Origin: Rhynchopus sp. YZ270_cl-10
Taxonomy: Eukaryota
Length of the DNA stretch: 64,000 bases
Direction of reading: 5' to 3'
Assembly: GCA_964035575.1 (NCBI GenBank)
Contig: OZ037839.1
Location: forward strand, 310,001 to 374,000
Positions 1-64,000 of the stretch are shown here, in pieces. The position numbers were made by a program, and so were the translations under genes. The notes under the pieces were generated by a model. It saw nothing but the letters and a program-made list of their open reading frames with translations, searched no databases and had not been told where the DNA came from. Position 1 is the stretch's first letter. The number at the start of each line of letters is the position of its first letter.

Positions 1-3000
1 TGTGCTGCCACACGCAGTCCTCTGCTTCCACCACGGTGCGCCTGCTGCACAGCTCCTGCAGGGCGTGTTCGCTGTACGCAGCCTCACAGACTCGGCACAG
101 CGTCTCCTCAGCGAGCAACGTGCGCACTGCAGCTCTGTGCTGCAGGACGTGCCAGAAGGATGTGGCCATGGCGAGGCGTGCTGCTGACTCTTCGCACACC
201 ATGTCGTTGCGGGCGCATGCGTCCGAGAGCAGGAGTGCATCTGAGGGAGGTGTCTGGCGTGAAGGGACGTCATGTGCGCCCAGTGTAGAGCCCTGCTGAC
301 CGTCCTGAGTGGCCACCAGTGCACCCCAGGCAGCCTCCTCAAGCGCGTAGACGTACCTTCTCTGTGCAGCCTGCCCTGCCGTGACTGCGTCCAGCGCCGC
401 AGTGTGCAGATGCGACACCGTTGCAGTGGCGGCATCCCGCTGCAGCGTCTCTGTGCTGCGGAGCAGTGTCAGGCGCTCTGCTGCCTCGTCGGCGATGAGG
501 CAGGCACGCGCAAGACCTGCTTCCACAAGCCCGTCCACGTCGGTGCACCGTAGGCGTTTGTCCAGGGCGTCTGCGCGGTGCCGTTCAACGTGCGCATGGA
601 ACATCGCAATCTGCAGCGCGGCGTGCCACTCAATGGTTTGTCTCTGCGACGCTTCCGACAGCACAACACGCGCAACGGACGTCGTCTTGTGTTCACGATG
701 CACTGTGTCCAGCTCCACCAGGCACCCCCTCAGCTGGCTCTCCGCAGCCTGCAGCGCTGTGTGCGTCGTGCGCAGCTCCTCAGCAACACTCGCGGCATGT
801 GCCTCTGCCGTCTCTTGTGCAAGTGCGCTGACGCCCAGACGCTCCGCCACAGCGTCCAGCTCCGCTTCCCTCCGCTGCAGAAGTGCTCTGCTGCCCGAGA
901 GCGCACCCTGCAGGAGGTGCACCTCTGCTTGCAGGGCCTCCAGCTGCGACAGAGGGACACCTTCAACTGCTGCGGTGTCTGTAGGTGTGGCAGGTGTGCA
1001 CATCGCCAAGATGCTGTCGTGGGCTTCAAGCAGCTCGGCAGAAAGCACATCGTGCACCTGGAGCAGGGTTGTCCCAGTGGTGTCTGCCCAAGTCTTCCTG
1101 AGGGAAACATCCGTCTCTTCTGCAGCCGCAAGCCTGTCCTCCAGTATCTGTACCTCAGCAGCACGTGCCTCTGCACCCTGTAGCACCTCAGCCTCACGTA
1201 CTCGCAACGCATCGATGCGTGCCTCTGCTGCAGCTGTCGCACCAAGACCCTTCCGCCCGTCTGCATCCACGATCTGCTGCGTTCGCTCAAGCTCTGCAGA
1301 CAGTGCTGCATTGCGTGCCTGCAGGACCAGCACCTCTGTGTCAGCAGCAGGTGCTCTGCTGTCAGAGAGCGCACCCTGCAGGCGGCACACCTCTGCTTGC
1401 AGGGCCTCCAGCTGGGCACCTTCAGACGCGTGAGTAGGTGTGGCAGGTGTGCACATCGCCAAGATGCTGTCGTGGGCTTCAAGCAGCTCTGCAGAAAGCA
1501 CATCGTGCACCTGGAGCAGGGTTGTCCCAGTGGTGTCTGCCCAAGTCTTCCTGAGGGAAACATCCGTCTCTCCTGCAGCCGCAATCCTGTCCTCCAGTAT
1601 CTGTACCTCAGCAGCACGTGCTTCTGCACCCTGTAGCACCTCAGCCTCACGTACTCGCAACGCATCGATGCGTGCTTCTGCTGCAGCTGTCGCACCAAGA
1701 CCCTTCCGCCCGTCTGCATCCACGATCTGCTGTGTGCGCTCAAGCTCTGCAGACAGTGCTGCATTGCGTGCCTGCAGGACCAGCACCTCTGTGTCAACAG
1801 GCGCACCCCCCCACCACACGCTACCGTACGCCTCCAGCAGCCCTTCGCCAAGCGCACTGTGCACGGCAAGCGCTGCCTGCATCTCGCTCGCAGCCGTCTG
1901 CTTCAAGACCTCCTTGTGGGACGCTGCCATGATCTGTGCTGCGTGGGTGCTGTCCACAGCCTCCAGCGCTGTGTGCGTCTCTGTGAAGAGCGTCCTGAGC
2001 GCACACATCTCACCTTCCACCTGCCGCCTGATCACTTCCGCCTCTTGCCCCTCACGCTGTGCAGCTTCCAACGCCGCATGCGTCGTCCCCAGAAGCACTG
2101 CCATCTCTTCCACCTCTGCCTGCACACCTGCCGCCACACGCTTGGCCACATCGAGCTCTGCCTGCACAGCACTCTTCTCTGCCTGCAATGCTTCCAAGCC
2201 TGATTCTTGCTCGGCACGCACCCTCGCCACGACGTCACGCTCTTCTTGCAACGCTCGCAACCTCTCCTGCAGCACCTCAGCCTCGTCTCGCGCACTCTGC
2301 ACACTCTCCTTAGCAGCCGAGAGCTGCCCTTCGAGGGTCGCAATGCTGGCAACGTGCCGCTGCTGTGCGGTGCAGAGCGCATCGCGCTCCACTGTCAGCG
2401 ACGCTGCGTCAAGCCTTGCTGCGATGAGGTCCTGCGCAGACGCCGCAAGCTGCCTCCTCAGCACCGGCAGCTCCCCACCGTCACCCTCCAAGGCAAGCGT
2501 CGCCTCCTCCAGCACAGACGTCAGCTCATCGAGCGAGGTCCGTGTAGACTGCAGCTTCTGCTCCACATCGCGGGTGCGTGCCCTCTCCTCACCCTCCTGC
2601 ACCACCGCAGCACGCCCCAATCTGTGTACGGCACCTTGCTCTCTGTTTGCATGCGTATTCAGCCGTGTTGCACCTTCGTGCACAACAATGCGCAGCCGCT
2701 CCTCCGCCTCCACCACCTCCATTGCCATAGTGTCGCGAAGTGCCGCAGTGCTGTCTGCAAGCCTGCGCTGCTCAGCCTCGAAGGAGGCAAGAAGGCTGCC
2801 ACGCTCTGTTTGCCATGTCGCGGCGGTGCTGCTGTGCTGTGTGCGCATGCTGGCCAAGGCGTCAGCTGAAGTGGAAGCGTCACGTTGCGACTCTGCCAAA
2901 TCCATCGCGAGAGCGTCCAGCTGAGATGAGAGCCTCGCCTTGTCTTGCGCTAGGGTATGCTCGCGGGCTAAGCTTGCCGCATGGGTGGTATGGGTGCTTG

Positions 3001-5920
3001 AGGTTGCGGATTGCGCGGTGTGAAGAGCCTCGCGGGTCGCTGCGTGGAGGGTCACTTCTGTGGCGAGCTGCTGTACGGCGTCTCTGCGTTGTTGCGCGAG
3101 ACGTGTCTGCAGTGCTGTGGTCGCACTGTCGTGCGCAACAAGCTGTTCCTGCAACGCCGCCCGCCCTGCAGCGACATCGCCACGAAGCGAATCGACCTCC
3201 TCCTGCAGCGCCATGGCACGCTGCTGGTGACGCAGTGCGTCTGCACCCTGTTGTGTCAACGCCTTCACCTCCGCCGCAAGACGTGCCACGTCACCTTCGG
3301 CACGCACATCCCTGTCAAGCACTTCCTGCTGAAGCGAGGCGACCCTCTCCTCTAGAACCACCACACGCTCCGCCTCTGTCTGCGCATGCTGTGCCCTTTG
3401 CTTCCACTCATGCAACCCCGTCTGCAATGAGATGACCGTCTCCTGCGATGCCGCAAGCTGCAGACGGAGTTCTCGCACTTCTGTCCCCTCTGCAGGAGGC
3501 AGCCCCATGGTCTCTATCTCAGGCTGTGTCCTTTGCAGCTCGCGTCGCAAGGAGCTAATCGTCTCTGCCGATTCTGCAAGCTGCAGGCGTGCGTCGTGCA
3601 GCTCTCTCCCTTCCCCTTCAGGACGCCGCAACACCCCCACCTCCTCACGCAGCACCGCAACCGTTTGCACCGATGCCTCGAGCCGCTTTCGGGTCTCCTC
3701 CAGTTCCCGCGCGACATCGGCCCCTTCTTCTTCTCCCCCTGCACCGCGCTCCTCACGCAGGCGCTGCACCTCTGACAGAAGCTCCTTGCTGGGCTGCGCT
3801 GCTAACAACTCTTCAATTAGCTTTTCTGCCTCAGCATGCTTGGCTGCTGAGGCCCCTGCTTCGTGTCTCATGCTGTCCAGCTCTGACTCCAAGGTGTGAC
3901 ACCGTGCGTTTGATGCAAGGAGCTGTGCACGCAGGTCTTCTGTCTCCGCACCTAACAGCTGAAGCTGCTCTACGAGAGTCGAGGCTTGACCACCTCCTAT
4001 GTCGTCATGCTCAACGGGAGTGATCTGTTCTGGAAGTTCTGCCTCATTGTAGCCTGGTGCTGTACGCGGCACGTGCCGCTCCTCCGCCCGTTTCAACTCA
4101 ACGTTCACCGCAAACAAACTCTGTCGATGCAAGCTCGCTTCACGTTCCCTCAACGCGACTTCCCCCTTCAGGTCCTCCTCCAAAGACGCAATGCGGTCTC
4201 GGTAGCTGGCCTCGACTTCTTCCATGCGTGCTGTGGTTTCGAGGACGGTGGTTTGATTTGCGTCGCATAACGCAGTAAGATCCTTCAACTGTTGCTGTAG
4301 GAAGGCGTTCTCCGCCACGCTGTTGCGGTGTTCATGCCCCATATGCGTGGACTCGAGGTGCTGTATTCTGCTCTCTGCCTCTGCGTAACGTACATCGTAG
4401 TGTGCCTGGCTGTCCTTCAGGAGGACGTCCGCCTCCTCAAGCATCTGGGCACGGAGCGCGTCGAGGCGGTTCTCAGTCTCCTGCGCAGCCCTCTGCAGGT
4501 CTGCGTGGAGGCCGCTTTGCTCCTCCTCTGCGTGCTGGAGGGTGCGTTTCATGTGTGCCAGCTGTTCCTGCAGGTCTTCCTGTTGGCGGCGCATTCTGGA
4601 GTCATTGGTTTCTGCCTCGGTGCGGACCTGGCGGAGGTCGCTTTCCGCTGCCGCCCGACGTCTTTGTAAGATCTGCACCTCCGCCTCCAGCTCAACGCAC
4701 CTTGCGACTGCCCCAGCCGTCGCCGCCTTTTCTGCAGAAAGCTTTTCCTGAAGCGTTGCCATGCGTTCTGTATCTTCTCTCTGCACCGCAGCTTCGACAG
4801 CACGACGTGACGCTGCCGCAGCACTCAACGCTTGGTGCATAGTAGACAACTCACGAAGCAGGGCACTCCGCTTCGCCACTACAGCCTGCAACCGTTTGGT
4901 CTGGTTGTCACAGAACCGCAGGCCATCCACTTCCCCTTGAAGATCGGTCCTCGCAGCTACCTCCTCGACCAACTGCTCTTGCAAGGTGTCCACTGCGAGA
5001 TCGTTGTCGTGGGTGTTGCGTTGGATCGCGAGCAACTCCTCCCCAAGCGTGTCTCCCTCCACGAGAGACGCAATGAGCCGTTCCTGAAGGTCGTCCACCT
5101 GCCGGAGCAGGGCCTCCTCCTGCACCGCATCCTGCACGACACCCTCCCCAAGAATCATGTCAATGTTGTTATGCAAACTGGCCACTTGCATTTCCAACGT
5201 CATTTGGCAGTCTTCTGCAGAAGCTAACCGGTTTCGCAAGGAAGCTTCCGTTGTCTTGGCTTCTTCTAACGATTCGTCGAGGGTGAGTTTGTGGGTCGCA
5301 ACGTCAAATAAGGCTTCCTGCACATCTTGGACACGAAGTTCGAGGCACCGCCGCGCACTGCCTTCCACAGCGTTGTCCTCTGCCAGCGCCATTTGGGTTG
5401 AGACAGCGGAAATAAGCTGTTCCTGAAGATCCGCCAACTGCACCGCTTCGCTGCCACCTTCTGTAGTGAGCCTTTCAACTTCAAGGCGCAGGAGTGCGTT
5501 CTCTGCCAGAGTCTCATCGACGCAGGCAAGGAGACTCGCGTTTTGCTCCTTCAGAATCGCGTTGTGATCGGATTTCTCTGAGTCGGCAGACCCCTGAGTT
5601 GCTTCCATAGTGTGAAGGAGCTGTTCCTGCAAGCCCTCTATCTGACGTTCTAAGGTGTGTTTCAGCTCTTCTGCCGTAATTCGTTCATTGCGTGCAATTT
5701 CGATTGCTTCGTCCAGTAGGGTGTCAACGTTGTTCGTTGAAGAGTGTCGTGCCTGGTGGAGGATCGACAAAAGGCAAGGCGCAGACGGCGCCGGGAGTAG
5801 AGCACGGTGGCGAGGTGTGTGTGGAAGATGCGGTGTGCTTCCGGGGGTTGAGAGCCCCCCCCGGTCATCCCCCCATGCTACCACCTCGCGGTCCTGCAGA
5901 GGCGTGCTTGGGGATGGCAT
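1..5920 (-). CDS. Very long coiled-coil protein (>1970 aa), 3' end outside window
   Basis: ATG at 5920 (MPSPSTPLQDREV...). The frame was read open from 5920 to about 3900 and again at the window edge, with E/A/Q/L/R-rich heptad-like sequence (e.g. TAEELKHTLERQIEGLQEQLL). The track lists no minus ORF in this frame in 1-5920, consistent with one ORF lacking a stop inside the window. Confidence 0.85.
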   Translation of the reverse strand, partial: MPSPSTPLQDREVVAWGDDRGGLSTPGSTPHLPHTPRHRALLPAPSAPCLLSILHQARHSSTNNVDTLLDEAIEIARNERITAEELKHTLERQIEGLQEQLLHTMEATQGSADSEKSDHNAILKEQNASLLACVDETLAENALLRLEVERLTTEGGSEAVQLADLQEQLISAVSTQMALAEDNAVEGSARRCLELRVQDVQEALFDVATHKLTLDESLEEAKTTEASLRNRLASAEDCQMTLEMQVASLHNNIDMILGEGVVQDAVQEEALLRQVDDLQERLIASLVEGDTLGEELLAIQRNTHDNDLAVDTLQEQLVEEVAARTDLQGEVDGLRFCDNQTKRLQAVVAKRSALLRELSTMHQALSAAAASRRAVEAAVQREDTERMATLQEKLSAEKAATAGAVARCVELEAEVQILQRRRAAAESDLRQVRTEAETNDSRMRRQQEDLQEQLAHMKRTLQHAEEEQSGLHADLQRAAQETENRLDALRAQMLEEADVLLKDSQAHYDVRYAEAESRIQHLESTHMGHEHRNSVAENAFLQQQLKDLTALCDANQTTVLETTARMEEVEASYRDRIASLEEDLKGEVALREREASLHRQSLFAVNVELKRAEERHVPRTAPGYNEAELPEQITPVEHDDIGGGQASTLVEQLQLLGAETEDLRAQLLASNARCHTLESELDSMRHEAGASAAKHAEAEKLIEELLAAQPSKELLSEVQRLREERGAGGEEEGADVARELEETRKRLEASVQTVAVLREEVGVLRRPEGEGRELHDARLQLAESAETISSLRRELQRTQPEIETMGLPPAEGTEVRELRLQLAASQETVISLQTGLHEWKQRAQHAQTEAERVVVLEERVASLQQEVLDRDVRAEGDVARLAAEVKALTQQGADALRHQQRAMALQEEVDSLRGDVAAGRAALQEQLVAHDSATTALQTRLAQQRRDAVQQLATEVTLHAATREALHTAQSATSSTHTTHAASLAREHTLAQDKARLSSQLDALAMDLAESQRDASTSADALASMRTQHSSTAATWQTERGSLLASFEAEQRRLADSTAALRDTMAMEVVEAEERLRIVVHEGATRLNTHANREQGAVHRLGRAAVVQEGEERARTRDVEQKLQSTRTSLDELTSVLEEATLALEGDGGELPVLRRQLAASAQDLIAARLDAASLTVERDALCTAQQRHVASIATLEGQLSAAKESVQSARDEAEVLQERLRALQEERDVVARVRAEQESGLEALQAEKSAVQAELDVAKRVAAGVQAEVEEMAVLLGTTHAALEAAQREGQEAEVIRRQVEGEMCALRTLFTETHTALEAVDSTHAAQIMAASHKEVLKQTAASEMQAALAVHSALGEGLLEAYGSVWWGGAPVDTEVLVLQARNAALSAELERTQQIVDADGRKGLGATAAAEARIDALRVREAEVLQGAEARAAEVQILEDRIAAAGETDVSLRKTWADTTGTTLLQVHDVLSAELLEAHDSILAMCTPATPTHASEGAQLEALQAEVCRLQGALSDSRAPAADTEVLVLQARNAALSAELERTQQIVDADGRKGLGATAAAEARIDALRVREAEVLQGAEARAAEVQILEDRLAAAEETDVSLRKTWADTTGTTLLQVHDVLSAELLEAHDSILAMCTPATPTDTAAVEGVPLSQLEALQAEVHLLQGALSGSRALLQRREAELDAVAERLGVSALAQETAEAHAASVAEELRTTHTALQAAESQLRGCLVELDTVHREHKTTSVARVVLSEASQRQTIEWHAALQIAMFHAHVERHRADALDKRLRCTDVDGLVEAGLARACLIADEAAERLTLLRSTETLQRDAATATVSHLHTAALDAVTAGQAAQRRYVYALEEAAWGALVATQDGQQGSTLGAHDVPSRQTPPSDALLLSDACARNDMVCEESAARLAMATSFWHVLQHRAAVRTLLAEETLCRVCEAAYSEHALQELCSRRTVVEAEDCVWQH
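981..1795. repeat. Near-identical in-frame tandem duplication (453-nt offset, 151 aa) inside the coiled-coil gene
   Basis: gtaggtgtggcaggtgtgcacatcgccaag at 981 and 1434; identity continues for about 360 nt. Confidence 0.9.
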
Positions 5921-6322
5921 CACATCCAAAAAACAAAAAAAGAACAGAAAAAAAAAAGCCGCGGGGGGGAAAGGGGGGAGAGGAGGGAAGGGGGTGCCCA
6001 AAAAAAAAAGGTGATCTGTGCTGTGGGGTCTATGTGGGGGATGGAGTGGAGTTAAAGTGGTTGAAAGAGGGTTCAAAAATAGGGGAGCTTTTTATATAGT
6101 TTTTATAGTCATCTATGGTCGGGTGGGGGGGTGGAGGCGAAGGGGGGGGTATCTATCCAGTCCAGGGGGGGTGTGCGGCGGTGTGGTTGTGCTTGTGTTG
6201 TGTTGTGGTTTGCTATGAGAAGGCGCAACATGCAAAATACAGAACTCAAAAAATTTGGCGTCCAAAAAAAAAAAAAGGTTGACTTGAAATACAACAGCCC
6301 TCGCGTGACAGTGTACTGGTCT

Positions 6323-6372
6323 TGCAGGAGGCGTGCTTGGGGTATGGCATCACATCCAAAAAAACAAAAAAG
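6323..6372 (-). repeat. Degenerate ~50-bp copy of the start region of the coiled-coil gene
   Basis: tgcaggaggcgtgcttggggtatggcatcacatccaaaaaaacaaaaaag matches 5896-5942 with small insertions. Confidence 0.8.
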
Positions 6373-6706
6373 TCGCCAAATTGCACCAAAAAAATCCCCA
6401 AAATCCGCCTTATTTGGACGCCAATTTATTTGGTGTCCTGTAATACACACCAAACCCCCGTAGTGCTGTATAGAGGGCGTTGTCACAACAACGACCTCTC
6501 TTTTGTATTCACGATGTACTGCAATCTCATGCTGTGCCCCATCATAGCGCTTCTTGAGCTGTGGCACACCCCCCTGATGCGCTGATGCGCTGTAAACCCG
6601 TTTTATTTTTCTTTGAATTTTTATCCTTTTTTGTTCTTAGCGAGAGTTTCTCTAGTTCGTTTAAATTTAGATTTTTTTTTGTGCTTTTTATTGTTATGTT
6701 CGTCTT

Positions 6707-7069
6707 TCATGCAGTATTAGTGTTCAAGACGCTGTAGAGCAACGGCAGGTCCGGCTGCGCGCCGACAATGTTAAGCTGCTGGGAGAGGACGTTGCGCGGA
6801 ATGCGCTCCTCAGGCTGGCCGGACTCGACCACGAGCGTGCTTGCTGTGTGGTGGAAGCCGCTGTGCTCGAGGTACTCACGCACAAGCTCGTTCATCAGAA
6901 GCAGCTCGTTCGGGAGGGCGGGTTTCTCTGTTGCGCCGCTTTCGAGGCCTTTGTACACACAGGCACGGATCTGCGCCTTCATCTTCCCCAGGACACCCTG
7001 GTTGTCGAGCATGCTCTTGAGCATGCTTGCTACCTCGTCTTCGTGGTCGTCGCTGGCGGCGTCGGACAT
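6707..7069 (-). CDS. CEP20: FOR20/FOPNL-like centriole/basal-body LisH protein (120 aa)
   Basis: LKSMLDNQGVLGKMKAQIRACVY (TOF-like), LLMNELVREYLEHSGFHHTASTLVVES (LisH), C-terminal PLLYS; ATG at 7069 follows a CA-rich leader. Confidence 0.85.
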   Translation of the reverse strand: MSDAASDDHEDEVASMLKSMLDNQGVLGKMKAQIRACVYKGLESGATEKPALPNELLLMNELVREYLEHSGFHHTASTLVVESGQPEERIPRNVLSQQLNIVGAQPDLPLLYSVLNTNTA

Positions 7070-8055
7070 ATTGTTTTGGGTGTTGTGTTTGCTGTGTGTG
7101 CTGTGGAGGAGAGGATGGGATGAACTTATAAAGTCAGGGATCTTGCTGTATATAAATGGCAGATAGATATGCATCAACCAACCTTCAGGTCGAGGCTTGA
7201 AGCACCTAGAGGTGAAGACCGTAGGTGAAGGCAAGAGATGTTCAACCAAAAAAAGGTTTTTCTTGTTCGGAAGTAAACAGTGCCCTGCGTCCGCATATGT
7301 GCGGTGGAGTTTTTCACTTTCAACTAATATTTTGTGTTCAAAATATTTACCACCGAGAATCAAAGGGCAGAAAATCAGAACCATCAAAAGGGCTCACAGA
7401 AACATACACGGTGGAGTCCACCCGGGGGAGGAGTACCTAAATAGGGGGACTATAGCGCCTATAGAAAACACTTTTTTTTGTACCAACAATCATCACTTTA
7501 CACCTTACTGGCAAAACATTTTTTTCTTTTTTTGGAGCACTCACCCAACCACCTCTGCGAATGGACAGTACGAAGCAATGCTGCCACGCCCTACTTCAAG
7601 ACGGAGACGTCCAGAAAAAAGCACACGTCTTCCGGCCACACGAGGTCCATCAAGACTTATAACCTATCATCATGCGAGCTTCCTAGGAGTAACACCACCC
7701 CCACCCCGACTCACATAGCATTCACCGTGCGCGGTATGTGACCAGCTGCGACTCCAATATCTGTGACTCACATTCTTGCGTTTTTCTGTACAAAAAAAAA
7801 ATTGGTGGTGTTATTGTGACAGAACGTCACCGATACGATGAGTTAAAAGTTGACTTGAAATACAACATTGGTACATGACCTGTGGGGTGAACCTCCAACC
7901 ATGCAGTCCTACCGTCCATTTCGTGGTTCACATTTGATATGCTAGAAAATCTTAGAGACTAGATTTGTTGCTCTTTTGCTTTATTTTGCTCAAAAAAAGA
8001 CTATAAAAACAATAAGATTGTTTTGTTGTTCCACTCCTCGCTGTCTTTTTTGATA

Positions 8056-8772
8056 TTATTTCACATACCGTATCTTAAACGGCGGTGGCGCAGCTTCGAG
8101 CTCGGACCGCGAGAGGCGTGTTTTGTGTGCCGATGCAGACCCTCCTTTGCCGCCTAGCTTGGGTGTCCCGACACCGCCACCCTCCCGCCCAACCCTCGGT
8201 GTTGTTACATAGGGTGCCGGGTTCACCTCGAAGATGTGCTGTGTGTTCCCTTCCCCAACCAGACCTTCCACCAGATTGCTGATGTCGCAGAGAGGTTGGG
8301 AGGGTACGTCTTCTTCGCATCCTTCGTCGAAGATGCAGGGGCTTGTAATCGCGGTGGCACCACGTTTGCCACGTGCCCGATGCTCTGCCACCACTAACCC
8401 TTCGAGATGCGGTGTAAGCAAGACCACATCGCCTACCTGAAGCGGAAGCACTTCCCCAGATGCAACCCGTCTTGCCTTACCTTGACCACGGTGTTGGAGG
8501 TAGCATTCTGAATTCGCCTCCATACGCAATGCCGATCCCTCAACAGAGACACAAATATGCCGTCGTGAAACGTTTCGATCCTGCACCCGAAGTGCAGCAG
8601 TTCTCCCTACCAATGTGTCCCCTTCGGCCAGTCGTACACCAGGCTTGCCACTAGCCCACTCTAAACAGTATGCCGAGGATTGGGGAGTTACAGGAGGTGG
8701 GGTAGGGGTCGCCTCGCGTTGGATAATGCTCTCTAGGTCGGCCCAGTTTTGTGTGTCGCCGGTATCGGTCAT
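8056..8772 (-). CDS. FHA-domain protein (PNKP/aprataxin/APLF-type FHA)
   Basis: TLVGRTAALRVQDRNVSRRHICV has the GR and SRxH FHA motifs; LQVGDVVLL closes the domain. Confidence 0.7.
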   Translation of the reverse strand: MTDTGDTQNWADLESIIQREATPTPPPVTPQSSAYCLEWASGKPGVRLAEGDTLVGRTAALRVQDRNVSRRHICVSVEGSALRMEANSECYLQHRGQGKARRVASGEVLPLQVGDVVLLTPHLEGLVVAEHRARGKRGATAITSPCIFDEGCEEDVPSQPLCDISNLVEGLVGEGNTQHIFEVNPAPYVTTPRVGREGGGVGTPKLGGKGGSASAHKTRLSRSELEAAPPPFKIRYVK

Positions 8773-8897
8773 TGGGGAGGGAAGTGGGGTGCAATGCCCT
8801 GGGTTAGGGGTGGGGTGGGGGGGGTTGTGTACTGGGTGTTGCTGTGGGGGTGTGGTGTGGAAGCAGGTTGTGTGTGGGTGTCAGACTTCTGATCAGT

Positions 8898-9095
8898 AAC
8901 CTCAGTACATATATAAAAGAAGCGGCGGTCATGGTACCCAAAGGTTCCAGGCGAAGCCACGGTACGCAACATTTCTAAAAAATGTTGCCATAAAAATGGT
9001 GTCGTTGGTAATTATCGTCAGAAACGTCAATTTTACTTCCATATTTTGCTAAAACAAAATTTTCTGGCGAAGCCACGGTACGCAACATTTTACTC
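8898..9095 (+). repeat. Dispersed repeat with two GGC-GAA-GCC mini-hairpin + ACGGTACGCAACATTT motifs
   Basis: Motif at 8950 and 9066; homologous blocks at 14035-14220 (+) and 17680-17930 (-). Confidence 0.8.
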
Positions 9096-9775
9096 CTCCG
9101 TCTTCCAACCCTCATAATTGAATGAGATTGACACGTCTTCTCCTTCTTCTTGTACACAACCTCAAATGTCTCTGATGCTGGACTTTTGCCTGCAACTGAC
9201 GCGAACTGCCGCTTACAACGGTGAAAACCCCAAGCAAAACCACAAGTCAAAATCTTTTCCTCCACCCTGCTCCAGGGAATGGAGTGTGTGGTTGATTTTT
9301 TTTTTAGCGCGCGTATTGCATTTCACCTATTGCCTCCTTGGAATGGGAAGGCTCGCTATTGTTTAAAATAAAGATTGGTAAGGGTGGAGACACATGGGGT
9401 TGGGACTAGGTGGGGAGGGGAAGATGAGGGGAGCTCTGTCTTATACGTTACTTTTCGTTTTTTTTCATTTTTTTTTGAAAACTTGTCTTCGCGTAGACAC
9501 CCGAGGGATGCGGTTCACTATCGAAGAAACGTACTTTCCATTTTTTCTTCACACTCAGGAACAACCCCTCAGTGTTTTTCATGGACAGACAACTTGGGTG
9601 GGGTGGGGAAGGGGTGAAGTTTTACAACTAAACCAAACACCTTTCTTATACAAACAAAGGGGGAAAACTCTAATATTGGATACAAAAAACAACAACAACA
9701 ACCTTCTCTACAAAAAAACAATTTGAAAAGAAAACCCAGCTCACATCCCGAAGAGTTTTCCATTCTTTTCCCTAA

Positions 9776-10378
9776 TCACAGCACCTTGGGGGTGCGCGCG
9801 GTGAGTGCGATGTGTGCCAAGGCTGTCTGCGACGCGGCCCGCGCCATCTCTGCTCTGGCATGGCTTGCTGCAAGGTCCGACCCAGGGACTGTGAGGATCG
9901 GAGCCTGGGTTGCTGTGTGCGCGGAGGCCATGTCGGCGCTGACCTGCGCACGCTCTGCGTGGGTCTGTGCAGTGACGTCGGCTGCTGCGATGGCGGCGGT
10001 GGTGGCTGCCGTGCGCTCTGCAGCACACCGCGCAGCGTCTGCGGCGGCAAACGAGGCTGTCAGGGTCGACGCGTCTGCCGCCCTTGCCGCCGCCGTCCCT
10101 CTCCTCGTCGCCACCGCTCCCACAGCACACTGATGCGCGACACTCAGACTCTGCGGGTACCCTGCCGCCGCCACCTCGCCCAACGCAGCAGGGGACAGCG
10201 ACGCACGCACCACAGCACCATCCGCCACCATCCTCGCGCTCTGCACTCTCTCCAGAGACGGAACACCAGGTGGCGCCACGGCAACACGTACACGAGGCGA
10301 AAGGGAGGCACGGTGTGCAGCGTCAGACTCACCGACAAATCCTCCAGACACTCCAGGGTTGGCGGTGACGTACGGCAT
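9776..10378 (-). CDS. Ala-rich hypothetical protein (200 aa)
   Basis: GC-rich ORF between AT-rich flanks; ATG at 10378 after a pyrimidine-rich leader; same strand as neighbours. Confidence 0.6.
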   Translation of the reverse strand: MPYVTANPGVSGGFVGESDAAHRASLSPRVRVAVAPPGVPSLERVQSARMVADGAVVRASLSPAALGEVAAAGYPQSLSVAHQCAVGAVATRRGTAAARAADASTLTASFAAADAARCAAERTAATTAAIAAADVTAQTHAERAQVSADMASAHTATQAPILTVPGSDLAASHARAEMARAASQTALAHIALTARTPKVL

Positions 10379-11098
10379 AGTAGTAGAAAGGGGGGAGAGA
10401 AGGAGAGGAGAAAATAATTTTCCTGCGTGGAGTGAAGAAATTGTCGGGGGGAAGGGGGTCGAGCAGCCCAAGTCCAGGGGGTGGGAAACAAGCGGAACCA
10501 CACAGTAACGTGCAGGTAATCAGAGAATACATGAGTGGGGTGAAATCTTAATGTATGTGCACTTCTAATAAAAGGAAGTGGGGGAAATCGTATTTTATTG
10601 TCCTTTCGTCAAGATTTCTTTGTTTTTCTCTTTTGTCTATTTTTCCTGTATTTTTTTTCTTCTTTGTACTGTCTTTTGTTTTGGTTGTTGTTAGATACAC
10701 TCAATCGCCCATCGAGTTCTGTGAATAGGAGCAACTACCAGGATAGAAGAGCACGGAACTCCTTTTCATGTGTATCCATGCAAAACAGTAATGTGATACC
10801 AGGGGAAATATTTTGAAAAAAAGGTGTCGTTGAGAAACAAACAACGCAATGCATCCTCCTCACCCAGATCACACGATATGTCACAAGTGTCATGTCCCCG
10901 GAAAAACGAAAGTAAATAGCAAGAGCAAATAAAGGGGTGGGGAATAAATAAAAAGTTTCAGACTTGAAAGTGAATGACAAGTGGTTCATTTGGTATTCCA
11001 CTGGTCACCTGCCAGCTAGGCCGTCGTGTGTCAAAGCAAAGTCGTTCCGTGGTATATTATTGTGTACATTCAGGAGAACAGCGAGTGTGTGATCAGAT

Positions 11099-12190
11099 TT
11101 AAGTTAGATGTGAAATGTCAATGATCTCGACACTCTCACCTCCGTACATCACCACATCACCACAGCTGCTGATTGCAAGACCGTAAGTGCCATTACAAAA
11201 GTCACGATGCAAGAGCTTCTCGGACGTTGCGAAAGACCATACGCTCAACACCCTAGAAGAGTAGGCAGCAACAATGTCGTTGGACACAGCAACATCGGTC
11301 CATTTCACGCCTTCTTCTGAGACGTCTTCAAATACACATTCGCCTGTTTCAGTGTTCCAGACACGCACACAGGTAGTGCGGTAGCACACTGCAATGAAAC
11401 GCTGGTTTGGTGACAGTGCCACATCTTCCACGCGAGCAGGGCCTGTCAGAACAAACACCTCTGCTCCTGTGGTGTAGTCCCAGAGGCTGAGTCGTTCGCT
11501 GCCGCTCTCACACATTGCCACTAAGTCACCTGCCACAACCATGACAGAGGCGCCCGACTCAATGTGGCTCCATTCATGCACAACAACACCTGTTGCAATG
11601 TCCCACACCTGCAAACCCTTTATGCACCACGACAGCAGTTTTGTTCCGCAGGGCGACCATGCTGTTCTCCTCCTCCGATCACTTCCATCTCCAAACGAGT
11701 GCTCCAATGCACCGGTTGTCACGCGATGAATTTCAGCACACAGCGAGTCCTCGTTGACGAATGAGATCCACTCACTGCACGGTGAGAAGGCTGGGGCTCT
11801 TATACCCCTATCACAAGGGAAGCGGCACAGACCCTCATGTGTTTCCGTGTCGAAGATCGCCACACCGTTCCCTTTTTGCATCACTGCAAGGTACCTATCA
11901 CACGGGGAAAGTGTAAGCGAGAACGCCTCCTCCGAACGTGGTATCACCCCAGGAGTGATGTTGGCACCAGTGCAGTACAGCTCCACGGCACATCCCTCAT
12001 CCATCTCCGTGTCGCAGATGCGCAAGTCGTCGCTGCCGATGTCGCCACCGCCTTTCATCCGCACACCAACACGCCGAGCACGTGGCACGCCAAGCTCCGC
12101 AACAAGCTTCCCCTTCACCTGTGCAAGGGTGGCACTCCCGTCCACTTCTATCACACAGCTTGCAGACTCGAAGTGTCCTGTGATGTCCAT
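11099..12190 (-). CDS. Ubiquitin-like domain + WD40 propeller protein (363 aa)
   Basis: N-terminal VIEVDGSATLAQVKGKL...DDLRICDTEMDEGCAVEL is UBL-like; repeated LSPC/FSPC/WSPC...VWD/LWD/VWN WD40 blades. Confidence 0.75.
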   Translation of the reverse strand: MDITGHFESASCVIEVDGSATLAQVKGKLVAELGVPRARRVGVRMKGGGDIGSDDLRICDTEMDEGCAVELYCTGANITPGVIPRSEEAFSLTLSPCDRYLAVMQKGNGVAIFDTETHEGLCRFPCDRGIRAPAFSPCSEWISFVNEDSLCAEIHRVTTGALEHSFGDGSDRRRRTAWSPCGTKLLSWCIKGLQVWDIATGVVVHEWSHIESGASVMVVAGDLVAMCESGSERLSLWDYTTGAEVFVLTGPARVEDVALSPNQRFIAVCYRTTCVRVWNTETGECVFEDVSEEGVKWTDVAVSNDIVAAYSSRVLSVWSFATSEKLLHRDFCNGTYGLAISSCGDVVMYGGESVEIIDISHLT

Positions 12191-13659
12191 GTTCAGGGGA
12201 GTTACTCTGTTCTGTGGGACAGGTGTGTGGGGAGGGCAGGTGGAAGAGGGGTGGGGTGGTGTTTGTGAAGGAAACGAGACATGTTGCCATTTGCAAGAGA
12301 GATAACTCCTCGTCCAGAGGCACTCCCACCTTCCCATCCCATGGGGCGAGTTGTGCTTCGCCTGTAGAAAGGCTTTGGTCCAGGTCTGACCGTGGTCCTG
12401 CTGCTGTCGAACTGAAACCCTCAACCATGTTACGGCGGAGCAAGGCAATGGCTGCATTCCATTGTTTCCAGCACACGCGGACTGTGTCAGTGTGTGATGG
12501 TTATGATTATTGCCTGAAGTACAGAAAATGGGAGTGTCGGTGGCGGAGCACAAAAGAGGTAAAATGAAAAACATATCGGGTGGGGTCTCTGAGCTATCTG
12601 TGCGACGGATATATTTCCCCTAACACTCCAGGTTTGGCCAGGGCCTCTCCAGCGTGTCAGTTGCAAAATAAATATTCTTCTCTCCTTTTTTCTTCCACAC
12701 GCGCTGGTTTTTGTATTTCGCTAATTTTTATCAAAAAAAAAAAAAAAAAAAAAAAAAAAAACAGCACATGCACGCGGACAAAAATAATCCACAATCAGAA
12801 GGAACAGAAACTAACCAAGCAGGGGACTACGAGCCCAGACTCTAATCATAAGGAAAAGAAACTAACCAAGAAGGGGACTACGAGCCCAGAAAGGAGCCTA
12901 GGGACCACGAGCCCTCATTTTACCTCTCTTTTTTAAGCCGTCAACATGGCCCTATTCGGCGTGGTCACAATCTCTGTCGCAGTTGCCGCAGCGACACAAA
13001 GTGAAATAAGGAGTGCTCTCGGCTGTCACGGCGCATTTTCCCCTCCACCATGGCGAAGTACGCATTGAGAATCATGGCAAACTTTTTGTACTGTTTGTTC
13101 TTGAGGAGGGAAAGATGCTCTTCGTTGAGGATTTTGACCTGAGTCAGGGACACCTTCCTACCGGGAAGACTTCCCCGCCAACGCAAAGTGGTGTTTACGT
13201 TTTGGGTACGGGAGCGGAGAAATAAAAATCTGTTCGATAAAAGTAAAAGAATGCCCTTCCTCAGTCCGGAAGTATCACCTCAACCGGTTACCTGCCGTAC
13301 AAAGCGTGTATAAAAGAAATGCTTATTGTGTTATCTTGTTCAAAAAAAGGAGGGAGTACTATTTTCGTTTGTCTGTTTTGTTTTGTTTTTTGGTTTCAAT
13401 TTTAGGCTCTACTAGCTTATGGGTGGGGGAACCACTGTTGAAGGGAGGGAAACCTCACGTGAGGGAAATGAAAGGCACACACGTAACACCGTAACGCACT
13501 GGTAGTGGGTAAATACGCTTCACCTCTGAGACTCCAAGAACAATCGACCTTCAAAAAACACAAAGAAGTTGTATTGTGTGAAAAGGAAATAATATTTATC
13601 GCATTCTACCAAATTGAATACACATACTGCAGCTTTGCTTCAAAAACTTGGTTGGATTT

Positions 13660-15017
13660 ATGTGTCGATACCATGTGTGTATGGGCATCACACCCTTTTT
13701 TCGAGAATTTGGGGGTGGGCATCACAAAAATTTCTATGGGTTTTTTACATGGGACTTTTTTTTTTGGGTTGCATCCAGGGTTTTTTCTAGGATTTTTTTT
13801 TTCAGATCTGGGGGGGACGCAAAAAAACCACCCAAAAAAAATTTTTTTTCGCAGGTGCAAGCAGGGTTTCCGCTTATCTTCATGGAAAATTTTTCCAAAA
13901 CCGTGAAGATATGTCCAAAAAGGGGTCAAAAATTTCGCGCAAAAAAGCCCCTTCATTTCACGTAAATACGTGATAACGTGGGATGGTAACGTACATCAAG
14001 AACCAAACCAACCCTTTTTCTCATGTTCCACGGAACCTTCCCTCAGTACAAGAAGAAACGGCGGTCAGAACTTTTTGGCGAAGCCACGGTACGCAACATT
14101 TCAAAAAATTGTGACCTAAAATTGAACATTTTTACAGCCAAACTATGGTAGAGGGCTGTGGGATTTCGCTCATAAGTTTTGAGTTGCGCCGCAGGCGCAC
14201 GGTACGCTACTTTTTTATTTTTGCCGATCCCTTATTCTCACTCTTTTGTTCGGTCCGTCAAATGGTGCAAAGATTGAGTGAATTGGGGGCACGGTCTGAA
14301 ACTTCACCTCGCTATATCCTCTTCACAATGATGCCAGGAAGGGGATAAGACGCGCTTCGCGCGCGCTCGACTCCCTGCCTCCCCTTTTTTCTGGTGCGCA
14401 ACACGAAGGGACGCCAGGGTTGTCCCGAGAACACCTTTTCCCGAGACCAACACCGTAGTGCAGAGGCACTGCAGGATGGAAGATGTGCCAAACGTCACAT
14501 TCCCCGTCACCTTCGTCGACTCACCTTCAACCACATGAGATCACAGAGACATTTTTGGATTGGGATGTTCTGTTCTGAATGATGTTGATTTGGGTGAGGA
14601 GGAATTGTGGGTTATCATTACGTATCGTGTGGTCACAGACTGCACACCTTTCCCCAGTGACACTGTGTGGCCGAAACGAAACCGGATCATAAATCGATCA
14701 GTGATATTCTGGATTGAGCGCCGCAGGCAAACGGTACGGGACTTTTTTTTTTTTTTTTTTCCTTTTTTCTTTTTTTTTTCTTTTTTTTTCTTCTCCTTTT
14801 TTGGACTTTCCGGACCGATTGCGGAACGTGGTGGGGTCACACCATATGCAAAAAGCCTATGAGAAAATCCCTAGGGGAAAAAAAAAATCCTACACAAAAA
14901 ACCCATAGAAAAAAAAAACCCCCCTGTACAAAAAACCCATAGAAATTTTTCTCGGATTCTGAGAATTTCTCAAATCGGGCATCGGAATCACATTGCCCAA
15001 ACACACATGGTCGATAC
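13660..15017. mobile_element. Putative non-autonomous TIR element (~1.35 kb)
   Basis: accatgtgtgt(a/t)tgggca and aaaaatttctatgggtttttt occur at 13670-13746 and inverted at 14930-15011; no transposase ORF inside. Confidence 0.5.
14035..14220 (+). repeat. Copy of the GNA-hairpin/ACGGTACGC repeat family
   Basis: ctcagtaca...cggcggtca start shared with 8901; motifs at 14077 and 14185. Confidence 0.75.
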
Positions 15018-15240
15018 CCAAGGATACTTTTTTTTTTTTTTTTTTTTTTTTGTTGAAAAACTGCAGCTTTTTTTAGAAATCGTTGTTTCAGTGCGCTCCC
15101 TTACCTTCCCTGATGGCACTTTTTTTTCTCCCGCTGCCAAACTGTTTACTACGTTTTGTTTTTACAACACCCCGCTCACCAGTTGTTGGAGAGAGAAAAA
15201 AAAAGCTGAGCCAGGGCTAGACACGGCGGGCTCGCACGAA

Positions 15241-15374
15241 GGACACTAGTAGACCCGACTGCTATCCACCAGTTTTACGACTAGAGGGGACACCAGCAAT
15301 ACTACTTGCGTCCACTAATCGTAAAACACTTGAAACACTGGTAGTGTGGACTAGCAGGACCACTAGTAGACCCC
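15241..15374. repeat. ~105-nt imperfect fold-back flanked by CACTAGTAGACCC direct repeats
   Basis: ctgcta-tccac-cag-ttttacga pairs with tcgtaaaa...ctgg...gtgga-ctagcag; 13-bp direct repeat at 15244 and 15361. Confidence 0.6.
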
Positions 15375-15435
15375 TAAACCAACCATGGGGCGAATTCTTA
15401 AGTGAACCGGGGAGGGGGGGTCCTCAGGGCCCGGC

Positions 15436-17027
15436 TCAGGGGGTAGAGAGGGGGGAGAGAGGGGGGAGAGAGGGGGGAGAGAGGGGGGAGAGAGGGGGGA
15501 GAGAGGGGGGAGAGAGGGGGGAGAGAGGGGGGAGAGGGGGGAGAGAGGGGGGAGAGAGGGGGGAGAGAGGGGGGAGAGAGGGGAGAGAGGGGGGAGAGAG
15601 GGGGGAGAGAGGGGGGAGAGAGGGGGGAGAGAGGGGGGAGAGAGGGGGGAGAGAGGGGGGAGAGAGGGGGTAGAGAGGGGGGAGAGAGGGGGGAGAGAGG
15701 GGGGAGAGAGGGGGGAGAGAGGGGGGAGAGAGGGGGGAGAGAGGGGGGAGAGAGGGGGGAGAGAGGGGGGAGAGAGGGGGGAGAGGGGGGAGAGAGGGGG
15801 GAGAGAGGGGGGAGAGAGGGGGGAGAGAGGGGAGAGAGGGGGGAGAGAGGGGGGAGAGAGGGGGGAGAGAGGGGGGAGAGAGGGGGGAGAGAGGGGGGAG
15901 AGAGGGGGGAGAGAGGGGGGAGAGAGGGGGGAGAGAGGGGGTAGAGAGGGGGGAGAGAGGGGGGAGAGAGGGGGGAGAGAGGGGGGAGAGAGGGGGGAGA
16001 GAGGGGGGAGAGAGGGGGGAGAGAGGGGGGAGAGAGGGAGATCTGAGATAGATAGAGAGTACCTAAAAGACCCGCGAAGGGCGAACAGCAATGATGAAAA
16101 CGGAGAGGAGGGAAGGGGGATACTTTTATCTCGAAATAGGCGCTACGATGAGGGGGGCGAATGTGGAAGCCGAAACAACCCAAAACAAATTCCAACAAAA
16201 ATCTGATGAAGATGGTGTGGTGATTTGGTGAGGGTAGAGACTGAAACATAAACGGACCCCGGCCAACCAGGACAAAGCCTGAGGAAAATCAAATAAATAT
16301 TCTGCCAAATAGCAGTGTGCGTGCCATGTCAAATCAAAAGGACGGTAGTCTCTATCAAAGATCTCCCAACACGCAGCGAAGCTGCTCCGCTAAAGCGTGT
16401 TTCAGGGGGGAGAGAGGGGGGAGAGAGGGGGGAGAGAGGGGGGAGAGAGGGGGGAGAGAGGGGGGAGAGAGGGGGGAGAGAGGGGGGAGAGAGGGGGGAG
16501 AGAGGGGGGAGAGAGGGGGGAGAGGGGGGAGAGAGGGGGGAGAGAGGGGGGAGAGAGGGGGGAGAGAGGGGGGAGAGAGGGGGGAGAGAGGGGGGAGAGA
16601 GGGGGGAGGGAGATCTGAGATAGATAGAGAGTACCTAAAAGACCCGCGAAGGGCGAACAGCAATGATGAAAACGGAGAGGAGGGAAGGGGGATACTTTTA
16701 TCTCGAAATAGGCGCTACGATGAGGGGGGCGAATGTGGAAGCCGAAACAACCCAAAACAAATTCCAACAAAAAATCTGATGAAGATGGTGTGGTGATTTG
16801 GTGAGGGTAGAGACTGAAACATAAACGGACCCCGGCCAACCAGGACAAAGCCTGAGGAAAATCAAATAAATATTCTGCCAAATAGCAGTGTGCGTGCCAT
16901 GTCAAATCAAAAGGACGGTAGTCTCTATCAAAGATCTCCCAACACGCAGCGAAGCTGCTCCGCTAAAGCGTGTTTCAGAGAGGGGGGAGAGAGGGGGGAG
17001 AGAGGGGGGAGAGAGGGGGGAGGGGGA
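15436..17027. repeat. G-rich 11-nt minisatellite (GGGGGGAGAGA)n in three blocks separated by two near-identical ~365-bp spacers
   Basis: Arrays at ~15436-16040, 16405-16612 and 16976-17027; spacers 16040-16404 and 16611-16976 differ only in homopolymer length where compared. Confidence 0.95.
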
Positions 17028-17679
17028 TGCCCGAACCTGAGGTGGCCATGCTTCCCTGTTTTTTTATTTTGACGCAAACAAACGCTTTTTACCCCCTAAG
17101 CGCGGGTAAAGATCTGCCTCCCCCCATATGCAGGTAGAAGCCTCATGCCCTACAGAAGTACACAGTACTTCACAGCGCAGGTCTCCTCCAACCATGGTCG
17201 GTGTCATTGCGGGGTACCTTTTCACACACAGAAGGCACCACATACGTAATTCAGGGTCCTAGCTCAGTAGAACGGAAAAGGTGGCCCACCTTTTCCGTTC
17301 TTTTTTTTTTTTTTTTTTGGGTTTTTTTTACACGGTGCAAAAAACCGGTTGGCCAAGGAGGTCCTCAGTGTCGTCAGCCAGTCCCCTTTGCTGTTAAAAA
17401 CAGCGACTTGGCGTGGTCAATTTTTCCGCGCGAACAGGGATTATGCTCCACGTGTGGAACGTATGGAAATCCATACGTGAATTGTTTTTGAAAAGGTGGA
17501 ATCCATACGTGTCCATACGTGTCCATACGTAGGTAATTTGGGTTTTGGATTGGGGCTGGGGTGGGGTAGGTGAGGAGTGGGGCTCCGCCCCCACCTCTCA
17601 CCTACCCCCTACAGAATTCTATTTGTAGGAGACAATTTTCTATTTTACCGGAAAAGGAGCATACAGCATGGCGAAAGAA

Positions 17680-18110
17680 ATAAGTAGCGTACCGTGCGCC
17701 TGCGGCGCTAGATTGCAATACACCCTTCCCATGACATAATGGGCAATTTTAAGCGCAATTTTTAGAAATGTTGCGTACCGTGGCTTCGCCAGAAACTTTC
17801 GTTTTAGCAAAATATGGAAGTAAAGTTTACGGAACTGGACCATAGTTACCAACGAAAGTGCCATTTTATGTCAAGATTTTTTAAAAATGTTGCGTACCGT
17901 GGCTTCGCCAGGAACATTTGGATGCCATGACTGATGATTTCTCCAGTTCTTCGAACTTTCACAACCCTTCTCAACCAACTTTGCCAGGGAGAGCGCGCGC
18001 GAAGCGCGCGCGGTTTTTAATTGTTTTTGCTTAGAATTGTACGTGTTGAAAATCCATACGTACTTTTTTTATTTTTGGGGGAGCTGCGTAATCCCTGCGC
18101 GCGAAGCGCA
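17680..18110 (-). repeat. Inverted copy of the GNA-hairpin/ACGGTACGC repeat family
   Basis: Reverse-complement motifs at 17684-17709, 17766-17790 and 17886-17909; GCGCGC-GAA-GCGC hairpins at 17993 and 18096. Confidence 0.75.
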
Positions 18111-18632
18111 GAAAATTTTTTTTGAGCCACCTTTTCCGTTTCTTTTTTTTTTTCTTCCGAGCTAGAACCCTGCGTAATTTAGCTTTTTTTTTTTTTGGCT
18201 TGTTTTGTTTTAACTTCTCAGCAAGATAGCGATTCCCCCGAGGATGCGATACATTTTGTTTTGTTTTTTTTTTTTTCGGGGATTTTTACCTGACACTTTG
18301 TGGACATATCTTTGGAAACCTTTTAGCACAACGCGAAGACGATTCTCGTGCTCCTCACTCCTCCCCACACACACTCTATCAACTACTTCAGGTGAGACCT
18401 ATTTGGTCTGTAAGGGGTTTTGGGGTTTCTACTCTCAGTTCCATCTTGAATTTTGAGAGTTTTTTTTTTTTACATTTTTTCAAAAAAAAAACTGTGATCT
18501 GGGGAAGAGTTCCATTTCAACCTCTCCCCCATTTTTCCTTTAGCCATTTCACCCCATTCACTCCCCCCATTTTTTAGTATCAACAGAGTGTGTACTGTAC
18601 GTTAAGCGCGCACATTTGTCCTCTTTCTGGCC

Positions 18633-19709
18633 TCACAAAACCGCACCGACTGCTGTGATTCCTTTTGTGTCTCCCTCTTCCTTTTCTGTCTCCTCATCCT
18701 TTCCGGCGTATAGATGACGACGCTTCATAAACGCAAGCACTCCTGGTGCCACCAGACCGTCCACACTCTGTAAAAAGCCCCGATAAATTTTTAGAAATTT
18801 TTTTGTAAAAAAAATAGCGGAACACAAAAAAATCAGCGTGGACGAAAAAAGGATTACATTTTCTCATTTGAATTGTGGTGTTAACGTTGTGGGTACGGGG
18901 CGGAGAAGGATCTGTTCGAAGAAACGCTTAAATTATTTTATCTTAGGGCATGGCAAGTATTTCTTTTGTTTCGCGTCCTGCGTGCGTACATTTTTTTTTT
19001 GCGTGCGTGCGTACAGATTTGGGATGGAGTGGGGGACGCGAAACAAAAAAAATACTTGCCATGCCCTTATTTCATCTTCAACTTTTTTGACATTTGGACA
19101 TACCTTCAAGCGGTCTTCCTTGAGGCTGGTCCCGCCACCCTGTGCCCGCATTCTCACCTCAGTGGAGGACAGGTTGGAGTCGATATACTGCATGCCGTCG
19201 GGCATGATCAACCATCTGAAGCGTGGCGAGTAGAGCGCAAGGTCCTCCACACCGTAGCCTGGACGGTGGATCACAAGAAAGTCAAATTCGTCAACGAGGC
19301 GCTTCCCCGTGGGCCCGTCGTTGCTGCGCCAGGTGCGGATGTCATTTCCGGACGACGGCTGCAGCCAGTCAGACCCCAGGACAAAAACAATCTCCGTGTC
19401 CGGGTTCTGCTGCTGCAGGGTCTTCAGCAGGTCGTATGTTGCTAGGGCCTGCTCCTCACCTACCTCAGCATCGCTTACAATAACAGGAAATCCGTGGGTG
19501 AAAGTCGTGTTCACGGCAATCTGGCACATCACGTACCGGTCGATCGCAGACGTAGTCAGCCCCGGCTTGTCCGGGCGCGGCCCGCATGGGACAACGAGCA
19601 CCTCGTCGGCCTGGTCGCTGTGGATGATCTGGGCGGCGCACTGCAGGTGTGCTGTGGTGATGGGGTCGTACGCTCCGCCGTACACAGCCAAACGCTTTCG
19701 TGGGACCAT
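18633..19709 (-). CDS. nadD: Nicotinate/nicotinamide-nucleotide adenylyltransferase (NadD-like), 2 exons: 19104-19709, 18633-18767
   Basis: YGGAYDPITTAHL ((H/T)xGH-type motif), FVLGSDW, SNLSSTEVR. A GT..AG intron at 18768-19103 restores the typical C-terminus SVDGLVAPGVLAFMKRRHLY. Confidence 0.85.
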
Positions 19710-19879
19710 TGTGTGGGTAGGGGGTTGGGGGTTGGGCAGTGATGCAAGGTGGGTTTTTTCGATGGGTTTTTATGCGGGTTTTTATGGGTTTTTTTGGGTT
19801 TTTTCGGGTTTTTTCAAAACCAGTTTTCTCGGGTTTTTATGGGTTTTTTGACTTTCTGGTTTTTGGTAGGGTATTCGTG

Positions 19880-19985
19880 AATTTTTAACACTGGCGGCAT
19901 GCTTCCCAGCACGCACAAGTGCATAGAAAAAATGCCTTGGAAAACATGCAATCTGTGGTGGTCAAAAGTGTAAAATTCCTTCGCC
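19880..19985. repeat. Dispersed repeat shared in inverted orientation with 42395-42490
   Basis: taacactgg(c/t)ggcatgcttcccagcac and catg(c/t)aatctgtggtggtcaaaagt match the reverse complement of sequence inside the 41592-43102 element. Confidence 0.7.
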
Positions 19986-21125
19986 AATTGGTTTTTTAGG
20001 TGTTTGCTATACCTGGAGAATATGGTCAGATCACTCATCGTACCACCTGTAGTATGGTCACACACAGGTACCAGACCCCGAAAACACCACTTTTTCAGGC
20101 CATTTTTTACCTGAAAAACCAGTTCATACAGGCACCAGCCAGTTTTACTGTATTAATGTGGGCAGTGAAGCTGCCCAGCACGCACCCTCCATTTTCAGCC
20201 AAAAGAGTGTGTCTTTGGACACCCACGGTAAAGGACAACAATGTGTATAGCCACTATTCTGCCTCATTGCGGTACTAACCTGCATTTTTGGTGTTTTAGA
20301 CGGTCGCCCAAATTTACAACAAAAAAAAACGAAAAAACCCACAAAAATCTACATTATCACAACCCAAAACGCAACAAAATGTACGAAAATCAGGAAAACA
20401 CACAAAATCTTCAAAAATTCACAACATTGCACCGCTTTTTGGTTTGCGTGACGAAAGGAGCACGCGCGGGTCACACTCATTGCTCACCGAGAAGATGGTG
20501 TCACCGGGGGTTTTTGGGGTTTAAACGTGGGTTACGTGGTACTGCAGTGGAACCACCCATGGTTCTTACACCGGAATCGCGTTTCCCACCCCACATACCT
20601 GGGTATGGACTCAAAAAACCCACCAAAAGAGGTGAAACTCCAGGTGAAAACGCCTGTTGTAGCTGTAGGTGCACACGTAACAGAAGGTTTATACACGTAA
20701 ACTCACGGCACTAAAATTGTTCAGAAACCGTATAGAACGTCTGACTTAGAAGTCAATTTTAGGTGGCTTAAACTCCACCAAAAAAAATGTCCGACCCCGC
20801 AATTTTTTCGGATCGCTCCGAAAATTCATATTTGCGATGTTTTGAGCAAAAAAAATCACACTCCACGCCCCAAAAGCAAAATATAGTGCTGTGGTTTTTT
20901 TGGGTTTTTTTTTTGGATTTTTTTGGGTTTTTTTGGGTTTTTATGGGTTTTTTGGTTTTTTTGGGTTTTTTTGTTTGGGACCCTGGATTCCTGCATCACT
21001 GGGGTTGGGGGGGGAGGGGGGGTCTGTTCAATTGCATTCATGAATTAGTTGACGTAGAGTGATATCCCTTAACATACCGCATGCCTTCTCAAACAATGCG
21101 TGGTTTCAAATAAAAAGCTAAGGAA

Positions 21126-21205
21126 TGGTGTGGCTGAAAGGGGGGTGTTTCGCACTTTTTAGGCACTTTTCCGCACTTTTTGTGCCCCCCTATGCAGCCA
21201 CACCA
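21126..21205. mobile_element. Mini-MITE with TGGTGTGGCTG terminal inverted repeats
   Basis: tggtgtggctg...cagccacacca; internal ttcgcactttt/ccgcactttt shared with the copy at 23776-23842. Confidence 0.6.
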
Positions 21206-22607
21206 AAGGAGGGGCATCTTTTTTTTTTTTCATTTTTTTGAAGAATTATTGGAATAGCGCAGTTGCTACCTCCTGTGCAAGCTTCACTTTTTTTTTACGT
21301 CTTTTTTTTGTAGTCCCACATTGGAGGGGAGGCGAAGGTTATTATTTAAAGGTTGTTTTCAGTGCACAGCCGGGCAGGGCTAGAAGAGAAGGAATAAAAT
21401 AAAGCAGAGCAAAGGTGTTGTATGAACACCCTAAGTGCCTTAAGAAGAGGGTGTGGGAGACAGCCTCTGGTTCTTTGCCGTTTTGTGCAAGGATAACAAC
21501 CAAGTTTTGGAGGCAAAAAATAAAATAAAACAAAGCAAAACAAAAAAAAACACCCAAGGGTAAGGGTAAGCCAAGGCTCATCTAATATTGTCATTTTTTT
21601 AAGTTTGGGTCATCTATGATCGTCTCCGTGAGACACGTAACAGGCTGTGGGAGACTGTGAGGCGCTACTGAGAGTGAAAAAAATCTCTCCCCGTTCATAG
21701 ATGGCCCAAAGTTTAAAAAAAGAAATCCTTTTCCTCAAAAACTCTCTTTTGTAAAATTATGTTTGGTTTTTGTGGTTTTTGCAATTTGCCCTAATAATAA
21801 AAGAAACATCGTTGGTTGCCACATAGTATCTCTGCCACCCCCAGCCCCACCCCTACCCCCTTATATAGGACCCCCGCTACCATTTCTCTAGTTTTTTTTG
21901 TTTTGTTTGTTGTTTTGTTATGTCGACAACGCCTAAAATCATCCACTTTAGATAATTAGGAAACTACCCCCAACACACAGATGGGTACCATCTACAGAAA
22001 AAATAAAATACAGGCTAGGACGCTTTGCTAACGGCACTTACTCACCCCACAGGAGGGGCTTGAACAGGCTTGGGACCTCCCACGGAAGCCCACCCATAAA
22101 AATTTTTCCCGAATCCCATTTCTAAAAAACCCTAGGGGAGCCTATGCACCGGCTATTCCTTCATTTGGCTCGGAAAATTTGGCGCCTTTCGGCAAAAAAA
22201 CCCAAAAATAGATGAAACTACCCTATATACCTCACCAAAAATCACTTTCCGCCGGGTTTCAGGCACTTTTGAGCCTTTTTTCTTCAATTTTTTTTTGAAA
22301 AAAATCTGCAAAAAAACTGAAAATGGCAAAGGCAAATCCAGCGTAAAATGACAATTTTCAACAAAATGTGCGTTTAAATGTGCCAACGGGCAGCATTTTG
22401 TTTAAATTTTTGCTCATTTGAGTCCACAGAGTCCCAAAAAATGCATTGCCGGGGTCGTAGGTCAAAAAAGACTTAGAAATTTTAATTTAAAATCAAAAGG
22501 AGCCAAAATTACCGGTATAGGCTCCCCTAAAAACCCTCCAAAAAAAAAATCGAGCCACAACAGGGTCTCTCTCTCTCTTCCTCTTTTCCCTCCTTTTTTA
22601 TTCTCAG

Positions 22608-22768
22608 AATTTCTCTTCTAGTTTCCCATCTTTATCCTTTTTTTTCCTTATTCTGCATCTTCTCTTCTGAAGAGATAGATGTAGGCATGCGCAAAGGGAG
22701 CGCTCTGCGACCCGCACGCCTTCTCATCGTTGAAGATGTGCCAGGCACCGTCCTTCTTCATGTGCGCC
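22608..22768 (-). pseudogene. Diverged duplicate of the USP5 C-terminal ~40 codons and 3' UTR
   Basis: AHMKKDGAWHIFNDEKACGSQSAPFAHAYIYLFRREDAE* (stop at 22648-22650) versus the main gene AHVKKDGAWHIFNDEKVCESQSPPFAHAYIYLFRREDAE*. Confidence 0.8.
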
Positions 22769-22870
22769 GGGATGCGTTCAATGAAAATCACGTCGTGTAG
22801 AAGAGTTCAAGAATGTAGGTTTTATTATTTTCACAATTTCCCTTCTAGTTTCCCATATTTTCCCCTTTTT

Positions 22871-25561
22871 CTATTCTGCATCTTCTCTTCTAAAGAGGTA
22901 GATGTAGGCATGCGCAAAGGGAGGGCTTTGCGATTCGCAGACTTTCTCATCGTTGAAGATATGCCATGCACCGTCCTTCTTCACATGCGCCACGTAGTGC
23001 CCGGAGCCTGTGTTCTTCCCGATGTGGCTGATCATTGCGGTCATCTTGTAGCGTGCGGCACCGTCGTCAAGGCTAGCGGCTGCGGCAGTGGTGGAACCTC
23101 CACCACCTCCTCCTCCACCCTCCTCATCCGACCCCGTATCATCTGGGTGAGAGAATAGCCAATCGGCAGCACGCTCCGCGCTTCCTCCAGTGTTTTTCAA
23201 CGCCTTTTTCGCCTGCTTCTCAGTAAATCCAAGAGAAGTAAGCATCATGATTGACTCTGCGCTGAAGGTGGCAGCGCTCTCAGTTGGTGCGGCTGTCTGC
23301 GCCTGAGGGGGGTCCGCAAAGTCGGGGCTCTCCATGTTGGCGAATACCCATTCCATAGCTGCGTCGGCAGATTGGTTCTTTGTCGCAATGCAGGCCTTTT
23401 TACAGCCGTTTACAGGGAAGTCCATTGAGAGAAGCTGTGACATAATTGTCTCGTCGGGGATCACCTCGGCAGGTGGTGCGGAGGTCTCGGGTTCGGCTTC
23501 GGGCATAGCCACCTCGCCTGGCTTGAGCTCGCTGGTGCCGCGGAGAGAGGACAGATCTATCGTCTCAGGGACGTCGACAACGACGTCCAGCTTCTTCGGC
23601 TCCCAGCGCTCCGTGACGTAGTACCGTGGAAGGTAGATGGCAAGCGACTTCGGAAAGGTTTTGATGCGTGTCGACGTCTTCGCGAAGGTCTTTCCTCCAG
23701 AAAGAGGGCTGACGAAGTCTTGGATGAGACCTTTGTGTGGGTGTGTTGTGATTTGAAAGCGGGGTATTAATATTATTGGTGTAGCTGAATGGGGGAAAAA
23801 GTGCGGAAAAAGTGCGAATAACCCCGCCTTCAGCCACACCAAATTTATTGTTCCCGGTAGATATTGTTTTTGGAAGAAAAAAATGCTCGAGAGACTCGCT
23901 TGTTGCTCAAAAGACTATTAACGGGGAGGGGGGGAAAGGTTGTTGTTCGCTTCTGTTTTTAAAAAAAATGAAAGAACCGTACCTTCCTCTGTGAAGCGCT
24001 CGACCAGCGCTGAGAACGGAACACACGGCACGACTGCGGGGGTGTCCTCGCCGTCTGTCTTCTGCCTCTTCTGCTGCGACTCCTCTACTTCTGCCTGGTT
24101 GGTCGCAGCGCTGAGCGGGATCACCATCTTAAGCATATTCCCTGTCGCTTCTGCGTACCGCACTGCACCAGACGCACCGCACTCAACACGCTCCACGGTC
24201 GAATAGGTGAACACATTCTCACTTAACGTCATGGTCTCCCCAAGACGCCCACGACCCGCTGTCTCTGCGCGCGTCAACTGGTCAAGCAAATGCCCAAAGT
24301 ATTCCTGCGCATCCTGCTGTCTCACAGACGAAAACTCTTTGTGCCCTTTGGCAATCAAGCTCTTGAACATCCTCGGGTGCACCTGAAAGGCAGGGTCGGT
24401 GTCGTCTCCTGGCTTACGGTACGCCCCTTCTGCAAGCGCAGAGGCAACCTTTGCTGTCTGTGCAAGCACGTCTTCTGCAGGGTTGCCACTCGCAGAGGTC
24501 AACAGCGATTCGGCGCCGTCCACATAACGCTTTTTAAGCTCTGGGACGTCAAGGAGAGACTGCAGGACAGACGCCATGTAGCAACTGTTTCCGAGGTTGT
24601 GCAGACCCTGGAACCCTTTGCCGTAGGCGGGGGTGAGGTCTTTGTCACCCTCGGTGATTTTGCTGTAGTCGTGAGAGTTGTTGAGTTCGACGCTGAGCTC
24701 GGTAGTGGTCTTGACTGTCTTCTCCTGCCTCATGATGTCAATACCGAAGTGTGCCAAATGCTCTGCAAGCTTCGGGTCGCAGCAGGACCTATCCTCTGAA
24801 GGGTGGTACGAATACACATCAGCCCCATGCGGTGTGATGGTGCCAAGCTTCACCACAAGGGGGTACCCCGTGGCTTCGAAGTGGGTAATCGCAGTCCCGC
24901 TGCCTCCGGTTCCGTCGAAGTACTTCCTGCCCCCTCCAATGTGCCCGGAGGAGAGGTTCAGCCAAAGGTTCTCGCGCTGGCCGGACTCCTCGCAGACCCA
25001 GCTGGAGGGGTCGCTGGAGATCTGTGGTGGGTTTTCGACCTGAGGGAGGGTTGCGGCGAATTTGCTCTCGGTTGTGGCATCGACGTCTTCCCAGGCTGTG
25101 ACGTCTTCTTTGAAAGCGACGCCGTCGCTGGAGATGACAGCTGTGCATGCGTTTTGGACGAGAGTCGGCAGGTCATCGGAGAGCTCGTGGAAGGTGATGC
25201 CCGTAGGCTCCACGACCGCAAGGCGGTGTGTCTTCACAATGTCGTATGCAGGCCCGCCAGAGAAGCCTCCGTCCACGCCGATGGCCATCTTCGTCGGTGC
25301 CTCCTCTGCCTGCGGGCGCTCCACCTTGGCCCAGCTTTCGTGCAAAAAAAGTGTTTCCTGCGTCTTAGAGGCGTAGGCACCGACGCGGGCACGGCCAAAG
25401 CCGTACCACGTGCTCAGGGAGACGAAGAGCCCGCCCTCGCAGAAAGGGTTCTCGAAGGTGAGCATGCATTCGTCCTTGAAGACCTTGTCGTACTGTGTTG
25501 GTGTCTTGACGGTGCGCATCCCCTTGCGGATCACGGTGAGTGCGTCTTCAGAGATGGGCAT
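22871..25561 (-). CDS. USP5: Ubiquitin C-terminal hydrolase USP5/USP13/Ubp14 (isopeptidase T), 2 exons: 23983-25561, 22871-23730
   Basis: ZnF-UBP region ENLWLNLSSGHIGGGR, Cys box GLHNLGNSCYMASVLQ, QQDAQEY, two UBA domains, His box SHIGKNTGSGHYVAHV; a GT..AG intron at 23731-23982 joins the frames. Confidence 0.93.
23776..23842. mobile_element. Mini-MITE copy inside the USP5 intron
   Basis: ttggtgtagctgaa...ttcagccacaccaa inverted ends; homologous to 21126-21205. Confidence 0.6.
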
Positions 25562-25726
25562 GGTGGCAGAGGTGTGGGAGGGGTGGTGTATGCCTGTGGT
25601 GGTGTGTTTGAGAAGGTGGGTGTTCCCTAGCAGTCGGAATATGGTGCGTGGGGGGTGCTCACGTTACAGCTGATGGCTTTGGGGTTTCAATGGGTGTGGG
25701 TGTGGGTTTTGTGGAAAGCAAAATCC

Positions 25727-26107
25727 TGCGTAGGCGGCGAAGAGCTGAACATTGCAGTGCCGTGATGTGGGATGCAGTGTTGTGGGGACCTAAAAGGAAT
25801 GTGGACGCAGTGTAAAATGTTCATAGCGATCTGTCCTGACACGTTGTTGTCTCCTTTTGCGTTGTTATGGTGACGTTATTCGTTTTGTTTCTTGTTCTGT
25901 TTTCCCTCCCAAATCCATTGTACCAAGCTTCCTCGGGCACGGCCTCGAGTGTCTCGCTATTCAAGCGGTACACTATACGTCCTCAAGGAGATACGTAATC
26001 ATCAAATCACATGCATACGGTGCGAAGAATGATGCAGTGATGAGCAGCATTGTAGTTACATTGTGTTCTTAGTCACCCAGCCCACCCCCCTCAGCTCAGA
26101 AGTCGTA
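25727..26107. repeat. Shared 3' flank of the chimeric gene family (copies also at ~35620-35760, ~45525-45880, ~53030-53440)
   Basis: Blocks such as atcaaa(t/c)caca, gatgagca and cttagtcacccagcccacccc recur downstream of the family stop codons. Confidence 0.85.
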
Positions 26108-26139
26108 CATCTGCAACTGTTCCGACAACAACCGTTGCC

Positions 26140-29100
26140 TCAGTCTTCTTTCACTTCCTCCTGCGTGTCGAGAACATCACGCTTGTACCCTCCTGTGTTC
26201 GTCACATGTGTTCCGGATATTCCATGCGAAGACGCAGTGTCCGACGAAGACGACATCGTTTTGAAAGAACTAAAGGCGCTCTGCGGGTCAGACATAAGTC
26301 TGCTCGACGCAGAACTGGACACTGCGTCGTGGTAGGTAGAAGGAGACACGTCGTGAGGATACAGGTGCTCTGGGCGGTGCTGGTGAGCCGCAGGGCCTAA
26401 TTGTCTGCGACCTGGATGTCTAGGGGGCATCTTGCTTAGGGAGGGCGGTGGGTAGTACTCACCCTCAGGCTCTCGTCGTTGCTGCTGTTCCACGGCCGCA
26501 AATCCGTCCCTGCATAATGAGGAAAGCCTCTCACGCAAGGGTTTCTTTAACTCTGCTCTTCTTGCCCTGACTTCGGCATGTCTGCCACTCAGTGTGTTGG
26601 AGCCTGTTGTCATTACATCTGTTCTGGAAACATCAACAGGTTGTGGCTCTCTTTCTGGATGCTGACGTGACTCTGCCATGTGTTCCCATGTCGCACGCAT
26701 TGAGAGAAGTTTGTTGCGCAAGAGTTCCTTTTCTGCTGAATCTGTGCAATCAGTGAATCGCTGAATTAGTTCCTTCTGCACTTCCTCCTGCATGTCTACA
26801 ACTGCACGCAGTGTGTTGCAGCCTCTTGTGTTCATCACATCTGTTCTGGAAACATCAACATCAACAGGTTGCTGCTCTGCTCCTGCATGCTGACGTGACT
26901 CTGCCATGTGTTCCCATGTCGCACGCATTGAGAGAAGTCTGTTGCGCAAGAGTTCCTTTTCTGCTGAATCTGTGCAATCAGTGAATCGCTGAATCAGTTC
27001 GTTCTGCACTTCCTCCTGCATGTCTGCCACATCTCGCAGTGTGTTGGAGCCTCTTGTGTTTCTCACATCTGTTCTGGAAACATGAAGAGGTTGCTGCTCT
27101 GCTCCTGGATGTTGACGTGACTCTGCCATGTGTTCCCATGTCGCACGCATTGAGAGAAGTTTGTTGCGCAAGAGTTCCTTTTCTGCTGAATCTGTGCAAT
27201 CAGTGAATCGCTGAATCAGTTCGTTCTGCACTTCCTCCTGCAGGTTAACAACTTGGCGCAGAGTGTTGGAGCCTCCTGTGTTCATCATATCTGTTCTGGA
27301 AACATGAAGAGGTTGCTGCTCTTCTCCTGCATGCTGACGTGACTCTGCCATGTGTTCCCATGTCGCACGCATTGAGACAAGTCTGTTGCGCAAGAGTTCC
27401 TTTTCTGCTGAATCTGTGCAATCAGTGAATCGCTGAATTAGTTCCTTCTGCACTTCCTCCTGCATGTCTACAACTGCACGCAGTGTGTTGGAGCTTCTTG
27501 TGTTTCTCACATCTGTTCTGGAAACATCAACATCAACAGGTTGCTGCTCTGCTCCTGCATGCTGACGTGACTCTGCCATGTGTTCCCATGTCGCACGCAT
27601 TGAGAGAAATTGGTTGCGCAAGAGTTCCTTCTCTGCTGAATCTGTGCAATCAGTGAATCGCTGAATCAGTTCTTTCTGCACTTCCTCCTGCATGTTGACA
27701 ACTCGACGAAGTGTGTTGCAGCCTCTTGTGTTTCTCACATCTGTTCTGGAAACATCAACATCAACAGGTTGCTGCTCTTCTCCTGCATGTTGACGTGACT
27801 CTGCCATGTGTTCCCATGTCGCACGCATTGAGAGAAGTTTGTTGCGCAAGAGTTCCTTCTCTGCTGAATCTGTGCAATCAGTGAATCGCTGAATCAGTTC
27901 GTTCTGCACTTCCTCCTGCATGCTGACAACTTGACGAAGTGTGACAACTTCAGCAGCAACAAGTGGAAGCTCCGGTGCGGAAAGGGACTCTGCCATGTGT
28001 TCCCAAGCAGCACGAATTGGTTCAAGTTTCTCGCGCAAGCGCTTCTTTGCTGCTGAATCCATTTGACTCAGTTCGCTGAGTGCTGCTGTGTTTGTCACAT
28101 CTGCCTGGATGTCGGCAACGTCGACATCAACGACGCCACCTGCCTGATCCACTTCCTGCTCCACGCCTACCATAAGATAACGCACAGTCTCCGTGCCTCC
28201 CTCTTCCGCAAGAGTAATCAGACATGTCACGTTCTGTATTTTATGATTTTCTCTGTCCCCTGCAGCAGCTTCAAAGTGCTGTGATAGCTCCTCGATATGT
28301 TCTGTGACACGCAGTTCCGCACCAGCTCCCACCAACAGATTCACAATGTCGCGGTTCTCTCCCATGCATTTACAGACAAGAGGTGAAGGTCCTCTGTCGT
28401 CCCATTTCTCGATGCGTGCACCTGAATCAATGAGCTCCTGCACCTTAGCTGCATATGATTTGGGGTAACGCGCTGCTGCATCGAAACGGATATTGCCATT
28501 GCCCTGTATATGCAGCCGTGCACCCGCTTTTAGCAACATCCTCACGATATGGACCTCACCCGCCCGACAAGCCATCATCAGAGGCGAACAGACCAACTCG
28601 CTCTTTGCTTCCACGTCTGCACCTGCATCAATAAGCATCTGCACCACAGCATCATCTTTGCTGGCCACTGCGTGGTGCAACGCAGTCCAGTGCTGAGCAT
28701 CAACGAGGTCCACACCCACCTCTGGCATGCACAGAAGGCTTTTCACAAGCCTCGTGAATCCACAAGAAGACGCAATCATGAGACATGTCCTGCCATCTGG
28801 GTCTCTTGCACCCACATCCACACCTGCTCGAACCAGTACCTTCACAGCATCATTCGCGTCTGACTCGCAACCCGACAGCAGAGGCGAATACTTCTGGACA
28901 TCCTTTTTCTCAATGTCTGCCCCTGCATCAATGAGCACCTGCACCATATCTGCACGATTTCTACCAACTGCCTTGTGCAATGGTGTGTTGCATGTCCGGT
29001 CCCCACTTACCTGATCCACATCCACCTGCGCCAAGACCACAAGATAGCGCACAGTCTCCGTGTGTTCCCAACGCAAAGCAGTGATAAGACATGTGTCGCC

Positions 29101-29616
29101 GATGCGGTCTGTGACACGCAAGTCTGCACCAGCTTGCACCAACATCTTCACAATGTCGAGGTACCCTTTATTGCACGCAAGGATAAGAGGCGTATGTCCT
29201 TGGCTGTTCTTTTTCTGGATGTCTGCCCCTGCATCAATGAGCACCTGCACCACGTCTGCCTGGTTATAACGAACTGCCTCGTACAACGCCATGTTCCAGT
29301 AGTTACCTACCTGATCCACATCCACCTGCCCCAAGCCCACAATATAGCGCACAGTCTCCGTGTGTCCCCCACGCGAGGCAGCGATAAGACATGTGACACG
29401 CAGTTCCGCACCAGCTTGCATCAACACCTTGACAACGTCTAGGCACCCTCTGACGCACGCAAGGATAAGAGGCGTACGTCCTTCAGCGTCCTTTTCCTCG
29501 ATGTCTGCCCCTGCATCAATGAGCACCTGCACCACATCTGCACGTCCTTCCTCCACTGCCTCATGCAACGTTTTGTTGTTGTGGCTGCCTGAGTCTCGCC
29601 CATGTTTGTTTCCCAT
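26140..29616 (-). CDS. Chimeric family gene A: ankyrin array + 6 x 76-aa helical repeats + Pro/His/Ser tail (1158 aa)
   Basis: Ankyrin consensus GRTPLILAC..GCLDVVKVL, LIDAGADIE; six RFTDCTDSAEKELLRN repeats; intact ORF; N-terminal MG. Confidence 0.85.
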   Translation of the reverse strand: MGNKHGRDSGSHNNKTLHEAVEEGRADVVQVLIDAGADIEEKDAEGRTPLILACVRGCLDVVKVLMQAGAELRVTCLIAASRGGHTETVRYIVGLGQVDVDQVGNYWNMALYEAVRYNQADVVQVLIDAGADIQKKNSQGHTPLILACNKGYLDIVKMLVQAGADLRVTDRIGDTCLITALRWEHTETVRYLVVLAQVDVDQVSGDRTCNTPLHKAVGRNRADMVQVLIDAGADIEKKDVQKYSPLLSGCESDANDAVKVLVRAGVDVGARDPDGRTCLMIASSCGFTRLVKSLLCMPEVGVDLVDAQHWTALHHAVASKDDAVVQMLIDAGADVEAKSELVCSPLMMACRAGEVHIVRMLLKAGARLHIQGNGNIRFDAAARYPKSYAAKVQELIDSGARIEKWDDRGPSPLVCKCMGENRDIVNLLVGAGAELRVTEHIEELSQHFEAAAGDRENHKIQNVTCLITLAEEGGTETVRYLMVGVEQEVDQAGGVVDVDVADIQADVTNTAALSELSQMDSAAKKRLREKLEPIRAAWEHMAESLSAPELPLVAAEVVTLRQVVSMQEEVQNELIQRFTDCTDSAEKELLRNKLLSMRATWEHMAESRQHAGEEQQPVDVDVSRTDVRNTRGCNTLRRVVNMQEEVQKELIQRFTDCTDSAEKELLRNQFLSMRATWEHMAESRQHAGAEQQPVDVDVSRTDVRNTRSSNTLRAVVDMQEEVQKELIQRFTDCTDSAEKELLRNRLVSMRATWEHMAESRQHAGEEQQPLHVSRTDMMNTGGSNTLRQVVNLQEEVQNELIQRFTDCTDSAEKELLRNKLLSMRATWEHMAESRQHPGAEQQPLHVSRTDVRNTRGSNTLRDVADMQEEVQNELIQRFTDCTDSAEKELLRNRLLSMRATWEHMAESRQHAGAEQQPVDVDVSRTDVMNTRGCNTLRAVVDMQEEVQKELIQRFTDCTDSAEKELLRNKLLSMRATWEHMAESRQHPEREPQPVDVSRTDVMTTGSNTLSGRHAEVRARRAELKKPLRERLSSLCRDGFAAVEQQQRREPEGEYYPPPSLSKMPPRHPGRRQLGPAAHQHRPEHLYPHDVSPSTYHDAVSSSASSRLMSDPQSAFSSFKTMSSSSDTASSHGISGTHVTNTGGYKRDVLDTQEEVKED
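26630..27940 (-). repeat. Tandem array of the ~228-nt coding repeat (6 units)
   Basis: Recurring ctgaatctgtgcaatcagtgaatcgctgaat core with 222-228-nt period. Confidence 0.95.
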
Positions 29617-29708
29617 GTGTGTCGTTGCTGTGTCTTATGTTTTGTGTCTGTGAGTGGTGGAGTGACGTTACTCTTTGTGAAGAGGTGTATGGACAGAGGA
29701 GAGGATAC

Positions 29709-32700
29709 GCACCCGGCATCACGCAGTATGGCTTCAGCACTGTGCCACTGCAGTGAAGGACGCCTCCAAATGGGATATGCGTTCTTCGGGTTATTTCATG
29801 AGTCTTTACCCAGGATGGGTGCCATCAGTGAACAGTAAACAGTAAACGAATAAATAGAGAAAGGGTGGGGGTATTTCACTTTGTTTAATAGTTGACTCTA
29901 GATATGAACGGGGTGGGGTGTGCATGGGTAGGGAGGTTGAGGGAAGACCAAGAGATGTGCACTGTTTTCAAGCGCACAGTGCGACAATTTCACGGGGGAG
30001 GGTCTCGCTACTCGAACTGTTTTATTTCTTACTATTTGGTTTTGGTTGAGACACACCAAAAGGCGTCGGTTCTGTGGAATCACTGAACCACCATATCCTA
30101 TATCACATCATTGATTCTTCTTTCCCTGCGTTGACTGCAGGAAAGTTCGAGTCGCGACCAGGTGATTGTGAAAAAAAAAATTAAAAAGCAGAGAGTTTCA
30201 AAAGGAAAAACAGCAAAAAAAAAACGTTGACAACTTGTGTGTGAAAAAATAAAAACTGTTATCTGAGTTAAGCTAGTCTGATAAAGAAAGAAATAGTAAC
30301 TCTGATAGGTAAGTAAAAGGGAAAAAAAGGTTTTTTCGTTGACAATTACCCTGTTGGAGGGGTGATTGGCGACCGTATCTGAGGAACTATTTCTCCTTTA
30401 AGCTACGCTTTAGGTATAAAAATAGTAACTCTGATAGGTAAGTAAAAGGGAAAAAAAGGTTTTTTCGTTGATTGCACCCAAACCGCCACATCACAATCAA
30501 ACTTGTGTGAGCTTTGCTGTGGTCTTGGTCGGTTGTAGATAAGAAGCCTCGACAAAGGTGAGACGAAGGCATGCACTCCCTCCCCCGGGTTACCAAGTGG
30601 AAAAAATGTGTGCCACTTCTTTTTCATGTAGCCACCCGCGTTTCGGGTGACACACCCGAAAAGCGGGTATCGTTACACCCTCTAGTTGCGTCTCCAGTTT
30701 GACTCCAGCTCAGAGGCTGTACCCTTACCCCTCCCGTGTGAGCAAGCAAAACAGGTCACCCCGTGGCAAGCCTTCCTCAAAATAATAAAACCTACATCCT
30801 CGAAACTTTTCTACACAAATGATTTCATTGAACGCATCCCCTACTCCAATTCAATTCAACACAACTGTAGCTTATTCCCTCTCGTTCCCGTACTTAACCT
30901 CGTACTATCAAGAGCACAAAGGCCGAAGGACATAGAGTAAGGAAAGCTTTTAACTACAGGGAGGTGTGCGTCATTTAGCTGCTACTGTGTGCTGTAAGCT
31001 GTATTAAGTTGCCAGAAAAGAATAGGCATAACGGTGTAATATAGGTTGCCAACAGTGCACCACTCGGTCGCACTGAGCACTACAATAAATTAAAAGCAAC
31101 ATCAGTACGCCATCCGACCGCACAGTGGCCCACGTCCCCGAATGGCCACCCAGCCATCGTGTGCAGCGTGGGTGTCGACGGAGGAAAGGGCCACCTCATA
31201 TGTTATTAAAGTCTTAAAGTGCGTCGAAAAAATATTAAATTGCGCTGTAAAGCTGCGGTTATCTTATTGCCAGTAAAGAAAAGGCCTAAGGGTGTAATGT
31301 AGTGTACAACAGTGACCTGCACTGGCAACACTGAGCGTTGATGTGTAATCAAAAATCAAGCCCAGTGTAACAATAAGTTATTTCGATCGCACTTTAAACG
31401 GTGGGTACTACTTCTCATTTCTGAATGGCCACCCAGCTAATTCCACTGGCGTGTCGACAGAAAAAATTTGAGAGGATGTATTCACACCGGAGGTAAGCAC
31501 CTTTTGTCGTTACTCTTGTGTCTGCCTTGGAGGATTTTAATAGGCATGGTCATGACAGTAAGACATGACAAAGCTGCGGGGCGACGTGTGGCACTAAACT
31601 CAACTCGTAACCTTTTCGTTTATCAGACTGCACCTGTTAGTCTTAAGCGCTGCAAACCGTGCTCGAGAAAAGATAGACACAGTTGCAACGTAATGTGAAG
31701 TTGTTGTAGACAACAATGCGCCCGAGGGTCGCAGGTTGCTAGTATAAAGGATAAGGACGACAGTACAGAATAGTCGCTAATATGTGTAAACTTAAGACCT
31801 CACAGGACGACTTCAAGCGGCGAAAGGTGCGCTAAAATAGGAAGAAGTATTGAAAGATGATCCCAAGCCTCACGTGCCTAGTCACATCTAGAAGTAAAAA
31901 TAAAAAATGGAGAAGAATTTCGCTTCAACCATTTTTTTTTTTCTAATTATTTATTTGAAACGCAGAGTTTGTTTTGGCCCCGTCTGTGAGTGTTGGTTGA
32001 ATTGGAGTCGGGGAGCAGAGGTTGGGGAGAAAAGAGAGAGAGGAAACAAATACAAGACTATCGAATTATACACACGAATTCATCCTTCGATTCCAAAAAG
32101 GTCCGATCCTTACAGTTTGTATTATTTCCTAACAACCACTCCGTTACACTGCGTTACGCTGCGTTACACTGCGTTGTTGTCTGCAAAAATAATAAAACCT
32201 ACATCCTCGAAACTTTTCTACACAAATGATTTCATTGAACGCATCCTCCAGGACCCTAAGGACCCTGAGGGACGCTGCGCGAACAAAACATACCCCCCAC
32301 CCGATCGCCGACCTAAACGGCAAGTACACAAACAAAAGATGAACACAGAACAAAAGAGGAATCCTGAACCTTGTAACGACCGCCAAAGGCCAAATACCGC
32401 CAGTGTGAACCTTTATAAGGACCTCCGAAACTACGGGCTCTTGTCCTCACATCTCGGGAAGAGTCCGCCTTTTTCACCACCGGGAGCCGAAGCCCATTTG
32501 GCGTCAACAGGATTCGTAAGTCGTAGTCTCTCCCATCTCCGTAAATCAACCCTTGCTACGAAAGGCTTCCTATGTACGATGAACAGAGAGCGGGAAAGCT
32601 TCACCACGGAGTTGTGTGCTATGAGCCTGTACTGTATGACGCGTGCTAGTAGGCTACTCCAACAAGACCGGCACGGTGATGAGAGGCAAATAGTAACAGT

Positions 32701-34763
32701 GCACCAAAGGTTGCTACTGTGAATAACTAGGCTATAACAGAGTCACTGAGAGCGACCAGCACGAATAGACACCACTGTGGTCCTCAGCGGTGAGACGTAC
32801 AGCTTGAAACGGTGCGAAGTGCCAGAGAGCGAATTAATAGGCAACATTGGCCACAGTATGTAATGTGTTTTCTTTCCTCTCTTCAAGAAAAGCTCTTTAC
32901 TTATTAAGTTTTGGTTGAGACACATCAATGGTGTCGGGTCTGTGAAGTCACTGAACTATCCAAATATTGAATTATATCGTTAATTATTCGTACCCTGCGT
33001 TGACCTGACTGCAGGGGAGTTCGCGAACTATCACGACCAGGAATTTTTAAAAAAGATGAAAGCAGAGAGTTAAGAGGGGAAGAATAGCAAAAAACGATGT
33101 AGGAAAAGGTTTTACCTGACCATCACCTGTACCTGGGTTCTCCTGCGTCAGTTTACTCTTTCACAGAACCAAGCAGTGAGACGTAACTAGCGAACGGTGC
33201 TCCCTCTTGACATGGACATGCCACCCCGGTATCACTGTAAAGGAACCGGCCGTAAATGAGAGATAAATGTGCATCCGCAGCTTCGCCATAATTGTGCACT
33301 AAATAGGTAGCAACAGTGCGCGTTGGAGACGGGTCCACCCAATAGCACAGTTCCACTCATGGAAAATAAAACTGCACTTCTACGTACAGCGTTGCATTTG
33401 TCTCTGAGCTAGCGGTGACCTGCATATTCCCAAACTCGTGTCACACTGCTTTACCCTATTTCGCTCTTATTGTCCAGAATCACTGTTCTTGCTGTAACGA
33501 CCATTCCCCCACTCAGAGAGGTCGGCCCGACGATCCAGTGCACGAGACCACAGGCTAGAGGCTCTGGGCCCGATAGGCTAGAGAAATCGTAGACGTCGGT
33601 AAATATGTAGTAAGGCTCGGAGGGGTCGCGACGCTTCTCCTGTGGTGGGGAGTGGTTAGAGTAATAAGGGAATAAAACGCATCAGAGAGTAGTGAACTGT
33701 ATGTAAAATAGTCTGGAACAGCGCGCTCACCGGCCGCCAACGTGGGATACAAAAGACGCCATGATAGGGGACCACATGTGAAACAAGTACAATACAATGA
33801 TTGAAGGCACTCAAGTCACCCTTACGCATGTCACTAGCGTCCGACAATGAGGAGGCCTTTGAACTGTAAAAATATTAAATATGATGATATGAACTAAAGT
33901 CTCTTCTGTTAAAATGACATTGATATAATATAAGGAGGGAACCATGTGTCATTATCGCAACTCTGCGACACTACCGCGAGCTCGCACGCATCACTGAAAC
34001 AGATACGGTTGCACAGCATGCCACCGCTGAACAGATGAATACATGAGAGCTGCGGCAGCATAAAGTACAGATCGGTTCTGCCCTCGGACTGTAAAAAAGG
34101 TGTTGGTAACCTGAAGGTATCTGGTGTCCTGCTCCTGAGACGCTTCAACCCAGATGGGGGTGAAAAGCAACGTCGTTACGCCGCAGATTTTGTACTGAGT
34201 CCGCACATCATTAGGTGTATCGGGGAACCCCTGAGAGGTACACATCACGGTGGTGGGCAGTACTGAGGCGGCCTGGTCTGCACACCCCAACAAAAACGAT
34301 CACCATCTCGTTCCCGAATAAACGTTGCAAGCAATGCGTACAAAAGAACCGTTGTGAAGAGCACAGAAAGTCCTCAACCCCATAGACGCTAAACGTGCCG
34401 TAGACAAGCCAGTCCAAAACGGAGAAGCCTCCACTGAAGCACCACGCAGGACACGTACAGAACGGCCTCGTGCTATGCTACGATACAGAGGCCAGGATGG
34501 CTGGAAACATAAAGATCGTCTTCGCCACCGTCAGGGTTAGACACAGTTCCTCAAAACACAGATAAGTGCTCGACGCGCGCTTGCGTCGAACCCGATGAGA
34601 CGTTCAATGATCAGAGCTAAACGCCTGGGACGGGGACCACTAAGACTTCCCCAGAGCCGTTCATCGATGGCTAGCTCGTTGATTTGTCTGGGCGAAGAAA
34701 ACGATGCCGACTACCCCGAGAACCCTCCATCTGGAAACACGACAAGCAGCGAAGGCCGTATCT
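29709..34763. other. ~5-kb non-coding intervening block with internal duplications
   Basis: Homology to paralog upstream regions stops at ~29708 and the USP5 copy is cut at 34764. Exact internal repeats at 30291/30420 (~50 bp) and 30778/32185 (~60 bp), a degenerate repeat at 30039/32908, and no convincing ORF. Confidence 0.6.
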
Positions 34764-35398
34764 CTGCCCCCTCCAATGTGCCCGGAGGAGAGGTTCAGCC
34801 AAAGGTTCTCGCGCTGGCCGGACTCCTCGCAGACCCAGCTGGAGGGGTCGCTGGAGATCTGTGGTGGGTTTTCGACCTGAGGGAGGGTTGCGGCGAATTT
34901 GCTCTCGGTTGTGGCGTCGACGTCTTCCCAGGCTGTGACGTCTTCTTTGAAAGCGACGCCGTCGCTAGAGATGACAGCTGTGCATGCGTTTTGGACGAGA
35001 GTCGGCAGGTCATCGGAGAGCTCGTGGAAGGTGATGCCCGTAGGTTCCACGACCGCAAGGCGGTGTGTCTTCACAATGTCGTATGCAGGCCCGCCAGAGA
35101 AGCCTCCGTCCACGCCGATGGCCATCTTCGTCGGTGCCTCCTCTGCCTGCGGGCGCTCCACCTTGGCCCAGCTTTCGTGCAAAAAAAGTGTTTCCTGCGT
35201 CTTAGAGGCGTAGGCACCGACGCGGGCACGGCCAAAGCCGTACCACGTGCTCAGGGAGACGAAGAGCCCGCCCTCGCAGAAAGGGTTCTCGAAGGTGAGC
35301 ATGCATTCGTCCTTGAAGACCTTGTCGTACTGTGTTGGTGTCTTGACGGTGCGCATCCCCTTGCGGATCACGGACAGTGCATCTTCAGAGATGGGCAT
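34764..35398 (-). pseudogene. Truncated near-identical 5' copy of USP5 (first ~212 codons)
   Basis: Matches 24927-25561 almost exactly, plus the upstream flank; breaks after SGHIGGG inside the ZnF-UBP region. Confidence 0.9.
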
Positions 35399-35830
35399 GG
35401 TGGCAGAGGAGGGGGAGGGGTGGTGTATGCCTGTGGTGGTGTGTTTGCGAAGGTGTGGTGTTCCCTAGCAGGAATATGGTGCGTGGGGGGGGGGGGGAGC
35501 TTACGTCACAGCTGATGGCCTCGAGGTTTCAATGGGTGTGGGTGTGTATTTGGTGGAATGCTCGAGGGTTTCGCTATTAAAACTGTTTTCTGACGGTACA
35601 CGAAAACGTCGTCAAGGAGATACGTTAGCATCAAACCACACCTGAATACGGTGGAAGAATGAAGTCACAAAGCACAAAAAGGTGCAGTGATGAGCATTAT
35701 TGTTGTGTTCTTAGTCACCCAGCCCACCCCTCAGCTCCGCCTCAGGAGAAGTCGTAGTTGATGGTGCCGTCCTGGTTCTCCTCACTCGTCCTTGGCGCCC
35801 CTCTGCAGGTGGCGGGAACGGCGACGGCTC

Positions 35831-38800
35831 CTACTCTTGTGACTGCAGCGGCGATTCTGGCAGCGGCACCAACAACCGCAACAGATCTGTGTTCATCACA
35901 TCTGTTCTGGAAACATCGGCATCAACAGATTGCTGTTCTGCTTCTGGAAGCTGACGTGACTCTGCCATGTGTTCCCATGTCGCACGCATTGAGAGAAGTG
36001 TGTTGCGCAAGAGTTCCTTTTCTGCTGAATCTGTGCAATCAGTGAATCGCTCAATCAGTTCTTTCTGCACTGCCTCCTGCATGTTGACAACTCCACGCAG
36101 TGTGTTGCAGCCTCTTGTGTTCGTCACATCTGTTCTGGAAACATCGGCATCAACAGGTTGCTGCTCTGCTTCTGGATGTTGACGTGACTCTGCCATGTGT
36201 TCCCATGTCGCACGTATTGAGTGAAGTGTGTTGCGCAAGAGTTCCTTTTCTGCCGAATCTGTGCAATCAGTGAATCGCTGAATCAGTTCATTCTGCACTG
36301 CCTCCTGCATGCTGACAACTCCACGCAGTGTGTTGGAGCCTCTTGTGTTCGTCACATCTGTTCTGGAAACATCAGCATCAACAGGTTGTGGTTCTGCTTC
36401 TGGATGTTGACGTGACTCTGCCATGTGTTCCCATGTCGCACGCATTGAGAGAAGTGTGTTGCGCAAGAGTTCCTTTTCTGCTGAATCTGTGCAATCAGTG
36501 AATCGCTGAATCAGTTCTTTCTGCACTTCCTCCTGCATGCTGACAACCCCACGCAGTGTGTTGGAGCCTCCTGTGTTCGTCACATCTGTTCTGGAAACAT
36601 CAGCATCAACAGGTTGTGGTTCTGCTCCTGGATGTTGACGTGACTCTGCCCATGTCGCACGCATTGAGAGAAGTGTGTTGCGCAAGACTTCCTTTTCTGC
36701 CGAATCTGTGCAATCTGCGCGTTTGTGGGGGTAGTCAAGCTCAGCCGTGTCGTCGCTCAAGGAGATTGGCAGGCTTTCTGCAGCCACGTCACGCTCAATG
36801 TTATCCATTGCATCCTGGAAATAACCCTCCAAAGTCAGTTCTAACCTCTCAAGACAATTACGCCATGCTCTTAATGAATCGTAGAGTCTCTTTAATTTGA
36901 AAAGCTTGCTTTGATCTTCAGGAGACATAGCATGAGTGGGGTCCTTCGCCGCAGCAGGCTGCAAAGCAGCAGGCACCCCTGCAGCAGCAAGCTTACCTAA
37001 GGCAATCGGCGGAGTCGATTCTGTCACTGTTTGTGGACTCCGAACTGGTATCGTGCAAAGTGCAGGGGAAGGGGGTGTCGAAGAGAGTGTGGAAGAAACC
37101 TGTGGGTAATGGCCAAATCGTTGTTTTGCAGTGAAAGCTCCACGGTAGTTGTTGTGTTGGGTTCCGCGGAAGGTTTTTCGGGTTGTTCTGTCTGGGGTAT
37201 GCAGGCATGTATCGGGTGTGGCAGTGCGTGCGGCATCGGTCTTGAGAATACAACAGGGCCGCAAACTGGCGTGGAATTTATAAAAATCTGGCAAATAGTA
37301 GTCGTCTTCAACTGGAACCGTTCCTGCCCCAGGGAGGCTTGAGACGATGGATCGACCGCTCTCTGCCTCAGATTTGCCGAAGTATCGCTCCAGAGTACGC
37401 AGCGCAGTGGTGCACCATTGAGTGTAATCAGCAGGTTCTGCGTCGTGTTTGAGAGGGATAATGTTTACTACGGAAAGGTATTCTGATACTTTGTCAGATT
37501 CCACCTTAGGTTGTGTAAGGCTTTGCAGTGCCAGCACAAAAGGTGTGAGAGGGTTTCGTGCTGCAACCTCCGGATCGTCCGAACAAAAGCATTTCAAAGA
37601 ATTTCCTTCTTTTCCGAAGGGTTGGAGGAGGGTTTGGATGTCTGCTTTGATTTCGTGTGGTTTGGGACGTTTGTCAGCTTTGAAACGCATGCATCTCGCG
37701 AGAAGAACCGAAAACCCATCACTCAACGCCAATGGCACTGCAAACGAGGCAATACATATATTGCTGTCCACATCAGAGCAGACCCCATCCTGCATGAAAG
37801 AAGGCCAGGGGCCTTTTTGGTTTGGGGTGGCAAGAACCAGCATGGTGAGGGCAAGCGACCACACATCAGCGGCACCTGTCACAGACCCAGCACCTTCGTC
37901 ATCGTCAAGACCTATTGGAGGGCTGAGTGAGTCGAGACCGTCCAATCCTGACGCAGTGTCCAACGAAGCGTTTGAAGTGAGCTCTGGTGCGCCAAACCGG
38001 TGAGTGCTCAAACCGCCCCCGCTGACCCGAAACTCTTGTGACGAACCCGACATAGTTCTGCTGGTGCTGCCCAAAGGCACAAACGCAGACGGCGCGCAAA
38101 ACCCATCATCATCTCCGGAAACGTCGCTAGCAATCCCACGCTTTGAAGTCCCAAAGTCGGCAAACTTAATATACCCTTCGCGGGAGACAAGAATATTCGA
38201 AGGTTTGATGCCATTATGCAGAATACAGTAAGACCCGAGACGTTGCAAAGCGCAGGCAAGCTGTTTGAAAATGTACAACAAAATCGCCTCGGGGAGAACG
38301 CCGTGGGTGTGCGAAGAGTCTCTGTTTTTTTTATTTTTTTGAGAAATTCACAAAAATTAACACAACATACGTTATAGGCGATTCCTTTGGACTGCATCCA
38401 CATTGCCTTCGCATATTTGGGGGGTGTGTATGAACGTATCGCGCACCTTTACTCTGCTGGACGTACCCTGGAGAGAGGCTCGTTGCTACCGCGGTGATGG
38501 CTAAAGCGGCAACATAGAGAGCGGAACAACGATCGTTTTTCATGCCTTCCTCTGCCGTGCTTGCGGCCATTGAATCCGAGCTGCGTCCGAGGAATGCATC
38601 CCGAGTTGGAAACTTCGCAACAATCTTATTCAACACCCTCTGATCAATCAACGAAGCCAGCCGTCTCAACTGATCTAGGTTGAAGTCCATATGCTCCATG
38701 ACAAAATCGACACTCCCGGCACTCCGTTTCGCTGGAGAGCTTGGGGCTGATGGGGAACCGGGGGCTCCACTATCCGCAGAGAAAGTACCAGGGGGTGACG

Positions 38801-41800
38801 CGAAGACCCCGCTCCGCCCGGTACGTGCCGGATTGAGTCTGGCGCAGTAGAGTTTGACGATGTGGTGGATGCTGTTCTGGTAGAGCTGTCTATGGAACTC
38901 TCCTTGGATGGCGCTGGCGATGAGTTGTGTCTTTTCTTCAGATGGGAGTCGCACGGAGACTGGTGCGCAGGTTTTTTCGCATCGATCTAGATTGACTTCC
39001 TTGCGAACAAAGAAGACCGGAACAGTGGGAAGTGTTTGAAAATGGCTTGGTCCCTGAAATTTGTAGACCACCCCTTGCGTGCCTCTACCGATACAGTCTT
39101 CGCGGTCGCGCGCCTTATCCATAGCGTTGAAGAGACATTGGGAGCAGCCGCGTTCCGTGCAATTCTCTCGGTGTACTGCTTCCTTCGTCCGTTTGGTTGT
39201 GTTTGGCTGGACTGTGGTCATGCCTTCTTCGGTGATGACGAAGGTGCCATTTTCTTGGTCGCGAACCTCAATCTGCTCTGGTGTGACGTGGACACACCCA
39301 GAGCTCCACGCGGTTGTGTCCAGCGTAGGCATTTGTGGCAGAGCAGGAGGCTTCGGCGCATTCCTCCTTGTCCTATCACCTGGATGCTGACGTGACTCTG
39401 CCATGTGTTCCCATGTCGCACGCATTGAGAGAAGTGTGTTGCGCAAGAGTTCCTTTTCTGCTGAATCTGTGCAATCAGTGAATCGCTGAATCAGTTCTTT
39501 CTGCACTTCCTCCTGCATGTCTACAACTTCACGCAGTGTGTTGGAGCCTCCTGTGTTCGTCACATCTGTTCTGGAAACATCGGCATCAACAGGTTGCTCT
39601 GCTTCTGGATGTTGACGTGACTCTGCCATGTGTTCCCATGTCGCACGTATTGAGTGAAGTGTGTTGCGCAAGAGTTCCTTTTCTGCTGAATCTGTGCAAT
39701 CAGTGAATCGCTGAATCAGTTCTTTCTGCACTGCCTCCTGCATGCTGACAACTTCACGCAGTGTGTTGGATCCTCCTGTGTTCGTCACATCTGTTCTGGA
39801 AACATCAGCATCAACAGGTTGTGGTTCTGCTTCTGGAAGCTGACGTGACTCTGCCATGTGTTCCCATGTCGCACGCATTGAGAGAAGTGTGTTGCGCAAG
39901 AGTTCCTTTTCTGCTGAATCTGTGCAATCAGTGAATCGCTGAATCAATTCTTTCTGCACTTCCTCCTGCATGCTGACAACTCCACACAGTGTGTTGGATC
40001 CTCCTGTGTTCGTCATATCTGTTCTGGAAACATCGGCAACAACAGGTTGTGGTTCTGCTTCTGGAAGCTGACGTGACATGCGTTCCCTTTCATAGGCAGT
40101 ACTGTGCAGACCTTCATGCTCGCGTGCACGCGACCCCTTGCTTAACCGAACGCCCCCAACTTCACAGCTGCCGTCAGCACGATCCGCATACTCCATCACC
40201 TTCTCGTCAAAGACCACACGATTACTGTTGAAGCCCGCCACTGTCTTGCCTGCCAGCCCTTCAAGGTAACGACCATAATAATACGTCTGGCCTGCTTCCT
40301 CATCTTTTGTGATCGAGTCCCGTGCAGAGGCCTCCATCCAGTGCAAATGCCTCAGGGGACAGTGCATAGTCAGATGGGTGTCTCCGCAAGAACGACATAA
40401 CTGAAAAAGAGAGTTAGCCATTCCTTCCGAAGACGCAGCATCCGACGAAGACGACATCGCTTTGGACGAACTAAAGGCGCTCCGCGGGGAAGGTATAGGA
40501 GGTCTGCTACTCGACGCAGCACTGGACATTGCGTCGTGGTAGTAAGGAGACACGTAGTGAGGATACAGGTGGTGATGTTGGTGGTGATGATGATGATGGT
40601 GGTGGTGAACCGCATGGCCTGGGTGTATGTGACCTGGGTGAATCGGGGGCAAGTACCCCGGCATCATGTGCGTGTAGTGACTAGCAGGGACGGGCAGCGG
40701 TATGAACTGCTCACCCTGAGGCTCTGCCCCTGTGTTTTTCACATCTGTCCCGACGACGGAATCAACAGGTTGATGCTGACGTGACTCTGCCACCATATGC
40801 TGTATGTGGCAGAGATCCTCACAAAAATATACCGAAGACGCAGCATCCGACGAAGACGACATCGCTTTGGACGAACTAAAGGCGCTCCGCGGGGAAGGTA
40901 TAGGAGGTCTGCTACTCGACGCAGCACTGGACATTGCGTCGTGGTAGTAAGGAGACACGTAGTGAGGATACAGGTGGTGATGTTGGTGATGATGATGATG
41001 ATGGTGGTGGTGAACCGCATGGCCTTGGTGGGAGGGAGTAACACGGACTCTTGCGTGCTTTTGCGGCAGCGGCACGAAATCATCCTGTAGGTAGTGGTGG
41101 TAGTGAGATCGACCAAAAAAAGAACAAAAGAAGAGAAGTTGAAAGTGCAAACGCCCACCGTACATCAGTGGATGCAGGCAATGGAAAATAATCTTGTTTC
41201 AGGAAAAGACTCAAGACCAAGTAAAATAGGGGGAACGGGGTTTGAGTTTCTTTAACAAAATATACCGAGGACGACGAAGGCGTAGAAGACGACGGAGACC
41301 ACGTGTCCCGTGCCACAGGAAGTGTGTTCAGCTCTTTCTGCACTTCCTCCTGCATGTCTGCCACTCCACGTAGTGTGTTGGAGCCTCTTGTGTTTGTCAC
41401 ATCTGTCCTGCGAACATCAGCATGAACAGGTTGTGGCTCTGCTCCTGGATGCTGACGTGACTGCGCCTTTCTGCGCTTGCGTTTCTCACGCCGTGAGAGA
41501 TGTTTGTACAGCGAGCCCTGTATGTATTGATTGGTGAGATGCACCAGCAGAAATACATGTAGTTTTTAATGAGATACAATGAGTGGTGCTACCGGCCGCG
41601 TACATATTACGTCGCGTATTTATTACGGGGGGTACTTATTACGTCGCGTACTAATTACGTCGCTTTTTGGGGGCCCGCGGGCCCCCAAAAAGCGACGTAA
41701 TTAGTACACACCGTAAGGTGGAAAAAAAAAATGGGGGTAATCATGTTGGAACACAGCTGGTGTGGGCACATCACTGGGGGGATACCGCCAAACCCACACA

Positions 41801-44800
41801 ATCCCGAAGGCCATCGCAGATCGTGTGAACGAGGAGGAGAACAAACCCAACACGCGGCGCGTGTACACGGCACAGGGTAAGGTGGAAGAAATCGGTGAGA
41901 ACTCTGCCACAGTGCGTCTAGTGCCTCTGTATGCGCAAGAGGAGTGGGAAGTGCCAATGGAGTTCCTCAAATCCGCAATTTGAGCCATTCATTCATATTT
42001 CAGCAAATGTACCGTTTTTTCCGGGTGTCGGTGGGCTGTAATTGGGTGTAATTGGGAAAAAATACCGTTTTTGCCGGTTTTTGCACTTTTTTTGCACGTT
42101 TGACTTGCTCTTCGGTCCCCAAACCCCCAAATTTTCCCACTTATGTGCTGTTTCCCTACAAATCAATATAAAATCGAAAACGGCGATGAAAAAGATGCCT
42201 TGGTGAGTGGTCACAGATGCTGCACCTGCACGGTTCCAATGCGAGAATGGAGGACACACATGTACCGTTTCCCCCATTTGACCTGCAAGAAATGGAGTAA
42301 ACCCGCTGCTTTTAAACACCGGCATTTGCATTTTCGGAATCTGTCCGGCCAGTGGTGGGGTCAATTTGACGAAATGGACAAGTTCTCGTTGTTGGTCAGT
42401 TACTTTTGACCACCACAGATTACATGTGTTTTTACCGGTTTTCTATGTGCTGATGTGTGCTGGGAAGCATGCCACCAGTGTTACAATTTTACAAGGTAAA
42501 AATGACCTATGTACGTACGTATGTGAGGAAGAAGGCTGAGTGGGGATGTAGTGCCACAAAATATATGGAAAGCATGCAGTCCCCTGTCCGGTTACCAAAA
42601 TCCGCCCTTTTCGGGGGTGCCACACCCGAAAAGCGGGTGTCGTCACACCCTCTAGTTGAGTATCCCGTTTGACCCGCTCAGAGGCTGGACCTCACCGTGT
42701 GAGCAAGCAAAACAGGTCACCCCCTGTTAAGCCTCAAAAACACCTGAGTTGTACTAGTGGTGTGACTGGGTATAATTGGGTATAATTGGGCTGTAATTGA
42801 CCCAACGTGGGTCCAGATGGGCTGTGTTGGGTCCGGTTGGGTAGGTGAAAAAACGGTACAGCAAACATTCAAAAAACGTTTGCATGCTGCAATCTCTGTC
42901 CAATGTAACCTTGTAAAGGGCCGAGGGCCAACACACAACACCAAGAGAAATCCCAGAAACCCTTCCCACTCACCTTGTACGTAGATTTTGTTTTTCTTCA
43001 AAAGATTAATTACGTCGCACACTTATTACGTCGCGTACTAATTAAGTCGGCATTTGCCCTAACCGACTTAATTAGTACGCGACGTAATATGTACGCGGCC
43101 GGTATGCAGGGAAGGGGGCGAGTATATTTAAAAAAAACAGAACCAAAGAAGTGGCAAGGCGCAAACCTCTCACTATACATTTTGTTTCACTAAAATACCG
43201 CCTACAGAGGGAAAAGGGGAGCGGAGGTTTCCTTAAAAAATATATACCAAATACGCAATATCCGCAGACGAAAACTTGCTTTTGGACCAACCAAAGAGGG
43301 AAGGATTATCAGGAGGATAATACAATGGCGGGTGGTGGTGGTGATGATGGTGGTGGTGGTAAGCCGCATGGCCTGGGTGTCCCGGGGGAAAGTACCCCGG
43401 CACCGTCCCCGGGTAGCTCGCACCACTGGTGCTGGACCCATCTATGTAGCCCGGGGTGGCAAAGTCGTCTGGCGGCATGGCAGTCGCAGTCGAGGCTGTT
43501 GATACACCGACGCCAGTGGAGGCAGGCCAGCAGGGCTGTGTCTGCACTGCACAGGAGGCCTGCGTTGCGTCGTCGGTCTGTGTCGCTGCAGACTCCTTCC
43601 TGACACGAAGGTGCTCACCCTGCGACGGCAGTCCGTCCGTCTGGCACGACTTCGACATAGACCCCGTCGCACCACTAGCAGGCCCCTCAAAGGAAAATCT
43701 TTGTACCAACAGCTGCGTACCATCTTCGAGCACAGCCTTCGCAACACCCTCCATTTTCATTCTCCTTTGCAACTCTGTCTGCAACACGACGTAGCACCTG
43801 GGGATGCTTGCAATGAAGTTCTCGTTCTGTGATGTGGGTAAGTTTGGGTGTGCAACACTTCACCCATGCCCACCAATCCAACCAGCAGAAAAATACAACA
43901 TGTATTGGTCTGTGCACAAGAAAGCCAGACGCACTTCATGAGGTCTCCTTTACCGACAAAAACCATACCTGAGACAACGGCCTGCAGCAACGCTTGAGCA
44001 CACCCCACATCTCTTGGATCTGTTCTGTGCTGTGTGCGGTGTTTTCCACATTAGGCGTTGCTGCGACCAGGAGACAGCAGAGCATCACTACTGAGGGGGG
44101 GAACTCACGGAAGGAGGAGACATTGTAGCGGACAAAGTCGAAGGCTGTGGGAACAAACTCCCTGTCGTCCACTTGACGTCCGAACATCTCCGCAGAGCAG
44201 GGTACAAGCTCGAGGAAGCGCCGCACCTCTTTGCGCACGCCGAAGTCTTGTGCATAAATCTCTTCTTTCATCACTTCCTCTAAAGCACGCAACGCAGGAT
44301 GTGACCCGCTCATGTCCTTCGTCTTGTCCTCGCTTGCGCTGTGCAACAGCGCTGCCAACCCCACCCCTTTCTTCACAGAAATGTCTGTGTTGTAGACATC
44401 CTCCTGAACACCCTCAGTCAGAACGATTGCAGCAAGATCAAAGAGGCGGACGCCTTGTCCCCCTCGGAGGTGTTCTAAAAGCAACCCCCATGCAGTCAGC
44501 TGATCCCACATTGTGACAACGTGGGTGCTGAAGTCGAGCAGCTTCAGAAGCTCGAGCTCCTGATGGCGAAGAAGGTCTGCAGAGATGGAAAAGTGCTTGC
44601 TGATGGCTGAGAGAACGGGGAACTGAGTACAGTTGAGCTTCACTGCTATAAAAGCCGCGGTGACAGACCAGGTGTGAAAGTCCTGCTCCTGCATGTTGGG
44701 TTGTGAGTGGAGCACGACGTCAAGGTAGTGTTGTGCGATGTGCACAATGTACTCTTGATTTACAAGGCGGCCTAGGGAATGCGTCACCCCTGTTACGTGA

Positions 44801-45165
44801 AAAACAACCCGATCACGCCTCACAGCGTACTTCTCATTCGAGGCATGCACCTGAAGCGACTCACCTGAAGGCCGTCTCCCCCACGACAAAGAGTTCGCGC
44901 AGTCCTGCAGCACCTCGCAGGTGTAATCAAAAGACGGCCGTTCCGCCACCTCCAACGTCCGCCACCATTTGCTCGCAAGCGCAACTGTTGCAGTTCCCAA
45001 CGTCGTACACTCGCCCTCCGGCCCATAGCAGCCTCGGTCAATAAATTTGGCTTGGTGTTGTGGCTCTGTCGCGACAACATCAGCATCAACAGGTTGTTGC
45101 TCTGCTCCCGGGTGATCACCTGACTCTGGGCTAGGCGGGGAAGGTAAAGAGTGCCCCGGCACCAT
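35831..45165 (-). CDS. Predicted five-exon mosaic gene B (~2380 aa): cyclin box + His-rich blocks + zinc knuckle + 76-aa repeats + MAP2K-like pseudokinase + 76-aa repeats
   Basis: Exons 43969-45165, 43248-43826, 41266-41517, 38467-41084 and 35831-38321 join in frame through GT..AG introns. Cyclin-like IAQHYLD...AAFIAVKL...ELELLKLLDF; kinase IGRGTQGVVYK, MEHMD, LPEAIL, HNGIKPSN, DFG, APE, ADVWSL. Single-transcript status is not proven. Confidence 0.6.
41592..43102. mobile_element. Non-autonomous DNA transposon with 27-bp TIRs and TA target duplication (Tc1/mariner-type signature)
   Basis: TA|ccggccgcgtacatattacgtcgcgta ... tacgcgacgtaatatgtacgcggccgg|TA; subterminal attacgtcgc repeats; lies within a predicted intron. 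Confidence 0.85.
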
Positions 45166-45586
45166 CCCCGGGTGGCTCGCACCACTAGCTGGGGCGGGCG
45201 ACAGCGGTGTGTCGTGCTCACAGAAAAGCAGAGAGTTTCAAAACGAAAAAATTTAATTCACAGCAAACATGTGTGAGGGAGAAGAAAAGAAAGTGAACAA
45301 AAACGAAAAAACAATGTTTTTCTGAAATGTGATGTTGTTGGGGTAGGGAGAATAAAACAGTTCCAAGAAAAGCTCCTGCGTCGGTTTTCTTTTGGTTACA
45401 AAAAAAACGTTGCGAAAAAAAAAATCCTTTCAAGTCTTTTTGCGTGTTGGAGGAGAAGAAAACAGTTTCCGATAAAGGCTCCTGTGTCGGATTTCTCTTT
45501 CACATCACAAGTCCGCCCTCAAGGATATACGTTGGCATCAAACCACACCTGCATACGGTGCAAAGAATGAAGTCACAAAGCACAAA

Positions 45587-45801
45587 GCACTATTTCAATT
45601 GAATTACCGTGGTGTCTCTCATTTTCGAACAAAAAAAACGACCCAAATTCGAGAACGAAAGTTATAATACTGTACGAGCATTTTACTTTATTAACCAAAA
45701 CCTTAAACGAAAATAAGCTTTCATACGAAAGCTCATTAGTAGACGAACATTCATTGCTCGAAAATAAGAGAGATCACGGTAAATCATAATTGAAAGAGCT
45801 C
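45587..45801. mobile_element. ~210-bp MITE inserted in the family 3' flank
   Basis: tttcaatt..taccgtg.t.tctc..attttcga inverted at both ends; absent from paralogous flanks at ~35670 and ~53355 (empty sites). Confidence 0.75.
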
Positions 45802-45887
45802 AACAAAAAAAAAAAAGATGCAATGACGAGCCTCATCGCTGTGTGCTTAGTCACTGACCCAGCCCCACCCCCCCTCAGAGTCCCCCC

Positions 45888-46740
45888 CTAGACCAGCACA
45901 TCATAAGGTTCTTCTTGGTTTTGAATGTCTTCAAGAATGCGTTCTTTGTCGATTTCGGAAATGCTAGCGTGGCGAACGGCGTGAAATAAAACCCCCAAGC
46001 CGCATTGCAAGCATGAGGTACGTAGTGCCTGCATTGAGGCCCTCTCCCCAGGATCCTCAGCCAACAACCCCAACAGCAGCTCCTGAAACAACGGCGTTCT
46101 CGACGCAATCTTTGCCACCAGCTGCGTCACCACCGAGGGCTTCTCCAGAACACCCCGCGCCACCTCTTGAAGGGTCTGCCCCGAAAAGGGCCGCGACAAT
46201 TCACTCATTTCATAGTAATTCACTCCTGACCAAATATCCGCCTTTCTCTTCTACACAAAGTTGTTTGGCCACAAAGAACAAGACATGATTCATCTGAAGC
46301 ATCGTTGATCCCCTCGATGGGGGTGGCGTCCATGACGGAGGTCCAGACCTCGGGAGACCAATAGCGTGGTGTACCGCGGACAACTTCGTCGCTGATGGGG
46401 TGGAACGTTCCTCTGATTTCTTCTGTGGAGTCGGTGTAAGTTGATGCGTCTTCGTTTGGTGCCATGAATGCATCGGATGGATTTTTAATATCGACACATC
46501 TGTTCTGGAAACATCAACATCAACAGGTTGCTGCTCTGCTCCTGGATGCTGACGTGACTCTGCCATGTGTTCCCATGTCGCACGCATTGAGAGAAGTGTG
46601 TTGCGCAAGAGTTCCTTCTCTGCTGAATCTGTGCAATCAGTGAATCGCTGAATCAGTTCTTTCTGCACTTCCTCCTGCATGTTGACAACTCCACACAGTG
46701 TGTTGGAACCTCTTGTGTTCATCACATCTGTTCTGGAAAC
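45888..46740 (-). pseudogene. One 76-aa repeat fused out of frame to a frameshifted NEK-like kinase C-lobe
   Basis: VRGTPRYWSPEVW, KADIWS, YYEM..LSRPFSGQTLQEV and DPGER spread over two frames; no N-lobe; followed by the family 3' flank. Confidence 0.65.
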
Positions 46741-46872
46741 AAAGCTTATAAGATGACCCTAAACCTCTCGTGCTTAGTCACCTTACCAAAAAAATATCGG
46801 GTTGGGATAACACCACCCATTTACTTTACTTCCCCTATTTTTAGTTTTTGGATTATTATTGTTTTCCATCTC

Positions 46873-49800
46873 TCAAATCAAGAAGGGGTCCCCTCGGAGG
46901 AGCTGTTCCGACGTCTTTCTTAGATTGGGATCTCTGATAAGCACTTTGGCAACAAAGTTTGCGGCTTCATCGTTGAAATCAACGCCTTTCGGTGGCTGGG
47001 GACAGTCACCTTCTACTTGGCATAGCCAACGCATGAAGGTGTGCGGGCCTTGCGGCACTTCGTCTGCATACCCGAAGGGGAGGAACCCGAGGAGCATTTG
47101 AACCACTGTGTGGCCCAGCGCCCACATGTCACTTGCCTTGCATGCTTCGCCACGAGAAGCTTCGGGAGACATAAAGAGAGGGGTGCCTTCAGGCTTGTTT
47201 GAGGTGATGCTGCAGAGACGAACGGAGGTGCCAAAATCTGCCAGCTTGCATTGACCGTCGGTGTGGAGAAGCACGTTGGCAGGCCTGAGATCTCTGTGCA
47301 CAATATTGTTTGAGTGGAGGTAGTGCAGACCACGCAGGATGTCCTTGGTGTAGCGCTTTGTGGTTGTGGCAGGAATTTTTCCAAACTGGTCGAGCAGACC
47401 GCAGAGCGATCCACCACTGACATACTCCATGGTGATGATAACGTGCTTGCCATGCACCCCGCAGGAGCTGAAGGACACGATGCTCTCATCCTTGTACTGC
47501 GTCAGCAGACGGACCTCATTGATTGCACCTTCAATCGACTCTTGGGCAGGGTTCTTCCCCCCGAGGCGCGAGAATCGCCCACCCTGCTTCGTTTGCGGCG
47601 GGACTGGAATGCACTTCAACGCACACAACGAACCATCTTCGGACATCCCAAGCCACACTTCACCGAACGCACCTTTACCTATTTGCTTTGTGGAGCGCTT
47701 CCAATGGGCGCCCTGCGCATCAGTGAAGGAACGGACCGGGCCGTCGTCATCGGAGGTGGAGGAATCTGAGTCGGAGGGATCCGAATTCAAGAAGGTGGGT
47801 GTAGATGCGTCGGCGATGGCCTTCTGGAGCTCCTCCCCGGTGAAGATCGGGGATCTGGTGGTAGAAGGCATGGGGGATGTTTCTGCTGAGGAGGGGAGAC
47901 GTTTTCTGCGCCGTGCCGAGAGGGGCACCTTCTCGGGCGAGAAGGAAGACGTCTCGGCGGTGAGGAAGGTCGGCTCTGAGGAAGGTGGGAAGGAAGGCTC
48001 ATGCTCGAGGCCGAACTGCATGCGGGTGGGCTCCTGCGACCACTCCTCCCAGCCAATCAGGCGACGGCTGTAGGGTTGCGGCACCACAGATGGGTTGCGT
48101 TGCACCTCCTGCACAAAGGTGCAGAACCGTTCTAGCTGACAGTTCTCCAGGTTTGACTCAAAAGAGGAGGTCGAGTTGTACTCCTCATTGTTCCCCGTGC
48201 TGCCAATAGGGCCGTCGCTGTCTTTCCGATTGTCCACAGGAAGCCTCAAACACATCGGGTCTGTGCCCGCGTTGAGTGGAGAGTTCGGCTTGCGTGGCTG
48301 CTTCTTCATCATCTCCTGGAACTTCTCGATGCTGGAGGTGTAGTTGCCTTCGATGAAGTCGTGGAAGGCTTCGCGCCACACAACCACGTTGGAGGTGTCG
48401 CCTTCGCGGAGAAGCTGTGGTGTGGGTGGAAGGGGTTTGATTGGATACGACTGCGTGTGGTTCTTATAAAAGGTTGGCAAGATGAGATCTCATGGAAAAA
48501 GGGTGTATTTGTGTGAAAAAAAAATAGGTAAACAGGAATAGGGCGGTATCCTCTCGTGGCGGTGTTCTATATATGCGGGGTACGTACCTCGTAAACCATC
48601 TTGGGCCCTTCAGTTTCGTCGAAGATGACAACGTCGATGGGGCGCGTGCGTTGCTGGTCGGTGACCATCTGTGGGGAGAGAAGGGAGGAGGTGTGAAGTG
48701 GGGTGAGGCCAACATAGTTGTACAAAGGCAGCTCCGACGGGGTTTTTTCGATTATCTTTGTATCTTCAACAAACAAAACAAAAACAAAACCTCACGCTTA
48801 GTCACCATTACAAAACCATATCCGGTATGGTACATACATCCTGCACAGCTTCGGAGATGATGATAGGCGTCTGGAGGACGCGGGAGAGCTCGTTGAGGCG
48901 TCTGCAGTCGTCGAGGACGGAGCCGAGCACGAAGGGCGACTTGTGCTCGTCGTTGCCGATGTTGCCGCAGTAGAGGTTCCCCGAGGCAATGCTGACGGAC
49001 CACCCGACACGGTCCTTCGGGTCCTCAACAGCCTCCATGGCCTTGCGGATCTCGAGTGCAGCCCTGCACGCATACCACCCATGCCGTGCGCACGCATGAT
49101 GAGTGTTCCACGACGCAATCAGCCCATCCGCCCGCAGCTGGAACACATTGCCTGACTCCTGCTGGATGATGTCCAGCACAACCGAGACCAGACTCGACGC
49201 CAAAGCATATGTGTCATGTGTGTTGTTGTCTGCCAGCTCCATGATGCCAAACTCCACCGACAGCAGCGTGCCCTTGCGCTTCACCATTGCATCCCTCGGG
49301 CCCATCTTGCTTGACGGCTGTGAGTCGATCTTCGTCGCAGTCTCCTGCATATTGCGCATGGACGACGTCTTGAGCGCCTCGAGCGCGTCTCTGCATGAGG
49401 GGCGGCGTCCTCTGAACCCTACCAGGCTCTGCCCGCGTGAGAGTGGCTCGTTCCTGCAGGAGAGGTCACTCTTCTGCGAGACGAGGCGGCGGGAGGCATG
49501 GCGCGAGAAGCCGTTGTGGGGCTCCTCGTTGTTGTCTGAGGCTGCGAGCGACATGGCAAGCAGGTCTTCACGGTCGCTCCGCAGCGACTCTGACGCGTTT
49601 TTGAAGGACGCCTTGGGCAACGCAAGCAACGCATCTCTGCACGAATCCACGGCCGCAAATCCGTCCCTGCATAATGAGGAAAGCCTCTCACGCAAGGGTG
49701 CCTTTAACTCTGCTCTTCTTGCCCTGACTTCTGCATGTCTGCCGCTCAGTGTGTTGGAGCTTCTTCTGGTCATCACAGCTGTTCTGGAAACATCAACAGG

Positions 49801-52752
49801 TTGTGGTTCTGCTTCTGGATGCTGACGTGACTCTGCCATGTGTTCCCATGTCGCACGCATTGAGAGAAGTGTGTTGCGCAAGAGTTCCTTTTCTGCTGAA
49901 TCTGTGCAATCAGTGAATCGCTGAATCAGTTCTTTCTGCACTTCCTCCTGCATGTCTGCCACTTCACGCAGTGTGTTGGAGACTCCTGTATTTGTCACAC
50001 CTGATCTGGAAACATCAGCATCAACAGGTTGCTGCTCTGCTTCTGGATGCTGACGTGACTCTGCCATGTGTTCCCATGTCGCACGCATTGAGAGAAGTGT
50101 GTTGCACAAGAGTTCCTTTTCTGCTGAATCTGTGCAATCAGTGAATCGCTGAATCAGTTCTTTCTGCACTTCCTCCTGCATGTCTGCTACTTGACGCAGT
50201 GTGTTGCAGCCTCTTGTGTTTGTCACACCTGTTCTGGAAACATCAGAATCAACAGGTTGTGGTTCTGCTTCTGCATGTTGACGTGACTCTGCCATGTGTT
50301 CCCATGTCGCACGCATTGAGAGAAGTGTGTTGCGCAAGAGTTCCTTTTCTGCCGAATCTGTGCAATCAGTGAATCGCTGAATCAGTTCTTTCTGCACTTC
50401 CTCCTGCATGTCTGCTACTTGACGCAGTGTGTTGGAGCCTCCTGTGTTTGTCACACCTGTTCTGGAAACATCAGCATCAACAGGTTGCTGCTCTGCTTCT
50501 GGATGCTGACGTGACTCTGCCATGTGTTCCCATGTCGCACGCATTGAGAGAAGTCTGTTGCGCAAGAGTTCTTGTTCCGCTGAATCTGTGCAATCAGTGA
50601 ATCGCTGAATCAGTTCTTTCTGCACTTCCTCCTGCATGTTGACAACTTGACGCAGTGTGTTGGAGCCTGCTCTGTTTGTAACATCTGTTCTGGAAACATC
50701 GGCATCAACAGGTTGTGGTTCTGCTTCTGCATGTTGACGTGACTCTGCCATGTGTTCCCATGTCGCACGCATTGAGAGAAGTTTGTTACGCAAGAGTTCC
50801 TTTTCTGCCGAATCTGTGCAATCAGTGAATCGCTGAATCAGTTCGTTCTGCACTGCCTCCTGCATGCTGACAACTTGACGAAGTGTGAGTGGAAGCTCCG
50901 GTGCGGAAAGCGATGTCGCCATGTGTTCCCAAGCAGCACGAATTGGTTCAAGTTTCTCGCGCAAGCACTTCTTTTCTGCTGAATCCGTTTCGCTGAGTGC
51001 TGCTGGCACAGCGTCCTCTAGTTCCGTGGAGTCTTCGTCCTCACTGCTGTCGTCCTCTTCATCACTCTGCATGACTGCTTTCACCCCACGCGCCAATGCT
51101 GTAGCTGCAGTTGCCACCTCTTTCACTACCTCCTGCTTTTCCCCCTTCTTCGCAGCCTTCTGCGCCTGCAACACCTGACTCTGGTTTGGTGTTGCCGGTT
51201 GCGACCCTAAAGCCTCTGTGTTTGTCACATCTGCCTGGATGTCGGCAACGTCGGCATCAACGACGACACCTGCCTGATCCACTTCCTGCTCCACGCCTAC
51301 CATAAGATAACGCACAGTCTCCGTGCCTCCCTCTTCCGCAGCAGTAATCAGACATGTCACCTTCTGTATTTTATGTTCTTTTCTGTCCCCTGCAGTAGCT
51401 TCAAAGTGCTGTGATAGCTCCTCGATATGTTCTGTGACACGCAGTTCCGCACCAGCTTCCACCAACAGCTTCACAATGTCGCGGTTCTCTCCCATGCATT
51501 TACAGACAAGAGGCGAAGGTCCTCCGTCGTCCCATTTCTCGATGCGTGCACCTGAATCAATGAGCTCCTGCACCTCAGCTGCATATGATTTGGGGTAACG
51601 CGCTGCTGCATCGAAACGGATATTGCCATTGCCCTGTATATGCAGCCGTACACCCGCTTCTAGCAACATCCTCACGATATGGACCTCACCCGCCCGACAA
51701 GCCATCATCAGAGGCGAACAGACCAACTCGCTCTTTGCTTCCACGTCTGCACCTGCATCAATGAGCACTTGCACCACAGCTGCACGTCGGTTGGCCACTG
51801 CGTGGTGCAACGCAGTCCAGTGCTGAGCATCAACGAGGTCCACACCCACCTCTCCCATGCACAGAAGGCTTTTCACAAGCGTCGCGAAGCCACGAGCAGA
51901 CACAATCATGAGACATGTCTTGCCATCTCGGTCTCTTGCACCCACATCTGCACCTGCTCGAACCAGTACCTTCACAACATCAGGCACGCTTGACTCGCAA
52001 CCAGACAGCAGAGGCGAGCACTGAAAGGGATCCTTTTTCTCGATGTCTGCCCCTGCATCAATGAGCACCTGCATCACATCTGCATGGTTGTGACGCACTG
52101 CCTCGAGCAACGCAGTGTTGTAGTCCCCACCTACCTGATCCACGTCTACTCGCCCCAAGCCCACAAGATAGCGCACAGTCTCCGTGTGTCCCGCAGTCGA
52201 AGCAGCGACAAGACATGTGCACCCGGAGTAGTCTGTGACACGCAGTTCCGCACCAGCTTGCACCAACACCTTCACAGCGTCGAGGCACCCTCTCATGCAC
52301 GCAAGGAGAAGAGACGAACATCCTATGGCGTCCTTTTTCTCGATGTCTGCCCCAGCATCAATGAGCACCTGCATCACATCTACATGGTTGTAACGTACTG
52401 CCTTGTGCAACGCTGTGTAGGCGTCCTGAGTCCTACTTACCTCATCCATATCCACCCCCAAGCCCACAAGATAGCGCACCGTCTCCGTTTGTGCCTCACG
52501 CGAAGCCGCTATAAGACATGTGTCGCCGTAGTGGTCTGTGACGTGCAGTTCCGCACCAGCTTGTAACAACACCTTCACAATGCCGAGGCACCCTCTCACG
52601 CACGCAAAGAGAAGAGGCGTATAGCCTTCAAAGTCCCTTTCCTCGATGTCTTCGCCTGCATCAATGAACACCTGCAACACATCTTCCAGTACTTCCGCCA
52701 CAGCCCCGTGCAACGTAGTGTTGCTGTGGTTGCCTGTATATTGCCCAGACAT
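46873..52752 (-). CDS. Chimeric family gene C: ankyrin array + 5 repeats + class III cyclase-like domain + STE11/MAP3K kinase; exons 48838-52752, 48588-48668, 46873-48414
   Basis: Cyclase-like SIASGNLYCGNIG...FVLGSVLDDCRRL; phase-0 GT..AG introns at 48669-48837 and 48415-48587; intact kinase motifs IGKGAFGEVW, ALK, MEYVSGGSL, HRDLRPAN, DFG, GTPLFMSPE. Confidence 0.8.
49780..50885 (-). repeat. Tandem array of the ~228-nt coding repeat (5 units)
   Basis: Same core as at 26630-27940. Confidence 0.95.
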
Positions 52753-53742
52753 TACTCGTGTGTCGTTACTGTGTCTTATGTTGTGTCTGTCAGTGGTGGA
52801 GTGACGTTACTCTTTGTGAAGAGGTGTGTGGACAGAGGAGAGGATAAGTGCAGGAGGAGAATACAAGCAATTGCTAAGGGGGAAACCGTGGTGTGCTGTA
52901 AGGGTGGAGGTCACCACACACGAGCATAGAAACGTCCCCAAACTGACGCTCAAAGTCCGCTGCCAGCTCTCTCATCATACTGAAATAGGCACATTCACTT
53001 TGAGCACAACAGCAGAAGGAAAGCAAACCCAGACTGCGTAGGTGGCGAAGAGCCGAACATTGCAGTGCCGTGATGTGGGATGCAGTGTTGTGGGGACCTA
53101 AAAGGAATGTGGATGCAGTGTAAAGCGTTCATAGCGATCTGTCCTGACACGTTGTTGTCTCCTTTTGCGTTGTTATGGTGACGTTATTCGTTTTGTTTTC
53201 TTGTTTTGTTTTCCCTCCCAAATCCATTGTACCAAGCTTCCTCAGGCACGGCCTCGAGGGTCTCGCTACTCAAACTGTGTACACGGATACGTCCTCAAGG
53301 AGATACGTTGTCATCAAACCACACCTGCATACGGTACGAAGAATGAAGCCACAAGGCACAAAAAGGTGCAGTGATGAGCATTATTGTTGTGTTCTTAGTC
53401 ACCCAGCCCACCCCTCAGCTCAGCCTCAGGAGAAGTCGTAGTTGATGGTGCCGTCCTGGTTCTCCTCACTCGGACGTCCTTGGCGCCCCTCTGCAGGTGG
53501 CGGGAACGGCGGTGATTCTTCGCCTGCAACACTCTTGTGGCTGGAGCGGCGATTCATCTTCAGGCGTGTGCCCTCGCTGCTGGGATGGTGCTCCGACAGC
53601 GTTCCCTCTGCTGCATCTGTGCACTCAGTAAATAGCTGAATCAGTTCGTTCTACACCACCTCCTTCATGTTTACAACTAGGCCCTTTACATACGCTCTGG
53701 TACTGGCACTCCGCTCAATTGACTTGCGCCTGGCACGTGTCC

Positions 53743-56700
53743 CTACAACATATGCATCGTACCCATGGAAGGGTGTGCCCGTCGCAGTGTAACACATCGT
53801 CCTGCGGAGTCAGAATATTCTGTAATTAGTGACGAGGCTTCCACAGCCTCACGGGCTTTCGCGTGCTTCTGTTTGTCACATTTGTCTGCAAAGGAACCCT
53901 CGGTAAGCCCTGCGGTGGCTGTGCCGCTGGCTGTCGCCGTGACGCTTGCTGTCAGGTCCAAAGCATTGGGTGAGCGGGTTCCCTTCGAAGCTGGGGAAGT
54001 GGACCCATCGCGTGCTCCCTTCTTCTTCTTCGGGAGGTCCGGCTTGATGACACTGTCTCCAAAAAGTCGTCCAAAACGCTTGCTCCTCTCTGCGAGGGTT
54101 TCTTTGTGCTTGAAAACGTGAAGCGAAGTGCAGTTCTCCTTCGAACAGGTCATTGCATCCTGAAACTCCTTGCACAGCACCAGAAGGGAGGGGTGCCCTT
54201 TGAATTGTCCTTGGCATTGGCGGCAGCGGAGGGTAATGACTCCAGCCTTACTGCGGACGTTGTCCCAGGAGTTGTGCGAGCAGGGGCGTTCTTCGGCGAA
54301 GATTGCTGCCTTCCTTTTCGGCTTTTTTGCCAGTTCCTCTCCTTCACGCTGCCTCTCTGCCTCCCCCAGTTTCTTATCTACTTTCGCAAGAGACTCGTCA
54401 TGTTCTTCGACAGGTTGTGGTTCTGCTTCTGGATGCTGACGTGACTCTGCCATGTGTTCCCATGTCGCACGCATTGAGAGAAGTGTGTTGCGCAAGAGTT
54501 CCTTTTCTGCTGAATCTGTGCAATCAGTGAATCGCTGAATCAGTTCCTTCTGCACTGCCTCCTGCATGCTGACAACTTCACGCAGTGTGTTGGAGCCCGT
54601 TCTGTTTGTCACATCTGTTCTGGAAACATCAACATCAACAGGTTGTGGTTCTGCTTCTGGATGCTGACGTGACTCTGCCATGTGTTCCCATGTCGCACGC
54701 AGTGAGAGAAGTTTGTTGCGCAAGAGTTCCTTTTCTGCCGAATCTGTGCAATCAGTGAATCGCTGAATCAGTTCGTTCTGCACTTCCTCCTGCATGTCTG
54801 CCACTCCACGCAGTGTGTTGCAGCCTCTTGTGTTCATCACATCTGTTCTGGAAACATCAACATCAACAGGTTGTGGTTCTGCTTCTGGATGCTGACGTTC
54901 CCATGTCGCACGCATTGAGAGAAGTCTGTTGCGCAAGAGTACCTTTTCTGCTGAATCTGTGCAATCAGTGAATCGCTGAATCAGTTCTTTCTGCACTTCC
55001 TCCTGCATGTCTGCCACTCCACGCAGTGTGTTGCAGCCTCTTGTGTTCATCACATCTGTTCTGGAAACATCAACATCAACAGGTTGTGGTTCTGCTTCTG
55101 GATGCTGACGTGACTCTGCCATGTGTTCCCATGTCGCACGCATTGAGAGAAGTTTGTTGCGCAAGAGTTCCTTTTCTGCTGAATCTGTGCAATCAGTGAA
55201 TCGCTGAATTAGTTCCTTCTGCACTTCCTCCTGCATGTTGACAACTTGACGCAGTGTGTTGGAGCCTCTTGTGTTCATCACATCTGTTCTGGAAACATCG
55301 GCATCAACAGGTTGTGGTTCTGCTTCTGGTTGCTGACGTGACTCTGCCATGTGTTCCCATGTCGCACGCATTGAGAGAAGTGTGTTGCGCAAGAGTTCCT
55401 TTTCTGCTGAATCTGTGCAATCAGTGAATCGCTGAATCAGTTCCTTCTGCACTGCCTCCTGCATGCTGACAACTTCACGCAGTGTGTTGGAGCCCGTTCT
55501 GTTTGTCACATCTGTTCTGGAAACATCAACATCAACAGGTTGTGGTTCTGCTTCTGGATGCTGACGTGACTCTGCCATGTGTTCCCATGTCGCACGCAGT
55601 GAGAGAAGTTTGTTGCGCAAGAGTTCCTTTTCTGCCGAATCTGTGCAATCAGTGAATCGCTGAATCAGTTCGTTCTGCACTTCCTCCTGCATGTCTGCCA
55701 CTCCACGCAGTGTGTTGCAGCCTCTTGTGTTCATCACATCTGTTCTGGAAACATCAACATCAACAGGTTGTGGTTCTGCTTCTGGATGCTGACGTGACTC
55801 TGCCATGTGTTCCCATGTCGCACGCATTGAGAGAAGTCTGTTGCGCAAGAGTACCTTTTCTGCTGAATCTGTGCAATCAGTGAATCGCTGAATCAGTTCT
55901 TTCTGCACTTCCTCCTGCATGTCTGCCACTCCACGCAGTGTGTTGCAGCCTCTTGTGTTTGTCACATCTGTTCTGGAAACATCGGCATCAACAGGTTGTG
56001 GTTCTGCTTCTGGTTGCTGACGTGACTCTGCCATGTGTTCCCATGTCGCACGCATTGAGACAAGTTTGTTGCGCAAGAGTTCCTTTTCTGCTGAATCTGT
56101 GCAATCAGTGAATCGCTGAATCAGTTCCTTCTGCACTGCCTCCTGCATGCTGACAACTTCACGCAGTGTGTTGGAGCCCGTTCTGTTTGTCACATCTGTT
56201 CTGGAAACATCAACATCAACAGGTTGTGGTTCTGCTTCTGGATGCTGACGTGACTCTGCCATGTGTTCCCATGTCGCACGCAGTGAGAGAAGTTTGTTGC
56301 GCAAGAGTTCCTTTTCTGCCGAATCTGTGCAATCAGTGAATCGCTGAATCAGTTCGTTCTGCACTTCCTCCTGCATGTCTGCCACTCCACGCAGTGTGTT
56401 GCAGCCTCTTGTGTTCATCACATCTGTTCTGGAAACATCAACATCAACAGGTTGTGGTTCTGCTTCTGGATGCTGACGTTCCCATGTCGCACGCATTGAG
56501 AGAAGTCTGTTGCGCAAGAGTACCTTTTCTGCTGAATCTGTGCAATCAGTGAATCGCTGAATCAGTTCTTTCTGCACTTCCTCCTGCATGTCTGCCACTC
56601 CACGCAGTGTGTTGCAGCCTCTTGTGTTCATCACATCTGTTCTGGAAACATCAACATCAACAGGTTGTGGTTCTGCTTCTGGATGCTGACGTGACTCTGC

Positions 56701-59022
56701 CATGTGTTCCCATGTCGCACGCATTGAGAGAAGTTTGTTGCACAAGAGTTCCTTTTCTGCTGAATCTGTGCAATCAGTGAATCGCTGAATTAGTTCCTTC
56801 TGCACTTCCTCCTGCATGTTGACAACTTGACGCAGTGTGTTGGAGCCTCTTGTGTTCATCACATCTGTTCTGGAAACATCGGCATCAACAGGTTGTGGTT
56901 CTGCTTCTGGTTGCTGACGTGACTCTGCCATGTGTTCCCATGTCGCACGCATTGAGAGAAGTCTGTTGCGCAAGAGTTCCTTTTCTGCTGAATCTGTGCA
57001 ATCAGTGAATCGCTGAATCAGTTCTTTCTGCACTTCCTCCTGCATGTCTGCCACTCCACGCAGTGTGTTGCAGCCTCTTGTGTTTGTTACATCTGTTCTG
57101 GAAACATCGGCATCAACAGGTTGTGGTTCTGCTTCTGGTTGCTGACGTGACTCTGCCATGTGTTCCCATGTCGCACGCATTGAGACAAGTTTGTTGCGCA
57201 AGAGTTCCTTTTGTTCTGAATCTGTGCAATCAGTGAATCGCTGAATCAGTTCCTTCTGCACTGCCTCCTGCATGTCTGCCACATCGCACAGTGTGTTGGA
57301 ACCTGTTCTGTTTGTCACATCTATTCTGGAAACATCAGAATCAACAGGATGCTGCTCTGCTTCTGGATGCTGACGTGACTTCGCCATGTGTTCCCAAGCA
57401 GCACGAATTGGTTCAAGTTTCTCGCGCAAGCGCTTCTTTGCTGCGGAATCCATTTGACTCAGTTCGCTGAGTGCTGCTGTGTTCGTCACATCTGCCTGGA
57501 TGTCGGCAACGTCGGCATCAACGACGACACCTGCCTGATCCACTTCCTGCTCCACGCCTACCATCAGATAACGCACAGTCTCCGTGCCTCCCTCTTCCGC
57601 AGCAGTAATCAGACATGTCACCTTCTGTATTTTATGTTTTTTTCTGTCCCCTGCAGTAGCTTCAAAGTGCTGTGAGAGCTCCTCGATATGTTCTGTGACA
57701 CGCAGTTCCGCACCAGCTTCCACCAACAGATTCACAATGTCGCGGTTCTCTCCCATGCACGCACAGACAAGAGGCGAAGGTCCTCTGTCGTCCCATTTCT
57801 CGATGCGTGCACCTGAATCAATAAGCTCCTGCACCTTAGCTGCATATGATTTGGGGTAACGCGCTGCTGCATCGAAACGGATATTGCCATTGCCCTGTAT
57901 ATGCAGCCGTGCACCCGCTTTTAGCAACATCCTCACGATATGGACCTCACCCGCCCGACAAGCCATCATCAGAGGCGAACAGACCAACTCGCTCTTTGCT
58001 TCCACGTCTGCACCTGCATCAATGAGCACTTGCACCACAGCCTCATCTTTGCTGGACACTGCGTGGTGCAACGCAGTCCAGTGCTTAGCATCAACGAGGT
58101 CCACACCCACCTCTGCCATGCACAGAAGGCTTTTCACAATTTTCGTGGATCGACCAGCAGCAATCATGAGACATGTCCTGCCATCTTCGTCTCTTGCACC
58201 CACATCCGCACCTGCTCGAACCAGTACCTTCACAACATCATTCACGTCTGACTCGCAAACCAACAGCAGAGGTGAGCACCCGAAGGTCTTTTTCTCGATG
58301 TCTGCCCCTGCATCAATGAGCACTTGTACCATATCTACATCGTTTCGTAGCACTGCCTTATGCAGCGCAGTCCAGTCGCCCTCGGTCCTACCTACCTGAT
58401 CCACATCCACGCGCCCCAAGCCCACAAGATAGAGCACAGTCTCCGTGTGTACCTCTTCCACCGCAGCGGTAAGACATGTGCGGCCGTTGTGGTCTGTGAC
58501 ACTCGCACCAGCTTGCACCAGCACCTTCACAATGTCGAGGTACCCTTCCTTGCACGCATGGAAAAGAGGCGTACGTCCTGCACTGGAGTCCTTTTTCTCG
58601 ATGTCTGCCCCTGCATCAATGAGCACCTGCACCACATCTGCATGGTTTTGACCCACTGCCTCGTGCAACGCTGTGTTGCCACTCCGGTCCCCACCTCCCT
58701 GATCCACATCCACCTGCCCCAAGCTCACAAGATAGCGCACAGTCTCCGTGTGTCCCTCACACGAAGCCAGGGTAAGACATGTGCGGCCGTTGTGGTCTGC
58801 CACACGCAGTTCCGCACCAGCTTGCACCAACACCTTCACAGCGTCGAGGTACCCTGACCAGCACGCAAGGAGAAGAGGCGTACGTCCTTCAGAGTCCTTT
58901 TCCTCGATGTCTGCCCCTGCATCAATGAGCACCTGTACCACATCTGCACGTCCTTCCTCCACTGCCTCGTGCAACGAAGTGTTCCTGTGTATGCGTGCGA
59001 GTTTCCCATGTTTGTTGCCCAT
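53743..59022 (-). CDS. Chimeric family gene D: ankyrin array + 13 repeats + Cys/His zinc-finger-like module (1759 aa)
   Basis: Ankyrin consensus; 13 RFTDCTDS units; C-terminal PCSHNSWDNVR..LRCRQC..CKEF..C...C..LH; intact ORF. Confidence 0.85.
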   Translation of the reverse strand: MGNKHGKLARIHRNTSLHEAVEEGRADVVQVLIDAGADIEEKDSEGRTPLLLACWSGYLDAVKVLVQAGAELRVADHNGRTCLTLASCEGHTETVRYLVSLGQVDVDQGGGDRSGNTALHEAVGQNHADVVQVLIDAGADIEKKDSSAGRTPLFHACKEGYLDIVKVLVQAGASVTDHNGRTCLTAAVEEVHTETVLYLVGLGRVDVDQVGRTEGDWTALHKAVLRNDVDMVQVLIDAGADIEKKTFGCSPLLLVCESDVNDVVKVLVRAGADVGARDEDGRTCLMIAAGRSTKIVKSLLCMAEVGVDLVDAKHWTALHHAVSSKDEAVVQVLIDAGADVEAKSELVCSPLMMACRAGEVHIVRMLLKAGARLHIQGNGNIRFDAAARYPKSYAAKVQELIDSGARIEKWDDRGPSPLVCACMGENRDIVNLLVEAGAELRVTEHIEELSQHFEATAGDRKKHKIQKVTCLITAAEEGGTETVRYLMVGVEQEVDQAGVVVDADVADIQADVTNTAALSELSQMDSAAKKRLREKLEPIRAAWEHMAKSRQHPEAEQHPVDSDVSRIDVTNRTGSNTLCDVADMQEAVQKELIQRFTDCTDSEQKELLRNKLVSMRATWEHMAESRQQPEAEPQPVDADVSRTDVTNTRGCNTLRGVADMQEEVQKELIQRFTDCTDSAEKELLRNRLLSMRATWEHMAESRQQPEAEPQPVDADVSRTDVMNTRGSNTLRQVVNMQEEVQKELIQRFTDCTDSAEKELLCNKLLSMRATWEHMAESRQHPEAEPQPVDVDVSRTDVMNTRGCNTLRGVADMQEEVQKELIQRFTDCTDSAEKVLLRNRLLSMRATWERQHPEAEPQPVDVDVSRTDVMNTRGCNTLRGVADMQEEVQNELIQRFTDCTDSAEKELLRNKLLSLRATWEHMAESRQHPEAEPQPVDVDVSRTDVTNRTGSNTLREVVSMQEAVQKELIQRFTDCTDSAEKELLRNKLVSMRATWEHMAESRQQPEAEPQPVDADVSRTDVTNTRGCNTLRGVADMQEEVQKELIQRFTDCTDSAEKVLLRNRLLSMRATWEHMAESRQHPEAEPQPVDVDVSRTDVMNTRGCNTLRGVADMQEEVQNELIQRFTDCTDSAEKELLRNKLLSLRATWEHMAESRQHPEAEPQPVDVDVSRTDVTNRTGSNTLREVVSMQEAVQKELIQRFTDCTDSAEKELLRNTLLSMRATWEHMAESRQQPEAEPQPVDADVSRTDVMNTRGSNTLRQVVNMQEEVQKELIQRFTDCTDSAEKELLRNKLLSMRATWEHMAESRQHPEAEPQPVDVDVSRTDVMNTRGCNTLRGVADMQEEVQKELIQRFTDCTDSAEKVLLRNRLLSMRATWERQHPEAEPQPVDVDVSRTDVMNTRGCNTLRGVADMQEEVQNELIQRFTDCTDSAEKELLRNKLLSLRATWEHMAESRQHPEAEPQPVDVDVSRTDVTNRTGSNTLREVVSMQEAVQKELIQRFTDCTDSAEKELLRNTLLSMRATWEHMAESRQHPEAEPQPVEEHDESLAKVDKKLGEAERQREGEELAKKPKRKAAIFAEERPCSHNSWDNVRSKAGVITLRCRQCQGQFKGHPSLLVLCKEFQDAMTCSKENCTSLHVFKHKETLAERSKRFGRLFGDSVIKPDLPKKKKGARDGSTSPASKGTRSPNALDLTASVTATASGTATAGLTEGSFADKCDKQKHAKAREAVEASSLITEYSDSAGRCVTLRRAHPSMGTMHML
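54410..57400 (-). repeat. Tandem array of the ~228-nt coding repeat (13 units, higher-order structure)
   Basis: Diagnostic variants (KVLL, SLRATW, NRTGS, 15-nt deletion WERQ) recur in order. Confidence 0.95.
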
Positions 59023-59834
59023 GTGTGTCGTTGCTGTGTCTTATGTTGCGTGTCTGTCAGTGGTGGAGTGACGTTACTCTTTGTGAAGAGGTGTGTGGAC
59101 AGGGGAGGGGATAAGTGCAGGAAGAGAATACTGCTAGGGGGGAAACCGTGGTGTGCTGTAAGGGTGGAGGTCACCACACACGAGCGTAGAAACGCCTGCA
59201 AACTGGCGATCAAGTCCGCTGTCAGCTCTCTAATCAGACTGAAATATAATGACAATTATTGATGCGAGAGGCACATTCACTTCGAAGCACAAGAACCCTG
59301 CAGCCAACAGCAAGGAAGGTGTGAAAATGAAACCTAATGGCTTGCCCGTACCTTGGTGTGAATAGGGGTGGTCCATAAAAGGATCCAGCTGGGGTCCTCA
59401 ACAAAACAAGTGGGAAGGAGAGGAAGATAGTAAACATGGGGTGGGGGAATCGTTAGGAATGTACACTGTGTTGCCCGGAGGCGTTTGGGATTTTATACTT
59501 TACTTTACTTTAAAAAAAAACTGTGTGAACACCCGAGGGTGGTCACCTTATAGGATTACTGTTATGCACTGTCGGTGATCTTGCAGTCAACTGTCAACGC
59601 GAAAGTGCTTTGGGTATTTACAAAACAAACTGCACAGAAAATATCCTCACTCGGAAATTCTCCGCAATTCTCCGCTGCATGGAACACAACTTTTTGCGGC
59701 ATATGACGGCACAGCACCACCCAGGATGCTACACATATTTGTCTAGCCCTGTGCGAAGAGTGATCCATTCCCACAATAGCGTGAGGTTGTCCTTGGTGTT
59801 GATGGAAGAGCTGTGGCGAACCCCCTCCCCCGCA

Positions 59835-62800
59835 TCAAAACCCACTCAGCACTGTATCGTCCACTGTGGTGCAACCATCCGACGCCTTTCGGACATTGCT
59901 GGATATGGGCACACCACCTCCACCTCCACCTCCACCACCCCACCCCTCCGCAGCAGCCCCTGCAAGCGTCGTGTGGGTCCCCCTCACCTCTACCGCTGTG
60001 GCTGCACGTGGCCGTCCGATCTTCCCATCACCTCCTCTTCCTCCTCCTCCTGCAGGAAGCTCAGTCGGGATGCCCCCAAAGCGGCTCTGCTTCCCCTCGA
60101 AGATCGCACTGCCCCCACTTCCTCCCACCACCTCCCCTCCCCAGACTTCTACACTGGGCTCCTCCTTCTCCTCCTTCTTCTCCTTCACCTCCACATTAAC
60201 CGCTTTCGCTCTCCACATAAATGCGATGTGAACCAACGCTGCTGTAAGAGAGAATACGAGAACAAAGAAGAGCCCCAGACCACATGCCCCACCGATGTGA
60301 ACGAGGAGCGTCGGAATCGATACAGTATCGTAGTAGTGGAGGTGCGTCACTGTGGCGGCTTCATTACGGAGCGTGAGGGAGGAGCGAAGCGATGATGCAC
60401 CTTGCTCGAGCGCAACGGAGGCGACAGATGGAGAAGGAAACTCCCAGAAGCTGTCCCCACTCTCAGGGGAAACCCGAACCGGGGTGAGCACCACCGCAGC
60501 CTCGACATTGTTGTGCACAACAAAATAGTGCACGACACCACCCCCTGCCACCCCTACCCTCACCCCTTCCCTGCACGCAACATTCGTCGTAAAGGACATT
60601 GACACACGATGAGATACATCCGTTGTAAGCGAGATCTCTGGTGCCTGCAAGGCAATGCGCGTCCCCGCAGAGCTGGCGCACGGTACACGAATGGAAGCAT
60701 CTTCATAAAGACCGGTGTAGAAGCAGGAGAGCAGCGTGATCTGCACCTGCGGACAGAGGGTCTCAAGGAAGACACCTGGAGCAGGCACGCCAGCGGCGGT
60801 GAAGTCCTCTTGGTAATGTGCGAGAAAGGGTTGTGACGGGGTGCCAGCAGCAGAGACATCCTCAAGGATGGCGAACGTTGCGAGGGTAAATACCAATGCA
60901 AGCAGCACGGCTGATGCAAAAACAGCGCAGAGGTGGTGTGAAGGGAGGGAAAATGCAGGTGCATGGTGTACATGAGTCGGAGCAGGTGGTTGTGGATGTG
61001 TTGGTGGTTCATGTGTCATCTCCAACACCCCTTTGATGTGTTTGAGAAACACCGGATCTGAAAGAGACTGCAGAAAAGCCTGCTGCACAGCGTCTGAGTC
61101 CAGGGGTGGTGGTGATGGTGGTGGTGGGTATAGTGGAGGTGGTGGAGGCTGCGTTGCAGAAGGCTCGGGTGAGAGGGAGAACATGCTGCGTTCTGGTGCG
61201 GAGGTGAGCTGTGTGTGTTGTGTAGTGTGTGTTGTTTGAAATTTCACATTATGTTCGGCCATTCACTTCAAAGACGCGGATCTAAATATTTTTTGTGATT
61301 TGGCATGTGAACACTATGAAATCATCAAGTGTGGCAGGATGCGATAGAAAATTGGTACATTAGTCTTCTCCATACCGGTGACACCAGGTCCGCAGCAGCT
61401 GACACCCTGCGTTCTGAGTGCGCTGAGCCACCTACCCCCTCCCACAGACCCATCACGGCACGTGGCGTGTCACCACTACCACTCACGCTCACTCCACCGC
61501 CACTGCCATCTGATGCGTTGCTGAAGGGCGTCGTGGTGGTGGAGGCACGCACACCACGCATGTTCACACCAGACAGCTTCGGCGACGTGAGGGGTGACGA
61601 CACGGGAGGGGTACGCACACCGCCAACACCACTCCCATCCAACACACTACTGGGCGGTGCCGCAGCTGTGGCAGCACCACGCAGGTTCACACCGGACAGC
61701 TTCGGCGATGAGATGGGAGAGTGAGCGGAGGATGACACTGGGGTACGCTTCCCACCATCATCACCACCACCACCACCCAACCCAGGGTCGTTCGGCGTCG
61801 AAGGCACTGTCGGTGCCAACTCTGGTGTCTGCGGCTCCCAGAGTCCCTGCACACGGACCCCAACAGGCGACAGGGTGGCCGGACCTGGACGTGTTGGCTC
61901 CACAGGTCTTTCCGGGGTAGCAGGGGAGTTCTCGTCTGCATCCACCTTATCGTCCACCACCTCTGGGAACAGCACCGTAGGCAGTGTGCCTGCTCTGTCA
62001 GTTGCGGAGTCGGCGTTCCGTTGAGGTGGTGTGGCTCCAAAGGAGAGCTGTTCGCCGTCCTTCTGCACATCGTTCGCGTAGGTCCACATCCCGGGGCTTG
62101 ACTGCGCGAAACGTTCGTACCGTGCAACGTCGTTGTCAATGCTAGGTGTGGCCACACCCGGTGGTGGCGTTGCACTGTGTGTCGGGGAGAGGCTCTGCAC
62201 AGCCTGCGCGAAGGCTCCGTTCGGCAGCAACGCAAGCGGGTTGTTGTGCTCTGTGGTTGCTACTGCAGACACCCCATGCGGCGGTGTCGGGGGAGGCGTC
62301 AACCAGGTCACATGGCTCAGTGTTGGCGACGTCTTCTTCACCGGCACATCACCCCCTTCCTTGACCTCCTTGACCTTCTCCCCCACATCGTCCTTCTCCA
62401 CATCCGTTTGCACCACACTGTCCACTGTCTTCACGACATGCACATTCTTTTTCACATCACCATTTGATAACGGCGGTGGCGGGGGCGGCGGCGGCGGCGG
62501 TGGTGGTGGTGGAGGCCTCACCCTCCCCTTCGCCCCTTCCTGCACAGCATTCTGCGTACCCTGCTTCAACGCCCACTGCGGGAGAGGCGGTGGGGGTGGC
62601 GGCCTCTTCACAACCCGCGGAGGGGGTTCTTGCACCTCCCACACCGGCTCTCTTGTGGAAGCATTCTGCGGCCACACACCATGCATGCTACGTGGTGAGT
62701 CTGAAGCTGACCCCAGGGTGCTCACAGGGCGAGAGGAGGTGCTGATCTGGTCCGGCTGGTGGTGCCTGCGTGGAGAGTGGGGAGGGTGGCGCGCACCCCT

Positions 62801-62974
62801 CTTCGGCTTGCGCTGCTTCTGCGGTGTGAGGGGCAGACCCGGATCACCCCCACGCGCATTGCGCATCAACGTCGCAAGAGTGTCAGCGTACAATGCGTCA
62901 TCTGCATCCACATCAAAGGCAGGGTTTGTCAACATAGCGTTCATCTGATGATGAACACCTTGTGGGACGGACAT
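59835..62974 (-). CDS. Pro-rich protein with two predicted transmembrane helices (~990 aa), exons 61376-62974 and 59835-61208
   Basis: A phase-0 GT..AG intron at 61209-61375 joins two long ORFs; hydrophobic LCAVFASAVLLALVFTLATFAIL and IGGACGLGLFFVLVFSLTAALVHIAFMW. Confidence 0.7.
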
Positions 62975-63884
62975 CTCCGGTGTGTTCCTTCCCCCTCGCT
63001 ATCGCTATCGCATGAGTCTTACGTAGGGGAGAGCGTGGAGTAGTGTTCTGTGAGGGGGTAGAAGGGGGTGGTGTGGGGTGCTAAGGTACGTATTGTTTCG
63101 TATTAATACGAATATGTGGGGGGGGTAAGGTCACGTATTTTAGAACACTGGGGGTGGGGTGAAGTGATGCCTGGTATGGAATTGGTCCCCAACGGCCCCA
63201 ACATAGCACTGCATCGCACCCCTCCCTTTCGACAGCCAGTAATTCTTTGCGCAGAATAATGGCTTAAAGAAAACAACCGTGGCAAGACTCGAACCTACAA
63301 CCGCCTGATGGTCATATACTCAACGGTTTAAAATGGTGCTTGTAAGTAGGGGGGGGGTCAAAGGCAAAGGACAGAATCAGCTGTGTTGTTGATACACAAA
63401 AGGTGCATTGCTAAAGCAGAAGGACAATAAACAAAACCTACATTCGAACTTTTTCTGCAAAAGTGATTTTCATGGGAGTGCATCCCAATCGGACAAAACT
63501 CAGGGCAGTGTAAAAACCCCCCCGTTCATATTTTTGTTTGGTACGCTACGTTAGTTGGTTGCACGATCAGCCAGGGCGTTATGGGGTTAGGTGTGGCATT
63601 TTATTCTTGATGTGCAAATAAATAAAAGAACATTTCTACCCAGAAATGGATCTCAAAAAAAAAGGGAAAAAAACCCTTTGCCTGAAGTACAGAAATGAAG
63701 TGAGTGCACAATAGAAGGGGCAGGGGAATAAATAAAAAGTCTCAGACATTTGCAAGTGAATGACAAGTGGTTCGTTTGGTATTCCACTGGTCACCTGCCA
63801 GCTAGGCCGTCGTGTGTCAAAGCAAAGTCGTTCCGTGGTATATTATTGTGTACATTCAGGAGAACAGCGAGTGTGTGATCAGAT

Positions 63885-64000
63885 TTAAGTTAGATGTGAA
63901 ATGTCAATGATCTCGACACTCTCACCTCCGTACATCACCACATCACCACAGCTGCTGATTGCAAGACCGTAAGTGCGATTACGAAAGTCACGATGCAAGA
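63885..64000 (-). CDS. 3' end of a second UBL-WD40 gene copy (partial)
   Basis: 63725-64000 is nearly identical to 10940-11214, including the stop codon and 3' UTR. Confidence 0.8.
   Translation of the reverse strand, partial: LHRDFRNRTYGLAISSCGDVVMYGGESVEIIDISHLT

What the first reader, a model, noticed from the sequence alone, without database searches (positions are those of the whole stretch)
26140..59022. Modular gene array: variable ankyrin head + 76-aa repeat stalk + swappable signalling cargo
Seen: three paralogs (26140, 46873, 53743) share upstream flank, ankyrin head and a 76-aa repeat stalk of different length (6, 5, 13 units), but end in unrelated C-termini (His/Ser tail; cyclase-like+MAP3K; zinc-finger module). 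The same repeat also borders cyclin, MAP2K-like and NEK-like fragments, and most units end in the same 3' flank. Known: plant NLRs with integrated domains and polymorphic toxin loci use a constant scaffold with exchangeable domains. Inference: this is a domain-shuffling receptor, decoy or effector family in a protist, with the repeat serving as a recombination substrate and spacer. I do not recognise the repeat as a named family.
Basis: partly seen in the sequence, partly recalled or inferred. Interest (0 to 1): 0.9.

Follow-up and report, generated by a model that had tools for sequence, protein, structure and literature searches.

The report
Ankyrin family capturing host gene pieces
In a diplonemid-like protist, a young family of ankyrin genes with fast-changing predicted binding surfaces carries an unnamed 76-amino-acid repeat joined in frame to pieces of other genes (a kinase whose original lies elsewhere in the genome, a Piwi, a putative zinc finger), likely making sensors with built-in baits like some plant immune receptors.

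Summary
Observation confirmed. Three ankyrin (ANK) genes carry 13, 5 and 6 copies of a 76-aa repeat and end in unrelated tails. The organism is a Rhynchopus-like diplonemid. The repeat (predicted helical hairpin plus linker) has no real match among 1.84 billion representative proteins beyond 10 close ENA-type ORFs. Gene B is a proven chimera: its cyclase-like/kinase half keeps two introns and is 96% identical to a copy on another contig. The Rhynchopus ortholog starts with two membrane helices instead of ANK plus repeat. B's kinase has HRDLRPAN where 18 of 18 scored homologues have K. Another paralog on the same contig is fused to a Piwi N-terminus; 5 of 12 subfamily ORFs carry foreign tails. 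ANK binding-face codons show dN/dS 3.4, framework 0.7. Independent DNA runs bridge several junctions. Junk also occurs: a frameshifted kinase piece, a truncated USP5 copy, cut-off tails. Best reading (0.5): a selected intracellular binder family that takes up DNA copies of host genes at the repeat, working like plant NLR integrated domains. Main rival (0.3): a core-duplicon hot spot with mostly neutral chimeras. It is not an NLR, Crinkler or secreted toxin. Transcription and function are untested.

The parts
57523..59022 (-). Gene A ankyrin head (ATG 59022): variable N-terminal repeats, constant C-terminal part
   Evidence: Pfam Ank_2 E 7e-80; alignment
54404..57522 (-). Gene A stalk: degenerate proto-unit plus 13 units of the 228-bp/76-aa repeat, with higher-order duplications
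53743..54403 (-). Gene A cargo: Cys/His-rich putative zinc-finger module and tail (219 aa); contigs show a second, about 97% identical version of 53935-54313
53589..53682 (-). Degenerate repeat remnant downstream of A's cargo (has a stop)
   Evidence: nhmmer E 1e-17
53018..53555 (-). 3' flank D: a coding-like end cut off by upstream stops, plus untranslated DNA; abuts B's upstream flank
   Evidence: bridged by contigs
52753..52987 (-). Shared upstream flank U of B (A copy 59023-59246; C copy 29617-29707)
51216..52752 (-). Gene B ankyrin head (ATG 52752)
   Evidence: variable part found without differences in contigs of X1, X2, X4, X6
50989..51215 (-). B-specific in-frame insertion (about 75 aa, acidic) inside the proto-unit; origin unknown
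49648..50988 (-). Gene B stalk: 5 cores plus a degenerate terminal unit shared with C
46873..49647 (-). Gene B cargo: linker, degenerate class III cyclase-like domain and STE-type kinase (HRDLRPAN), with GT-AG introns 48837-48669 and 48587-48415; copy of a gene on another contig, without its two N-terminal membrane helices
46491..46741 (-). Lone repeat unit after B's stop
   Evidence: junction bridged in X1 and X6
45888..46490 (-). Kinase C-lobe-like fragment, out of frame with the repeat and split over two frames (likely pseudogenic)
35831..45165 (-). Predicted 5-exon chimeric gene E (2378 aa, no ankyrin head): repeat remnant, cyclin-like, His-rich, remnant exon, His/Ser x2, 3 units, MAP2K-like pseudokinase (HRD read as HNG), 3.6 units; introns 43968-43827, 43247-41518, 41265-41085, 38466-38322
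   Evidence: open frame under GT-AG splicing; splicing predicted only
41590..43104 (.). 1.5-kb element with terminal inverted repeats and TA at both ends, inside E's predicted intron 2 (likely non-autonomous DNA transposon)
   Evidence: very deep contig pile-up
34764..35857 (-). Flank D copy (35857-35561) and duplicated, truncated 5' part of the USP5/UBP14-like gene (96% to 24927-25719), not fused to the repeat
26140..29616 (-). Gene C (1158 aa): ankyrin head, 6 cores (27943-26671), degenerate unit, His/Ser tail, repeat remnant 26219-26117
25713..26099 (-). Flank D copy, followed by the intact USP5/UBP14-like neighbour (25561-22871)

Best explanation
These genes are a young ankyrin subfamily whose C-terminal 76-aa repeat array is joined in frame to pieces of unrelated genes, likely captured as DNA copies of resident genes, giving predicted intracellular sensors in which a diversifying ankyrin face would bind foreign or host targets and the tethered host domain would serve as bait or output in conflicts with symbionts, prey or viruses. 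Steps: (1) SHOWN: one subfamily (12 ORFs) of a large ankyrin family (at least 128 ORFs) carries a lineage-restricted repeat, with a degenerate proto-unit at the end of the head. (2) SHOWN: the array grows and shrinks in whole codons. (3) SHOWN for the kinase, inferred for the others: the cargo is an intron-containing copy of a gene that persists elsewhere. INFERRED: it was pasted into the unstable array by ectopic break repair, with breakpoints mostly in the linker-coding third. (4) SHOWN: ankyrin binding-face codons change faster than silent sites; the kinase copy changes mostly silently but has lost its membrane anchor and a conserved catalytic-loop lysine. (5) PREDICTED: the stalk is a beads-on-a-string tether of helical hairpins. 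(6) INFERRED, untested: the proteins are made and act in cell-autonomous defence.
For: Parent: P0138 on a 1,561,245-bp contig is 96% identical to B's kinase exon, with 7 substitutions and 2 in-frame insertions. The Rhynchopus humris ortholog P0159 (1138 aa) has two N-terminal hydrophobic segments; 0 of 8 eukaryotic homologues checked carry the ANK or repeat motif. Both introns are kept and the spliced frame is open for 1845 aa. 12 of 15 listed read differences in the kinase exon are silent (the table was cut). K is present in 18 of 18 homologues with a scorable catalytic loop, R only in the chimera (3 of 22 had no match to the pattern). The MAP2K-like domain lacks the catalytic Asp. Further cargos: Piwi N/L1/PAZ start behind ANK plus stalk in P0002 on the same contig (E 1e-10), a membrane tail in P0011, a P-loop GTPase-like ORF P0013 behind repeats (weak Pfam hits). 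5 of 12 subfamily ORFs have a long in-frame foreign tail. ANK face: 57 codons dN/dS 3.43 versus 0.71 for 268 framework codons; pN/pS bootstrap 2.6 (2.0-3.5); 0 of 2000 random codon sets reach it. In 394 units the most variable columns fall on the same positions. Repeat: no stop in 31 cores, all 5 length variants are multiples of 3, pN/pS 0.57, the other five frames carry stops. Breakpoints: 23 of 30 in unit residues 1-32. Model: two helices per unit at pLDDT about 75-86, linkers under 50. Contigs of other runs bridge the cyclin remnant (X1, X2), the lone-unit junction (X1, X6), B's stalk-cargo junction (X6) and A tail-remnant-D (X1, X2, X4). Precedent: PMC5819176 (sections 10 and 11 read).
Against: Transcription, splicing, protein and any defence role are untested. 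The same block holds clear junk: an out-of-frame kinase piece, a truncated USP5 copy and a shared tail cut by stops in A, C and E. 7 of 12 subfamily ORFs show no long foreign tail, though they are unspliced ORF calls. Diversification of the ANK face is family-wide, so it does not show that the fusions are selected. Silent-rich divergence of the kinase could predate the fusion. Lost catalytic residues fit decay as well as decoy; Src-type kinases work with R at that position (recalled). Constraint on the repeat is mild and units are not independent. dN/dS rests on three sequences, and the face positions are recalled from designed ankyrin libraries. No nucleotide-binding or known death/output domain is common to the family. 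Seven repeat-bearing ORFs lack an ANK head altogether.
Confidence: 0.5

Rival explanations
1. Core-duplicon hot spot: the ankyrin-plus-repeat cassette is an unstable seed of segmental duplications that drags in neighbouring and distant DNA; the heads are selected, but most fusions are transient by-products without a role of their own.
For: Mosaic of short duplicated segments, including non-fused and out-of-frame ones. Identical higher-order blocks in A show very recent unequal exchange. Every cargo is different, none recurs in two subfamily members. A short N-terminal motif is duplicated on both sides of the repeats in P0013. Parallels NPIP/LCR16a, a positively selected family with a coding tandem repeat and lineage-specific fusions (PMC7419210, abstract and passages).
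Against: Kinase copy mostly silent changes (a rough 7:12 count gives P about 0.0005 against 3:1); all indels seen in units and in the kinase are in frame; frames of 1845 and 2378 codons stay open across many junctions; breakpoints avoid the helical hairpin.
Confidence: 0.3
2. Non-immune signalling rewiring: the fusions are selected new adaptors that relocate a kinase, Piwi or zinc finger to new partners through the ankyrin head.
For: Cargos are mostly regulatory (kinases, cyclin-like, Piwi, GTPase-like). Two heads begin MG, a possible myristoylation start (motif recalled). POTE-actin is a precedent for ANK, helical region and in-frame host gene (PMC7073761, passages).
Against: dN/dS above 3 on the binding face and copy turnover fit an arms race better; both in-frame kinases show catalytic-loop changes.
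Confidence: 0.12
3. Selfish mobile cassette: ANK plus repeat, or the repeat alone, is moved by a transposon system (Pack-MULE or Helitron type) and inserts into genes.
For: Repeat-bearing ORFs occur on 7 contig lengths; MULE and Helitron ORFs are reported in Diplonema (PMC10161547 passage); a TIR element lies in the block.
Against: No inverted repeats bound the cassettes in the self-comparison; no transposase or helicase Pfam hit among the 20 ORFs scanned; 9 of 12 subfamily ORFs sit on one contig, as tandem duplication predicts.
Confidence: 0.05
4. Assembly artefact: reads were mis-joined through the repeat.
For: Some units in A are identical, so array lengths could be wrong; one run may be the window's own source.
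Against: Junction-spanning contigs without differences in runs of other studies; B's kinase differs from its parent at 9 places and the chimera-specific codon is present in X1 and X6.
Confidence: 0.03

Closest known systems
Plant NLRs with integrated domains, MIC1 clade and its CID motif (Bailey et al. 2018, PMC5819176; abstract and sections 10-11 read)
   Same: One subclade of a large repeat-receptor family repeatedly takes up different host domains at its C-terminus, right behind a clade-specific motif; the cargo keeps introns and an intact parent remains on another chromosome; kinases are frequent cargos.
   Different: No NB-ARC, LRR or coiled-coil NLR core; ankyrins instead; the motif is a tandem array of 3-13 units that also flanks cargo downstream and occurs without a head; no paired helper or defence function is known.
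Primate core duplicons, NPIP/LCR16a (Cantsilieris et al. 2020, PMC7419210; abstract and passages read)
   Same: A lineage-specific gene with a coding tandem repeat and positive selection sits at the centre of mosaic duplications and forms lineage-specific fusions while keeping an open frame.
   Different: Scale of a few kb; tandem cluster in a polycistronic protist genome; in-frame cargo placed inside the repeat array; no sequence relation claimed.
POTE / POTE-actin (PMC7073761; passages read)
   Same: Ankyrins, then a helical region, then an in-frame copy of a host gene in some paralogs and a broken fusion in others.
   Different: POTE has one cargo, acquired by retrotransposition; here many cargos, and the tested one keeps its introns.
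Crinkler-type effectors (passage in PMC12957317; the primary paper, Zhang et al. 2016, was not held and not seen)
   Same: Constant N-terminal part with exchangeable C-terminal domains, kinases among them.
   Different: No ubiquitin-like header, REase, HNH or peptidase domain; cargos are recent copies of the cell's own genes.
Brown algal LRR-ROCO candidate immune receptors (PMC11378527; abstract read)
   Same: Expanded repeat-protein family under diversifying selection in a non-plant, non-animal eukaryote.
   Different: There the LRR exons are shuffled on a fixed ROC-COR core; here the head is one exon and the C-terminus is swapped.

Membership tests
NLR with integrated domain (MIC1) | NB-ARC/NACHT nucleotide-binding domain | tested here: not met
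   No such Pfam hit in A, B, C, P0002 or P0011
NLR with integrated domain (MIC1) | LRR sensor region | tested here: not met
   Only ankyrin families hit the heads
NLR with integrated domain (MIC1) | Clade-specific motif immediately upstream of diverse integrated domains | tested here: met
   76-aa repeat precedes 5 different tails in 5 of 12 subfamily ORFs; analogous, no homology to CID claimed
NLR with integrated domain (MIC1) | Cargo is an intron-bearing duplicate of an intact parent elsewhere | tested here: met
   Shown for the kinase only; second versions seen in contigs for the zinc-finger and cyclin parts
NLR with integrated domain (MIC1) | Cargo binds a pathogen effector and triggers defence | not testable with these tools
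   Needs experiments
Crinkler-type effector | Ubiquitin-like or LxLFLAK header with REase, HNH, nuclease or peptidase C-terminus | tested here: not met
   Pfam scans show none of these domains; feature list from a passage of PMC12957317
Polymorphic toxin locus | Export signal or trafficking domain, toxin tip and immunity gene (features recalled) | tested here: not met
   No hydrophobic leader; no toxin family in Pfam; immunity genes not sought
Core duplicon (NPIP-like) | Over-represented seed segment with flanking duplications from other loci | tested here: met
Core duplicon (NPIP-like) | Lineage-specific gene with positive selection and a coding tandem repeat | tested here: met
Core duplicon (NPIP-like) | Transcriptionally active | not testable with these tools
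POTE-actin type retrogene fusion | Cargo is an intronless retrocopy | tested here: not met
   B keeps two introns
Pack-MULE / Helitron capture | Element termini (TIR with target duplication, or Helitron ends) around the captured pieces | tested here: inconclusive
   No TIR around the cassettes; Helitron ends not scanned
Known Pfam/PDB repeat family | Sequence or fold match of the 76-aa unit | tested here: not met
   Only summed weak Pfam scores with 0 passing stretches; Foldseek 0 matches at E 0.001 in PDB and BFVD on a pLDDT-59 model; no profile match to the ankyrin unit

The most novel reading that the evidence does not exclude
A diplonemid has independently evolved an integrated-decoy immune receptor system: hypervariable ankyrin sensors with their own integration site, a new tandem helical-hairpin repeat, into which copies of pathogen-targeted host genes (MAPK-cascade kinases, Piwi, cyclin, GTPase) are pasted and partly inactivated as baits. 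This would be a convergent counterpart of plant NLR integrated domains in Discoba.
Probability: 0.3. Interest if true: 0.88.

Novelty: new variant of a known kind. Interest (0 to 1): 0.68.

Why it matters
Cell-autonomous defence in free-living protists is largely unmapped, and diplonemids are abundant and often host bacterial symbionts (search listings). A diversifying binder family with host-gene cargo would give a direct list of candidate host targets of their symbionts and viruses, as integrated domains did in plants. Even on the neutral reading it is a compact, recent case of gene birth by DNA copy-and-paste at a coding repeat, with the parent still 96% identical, so the mechanism can be read from junctions. 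The repeat is a new protein unit. I found no description in paper searches; the D. papillatum genome paper has no occurrence of 'ankyrin' in its main text, and its supplements were not read.

Tried and rejected
No whole genome is held, so parents were sought only through protein searches and contigs. No RNA holder listed. Contig depth is only a rough hint: about 1160 against about 100 for the constant head in X2 fits a dozen copies, and summed depth over the repeat was too inconsistent to use. ESM Atlas gave no result. Origin of the repeat from an ankyrin unit: suggested by weak DNA matches (E 0.03-0.2, like shuffles), rejected by hhalign (probability 0.16). Exact 38-base repeat pattern: 0 matches in metagenome and viral contigs. 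P0019 and P0020 are unrelated repeat proteins. A recalled likeness of the ankyrins to gastropod proteins found no support: the best 120 of 839 hits were all unnamed ENA ORFs, the other 719 were not shown. PADLOC gave only generic kinase, ankyrin and GTPase hits. P0013 has no PDB relative at E below 0.3. The zinc-finger model was too poor for a fold search; the VIA wide search did not run. The cyclin, kinase-fragment and USP5 ORFs have single-member 90% clusters (3 of 8 window ORFs were found), so no close parent ORF was recovered for them. The subfamily tree on the constant head is unresolved (0 of 9 branches starred), so the order of captures is unknown. Searches had splice coordinates off by one, corrected. 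Earlier scan findings: none relevant.
Full report
Setting. All long frames of the window lie on the minus strand, and several are interrupted by short GT-AG introns. The closest named relatives of gene B's kinase are from Rhynchopus euleeides (58% in the kinase exon, 87% in the cyclase-like domain), Rhynchopus humris (54%) and Diplonema papillatum (37%). The organism is therefore taken to be a Rhynchopus-like diplonemid distinct from these three. The window's ORFs lie on an ENA contig of 1,487,168 bases. That the other ENA-only hits come from the same assembly is inferred from their high identity, single-contig status and shared contig lengths.

Observation. Genes A (59022-53743, 1759 aa), B (52752-46873) and C (29616-26140, 1158 aa) each have an ankyrin head, a degenerate proto-unit and 13, 5 and 6 cores of a 228-bp repeat. 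Further arrays lie at 40076-39378 and 36717-35887, a lone unit at 46741-46491, and remnants at 53682, 45123, 41460, 40779 and 26219. Full units score E below 1e-70 against a best of 0.098 in 5 shuffles. Flank D follows A, C and the 35.9-kb array.

The repeat. Against 1.84 billion representatives it found 12, of which 10 are true copies and 2 are unrelated repeat proteins. No EukProt or NCBI protein was among them. AlphaFold2 on three units gives two helices per unit (pLDDT about 75-86) separated by about 30 disordered residues, mean pLDDT 59 and pTM 0.28. Foldseek found nothing at E 0.001 in PDB or BFVD, and the unit does not align with the family's ankyrin unit. None of 31 cores has a stop, all 5 length variants are multiples of three, the other five frames have stops, and pN/pS among 21 standard-length units is 0.57; units are related by recent duplication, so this is mild evidence. 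A's array contains identical four-unit blocks, a sign of recent unequal exchange.

The head. The head belongs to a large ankyrin family built of about 100-aa triplets: the best 120 of 839 hits are all unnamed ENA ORFs, and 128 stored ORFs gave 394 units. Twelve ORFs share the constant C-terminal part of A, B and C; 11 of them carry the repeat and 9 lie on the window's contig. Among A, B and C the 57 codons at ankyrin positions 2, 3, 5, 10, 13 and 14 (the concave binding face; positions recalled from designed ankyrin libraries) have dN/dS 3.43 against 0.71 for 268 framework codons, pN/pS 2.6 with bootstrap interval 2.0-3.5, and 0 of 2000 random codon sets reach the observed rate. Only three sequences were available as DNA. 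The same columns are the most variable in the whole family, so this selection is not special to the cargo-bearing members.

The cargo of B. With two GT-AG introns of 169 and 173 bases, placed where the R. euleeides ortholog runs on without a break, B reads open for 1845 aa. Its kinase exon has a 96% identical twin, P0138, on a contig of 1,561,245 bases; the two differ by 7 substitutions and in-frame insertions of 8 and 1 residues. The full-length R. humris ortholog has two N-terminal hydrophobic segments and a long linker before the cyclase-like domain; 0 of 8 eukaryotic homologues checked carry the ANK or repeat motif. So ANK plus stalk replaced the membrane anchor of a duplicated receptor-like kinase, and the copy was made from DNA. 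The chimera reads HRDLRPAN; 18 of 18 homologues with a scorable loop have K (3 of 22 did not match the pattern). Of the 15 coding differences listed between the window and contigs of other runs, 12 are silent (90 rows were not shown). Contigs of X2 and X4 show the K codon, those of X1 and X6 the R codon, so both versions exist as DNA.

Other cargos. P0002, on the same contig, continues from its stalk into an RG-rich stretch and the N, L1 and start of PAZ of a Piwi-like protein and stops at what may be an intron. P0011 ends in a hydrophobic tail. P0013 has three units in front of a P-loop GTPase-like region, with a 7-residue N-terminal motif repeated on both sides of the units. P0003 and P0017 join units to long ORFs without Pfam match outside the repeat. 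Of 12 subfamily ORFs, 5 have a long foreign tail, 5 end within 12 residues of the last repeat match, 1 has no stalk and 1 has the stalk before a head. A's tail has a second version about 97% identical in contigs. Remnant units lie downstream of the cargo in A and C, and a lone unit follows B, so cargo appears to be inserted into arrays. Breakpoints read by hand fall in unit residues 1-32 in 23 of 30 cases (42% expected; cases not independent).

The middle of the block. The cyclin-like, His/Ser and MAP2K-like pieces can be read as one 5-exon frame of 2378 codons from 45165 to 35831, with four GT-AG introns of 142, 1730, 181 and 145 bases, the long one holding a 1.5-kb TIR element. This is a prediction; I chose the splice sites by eye. 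Its kinase lacks the catalytic Asp; whether its parent does is unknown. Beside these open chimeras lie broken ones: an out-of-frame kinase lobe, a truncated USP5 copy and a shared tail cut by stops.

Reality of the DNA. Six runs from three studies hold half or more of the sampled words; four were laid, and one may be the window's source. Contigs without differences bridge the cyclin remnant (X1 44833-45269, X2 44530-45268), the lone-unit junction (X1 45742-46524, X6 46154-46571) and B's stalk-cargo junction (X6 46789-49837). A's tail, remnant and D are bridged in X1, X2 and X4 with 0-1 differences, and B's variable head is present unchanged in all four runs. A general artefact is unlikely; array lengths remain unverified.

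Mechanism. Shown: a diversifying ankyrin subfamily, an unstable in-frame coding array, and DNA-level capture of at least one host gene with loss of its membrane anchor. Inferred: capture by ectopic repair into the array, retention of in-frame products, a flexible tether, and a sensor-with-bait role inside the cell (0.5). The neutral core-duplicon reading (0.3) explains the junk and the lack of recurring cargo equally well and fails only on the silent-rich kinase, the in-frame indels and the spared hairpin. Non-immune rewiring (0.12), a transposon-borne cassette (0.05) and artefact (0.03) follow.

Comparison. It works like the MIC1 clade of plant NLRs, where a clade-specific motif lies just upstream of diverse, intron-bearing integrated domains copied from parents on other chromosomes (PMC5819176, abstract and sections 10-11), but it has no NB-ARC or LRR and is not an NLR. 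It also parallels primate core duplicons (PMC7419210, abstract and passages) and POTE-actin (PMC7073761, passages). Crinkler features (passage of PMC12957317) are absent. Searches (listings only) found no description of such a family in diplonemids; supplements of the D. papillatum genome paper (passages read) were not read and may bear on ankyrin expansions.

Verdict. Real, lineage-restricted and more extensive than first reported; a new variant of a known principle, with function unproven. Interest 0.68.

Noticed in passing
window 41590-43104: 1.5-kb element with 45-nt terminal inverted repeats, internal palindromes and TA at both ends; very deep contig pile-up in X1, X2, X4; likely a non-autonomous DNA transposon inside a predicted intron.
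   Followed up: partly
window 53402, 48805, 46781, 45854, 35718, 31885, 26076 (minus strand): Motif GTGACTA(A/G)GC occurs 7 times on the sense strand and 0 times on the other, after stops and in one intron; the stretch near 46785 draws a huge contig pile-up with many loose ends, suggesting a high-copy short element or RNA-processing signal.
   Followed up: partly
ENA ORFs P0022-P0137 (other contigs): Large ankyrin family of about 100-aa triplets; 33 of 128 ORFs start with a PKRRKL-like basic motif (possible nuclear localisation signal, recalled) and have hypervariable binding faces; may itself be a diversifying receptor repertoire.
   Followed up: partly
P0002 (same contig as the window, outside it): Ankyrin head and 7 cores fused in frame to a Piwi-like N-terminal half; whether it splices on into a full Argonaute is unknown.
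   Followed up: partly
window 34764-35561: Recent duplicate of the 5' part of the USP5/UBP14-like gene, 5 silent and 1 replacement change in 211 codons, then joined to unrelated DNA.
   Followed up: partly
window 29700-34760: About 5 kb without a long ORF, holding a perfect 61-nt and a perfect 52-nt direct repeat and pieces shared with 22770-22831 and 42615-42734.
   Followed up: no
window 43248, 41266, 40836: Three similar exon ends, each followed by GTATAT; the His/Ser module may be a duplicated exon end of the cyclin-like gene.
   Followed up: partly
window 15438-17022: Arrays of an 11-bp purine-rich satellite (55, 19 and 4 copies).
   Followed up: no
window 883-1800: 453-bp in-frame tandem duplication inside a long coiled-coil ORF.
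   Followed up: no
window 10928-11214 and 63710-64000: 97% identical 290-bp dispersed duplicate.
   Followed up: no

Follow-up and report, generated by a model that had tools for sequence, protein, structure and literature searches.

The window analysed here, a stretch of 64,000 nucleotides from Rhynchopus sp. YZ270_cl-10 (OZ037839.1:310001-374000), carries its long ORFs on the minus strand. Between 35831 and 45165, five exons are predicted to be spliced into one mosaic gene, in which a cyclin box, His-rich blocks, a zinc knuckle and a MAP2K-like kinase domain are combined with two arrays of a 228-nt coding repeat. The features of this gene, from its 5' end to its 3' end, are as follows.

43969-45165, minus strand: exon 1, with its ATG in a piece resembling the His/Ser module, then a 53-nt repeat fragment (45076-45128), then the cyclin part
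44527-44754, minus strand: Cyclin_N match (aa 138-213), Pfam 23.1 bits with a cut-off of 23
43827-43968, minus strand: predicted intron 1, 142 nt, phase 0, G/GTATG..ACAG
43248-43826, minus strand: exon 2, a low-complexity linker and the first poly-His/Ser module
41518-43247, minus strand: predicted intron 2 (1730 nt, phase 0), in which an inserted element adds to about 215 nt of intron sequence
41590-43104, no strand assigned: MITE-like high-copy element with terminal inverted repeats (arms 41590-41634 and 43060-43104), GCA on both sides (a TA duplication also fits)
41266-41517, minus strand: exon 3, a basic stretch, a 180-nt repeat fragment (41328-41507) and a Ser-rich end
41085-41265, minus strand: predicted intron 3, 181 nt, phase 0, homologous to intron 2
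38371-41084, minus strand: exon 4 with its corrected end, carrying two His/Ser modules, the knuckle, a repeat array and the N-terminal half of the kinase
40832-41030 and 40427-40625 (span 40427-41030), minus strand: two 199-nt copies of the His/Ser module, 99% alike and 83% like the ankyrin-gene tail at 26219-26367
40356-40397, minus strand: eIF3g-like zinc knuckle, C-x2-C-x3-H-x4-C, with weak Pfam and PDB matches
39380-40077, minus strand: repeat array, 3.1 units of 228 nt, the unit being common with the ankyrin genes
36716-39379, minus strand: near-complete copy of a MAP2K-like kinase, from an N-terminal basic/proline stretch to YPHKRA
38322-38370, minus strand: intron 4 as corrected, 49 nt, phase 2, GTATGT..ACAG, skipped in run X4
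35831-38321, minus strand: exon 5, the C-lobe and tail of the kinase, the second repeat array and the stop
35888-36715, minus strand: repeat array, 3.7 units of 228 nt, in place of the native C-terminal 63 aa of the kinase
35561-35857, minus strand: last codons and 3' trailer, 86% like the trailer behind an ankyrin gene (53253-53555)

Reading frame and splicing

A preliminary description had proposed four GT..AG introns that all preserve the frame, giving a protein of about 2380 aa. Removing these introns leaves 7137 nt on the minus strand, coding for 2378 aa and a stop with no internal stops, and all four do start with GT and end with AG. It turned out, however, that the donor chosen for intron 4 (38322-38466) is wrong: the real intron covers 38322-38370, as run X4 has a joint from 38321 to 38371 and none at the earlier donor. 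The corrected model comprises 7233 nt and 2410 aa, also with no internal stops. The recovered 96 nt (38371-38466) code for HTHPPNMRRQCGC, whose two Cys (a CxC motif) are invariant in all eight aligned sequences (the window copy and seven relatives). Frame-keeping alone is weak evidence at this locus, because 2-5 GTA donors and 1-3 ACAG acceptors are available per gap and both intron 4 donors are in frame, and the wrong donor chosen by frame-keeping alone is a lesson for annotation.

The joint in run X4 comes from an own-type contig that skips exactly 38322-38370 (49 nt, ends CT..AC) at a depth of 20.6, the three own-copy contigs listed for this run having depths of 19.3, 20.4 and 35.6. A single contig carries this joint, which has 28 letters on the short side and is marked 'between: not known'. 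A sister-type contig is joined at the same point with a depth of 36.9, and run X1 contains neither the own-type nor the sister-type joint of intron 4; runs X6 and X7 gave no match, which has no bearing on splicing. Run X4, like the other runs listed as containing this sequence, is not recorded as RNA, its RNA nature being deduced from the joints; the joined form is best read as cDNA, because the genomic ORF of the sister kinase (P0006, see below) reads into that intron.

For introns 1-3, no skipping joints appeared among the 15 of 22 listed for runs X1, X2, X3 and X5, which behave as DNA and cover introns and exons alike. The donor of intron 1 recurs, read through, in P0002 and P0003 (see below), and it fits the published diplonemid donor (G)/GTATG (PMC12621601). 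Introns 2 and 3 are homologous once the 1515-nt element is removed, with both ends kept: they score 33 (5') and 30 (3') compared with 12-19 for other local introns, values that 0 of 2000 and 2 of 2000 shuffles reached, respectively. An Introner-like origin of intron 3, considered for its high depth, was rejected, since the similarity to intron 2 extends into the exon flank. The intron 2/3 donor (TCG/GTATATTT) is found a third time within exon 4, at 40831 (minus strand), where it is read through in frame, and is a possible alternative splice site.

In run X1, the element at 41590-43104 has about 35-105 times the depth of unique exon contigs, and it has internally deleted relatives. A piece nested in it (42268-42465) reaches about 3800 times the exon depth in the same run, and a high-copy non-coding piece just upstream of the gene (45238-45435) about 760 times.

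Contigs break at the arrays, therefore the kinase RNA has no link to the upstream exons, and we infer a single cyclin-to-kinase mRNA across introns 1-3. The locus might instead give more than one mRNA, with the cyclin/His part and the repeat-kinase part kept apart by trans-splicing at an 'intron' acceptor. Essentially all mRNAs of Diplonema papillatum gain a spliced leader from polycistronic precursors (PMC10161547), RNA support is here limited to intron 4, and exon 4, which has its own Met codons, was called as a separate 821-aa ORF (P0014). We judge this reading quite improbable nevertheless, considering that a GTAT donor lies a little ahead of the stop of each upstream ORF and is in phase with the following ACAG, that introns 2 and 3 duplicate one intron, both ends of which are preserved, and that nearby host introns (169 and 173 nt) resemble these introns in size and ends.

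Modules of the gene and their relatives

As to the MAP2K-like domain named in the preliminary description, Pfam finds a kinase domain in the gene (Pkinase, E 4.9e-12), and its possible closeness to MAP2K comes from the matches of its relatives. In a PDB search, P0021 matched MKK6 best (E 2.7e-12) with SPAK/OSR1 close (E 1.5e-11), and MKK6 and MKK4 were the best matches of a family member from D. japonicum. The closest named relatives belong to Diplonema japonicum, D. papillatum, Lacrimia, Flectonema and Sulcionema, which makes the organism, a marine protist, a diplonemid, and in the alignment their N-termini resemble the basic/proline N-terminus of the window kinase. The diplonemid MAP2K-like family (D. 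papillatum KAJ9456765.1, 'Protein kinase 3', etc.) has the N-terminal Cys motifs, the subdomains, the CxC insert and the C-terminal helices in common with the window copy. The seven family relatives are stand-alone proteins of 703-1056 aa with HxD intact, and contain no cyclin, no such His modules and no 76-aa repeat.

The window copy keeps the Gly loop, beta-3 Lys, alpha-C Glu, DFG and APE, and its catalytic Asp is changed to Gly (HNG versus HND in the sister; codon 38210-38212), a one-base difference from P0006. This Asp is present in eight of eight relatives and Gly occurs only in the window copy. Kinases without the beta-3 Lys, the HRD Asp or the DFG Asp are regarded as pseudokinases, and the domain would, as judged from its residues, belong to this class. 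It would represent a dated case of a pseudokinase born by one codon change, set against a catalytically intact sister.

The sister P0006, located on a 748-kb contig, is 86% identical to the window copy over 566 aa in one frame and has the same intron. It is from the same organism, because its indels and letters occur in runs X1 and X4. After YPHKRA, P0006 continues for 63 aa with a native tail, and the window copy switches to the 76-aa repeat there. In the ENA relatives P0024 and P0025 the kinase is one uninterrupted ORF, therefore intron 4 was likely copied along with the DNA. A search for short relatives of exon 4 (4912 candidates) gave two repeat pieces only, with no match to the first exon of the sister kinase and no donor of the knuckle or the His module.

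The cyclin box was also recovered, with Cyclin_N just at the Pfam cut-off (23.1 versus 23 bits) and at 25.7 bits in its sister P0002. This sister lies on an 864-kb contig, has 75% identity over 43942-44943 and ends in the same intron-1 donor. As for a second cyclin fold, Pfam gave no Cyclin_C match; the cyclin has no PDB sequence match, and its structure model is all-helical with a pLDDT of 41. Residues of the cyclin box play a role in CDK binding, and His tracts play a role in nuclear condensates. The three poly-His blocks are present as described: the His/Ser module occurs three times in the gene and once more where the ankyrin gene 26140-29634 ends, and another piece of this module holds the start codon. 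P0003, on the same contig outside the window and read from its protein only, combines the 3' end of a cyclin with intron 1, a His block and pieces of exon 2 whose frames change; it is a predicted mosaic of the same parts.

The knuckle likened to that of eIF3g, CRSCGDTHLTMHCP, is indeed there, but the likeness is limited to 14 residues (Pfam E 0.0085, below cut-off; PDB E 0.084). The gene is not to be counted as an eIF3g member, as the knuckle alone matches, below cut-off, and no exon has an RRM match. An Atlas search with the knuckle region gave zinc-knuckle leads only, all sub-0.9.

To evaluate selection, we compared the window kinase with P0006. Among their 227 differences, 40 were listed and analysed, with both lineages mixed: 28 of the 40 lie at third codon positions (p 2e-6) and 23 are synonymous, compared with 28% expected (p 8e-5). 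Twelve of the 59 amino-acid differences are polarisable (5 derived here, 7 in the sister) and 47 are not. All eight indels of exon 5 relative to P0006 keep the frame and shorten the window copy, one of them by 10 aa in the activation segment. Besides, all five repeat pieces of the model share the frame of the ankyrin genes, a test which presumes the splices of the model and in which the pieces may have been copied together. Frame is not automatic at this locus: 45888-46758 spans two frames, 34764-35561 is truncated, and the exon-2 frames of P0003 change. At the level of its sequence the kinase shows purifying selection, a signal that mixes the lineages and could predate the fusion.

A transcribed chimera with no function, whose kinase duplicate evolved intact, was recently fused and is now passively transcribed and starting to decay, would agree with the loss of an Asp present in all eight relatives, with eight of eight indels shortening the window copy and with the broken chimeras at the locus; moreover, polycistronic transcription requires no selection. 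We give little credence to such decay, however, as 7233 nt are free of stops and frameshifts, although about 4 stops would be expected neutrally in the kinase part (our own estimate: ~5% per lineage x 2622 nt x 3.0%). Derived changes are not in excess here (5 versus 7) and the repeat pieces are 5 of 5 in frame.

The 228-nt repeat and the surrounding locus

The repeat arrays reported earlier are two in this gene and consist of a 228-nt (76-aa) unit with about 31-32 copies in the window, mostly behind three ankyrin ORFs. Beyond the preliminary description, we found that the adjoining ankyrin genes, themselves chimeric, have the repeat in common with the mosaic, as well as its 3' trailer and one His/Ser block; the trailer is 86% like the one behind the ankyrin gene 53743-59040. 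Of 15 protein matches, 14 carry the repeat: four in the window, four elsewhere on the contig and six on six other contigs. Among its partners are ankyrins, domains without annotation (P0005, P0018) and one that resembles a P-loop (P0015, below cut-off). The same seed is found at many duplicated loci with different partners, as for a core-duplicon-like seed. P0002 and the repeat-bearing contigs (P0006 aside) would come from the same assembly. An Atlas search with the repeat gave no usable match, and the Pfam matches on it (Glyco_hydro_2_C, DUF5770, TetR_C_19 and others) were rejected, for they sum tandem copies and mostly no single stretch passes.

The gene at 46873-52752 (minus strand, 1845 aa) contains ankyrin and 76-aa repeats, a cyclase-like part and an STE-type kinase (Pkinase E 7.9e-48, HRD intact), with two predicted introns in frame (48669-48837 and 48415-48587) of 169 and 173 nt, similar to those of the mosaic in size and ends. 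The label 'cyclase-like' is our own reading, and this part has no Pfam match. Spliced in this way, the gene would be a second chimera. The ankyrin gene at 53743-59040 (minus strand) contains 13.5 repeats and ends in a Cys-rich tail; behind its stop lies a decayed repeat piece (53598-53678), an arrangement as if cargo had been inserted into the array. At 45888-46758 (minus strand) there is likely a broken chimera: behind a repeat remnant come part of a kinase C-lobe in a different frame (Pkinase E 0.0011) and then the shared trailer.

Directly behind the trailer of the mosaic lies the duplicated (96%), truncated 5' part of a USP5/UBP14-like gene (34764-35561, minus strand), and the full gene (22871-25663, minus strand) lies behind the trailer of an ankyrin gene at 25.7-26.1 kb. 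The window also includes an 11-nt G-rich satellite, AGGGGGGAGAG, at 15308-17022 (55 + 19 + 4 copies, strong strand skew), and a 291-nt copy at 63710-64000 that is 97% identical to 10928-11214 and comes from the 3' end of the WD40 gene 11099-12619.

Origin, possible function and known systems

Taken together, the mosaic is probably a single chimeric gene of young age; its five exons are predicted to be cis-spliced into a product of 2410 aa, and it was likely built at the DNA level, by copying host pieces into and around an unstable 228-nt coding repeat of the local ankyrin family. The capture at the DNA level suggested before is supported in its main argument, since the cargo keeps introns and the sisters share them (intron 4 with P0006, the intron-1 donor with P0002), but one splice site was wrong and the ankyrin source of the repeat had been missed. 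The donor search for each exon and the intron comparison proposed at the same time led to P0006 for the kinase, to P0002 for the cyclin, and to local ankyrin genes for the repeat, the His module and the trailer, but not to a parent of the knuckle. Retroposition, the processed-mRNA route, was excluded because introns are kept.

In the proposed process, breaks or stalled forks in the tandem array would be repaired by template switching to distant loci, by which a 2.7-kb kinase copy could end up between repeat units and the 3' trailer could arrive along with the repeat array. Repair at the coding array would be followed by local duplication, polycistronic transcription would supply expression, and selection would then keep the in-frame products. 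Diplonemid genes being co-transcribed and trans-spliced, cargo on the same strand would need no promoter of its own to be transcribed. Template-switch repair would be the simplest reading of the mechanism, although only 1-2 nt of microhomology is visible at the right junction of the kinase. The locus appears to make such fusions repeatedly. In diplonemids, genes form unidirectional clusters with spliced-leader processing, and introns are mostly GT-AG and can contain transposons (PMC10161547), features that agree with the window.

Instead of repair at the repeat, a transposon (Pack-MULE, CACTA or Helitron type) might have carried the cargo. Such elements hold host fragments with introns, from which splicing yields chimeric RNAs (PMC1947982), D. 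papillatum has MULE- and Helitron-like ORFs (PMC10161547), and short high-copy elements lie just upstream of the gene (45238-45435) and within intron 2. However, among the 25 of 37 pairs listed there are no inverted repeats around the gene, as would be expected for a Pack-MULE or CACTA element, a hairpin with a CTRR end is absent from the gene strand in the three stretches scanned, and the sole TIR element sits inside an intron and holds no exon, which makes a transposon origin very improbable. An assembly artefact joining unrelated loci through the repeat is hardly credible, for although the stretches compared with contigs end at both kinase-repeat junctions, contigs with 0 differences bridge 44530-45268 (gene start, repeat piece and cyclin), 43083-43830 (exon 2 and intron 2), 41019-41362 (exon 3, intron 3 and exon 4) and 40090-40456 (module and knuckle), a chance join would not keep the frame at both ends, and the window kinase is a separate locus because it is about 10% diverged from its only close sister.

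Starting from the young chimera built by copying at the repeat, two further ideas can be put forward. It is possible, though doubtful, that the repeat and the 3' trailer act as a core-duplicon-like seed that repeatedly captures intron-bearing genes in frame, with polycistronic expression at once, so that the locus would be a fusion factory and the cyclin-pseudokinase a selected link between cell cycle and MAPK. It is rather unlikely, as a second idea, that the protein works as a non-catalytic scaffold or decoy, joining a cyclin box that may bind CDK, together with His-rich blocks, to a MAP2K-like domain that is dead. Parents, shared introns, seed repeat, intact products and broken by-products are seemingly all in one protist genome, and therefore it is testable whether promoter-free polycistronic expression eases the birth of fusion genes.

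Chimeric genes formed by DNA-level duplication are well known in animals and plants. A literature search that covered few subscription papers found no report of such chimeric genes in diplonemids. Tandem copies of gene ends that adjoin genes, and that are able to mislead annotation, make the repeat-bounded genes of D. papillatum a similar case (PMC10161547). Pack-MULEs, Helitrons and the soybean CACTA element Tgm-Express1 likewise capture unrelated intron-bearing host fragments as DNA, giving spliced chimeric RNA (PMC1947982), whereas here the scans found no element ends flanking the cargo, which includes a near-complete kinase, and there is one long frame instead of random splice forms. In the primate core-duplicon fusions (NBPF/Olduvai, NPIP and TBC1D3; for instance NOTCH2NL-NBPF and NPIP-PKD1P), a repeat-bearing seed gene that has duplicated recurrently is joined to unrelated gene pieces and forms one end of the fusion ORF (PMC13639854). 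In contrast, the seed here is the 228-nt coding repeat with the 3' trailer of a protist ankyrin family, the pieces range from 50 nt to 3 kb, cargo lies between repeat units, and transcription is likely polycistronic. The likeness to core duplicons and to fragment-carrying transposons is one of process only, with no sequence relationship. In conclusion, the process is of a familiar type, and the seed sequence and the lineage in which it acts are new.

Follow-up and report, generated by a model that had tools for sequence, protein, structure and literature searches.

Three ankyrin repeat genes, here termed A, C and D, lie within the 64,000 nucleotide stretch of Rhynchopus sp. DNA analysed in this work (the window), and the groove codons of their repeats are very probably under diversifying selection. 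From sequence comparisons, we hold with somewhat better than even confidence that these genes belong to a recently expanded ankyrin family with a diversifying groove, the products of which would be soluble, intracellular binders of foreign proteins.

All three are uninterrupted ORFs sharing a common plan: a leader of 10-13 residues precedes two full units and a diverged unit 3, after which come a distal block, an in-frame array of 76 aa repeats and an unrelated tail. The features are as follows:

53743-59022, minus strand: gene D, an uninterrupted ORF of 1759 aa with an ankyrin array, 76 aa repeats and a basic Cys/His tail
58678-58983, minus strand: D unit 1 (ankyrins a, b and c)
58375-58677, minus strand: D unit 2
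58081-58374, minus strand: D unit 3; its a repeat is of the same class as in other units, while b and c are diverged, in a form common to A, C and D
57478-58080, minus strand: D distal block; two ankyrins modelled confidently, then a degenerate low-confidence remnant
54410-57450, minus strand: D array of the 228 bp (76 aa) unit; 13.5 copies, in frame
53743-54409, minus strand: D tail, with a Cys/His cluster; matched by zf-MYND at sub-threshold level only (E = 0.022)
48808-52752, minus strand: gene C, an uninterrupted ORF of 1314 aa
52420-52722, minus strand: C unit 1
52120-52419, minus strand: C unit 2
51820-52119, minus strand: C unit 3
51217-51819, minus strand: C distal block
49791-50887, minus strand: C array of the 228 bp unit; 4.8 copies
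48832-49230, minus strand: C tail, weakly matching class III adenylate cyclase domains (best E = 7.6e-4)
26140-29616, minus strand: gene A, an uninterrupted ORF of 1158 aa
29296-29577, 28990-29295 and 28690-28989, minus strand: A units
28087-28689, minus strand: A distal block
26629-27943, minus strand: A array of the 228 bp unit; 5.8 copies
59023-59246, minus strand: D 5' flank, present also at C (52753-52987) and in part at A (29617-29707), 7-8% different
53018-53423, minus strand: non-coding segment 3' of D, recurring 3' of A (25713-26099) and partly at 35561-35857

Each full unit is composed of three different ankyrin repeats (a, b and c) and is about 101 aa, or 303 bp, in length. The three-ankyrin super-repeat proposed by an earlier sequence-only reading of this DNA was borne out at the DNA level as arrays of 303 bp period in C (52031-52684) and D (58288-58983), with 82-83% matches; TRF gave no 303 bp array in A, the units of which were excised by motif instead. 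All eleven motifs quoted in that reading are present in the translations, four of them (TCLIAASRGGH, TCLITALRWEH, AVRYNQ and AVGRNR) at 28954-29394 in gene A, which lies beyond the interval it had given, 48808-59022. As the flanks of A, C and D are shared as well, the genes are recent segmental copies. A and D start with MGNKHG (29614-29616 and 59020-59022), which we take to be a possible N-myristoylation motif, and C and several relatives encoded together on another contig record start with MSGQ, at a different ATG of the shared flank. Weak Pfam matches to the 76 aa repeat in searches with whole proteins were dropped because no single stretch passed alone. A single unit of the 76 aa repeat had no Pfam match, and Atlas gave no usable match to it; the tail of C had no Pfam match at 0.05 and is likely, from its weak domain matches, to be a degenerate class III adenylate cyclase-like piece.

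The 33-residue helix-turn-helix-hairpin repeats that define ankyrin proteins are evident from Pfam (Ank_2 in D, E = 4e-93), from the AlphaFold model of D, which has 11 confident ankyrin repeats extending to about residue 370, and from fold matches to that model, the top one being a DARPin and the best ones DARPins and ankyrins. Beyond residue 374 the model is a low-confidence remnant, with pLDDT mostly below 50. No Pfam match to NACHT or NB-ARC was found in the three window proteins, eight relatives or 71 members of the main family of relatives (all ORF-based proteins), and the Walker A pattern was absent from 139 of 139 ORF-based proteins. No N-terminal effector domain was found, the window ORFs beginning 10-13 residues ahead of the first ankyrin, and F-box, SOCS, BTB and PRANC domains were absent from the window proteins, from the eight relatives and from 25 of the 27 Pfam families listed for the 71 members. 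A strongly hydrophobic 19-mer occurs in 5 of 136 relatives and in none of the three window proteins; the proteins of the family are, on their sequences, likely to be soluble.

Repeat positions were numbered by the DARPin scheme, fixed before testing, with the numbering anchor and the status of position 33 as a site randomised in DARPins being assumptions of ours. Positions 2, 3, 5, 13 and 14 were taken by spacing from the variable, concave-face positions given in passages of PMC10484509, and the correspondence to DARPin positions that had been claimed for the variable residues agrees with both this source and the predicted structure of D, in which they fall in the hairpin and helix 1. In the six full units of the window, across the 97 of 108 alignment columns analysed, pN was 0.457 at the six DARPin positions (2, 3, 5, 13, 14 and 33) and 0.124 elsewhere, with pS of 0.178 and 0.161 respectively; none of 100,000 random column sets was as variable, and amino acid identity among the units was 82% at scaffold columns alone and 24% at the groove. 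The clustering of variation at the binding surface is thus upheld, and the likeness to a DARPin library stands for positions 2, 3, 5, 13 and 14; position 33 is not hypervariable in the window units (pN 0.157), and positions 15-16 of the turn are variable too.

Public contigs match 58297-58589 without difference in runs X1 and X2, 52348-52765 in X5, and 51200-52067 and 52156-53500 in X6. Because these contigs, from runs of which one may be the window's own source, reproduce the variable stretches letter for letter, assembly or sequencing error was ruled out as the origin of the variable letters.

A contrast between groove and core is insufficient as evidence of selection, because every ankyrin family has a more variable groove; the relevant comparison is of the groove with the neutral rate. 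The DNA-level tests used the six full units of the window's three genes, with columns 33, 77, 78 and 101-108, which are rich in indels and include the loop after repeat c, excluded throughout. Models M7, M8 and M8a and the fixed-site models were run in our own Python code (F3x4, four to five beta classes, one or two starting points) rather than PAML or HyPhy, and site posteriors are naive empirical Bayes. A fixed-site model with two classes gave dN/dS of 7.5 at the six DARPin positions and about 1.0 at the rest; with four classes, dN/dS was 10.1-11.1 at positions 2, 3, 5, 13 and 14 across ML, star, by-gene and by-position trees (LRT 87-98 relative to a dN/dS of 1, or dN/dS 9.2 and LRT 55 with multi-base changes) and 3.7-4.7 at the rim positions 9, 10, 15 and 16. 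The signal was kept when the groove was given its own silent rate, which was not raised (LRT 29.8, p = 5e-8). M8 was preferred over M7 (LRT 65.9) and M8a (65.4), and likewise when double and triple changes were allowed (33.6 and 32.3), placing about 28% of sites at dN/dS 7.5-8.8. Twenty sites had an M8 posterior above 0.9, 18 of them in the hairpin, helix 1 or turn: eleven, out of 13 columns, at positions 2, 3, 5, 13 and 14, seven at positions 9, 12, 15 and 16, and two elsewhere.

Approaches less dependent on these models gave the same picture. A tree-free bootstrap over the groove, including position 33, gave dN(groove)/dS of 3.82 (CI 2.47-6.09). Groove diversity by codon position was 0.51, 0.48 and 0.21, with diversity at the first two codon positions about 2.4 times that at the third; outside positions 2, 3, 5, 9, 10, 13, 14 and 33 the values were 0.12, 0.11 and 0.13. 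By repeat, the M8 LRT was 30.1 for b, 18.0 for c and 4.2 (six units) or 8.8 (nine units) for a. At eight groove positions of unit 3, counting gave a pN of 0.27, below the pS of 0.33, yet M8 was significant. Three control samples of six 76 aa repeat units, taken from the same genes, gave LRTs of 1.3, 6.2 and 3.1; the marginal LRT of 6.1 for the distal block is as large as the worst of these. On such repeats, then, the method errs somewhat on the liberal side, and small LRTs mean little. Substitutions were not evenly spread, and groove dN/dS was well above that of scaffold and neutral codons, so that neither of the two outcomes set beforehand as speaking against diversifying selection was seen.

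These data also bear on the proposal that positive selection is not involved at all, the groove being unconstrained and locally hypermutable, whether by decay of CpG sites, by changes spanning several bases, by short tracts converted from distant copies or by a diversity-generating retroelement. The higher pS of the variable units (0.14-0.19) relative to the distal block (0.033) and the flanks (0.06-0.08) would fit such a process, as would the improvement of the null models by multi-base rates. Neutral codons simulated to the observed pN, however, gave a pS of about 0.5, and the observed pS was reached in 0 of 600 runs under each of four settings, one of which drew a new random tree per codon, a result that rejects neutral hypermutation. 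CpG decay was rejected in that scaffold variability was alike at CpG and non-CpG sites (0.132 vs 0.118). The adenine-specific substitution of a diversity-generating retroelement was not seen: groove variants arose from all four majority bases (A 20, G 22, C 14 and T 10) and scaffold adenines were not raised. Silent diversity beside hypervariable codons was not raised (p = 0.36), a Pfam scan of 17 of the window's 119 ORFs found no reverse transcriptase, and self-comparison of the window, which showed ankyrin copies only within the A, C and D ORFs, gave no invariant template repeat. The no-selection explanation is largely refuted, and we regard it as highly improbable.

The sequence-only reading had also described the scaffold as almost unchanged even at the DNA level, and the distal ankyrin block as nearly invariant. 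The likeness of the scaffold copies is real, but purifying selection on them is not significant in the window, helix 2 plus linker having a dN/dS of 0.70 (p = 0.2 against 1) and another estimate for the scaffold being 0.93. From LVCSPLMM onward the distal block does have a low pN, 0.029, but its silent sites are equally invariant (pS 0.033), and positions 13-17 of its first repeat do vary (pN 0.41, against 0.012 at the other 24 codons). As scaffold and distal block are alike at silent sites too, their likeness is mostly a matter of youth or homogenisation, and recent copying explains it better than demonstrable constraint; scaffold constraint is visible only at the depth of the wider family.

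The region surrounding the ankyrin genes carries further repeated sequence. Elsewhere in the window the 228 bp unit lies at 35831-41165, 41328-41507, 46495-46741 and 53598-53678, forming in-frame arrays in two kinase-related ORFs as well as solitary or partial copies, which indicates that it moves independently of the ankyrins. Variation within this 76 aa repeat consists of a few reshuffled sites (pN 0.062, pS 0.109). The window has a eukaryotic gene content, encoding, by Pfam, a ubiquitin hydrolase, the best named match to which among the 120 listed was from Diplonema papillatum (52% identity, rank 5), as well as kinases, a cyclin-like protein and a WD40 protein; it has no tRNA genes. The hydrolase match makes a diplonemid host likely. 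The 5' part of the hydrolase gene is duplicated (34764-35561 vs 24927-25719, with six differences in 635 coding bases) and comes immediately downstream of the flank common to the ankyrin genes, an arrangement suggesting that block duplication may carry neighbouring gene starts along. Two near-perfect palindromes of 74-78 bp with related 16-mers, at 41639-41716 and 43021-43092, are possibly the hairpin termini of a mobile element. The WD40 gene has its 3' end (10928-11214) repeated at 63710-64000 with 96.6% identity, at the end of the window, and a second copy of the gene therefore probably lies beyond. A 453 bp unit is present twice at 883-1800 (93% matching, in a GC-rich stretch), and 15438-17022 contains three arrays of an 11 bp purine-rich minisatellite, of 55, 19 and 4 copies.

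A protein search with the ankyrin part returned at least 120 matches, all listed ones being ENA records, 42-69% identical and from proteins of 227-723 aa. The listed matches come from about 37 contigs (by hand count), all but one of 0.19-2.7 Mb, and many are clustered; six members lie together on one contig (P0001, P0002, P0005, P0006, P0121 and P0135, the contig-mates). The family sample used here consists of 136 proteins other than the window's three, with 467 distinct units and a putative common origin in one organism. Relatives are paralogues with one to nine near-full units per protein, most main-family genes encoding about 550-560 aa with three units. Over the 467 units, entropy was 3.4 bits at positions 2, 3, 5, 13 and 14 and 0.98 in helix 2, identity was 66% at the scaffold and 14% at the groove, and position 33 reached 2.25 bits, mostly through repeat c.

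The runs that contain the window's exact sequence also contain many related contigs (2,973 in X1), and the loose ends of those in X1 read as main-family scaffold; by our own mapping, 22 of 24 listed loose-end rows (of 758) begin at the hairpin or at the end of helix 1 and the turn. Summed contig depth of the scaffold was hundreds of times that of single-copy pieces, a figure that is no measure of copy number. In JGI metagenomes the best 80 of 314 loci were generic ankyrins only 25-39% identical, with no close relative among them. A viral origin was rejected, as only generic ankyrins matched, viral fold matches being 15-30% identical and viral contigs generic. Among the papers listed in literature searches, none dealt with this family or with selection on ankyrins in diplonemids, and the word 'ankyrin' is absent from the main text of the D. 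papillatum genome paper (PMC10161547).

Of the 136 relatives, 83 (P0383, for example) have a near-invariant domain at the N-terminus: its mean entropy is 0.55, none of its columns is hypervariable, and it models as three ankyrin-like, hairpin-less helix pairs. This domain is lacking from the window subfamily, together with the basic patch that precedes it in many relatives, and the window genes are a derived subfamily without the N-domain. The window units form a clade with those of the contig-mates, apart from 25 sampled main-family units, and the selection measured here thus postdates the origin of the subfamily; within the clade they do not group by gene, as expected from shuffling. Among the contig-mates, P0001 has its ankyrin array fused to a partial kinase, P0002 ends in a piece of Argonaute N-domain (E = 1.3e-5, below the curated cut-off), and in P0001 and P0135 the 76 aa repeat passes directly into a new ankyrin unit 1, marking a recombination junction.

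The fate of the subfamily may differ from that of the family as a whole. The main family could be functional while A, C and D are by-products, rearranged where the DNA is prone to recombine, with tails and 76 aa repeats that are hitch-hiking; this proposal is compatible with the favoured explanation, but we think it unlikely. The scaffold dN/dS being not below 1, the near-equality of pN and pS in the poorly modelled distal block, the occurrence of the 228 bp unit in kinase ORFs and in solitary copies, and the duplicated gene fragments of the region are all as such by-products would have them, and passages of PMC10161547 describe tandem repeats of gene ends in D. papillatum that are absent from mature mRNA. 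Against this, the ORFs have stayed open over 1158-1759 codons, indels among the units preserve the frame, and the separate clade of window and contig-mate units dates the measured selection to after the subfamily arose.

The variety of grooves bears on a further proposal, that the family diversified after duplication to bind many host proteins as adaptors, with no ongoing arms race. Fusions to kinase and cyclase-like pieces would suit a signalling role, and passages of PMC5120217 describe a combination of relaxed and positive selection as the general way in which the paralogous repeats of a protein diverge. Yet groove signatures are distinct in 463 of the 467 units, adaptors for conserved host targets would be expected to be fixed and shared between species, and searches of proteins, JGI metagenomes and viral contigs found no close relative beyond the ENA record set; diversified adaptors accordingly seem decidedly unlikely.

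The location of the proteins within the cell raises another alternative. In 53 of the 83 main-family proteins that have the N-domain, a basic K[RK]x[RK] patch similar to a nuclear localisation signal lies ahead of it, a raw count obtained with a loose regular expression. Selection could be real and the opponent lie inside the genome, these being nuclear factors that chase the products of transposons or selfish elements as KRAB zinc fingers and PRDM9 do. The Argonaute N-domain piece of P0002 would fit such a role, and D. papillatum is described in passages of its genome paper as rich in transposable elements (PMC10161547). Conversely, the looseness of the pattern weakens this raw count of patches, the window subfamily has neither patch nor N-domain, and a nuclear location would suit defence against nuclear symbionts or viruses equally; conflict within the genome is as improbable, in our estimation, as the adaptor proposal.

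Recognition of foreign proteins, by contrast with these alternatives, is a cause of the diversifying selection to which we give moderate credence. The unit is repeated within and between genes, its number differs among relatives, and amino acid changes at positions 2, 3 and 5 of the hairpin and 9-16 of helix 1 and the turn are several times faster than silent ones. Through ordinary duplication, unequal crossing-over and conversion, units would gain in number and be recombined and the scaffold would stay young, and selection would retain point mutations that alter the concave face; each gene might then offer its own binding surface, six to nine or more repeats long. The targets would be foreign proteins that change quickly, for instance proteins of viruses or of bacteria living inside the cell, and diplonemids carry bacterial symbionts in cytoplasm and nucleus, as stated in passages of a recent preprint (bioRxiv 10.64898/2026.01.29.702485). 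The weakest steps of this scheme are the driver, presumed to be conflict with invaders, and the output, which may pass through a partner bound to a constant part rather than a NOD switch. Candidate constant parts are, for the main family, the helical N-domain, which is invariant, and, for the window subfamily, the distal block, the 76 aa repeats or the swapped tails. It is likely that A, C and D are part of a natural binder library for recognising intracellular invaders.

A bolder version of this scheme, which we consider doubtful, draws an analogy with antibodies: hundreds of NOD-free genes, each combining a constant region with a shuffled variable three-repeat unit, would form a germline ankyrin repertoire of intracellular immune receptors, in which the host pieces swapped into the window subfamily (kinase, Argonaute N-domain and cyclase-like) might serve either as outputs or as decoys, much as integrated domains do in plant NLRs.

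How single-celled eukaryotes recognise invaders inside the cell is largely an open question, and a family of this size, in which the scaffold is fixed, selection has left a measurable footprint and the variable positions are defined, provides a handle for finding ligands. If the favoured explanation is true, the hypervariable repeat strategy of fungi would extend to the Euglenozoa without the NLR switch. The data also show which ankyrin positions natural selection has varied (2, 3, 5, 13 and 14, then 9, 10, 15 and 16, plus a length-variable loop), which bears on the design of binder libraries.

Several known systems resemble this family in part. The cullin-ligase adaptors of nematodes and plants, with F-box or MATH-BTB domains, likewise form large families that join a constant part to a positively selected variable binding part, but no F-box, SOCS or BTB match was found here in 71 main-family members or the window proteins. 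Compared with DARPins, the window units are natural, consist of three repeats, show extra variation at positions 9, 10, 15 and 16 and have a length-variable loop after repeat c; at position 33, which DARPin designs randomise, they are not hypervariable. The DARPin positions 45, 46, 48, 56 and 57 of the first internal repeat, as given in passages of PMC10484509, nevertheless equate by spacing to 2, 3, 5, 13 and 14, the most variable positions here. Large, tandem and recently duplicated ankyrin families have been described in Bodo saltans virus, with 148 copies, joined to pieces of other genes and suggested to be decoys (PMC5871332), and in Bathycoccus prasinos, with 149 copies and a family-specific N-terminal part ahead of the ankyrins (PMC3491373). 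The present family has no close sequence relationship to either and lies among ordinary nuclear genes, and a site-level selection test is available for it, whereas none is reported in the passages on those families.

The closest parallel is with the hypervariable ankyrin repeats of fungal NLRs, which, like their TPR and WD counterparts, are similar within and between genes and vary in number; passages of PMC4986451 report selection at the same positions in, for example, Pa_3_8560 of Podospora, acting on the hairpin and the inner helix, the parts from which the concave face is built. Neither the window genes nor the main family have a NACHT or NB-ARC domain or a known effector domain, the repeating unit here is three distinct ankyrins, the identity of units (82% at the scaffold) is below the high-conservation criterion of 85% over 100 aa, and there are at least 136 further genes here, compared with a few in fungi. 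By analogy, the family, though itself no NLR, appears to work in the manner of fungal NLR ankyrin arrays.
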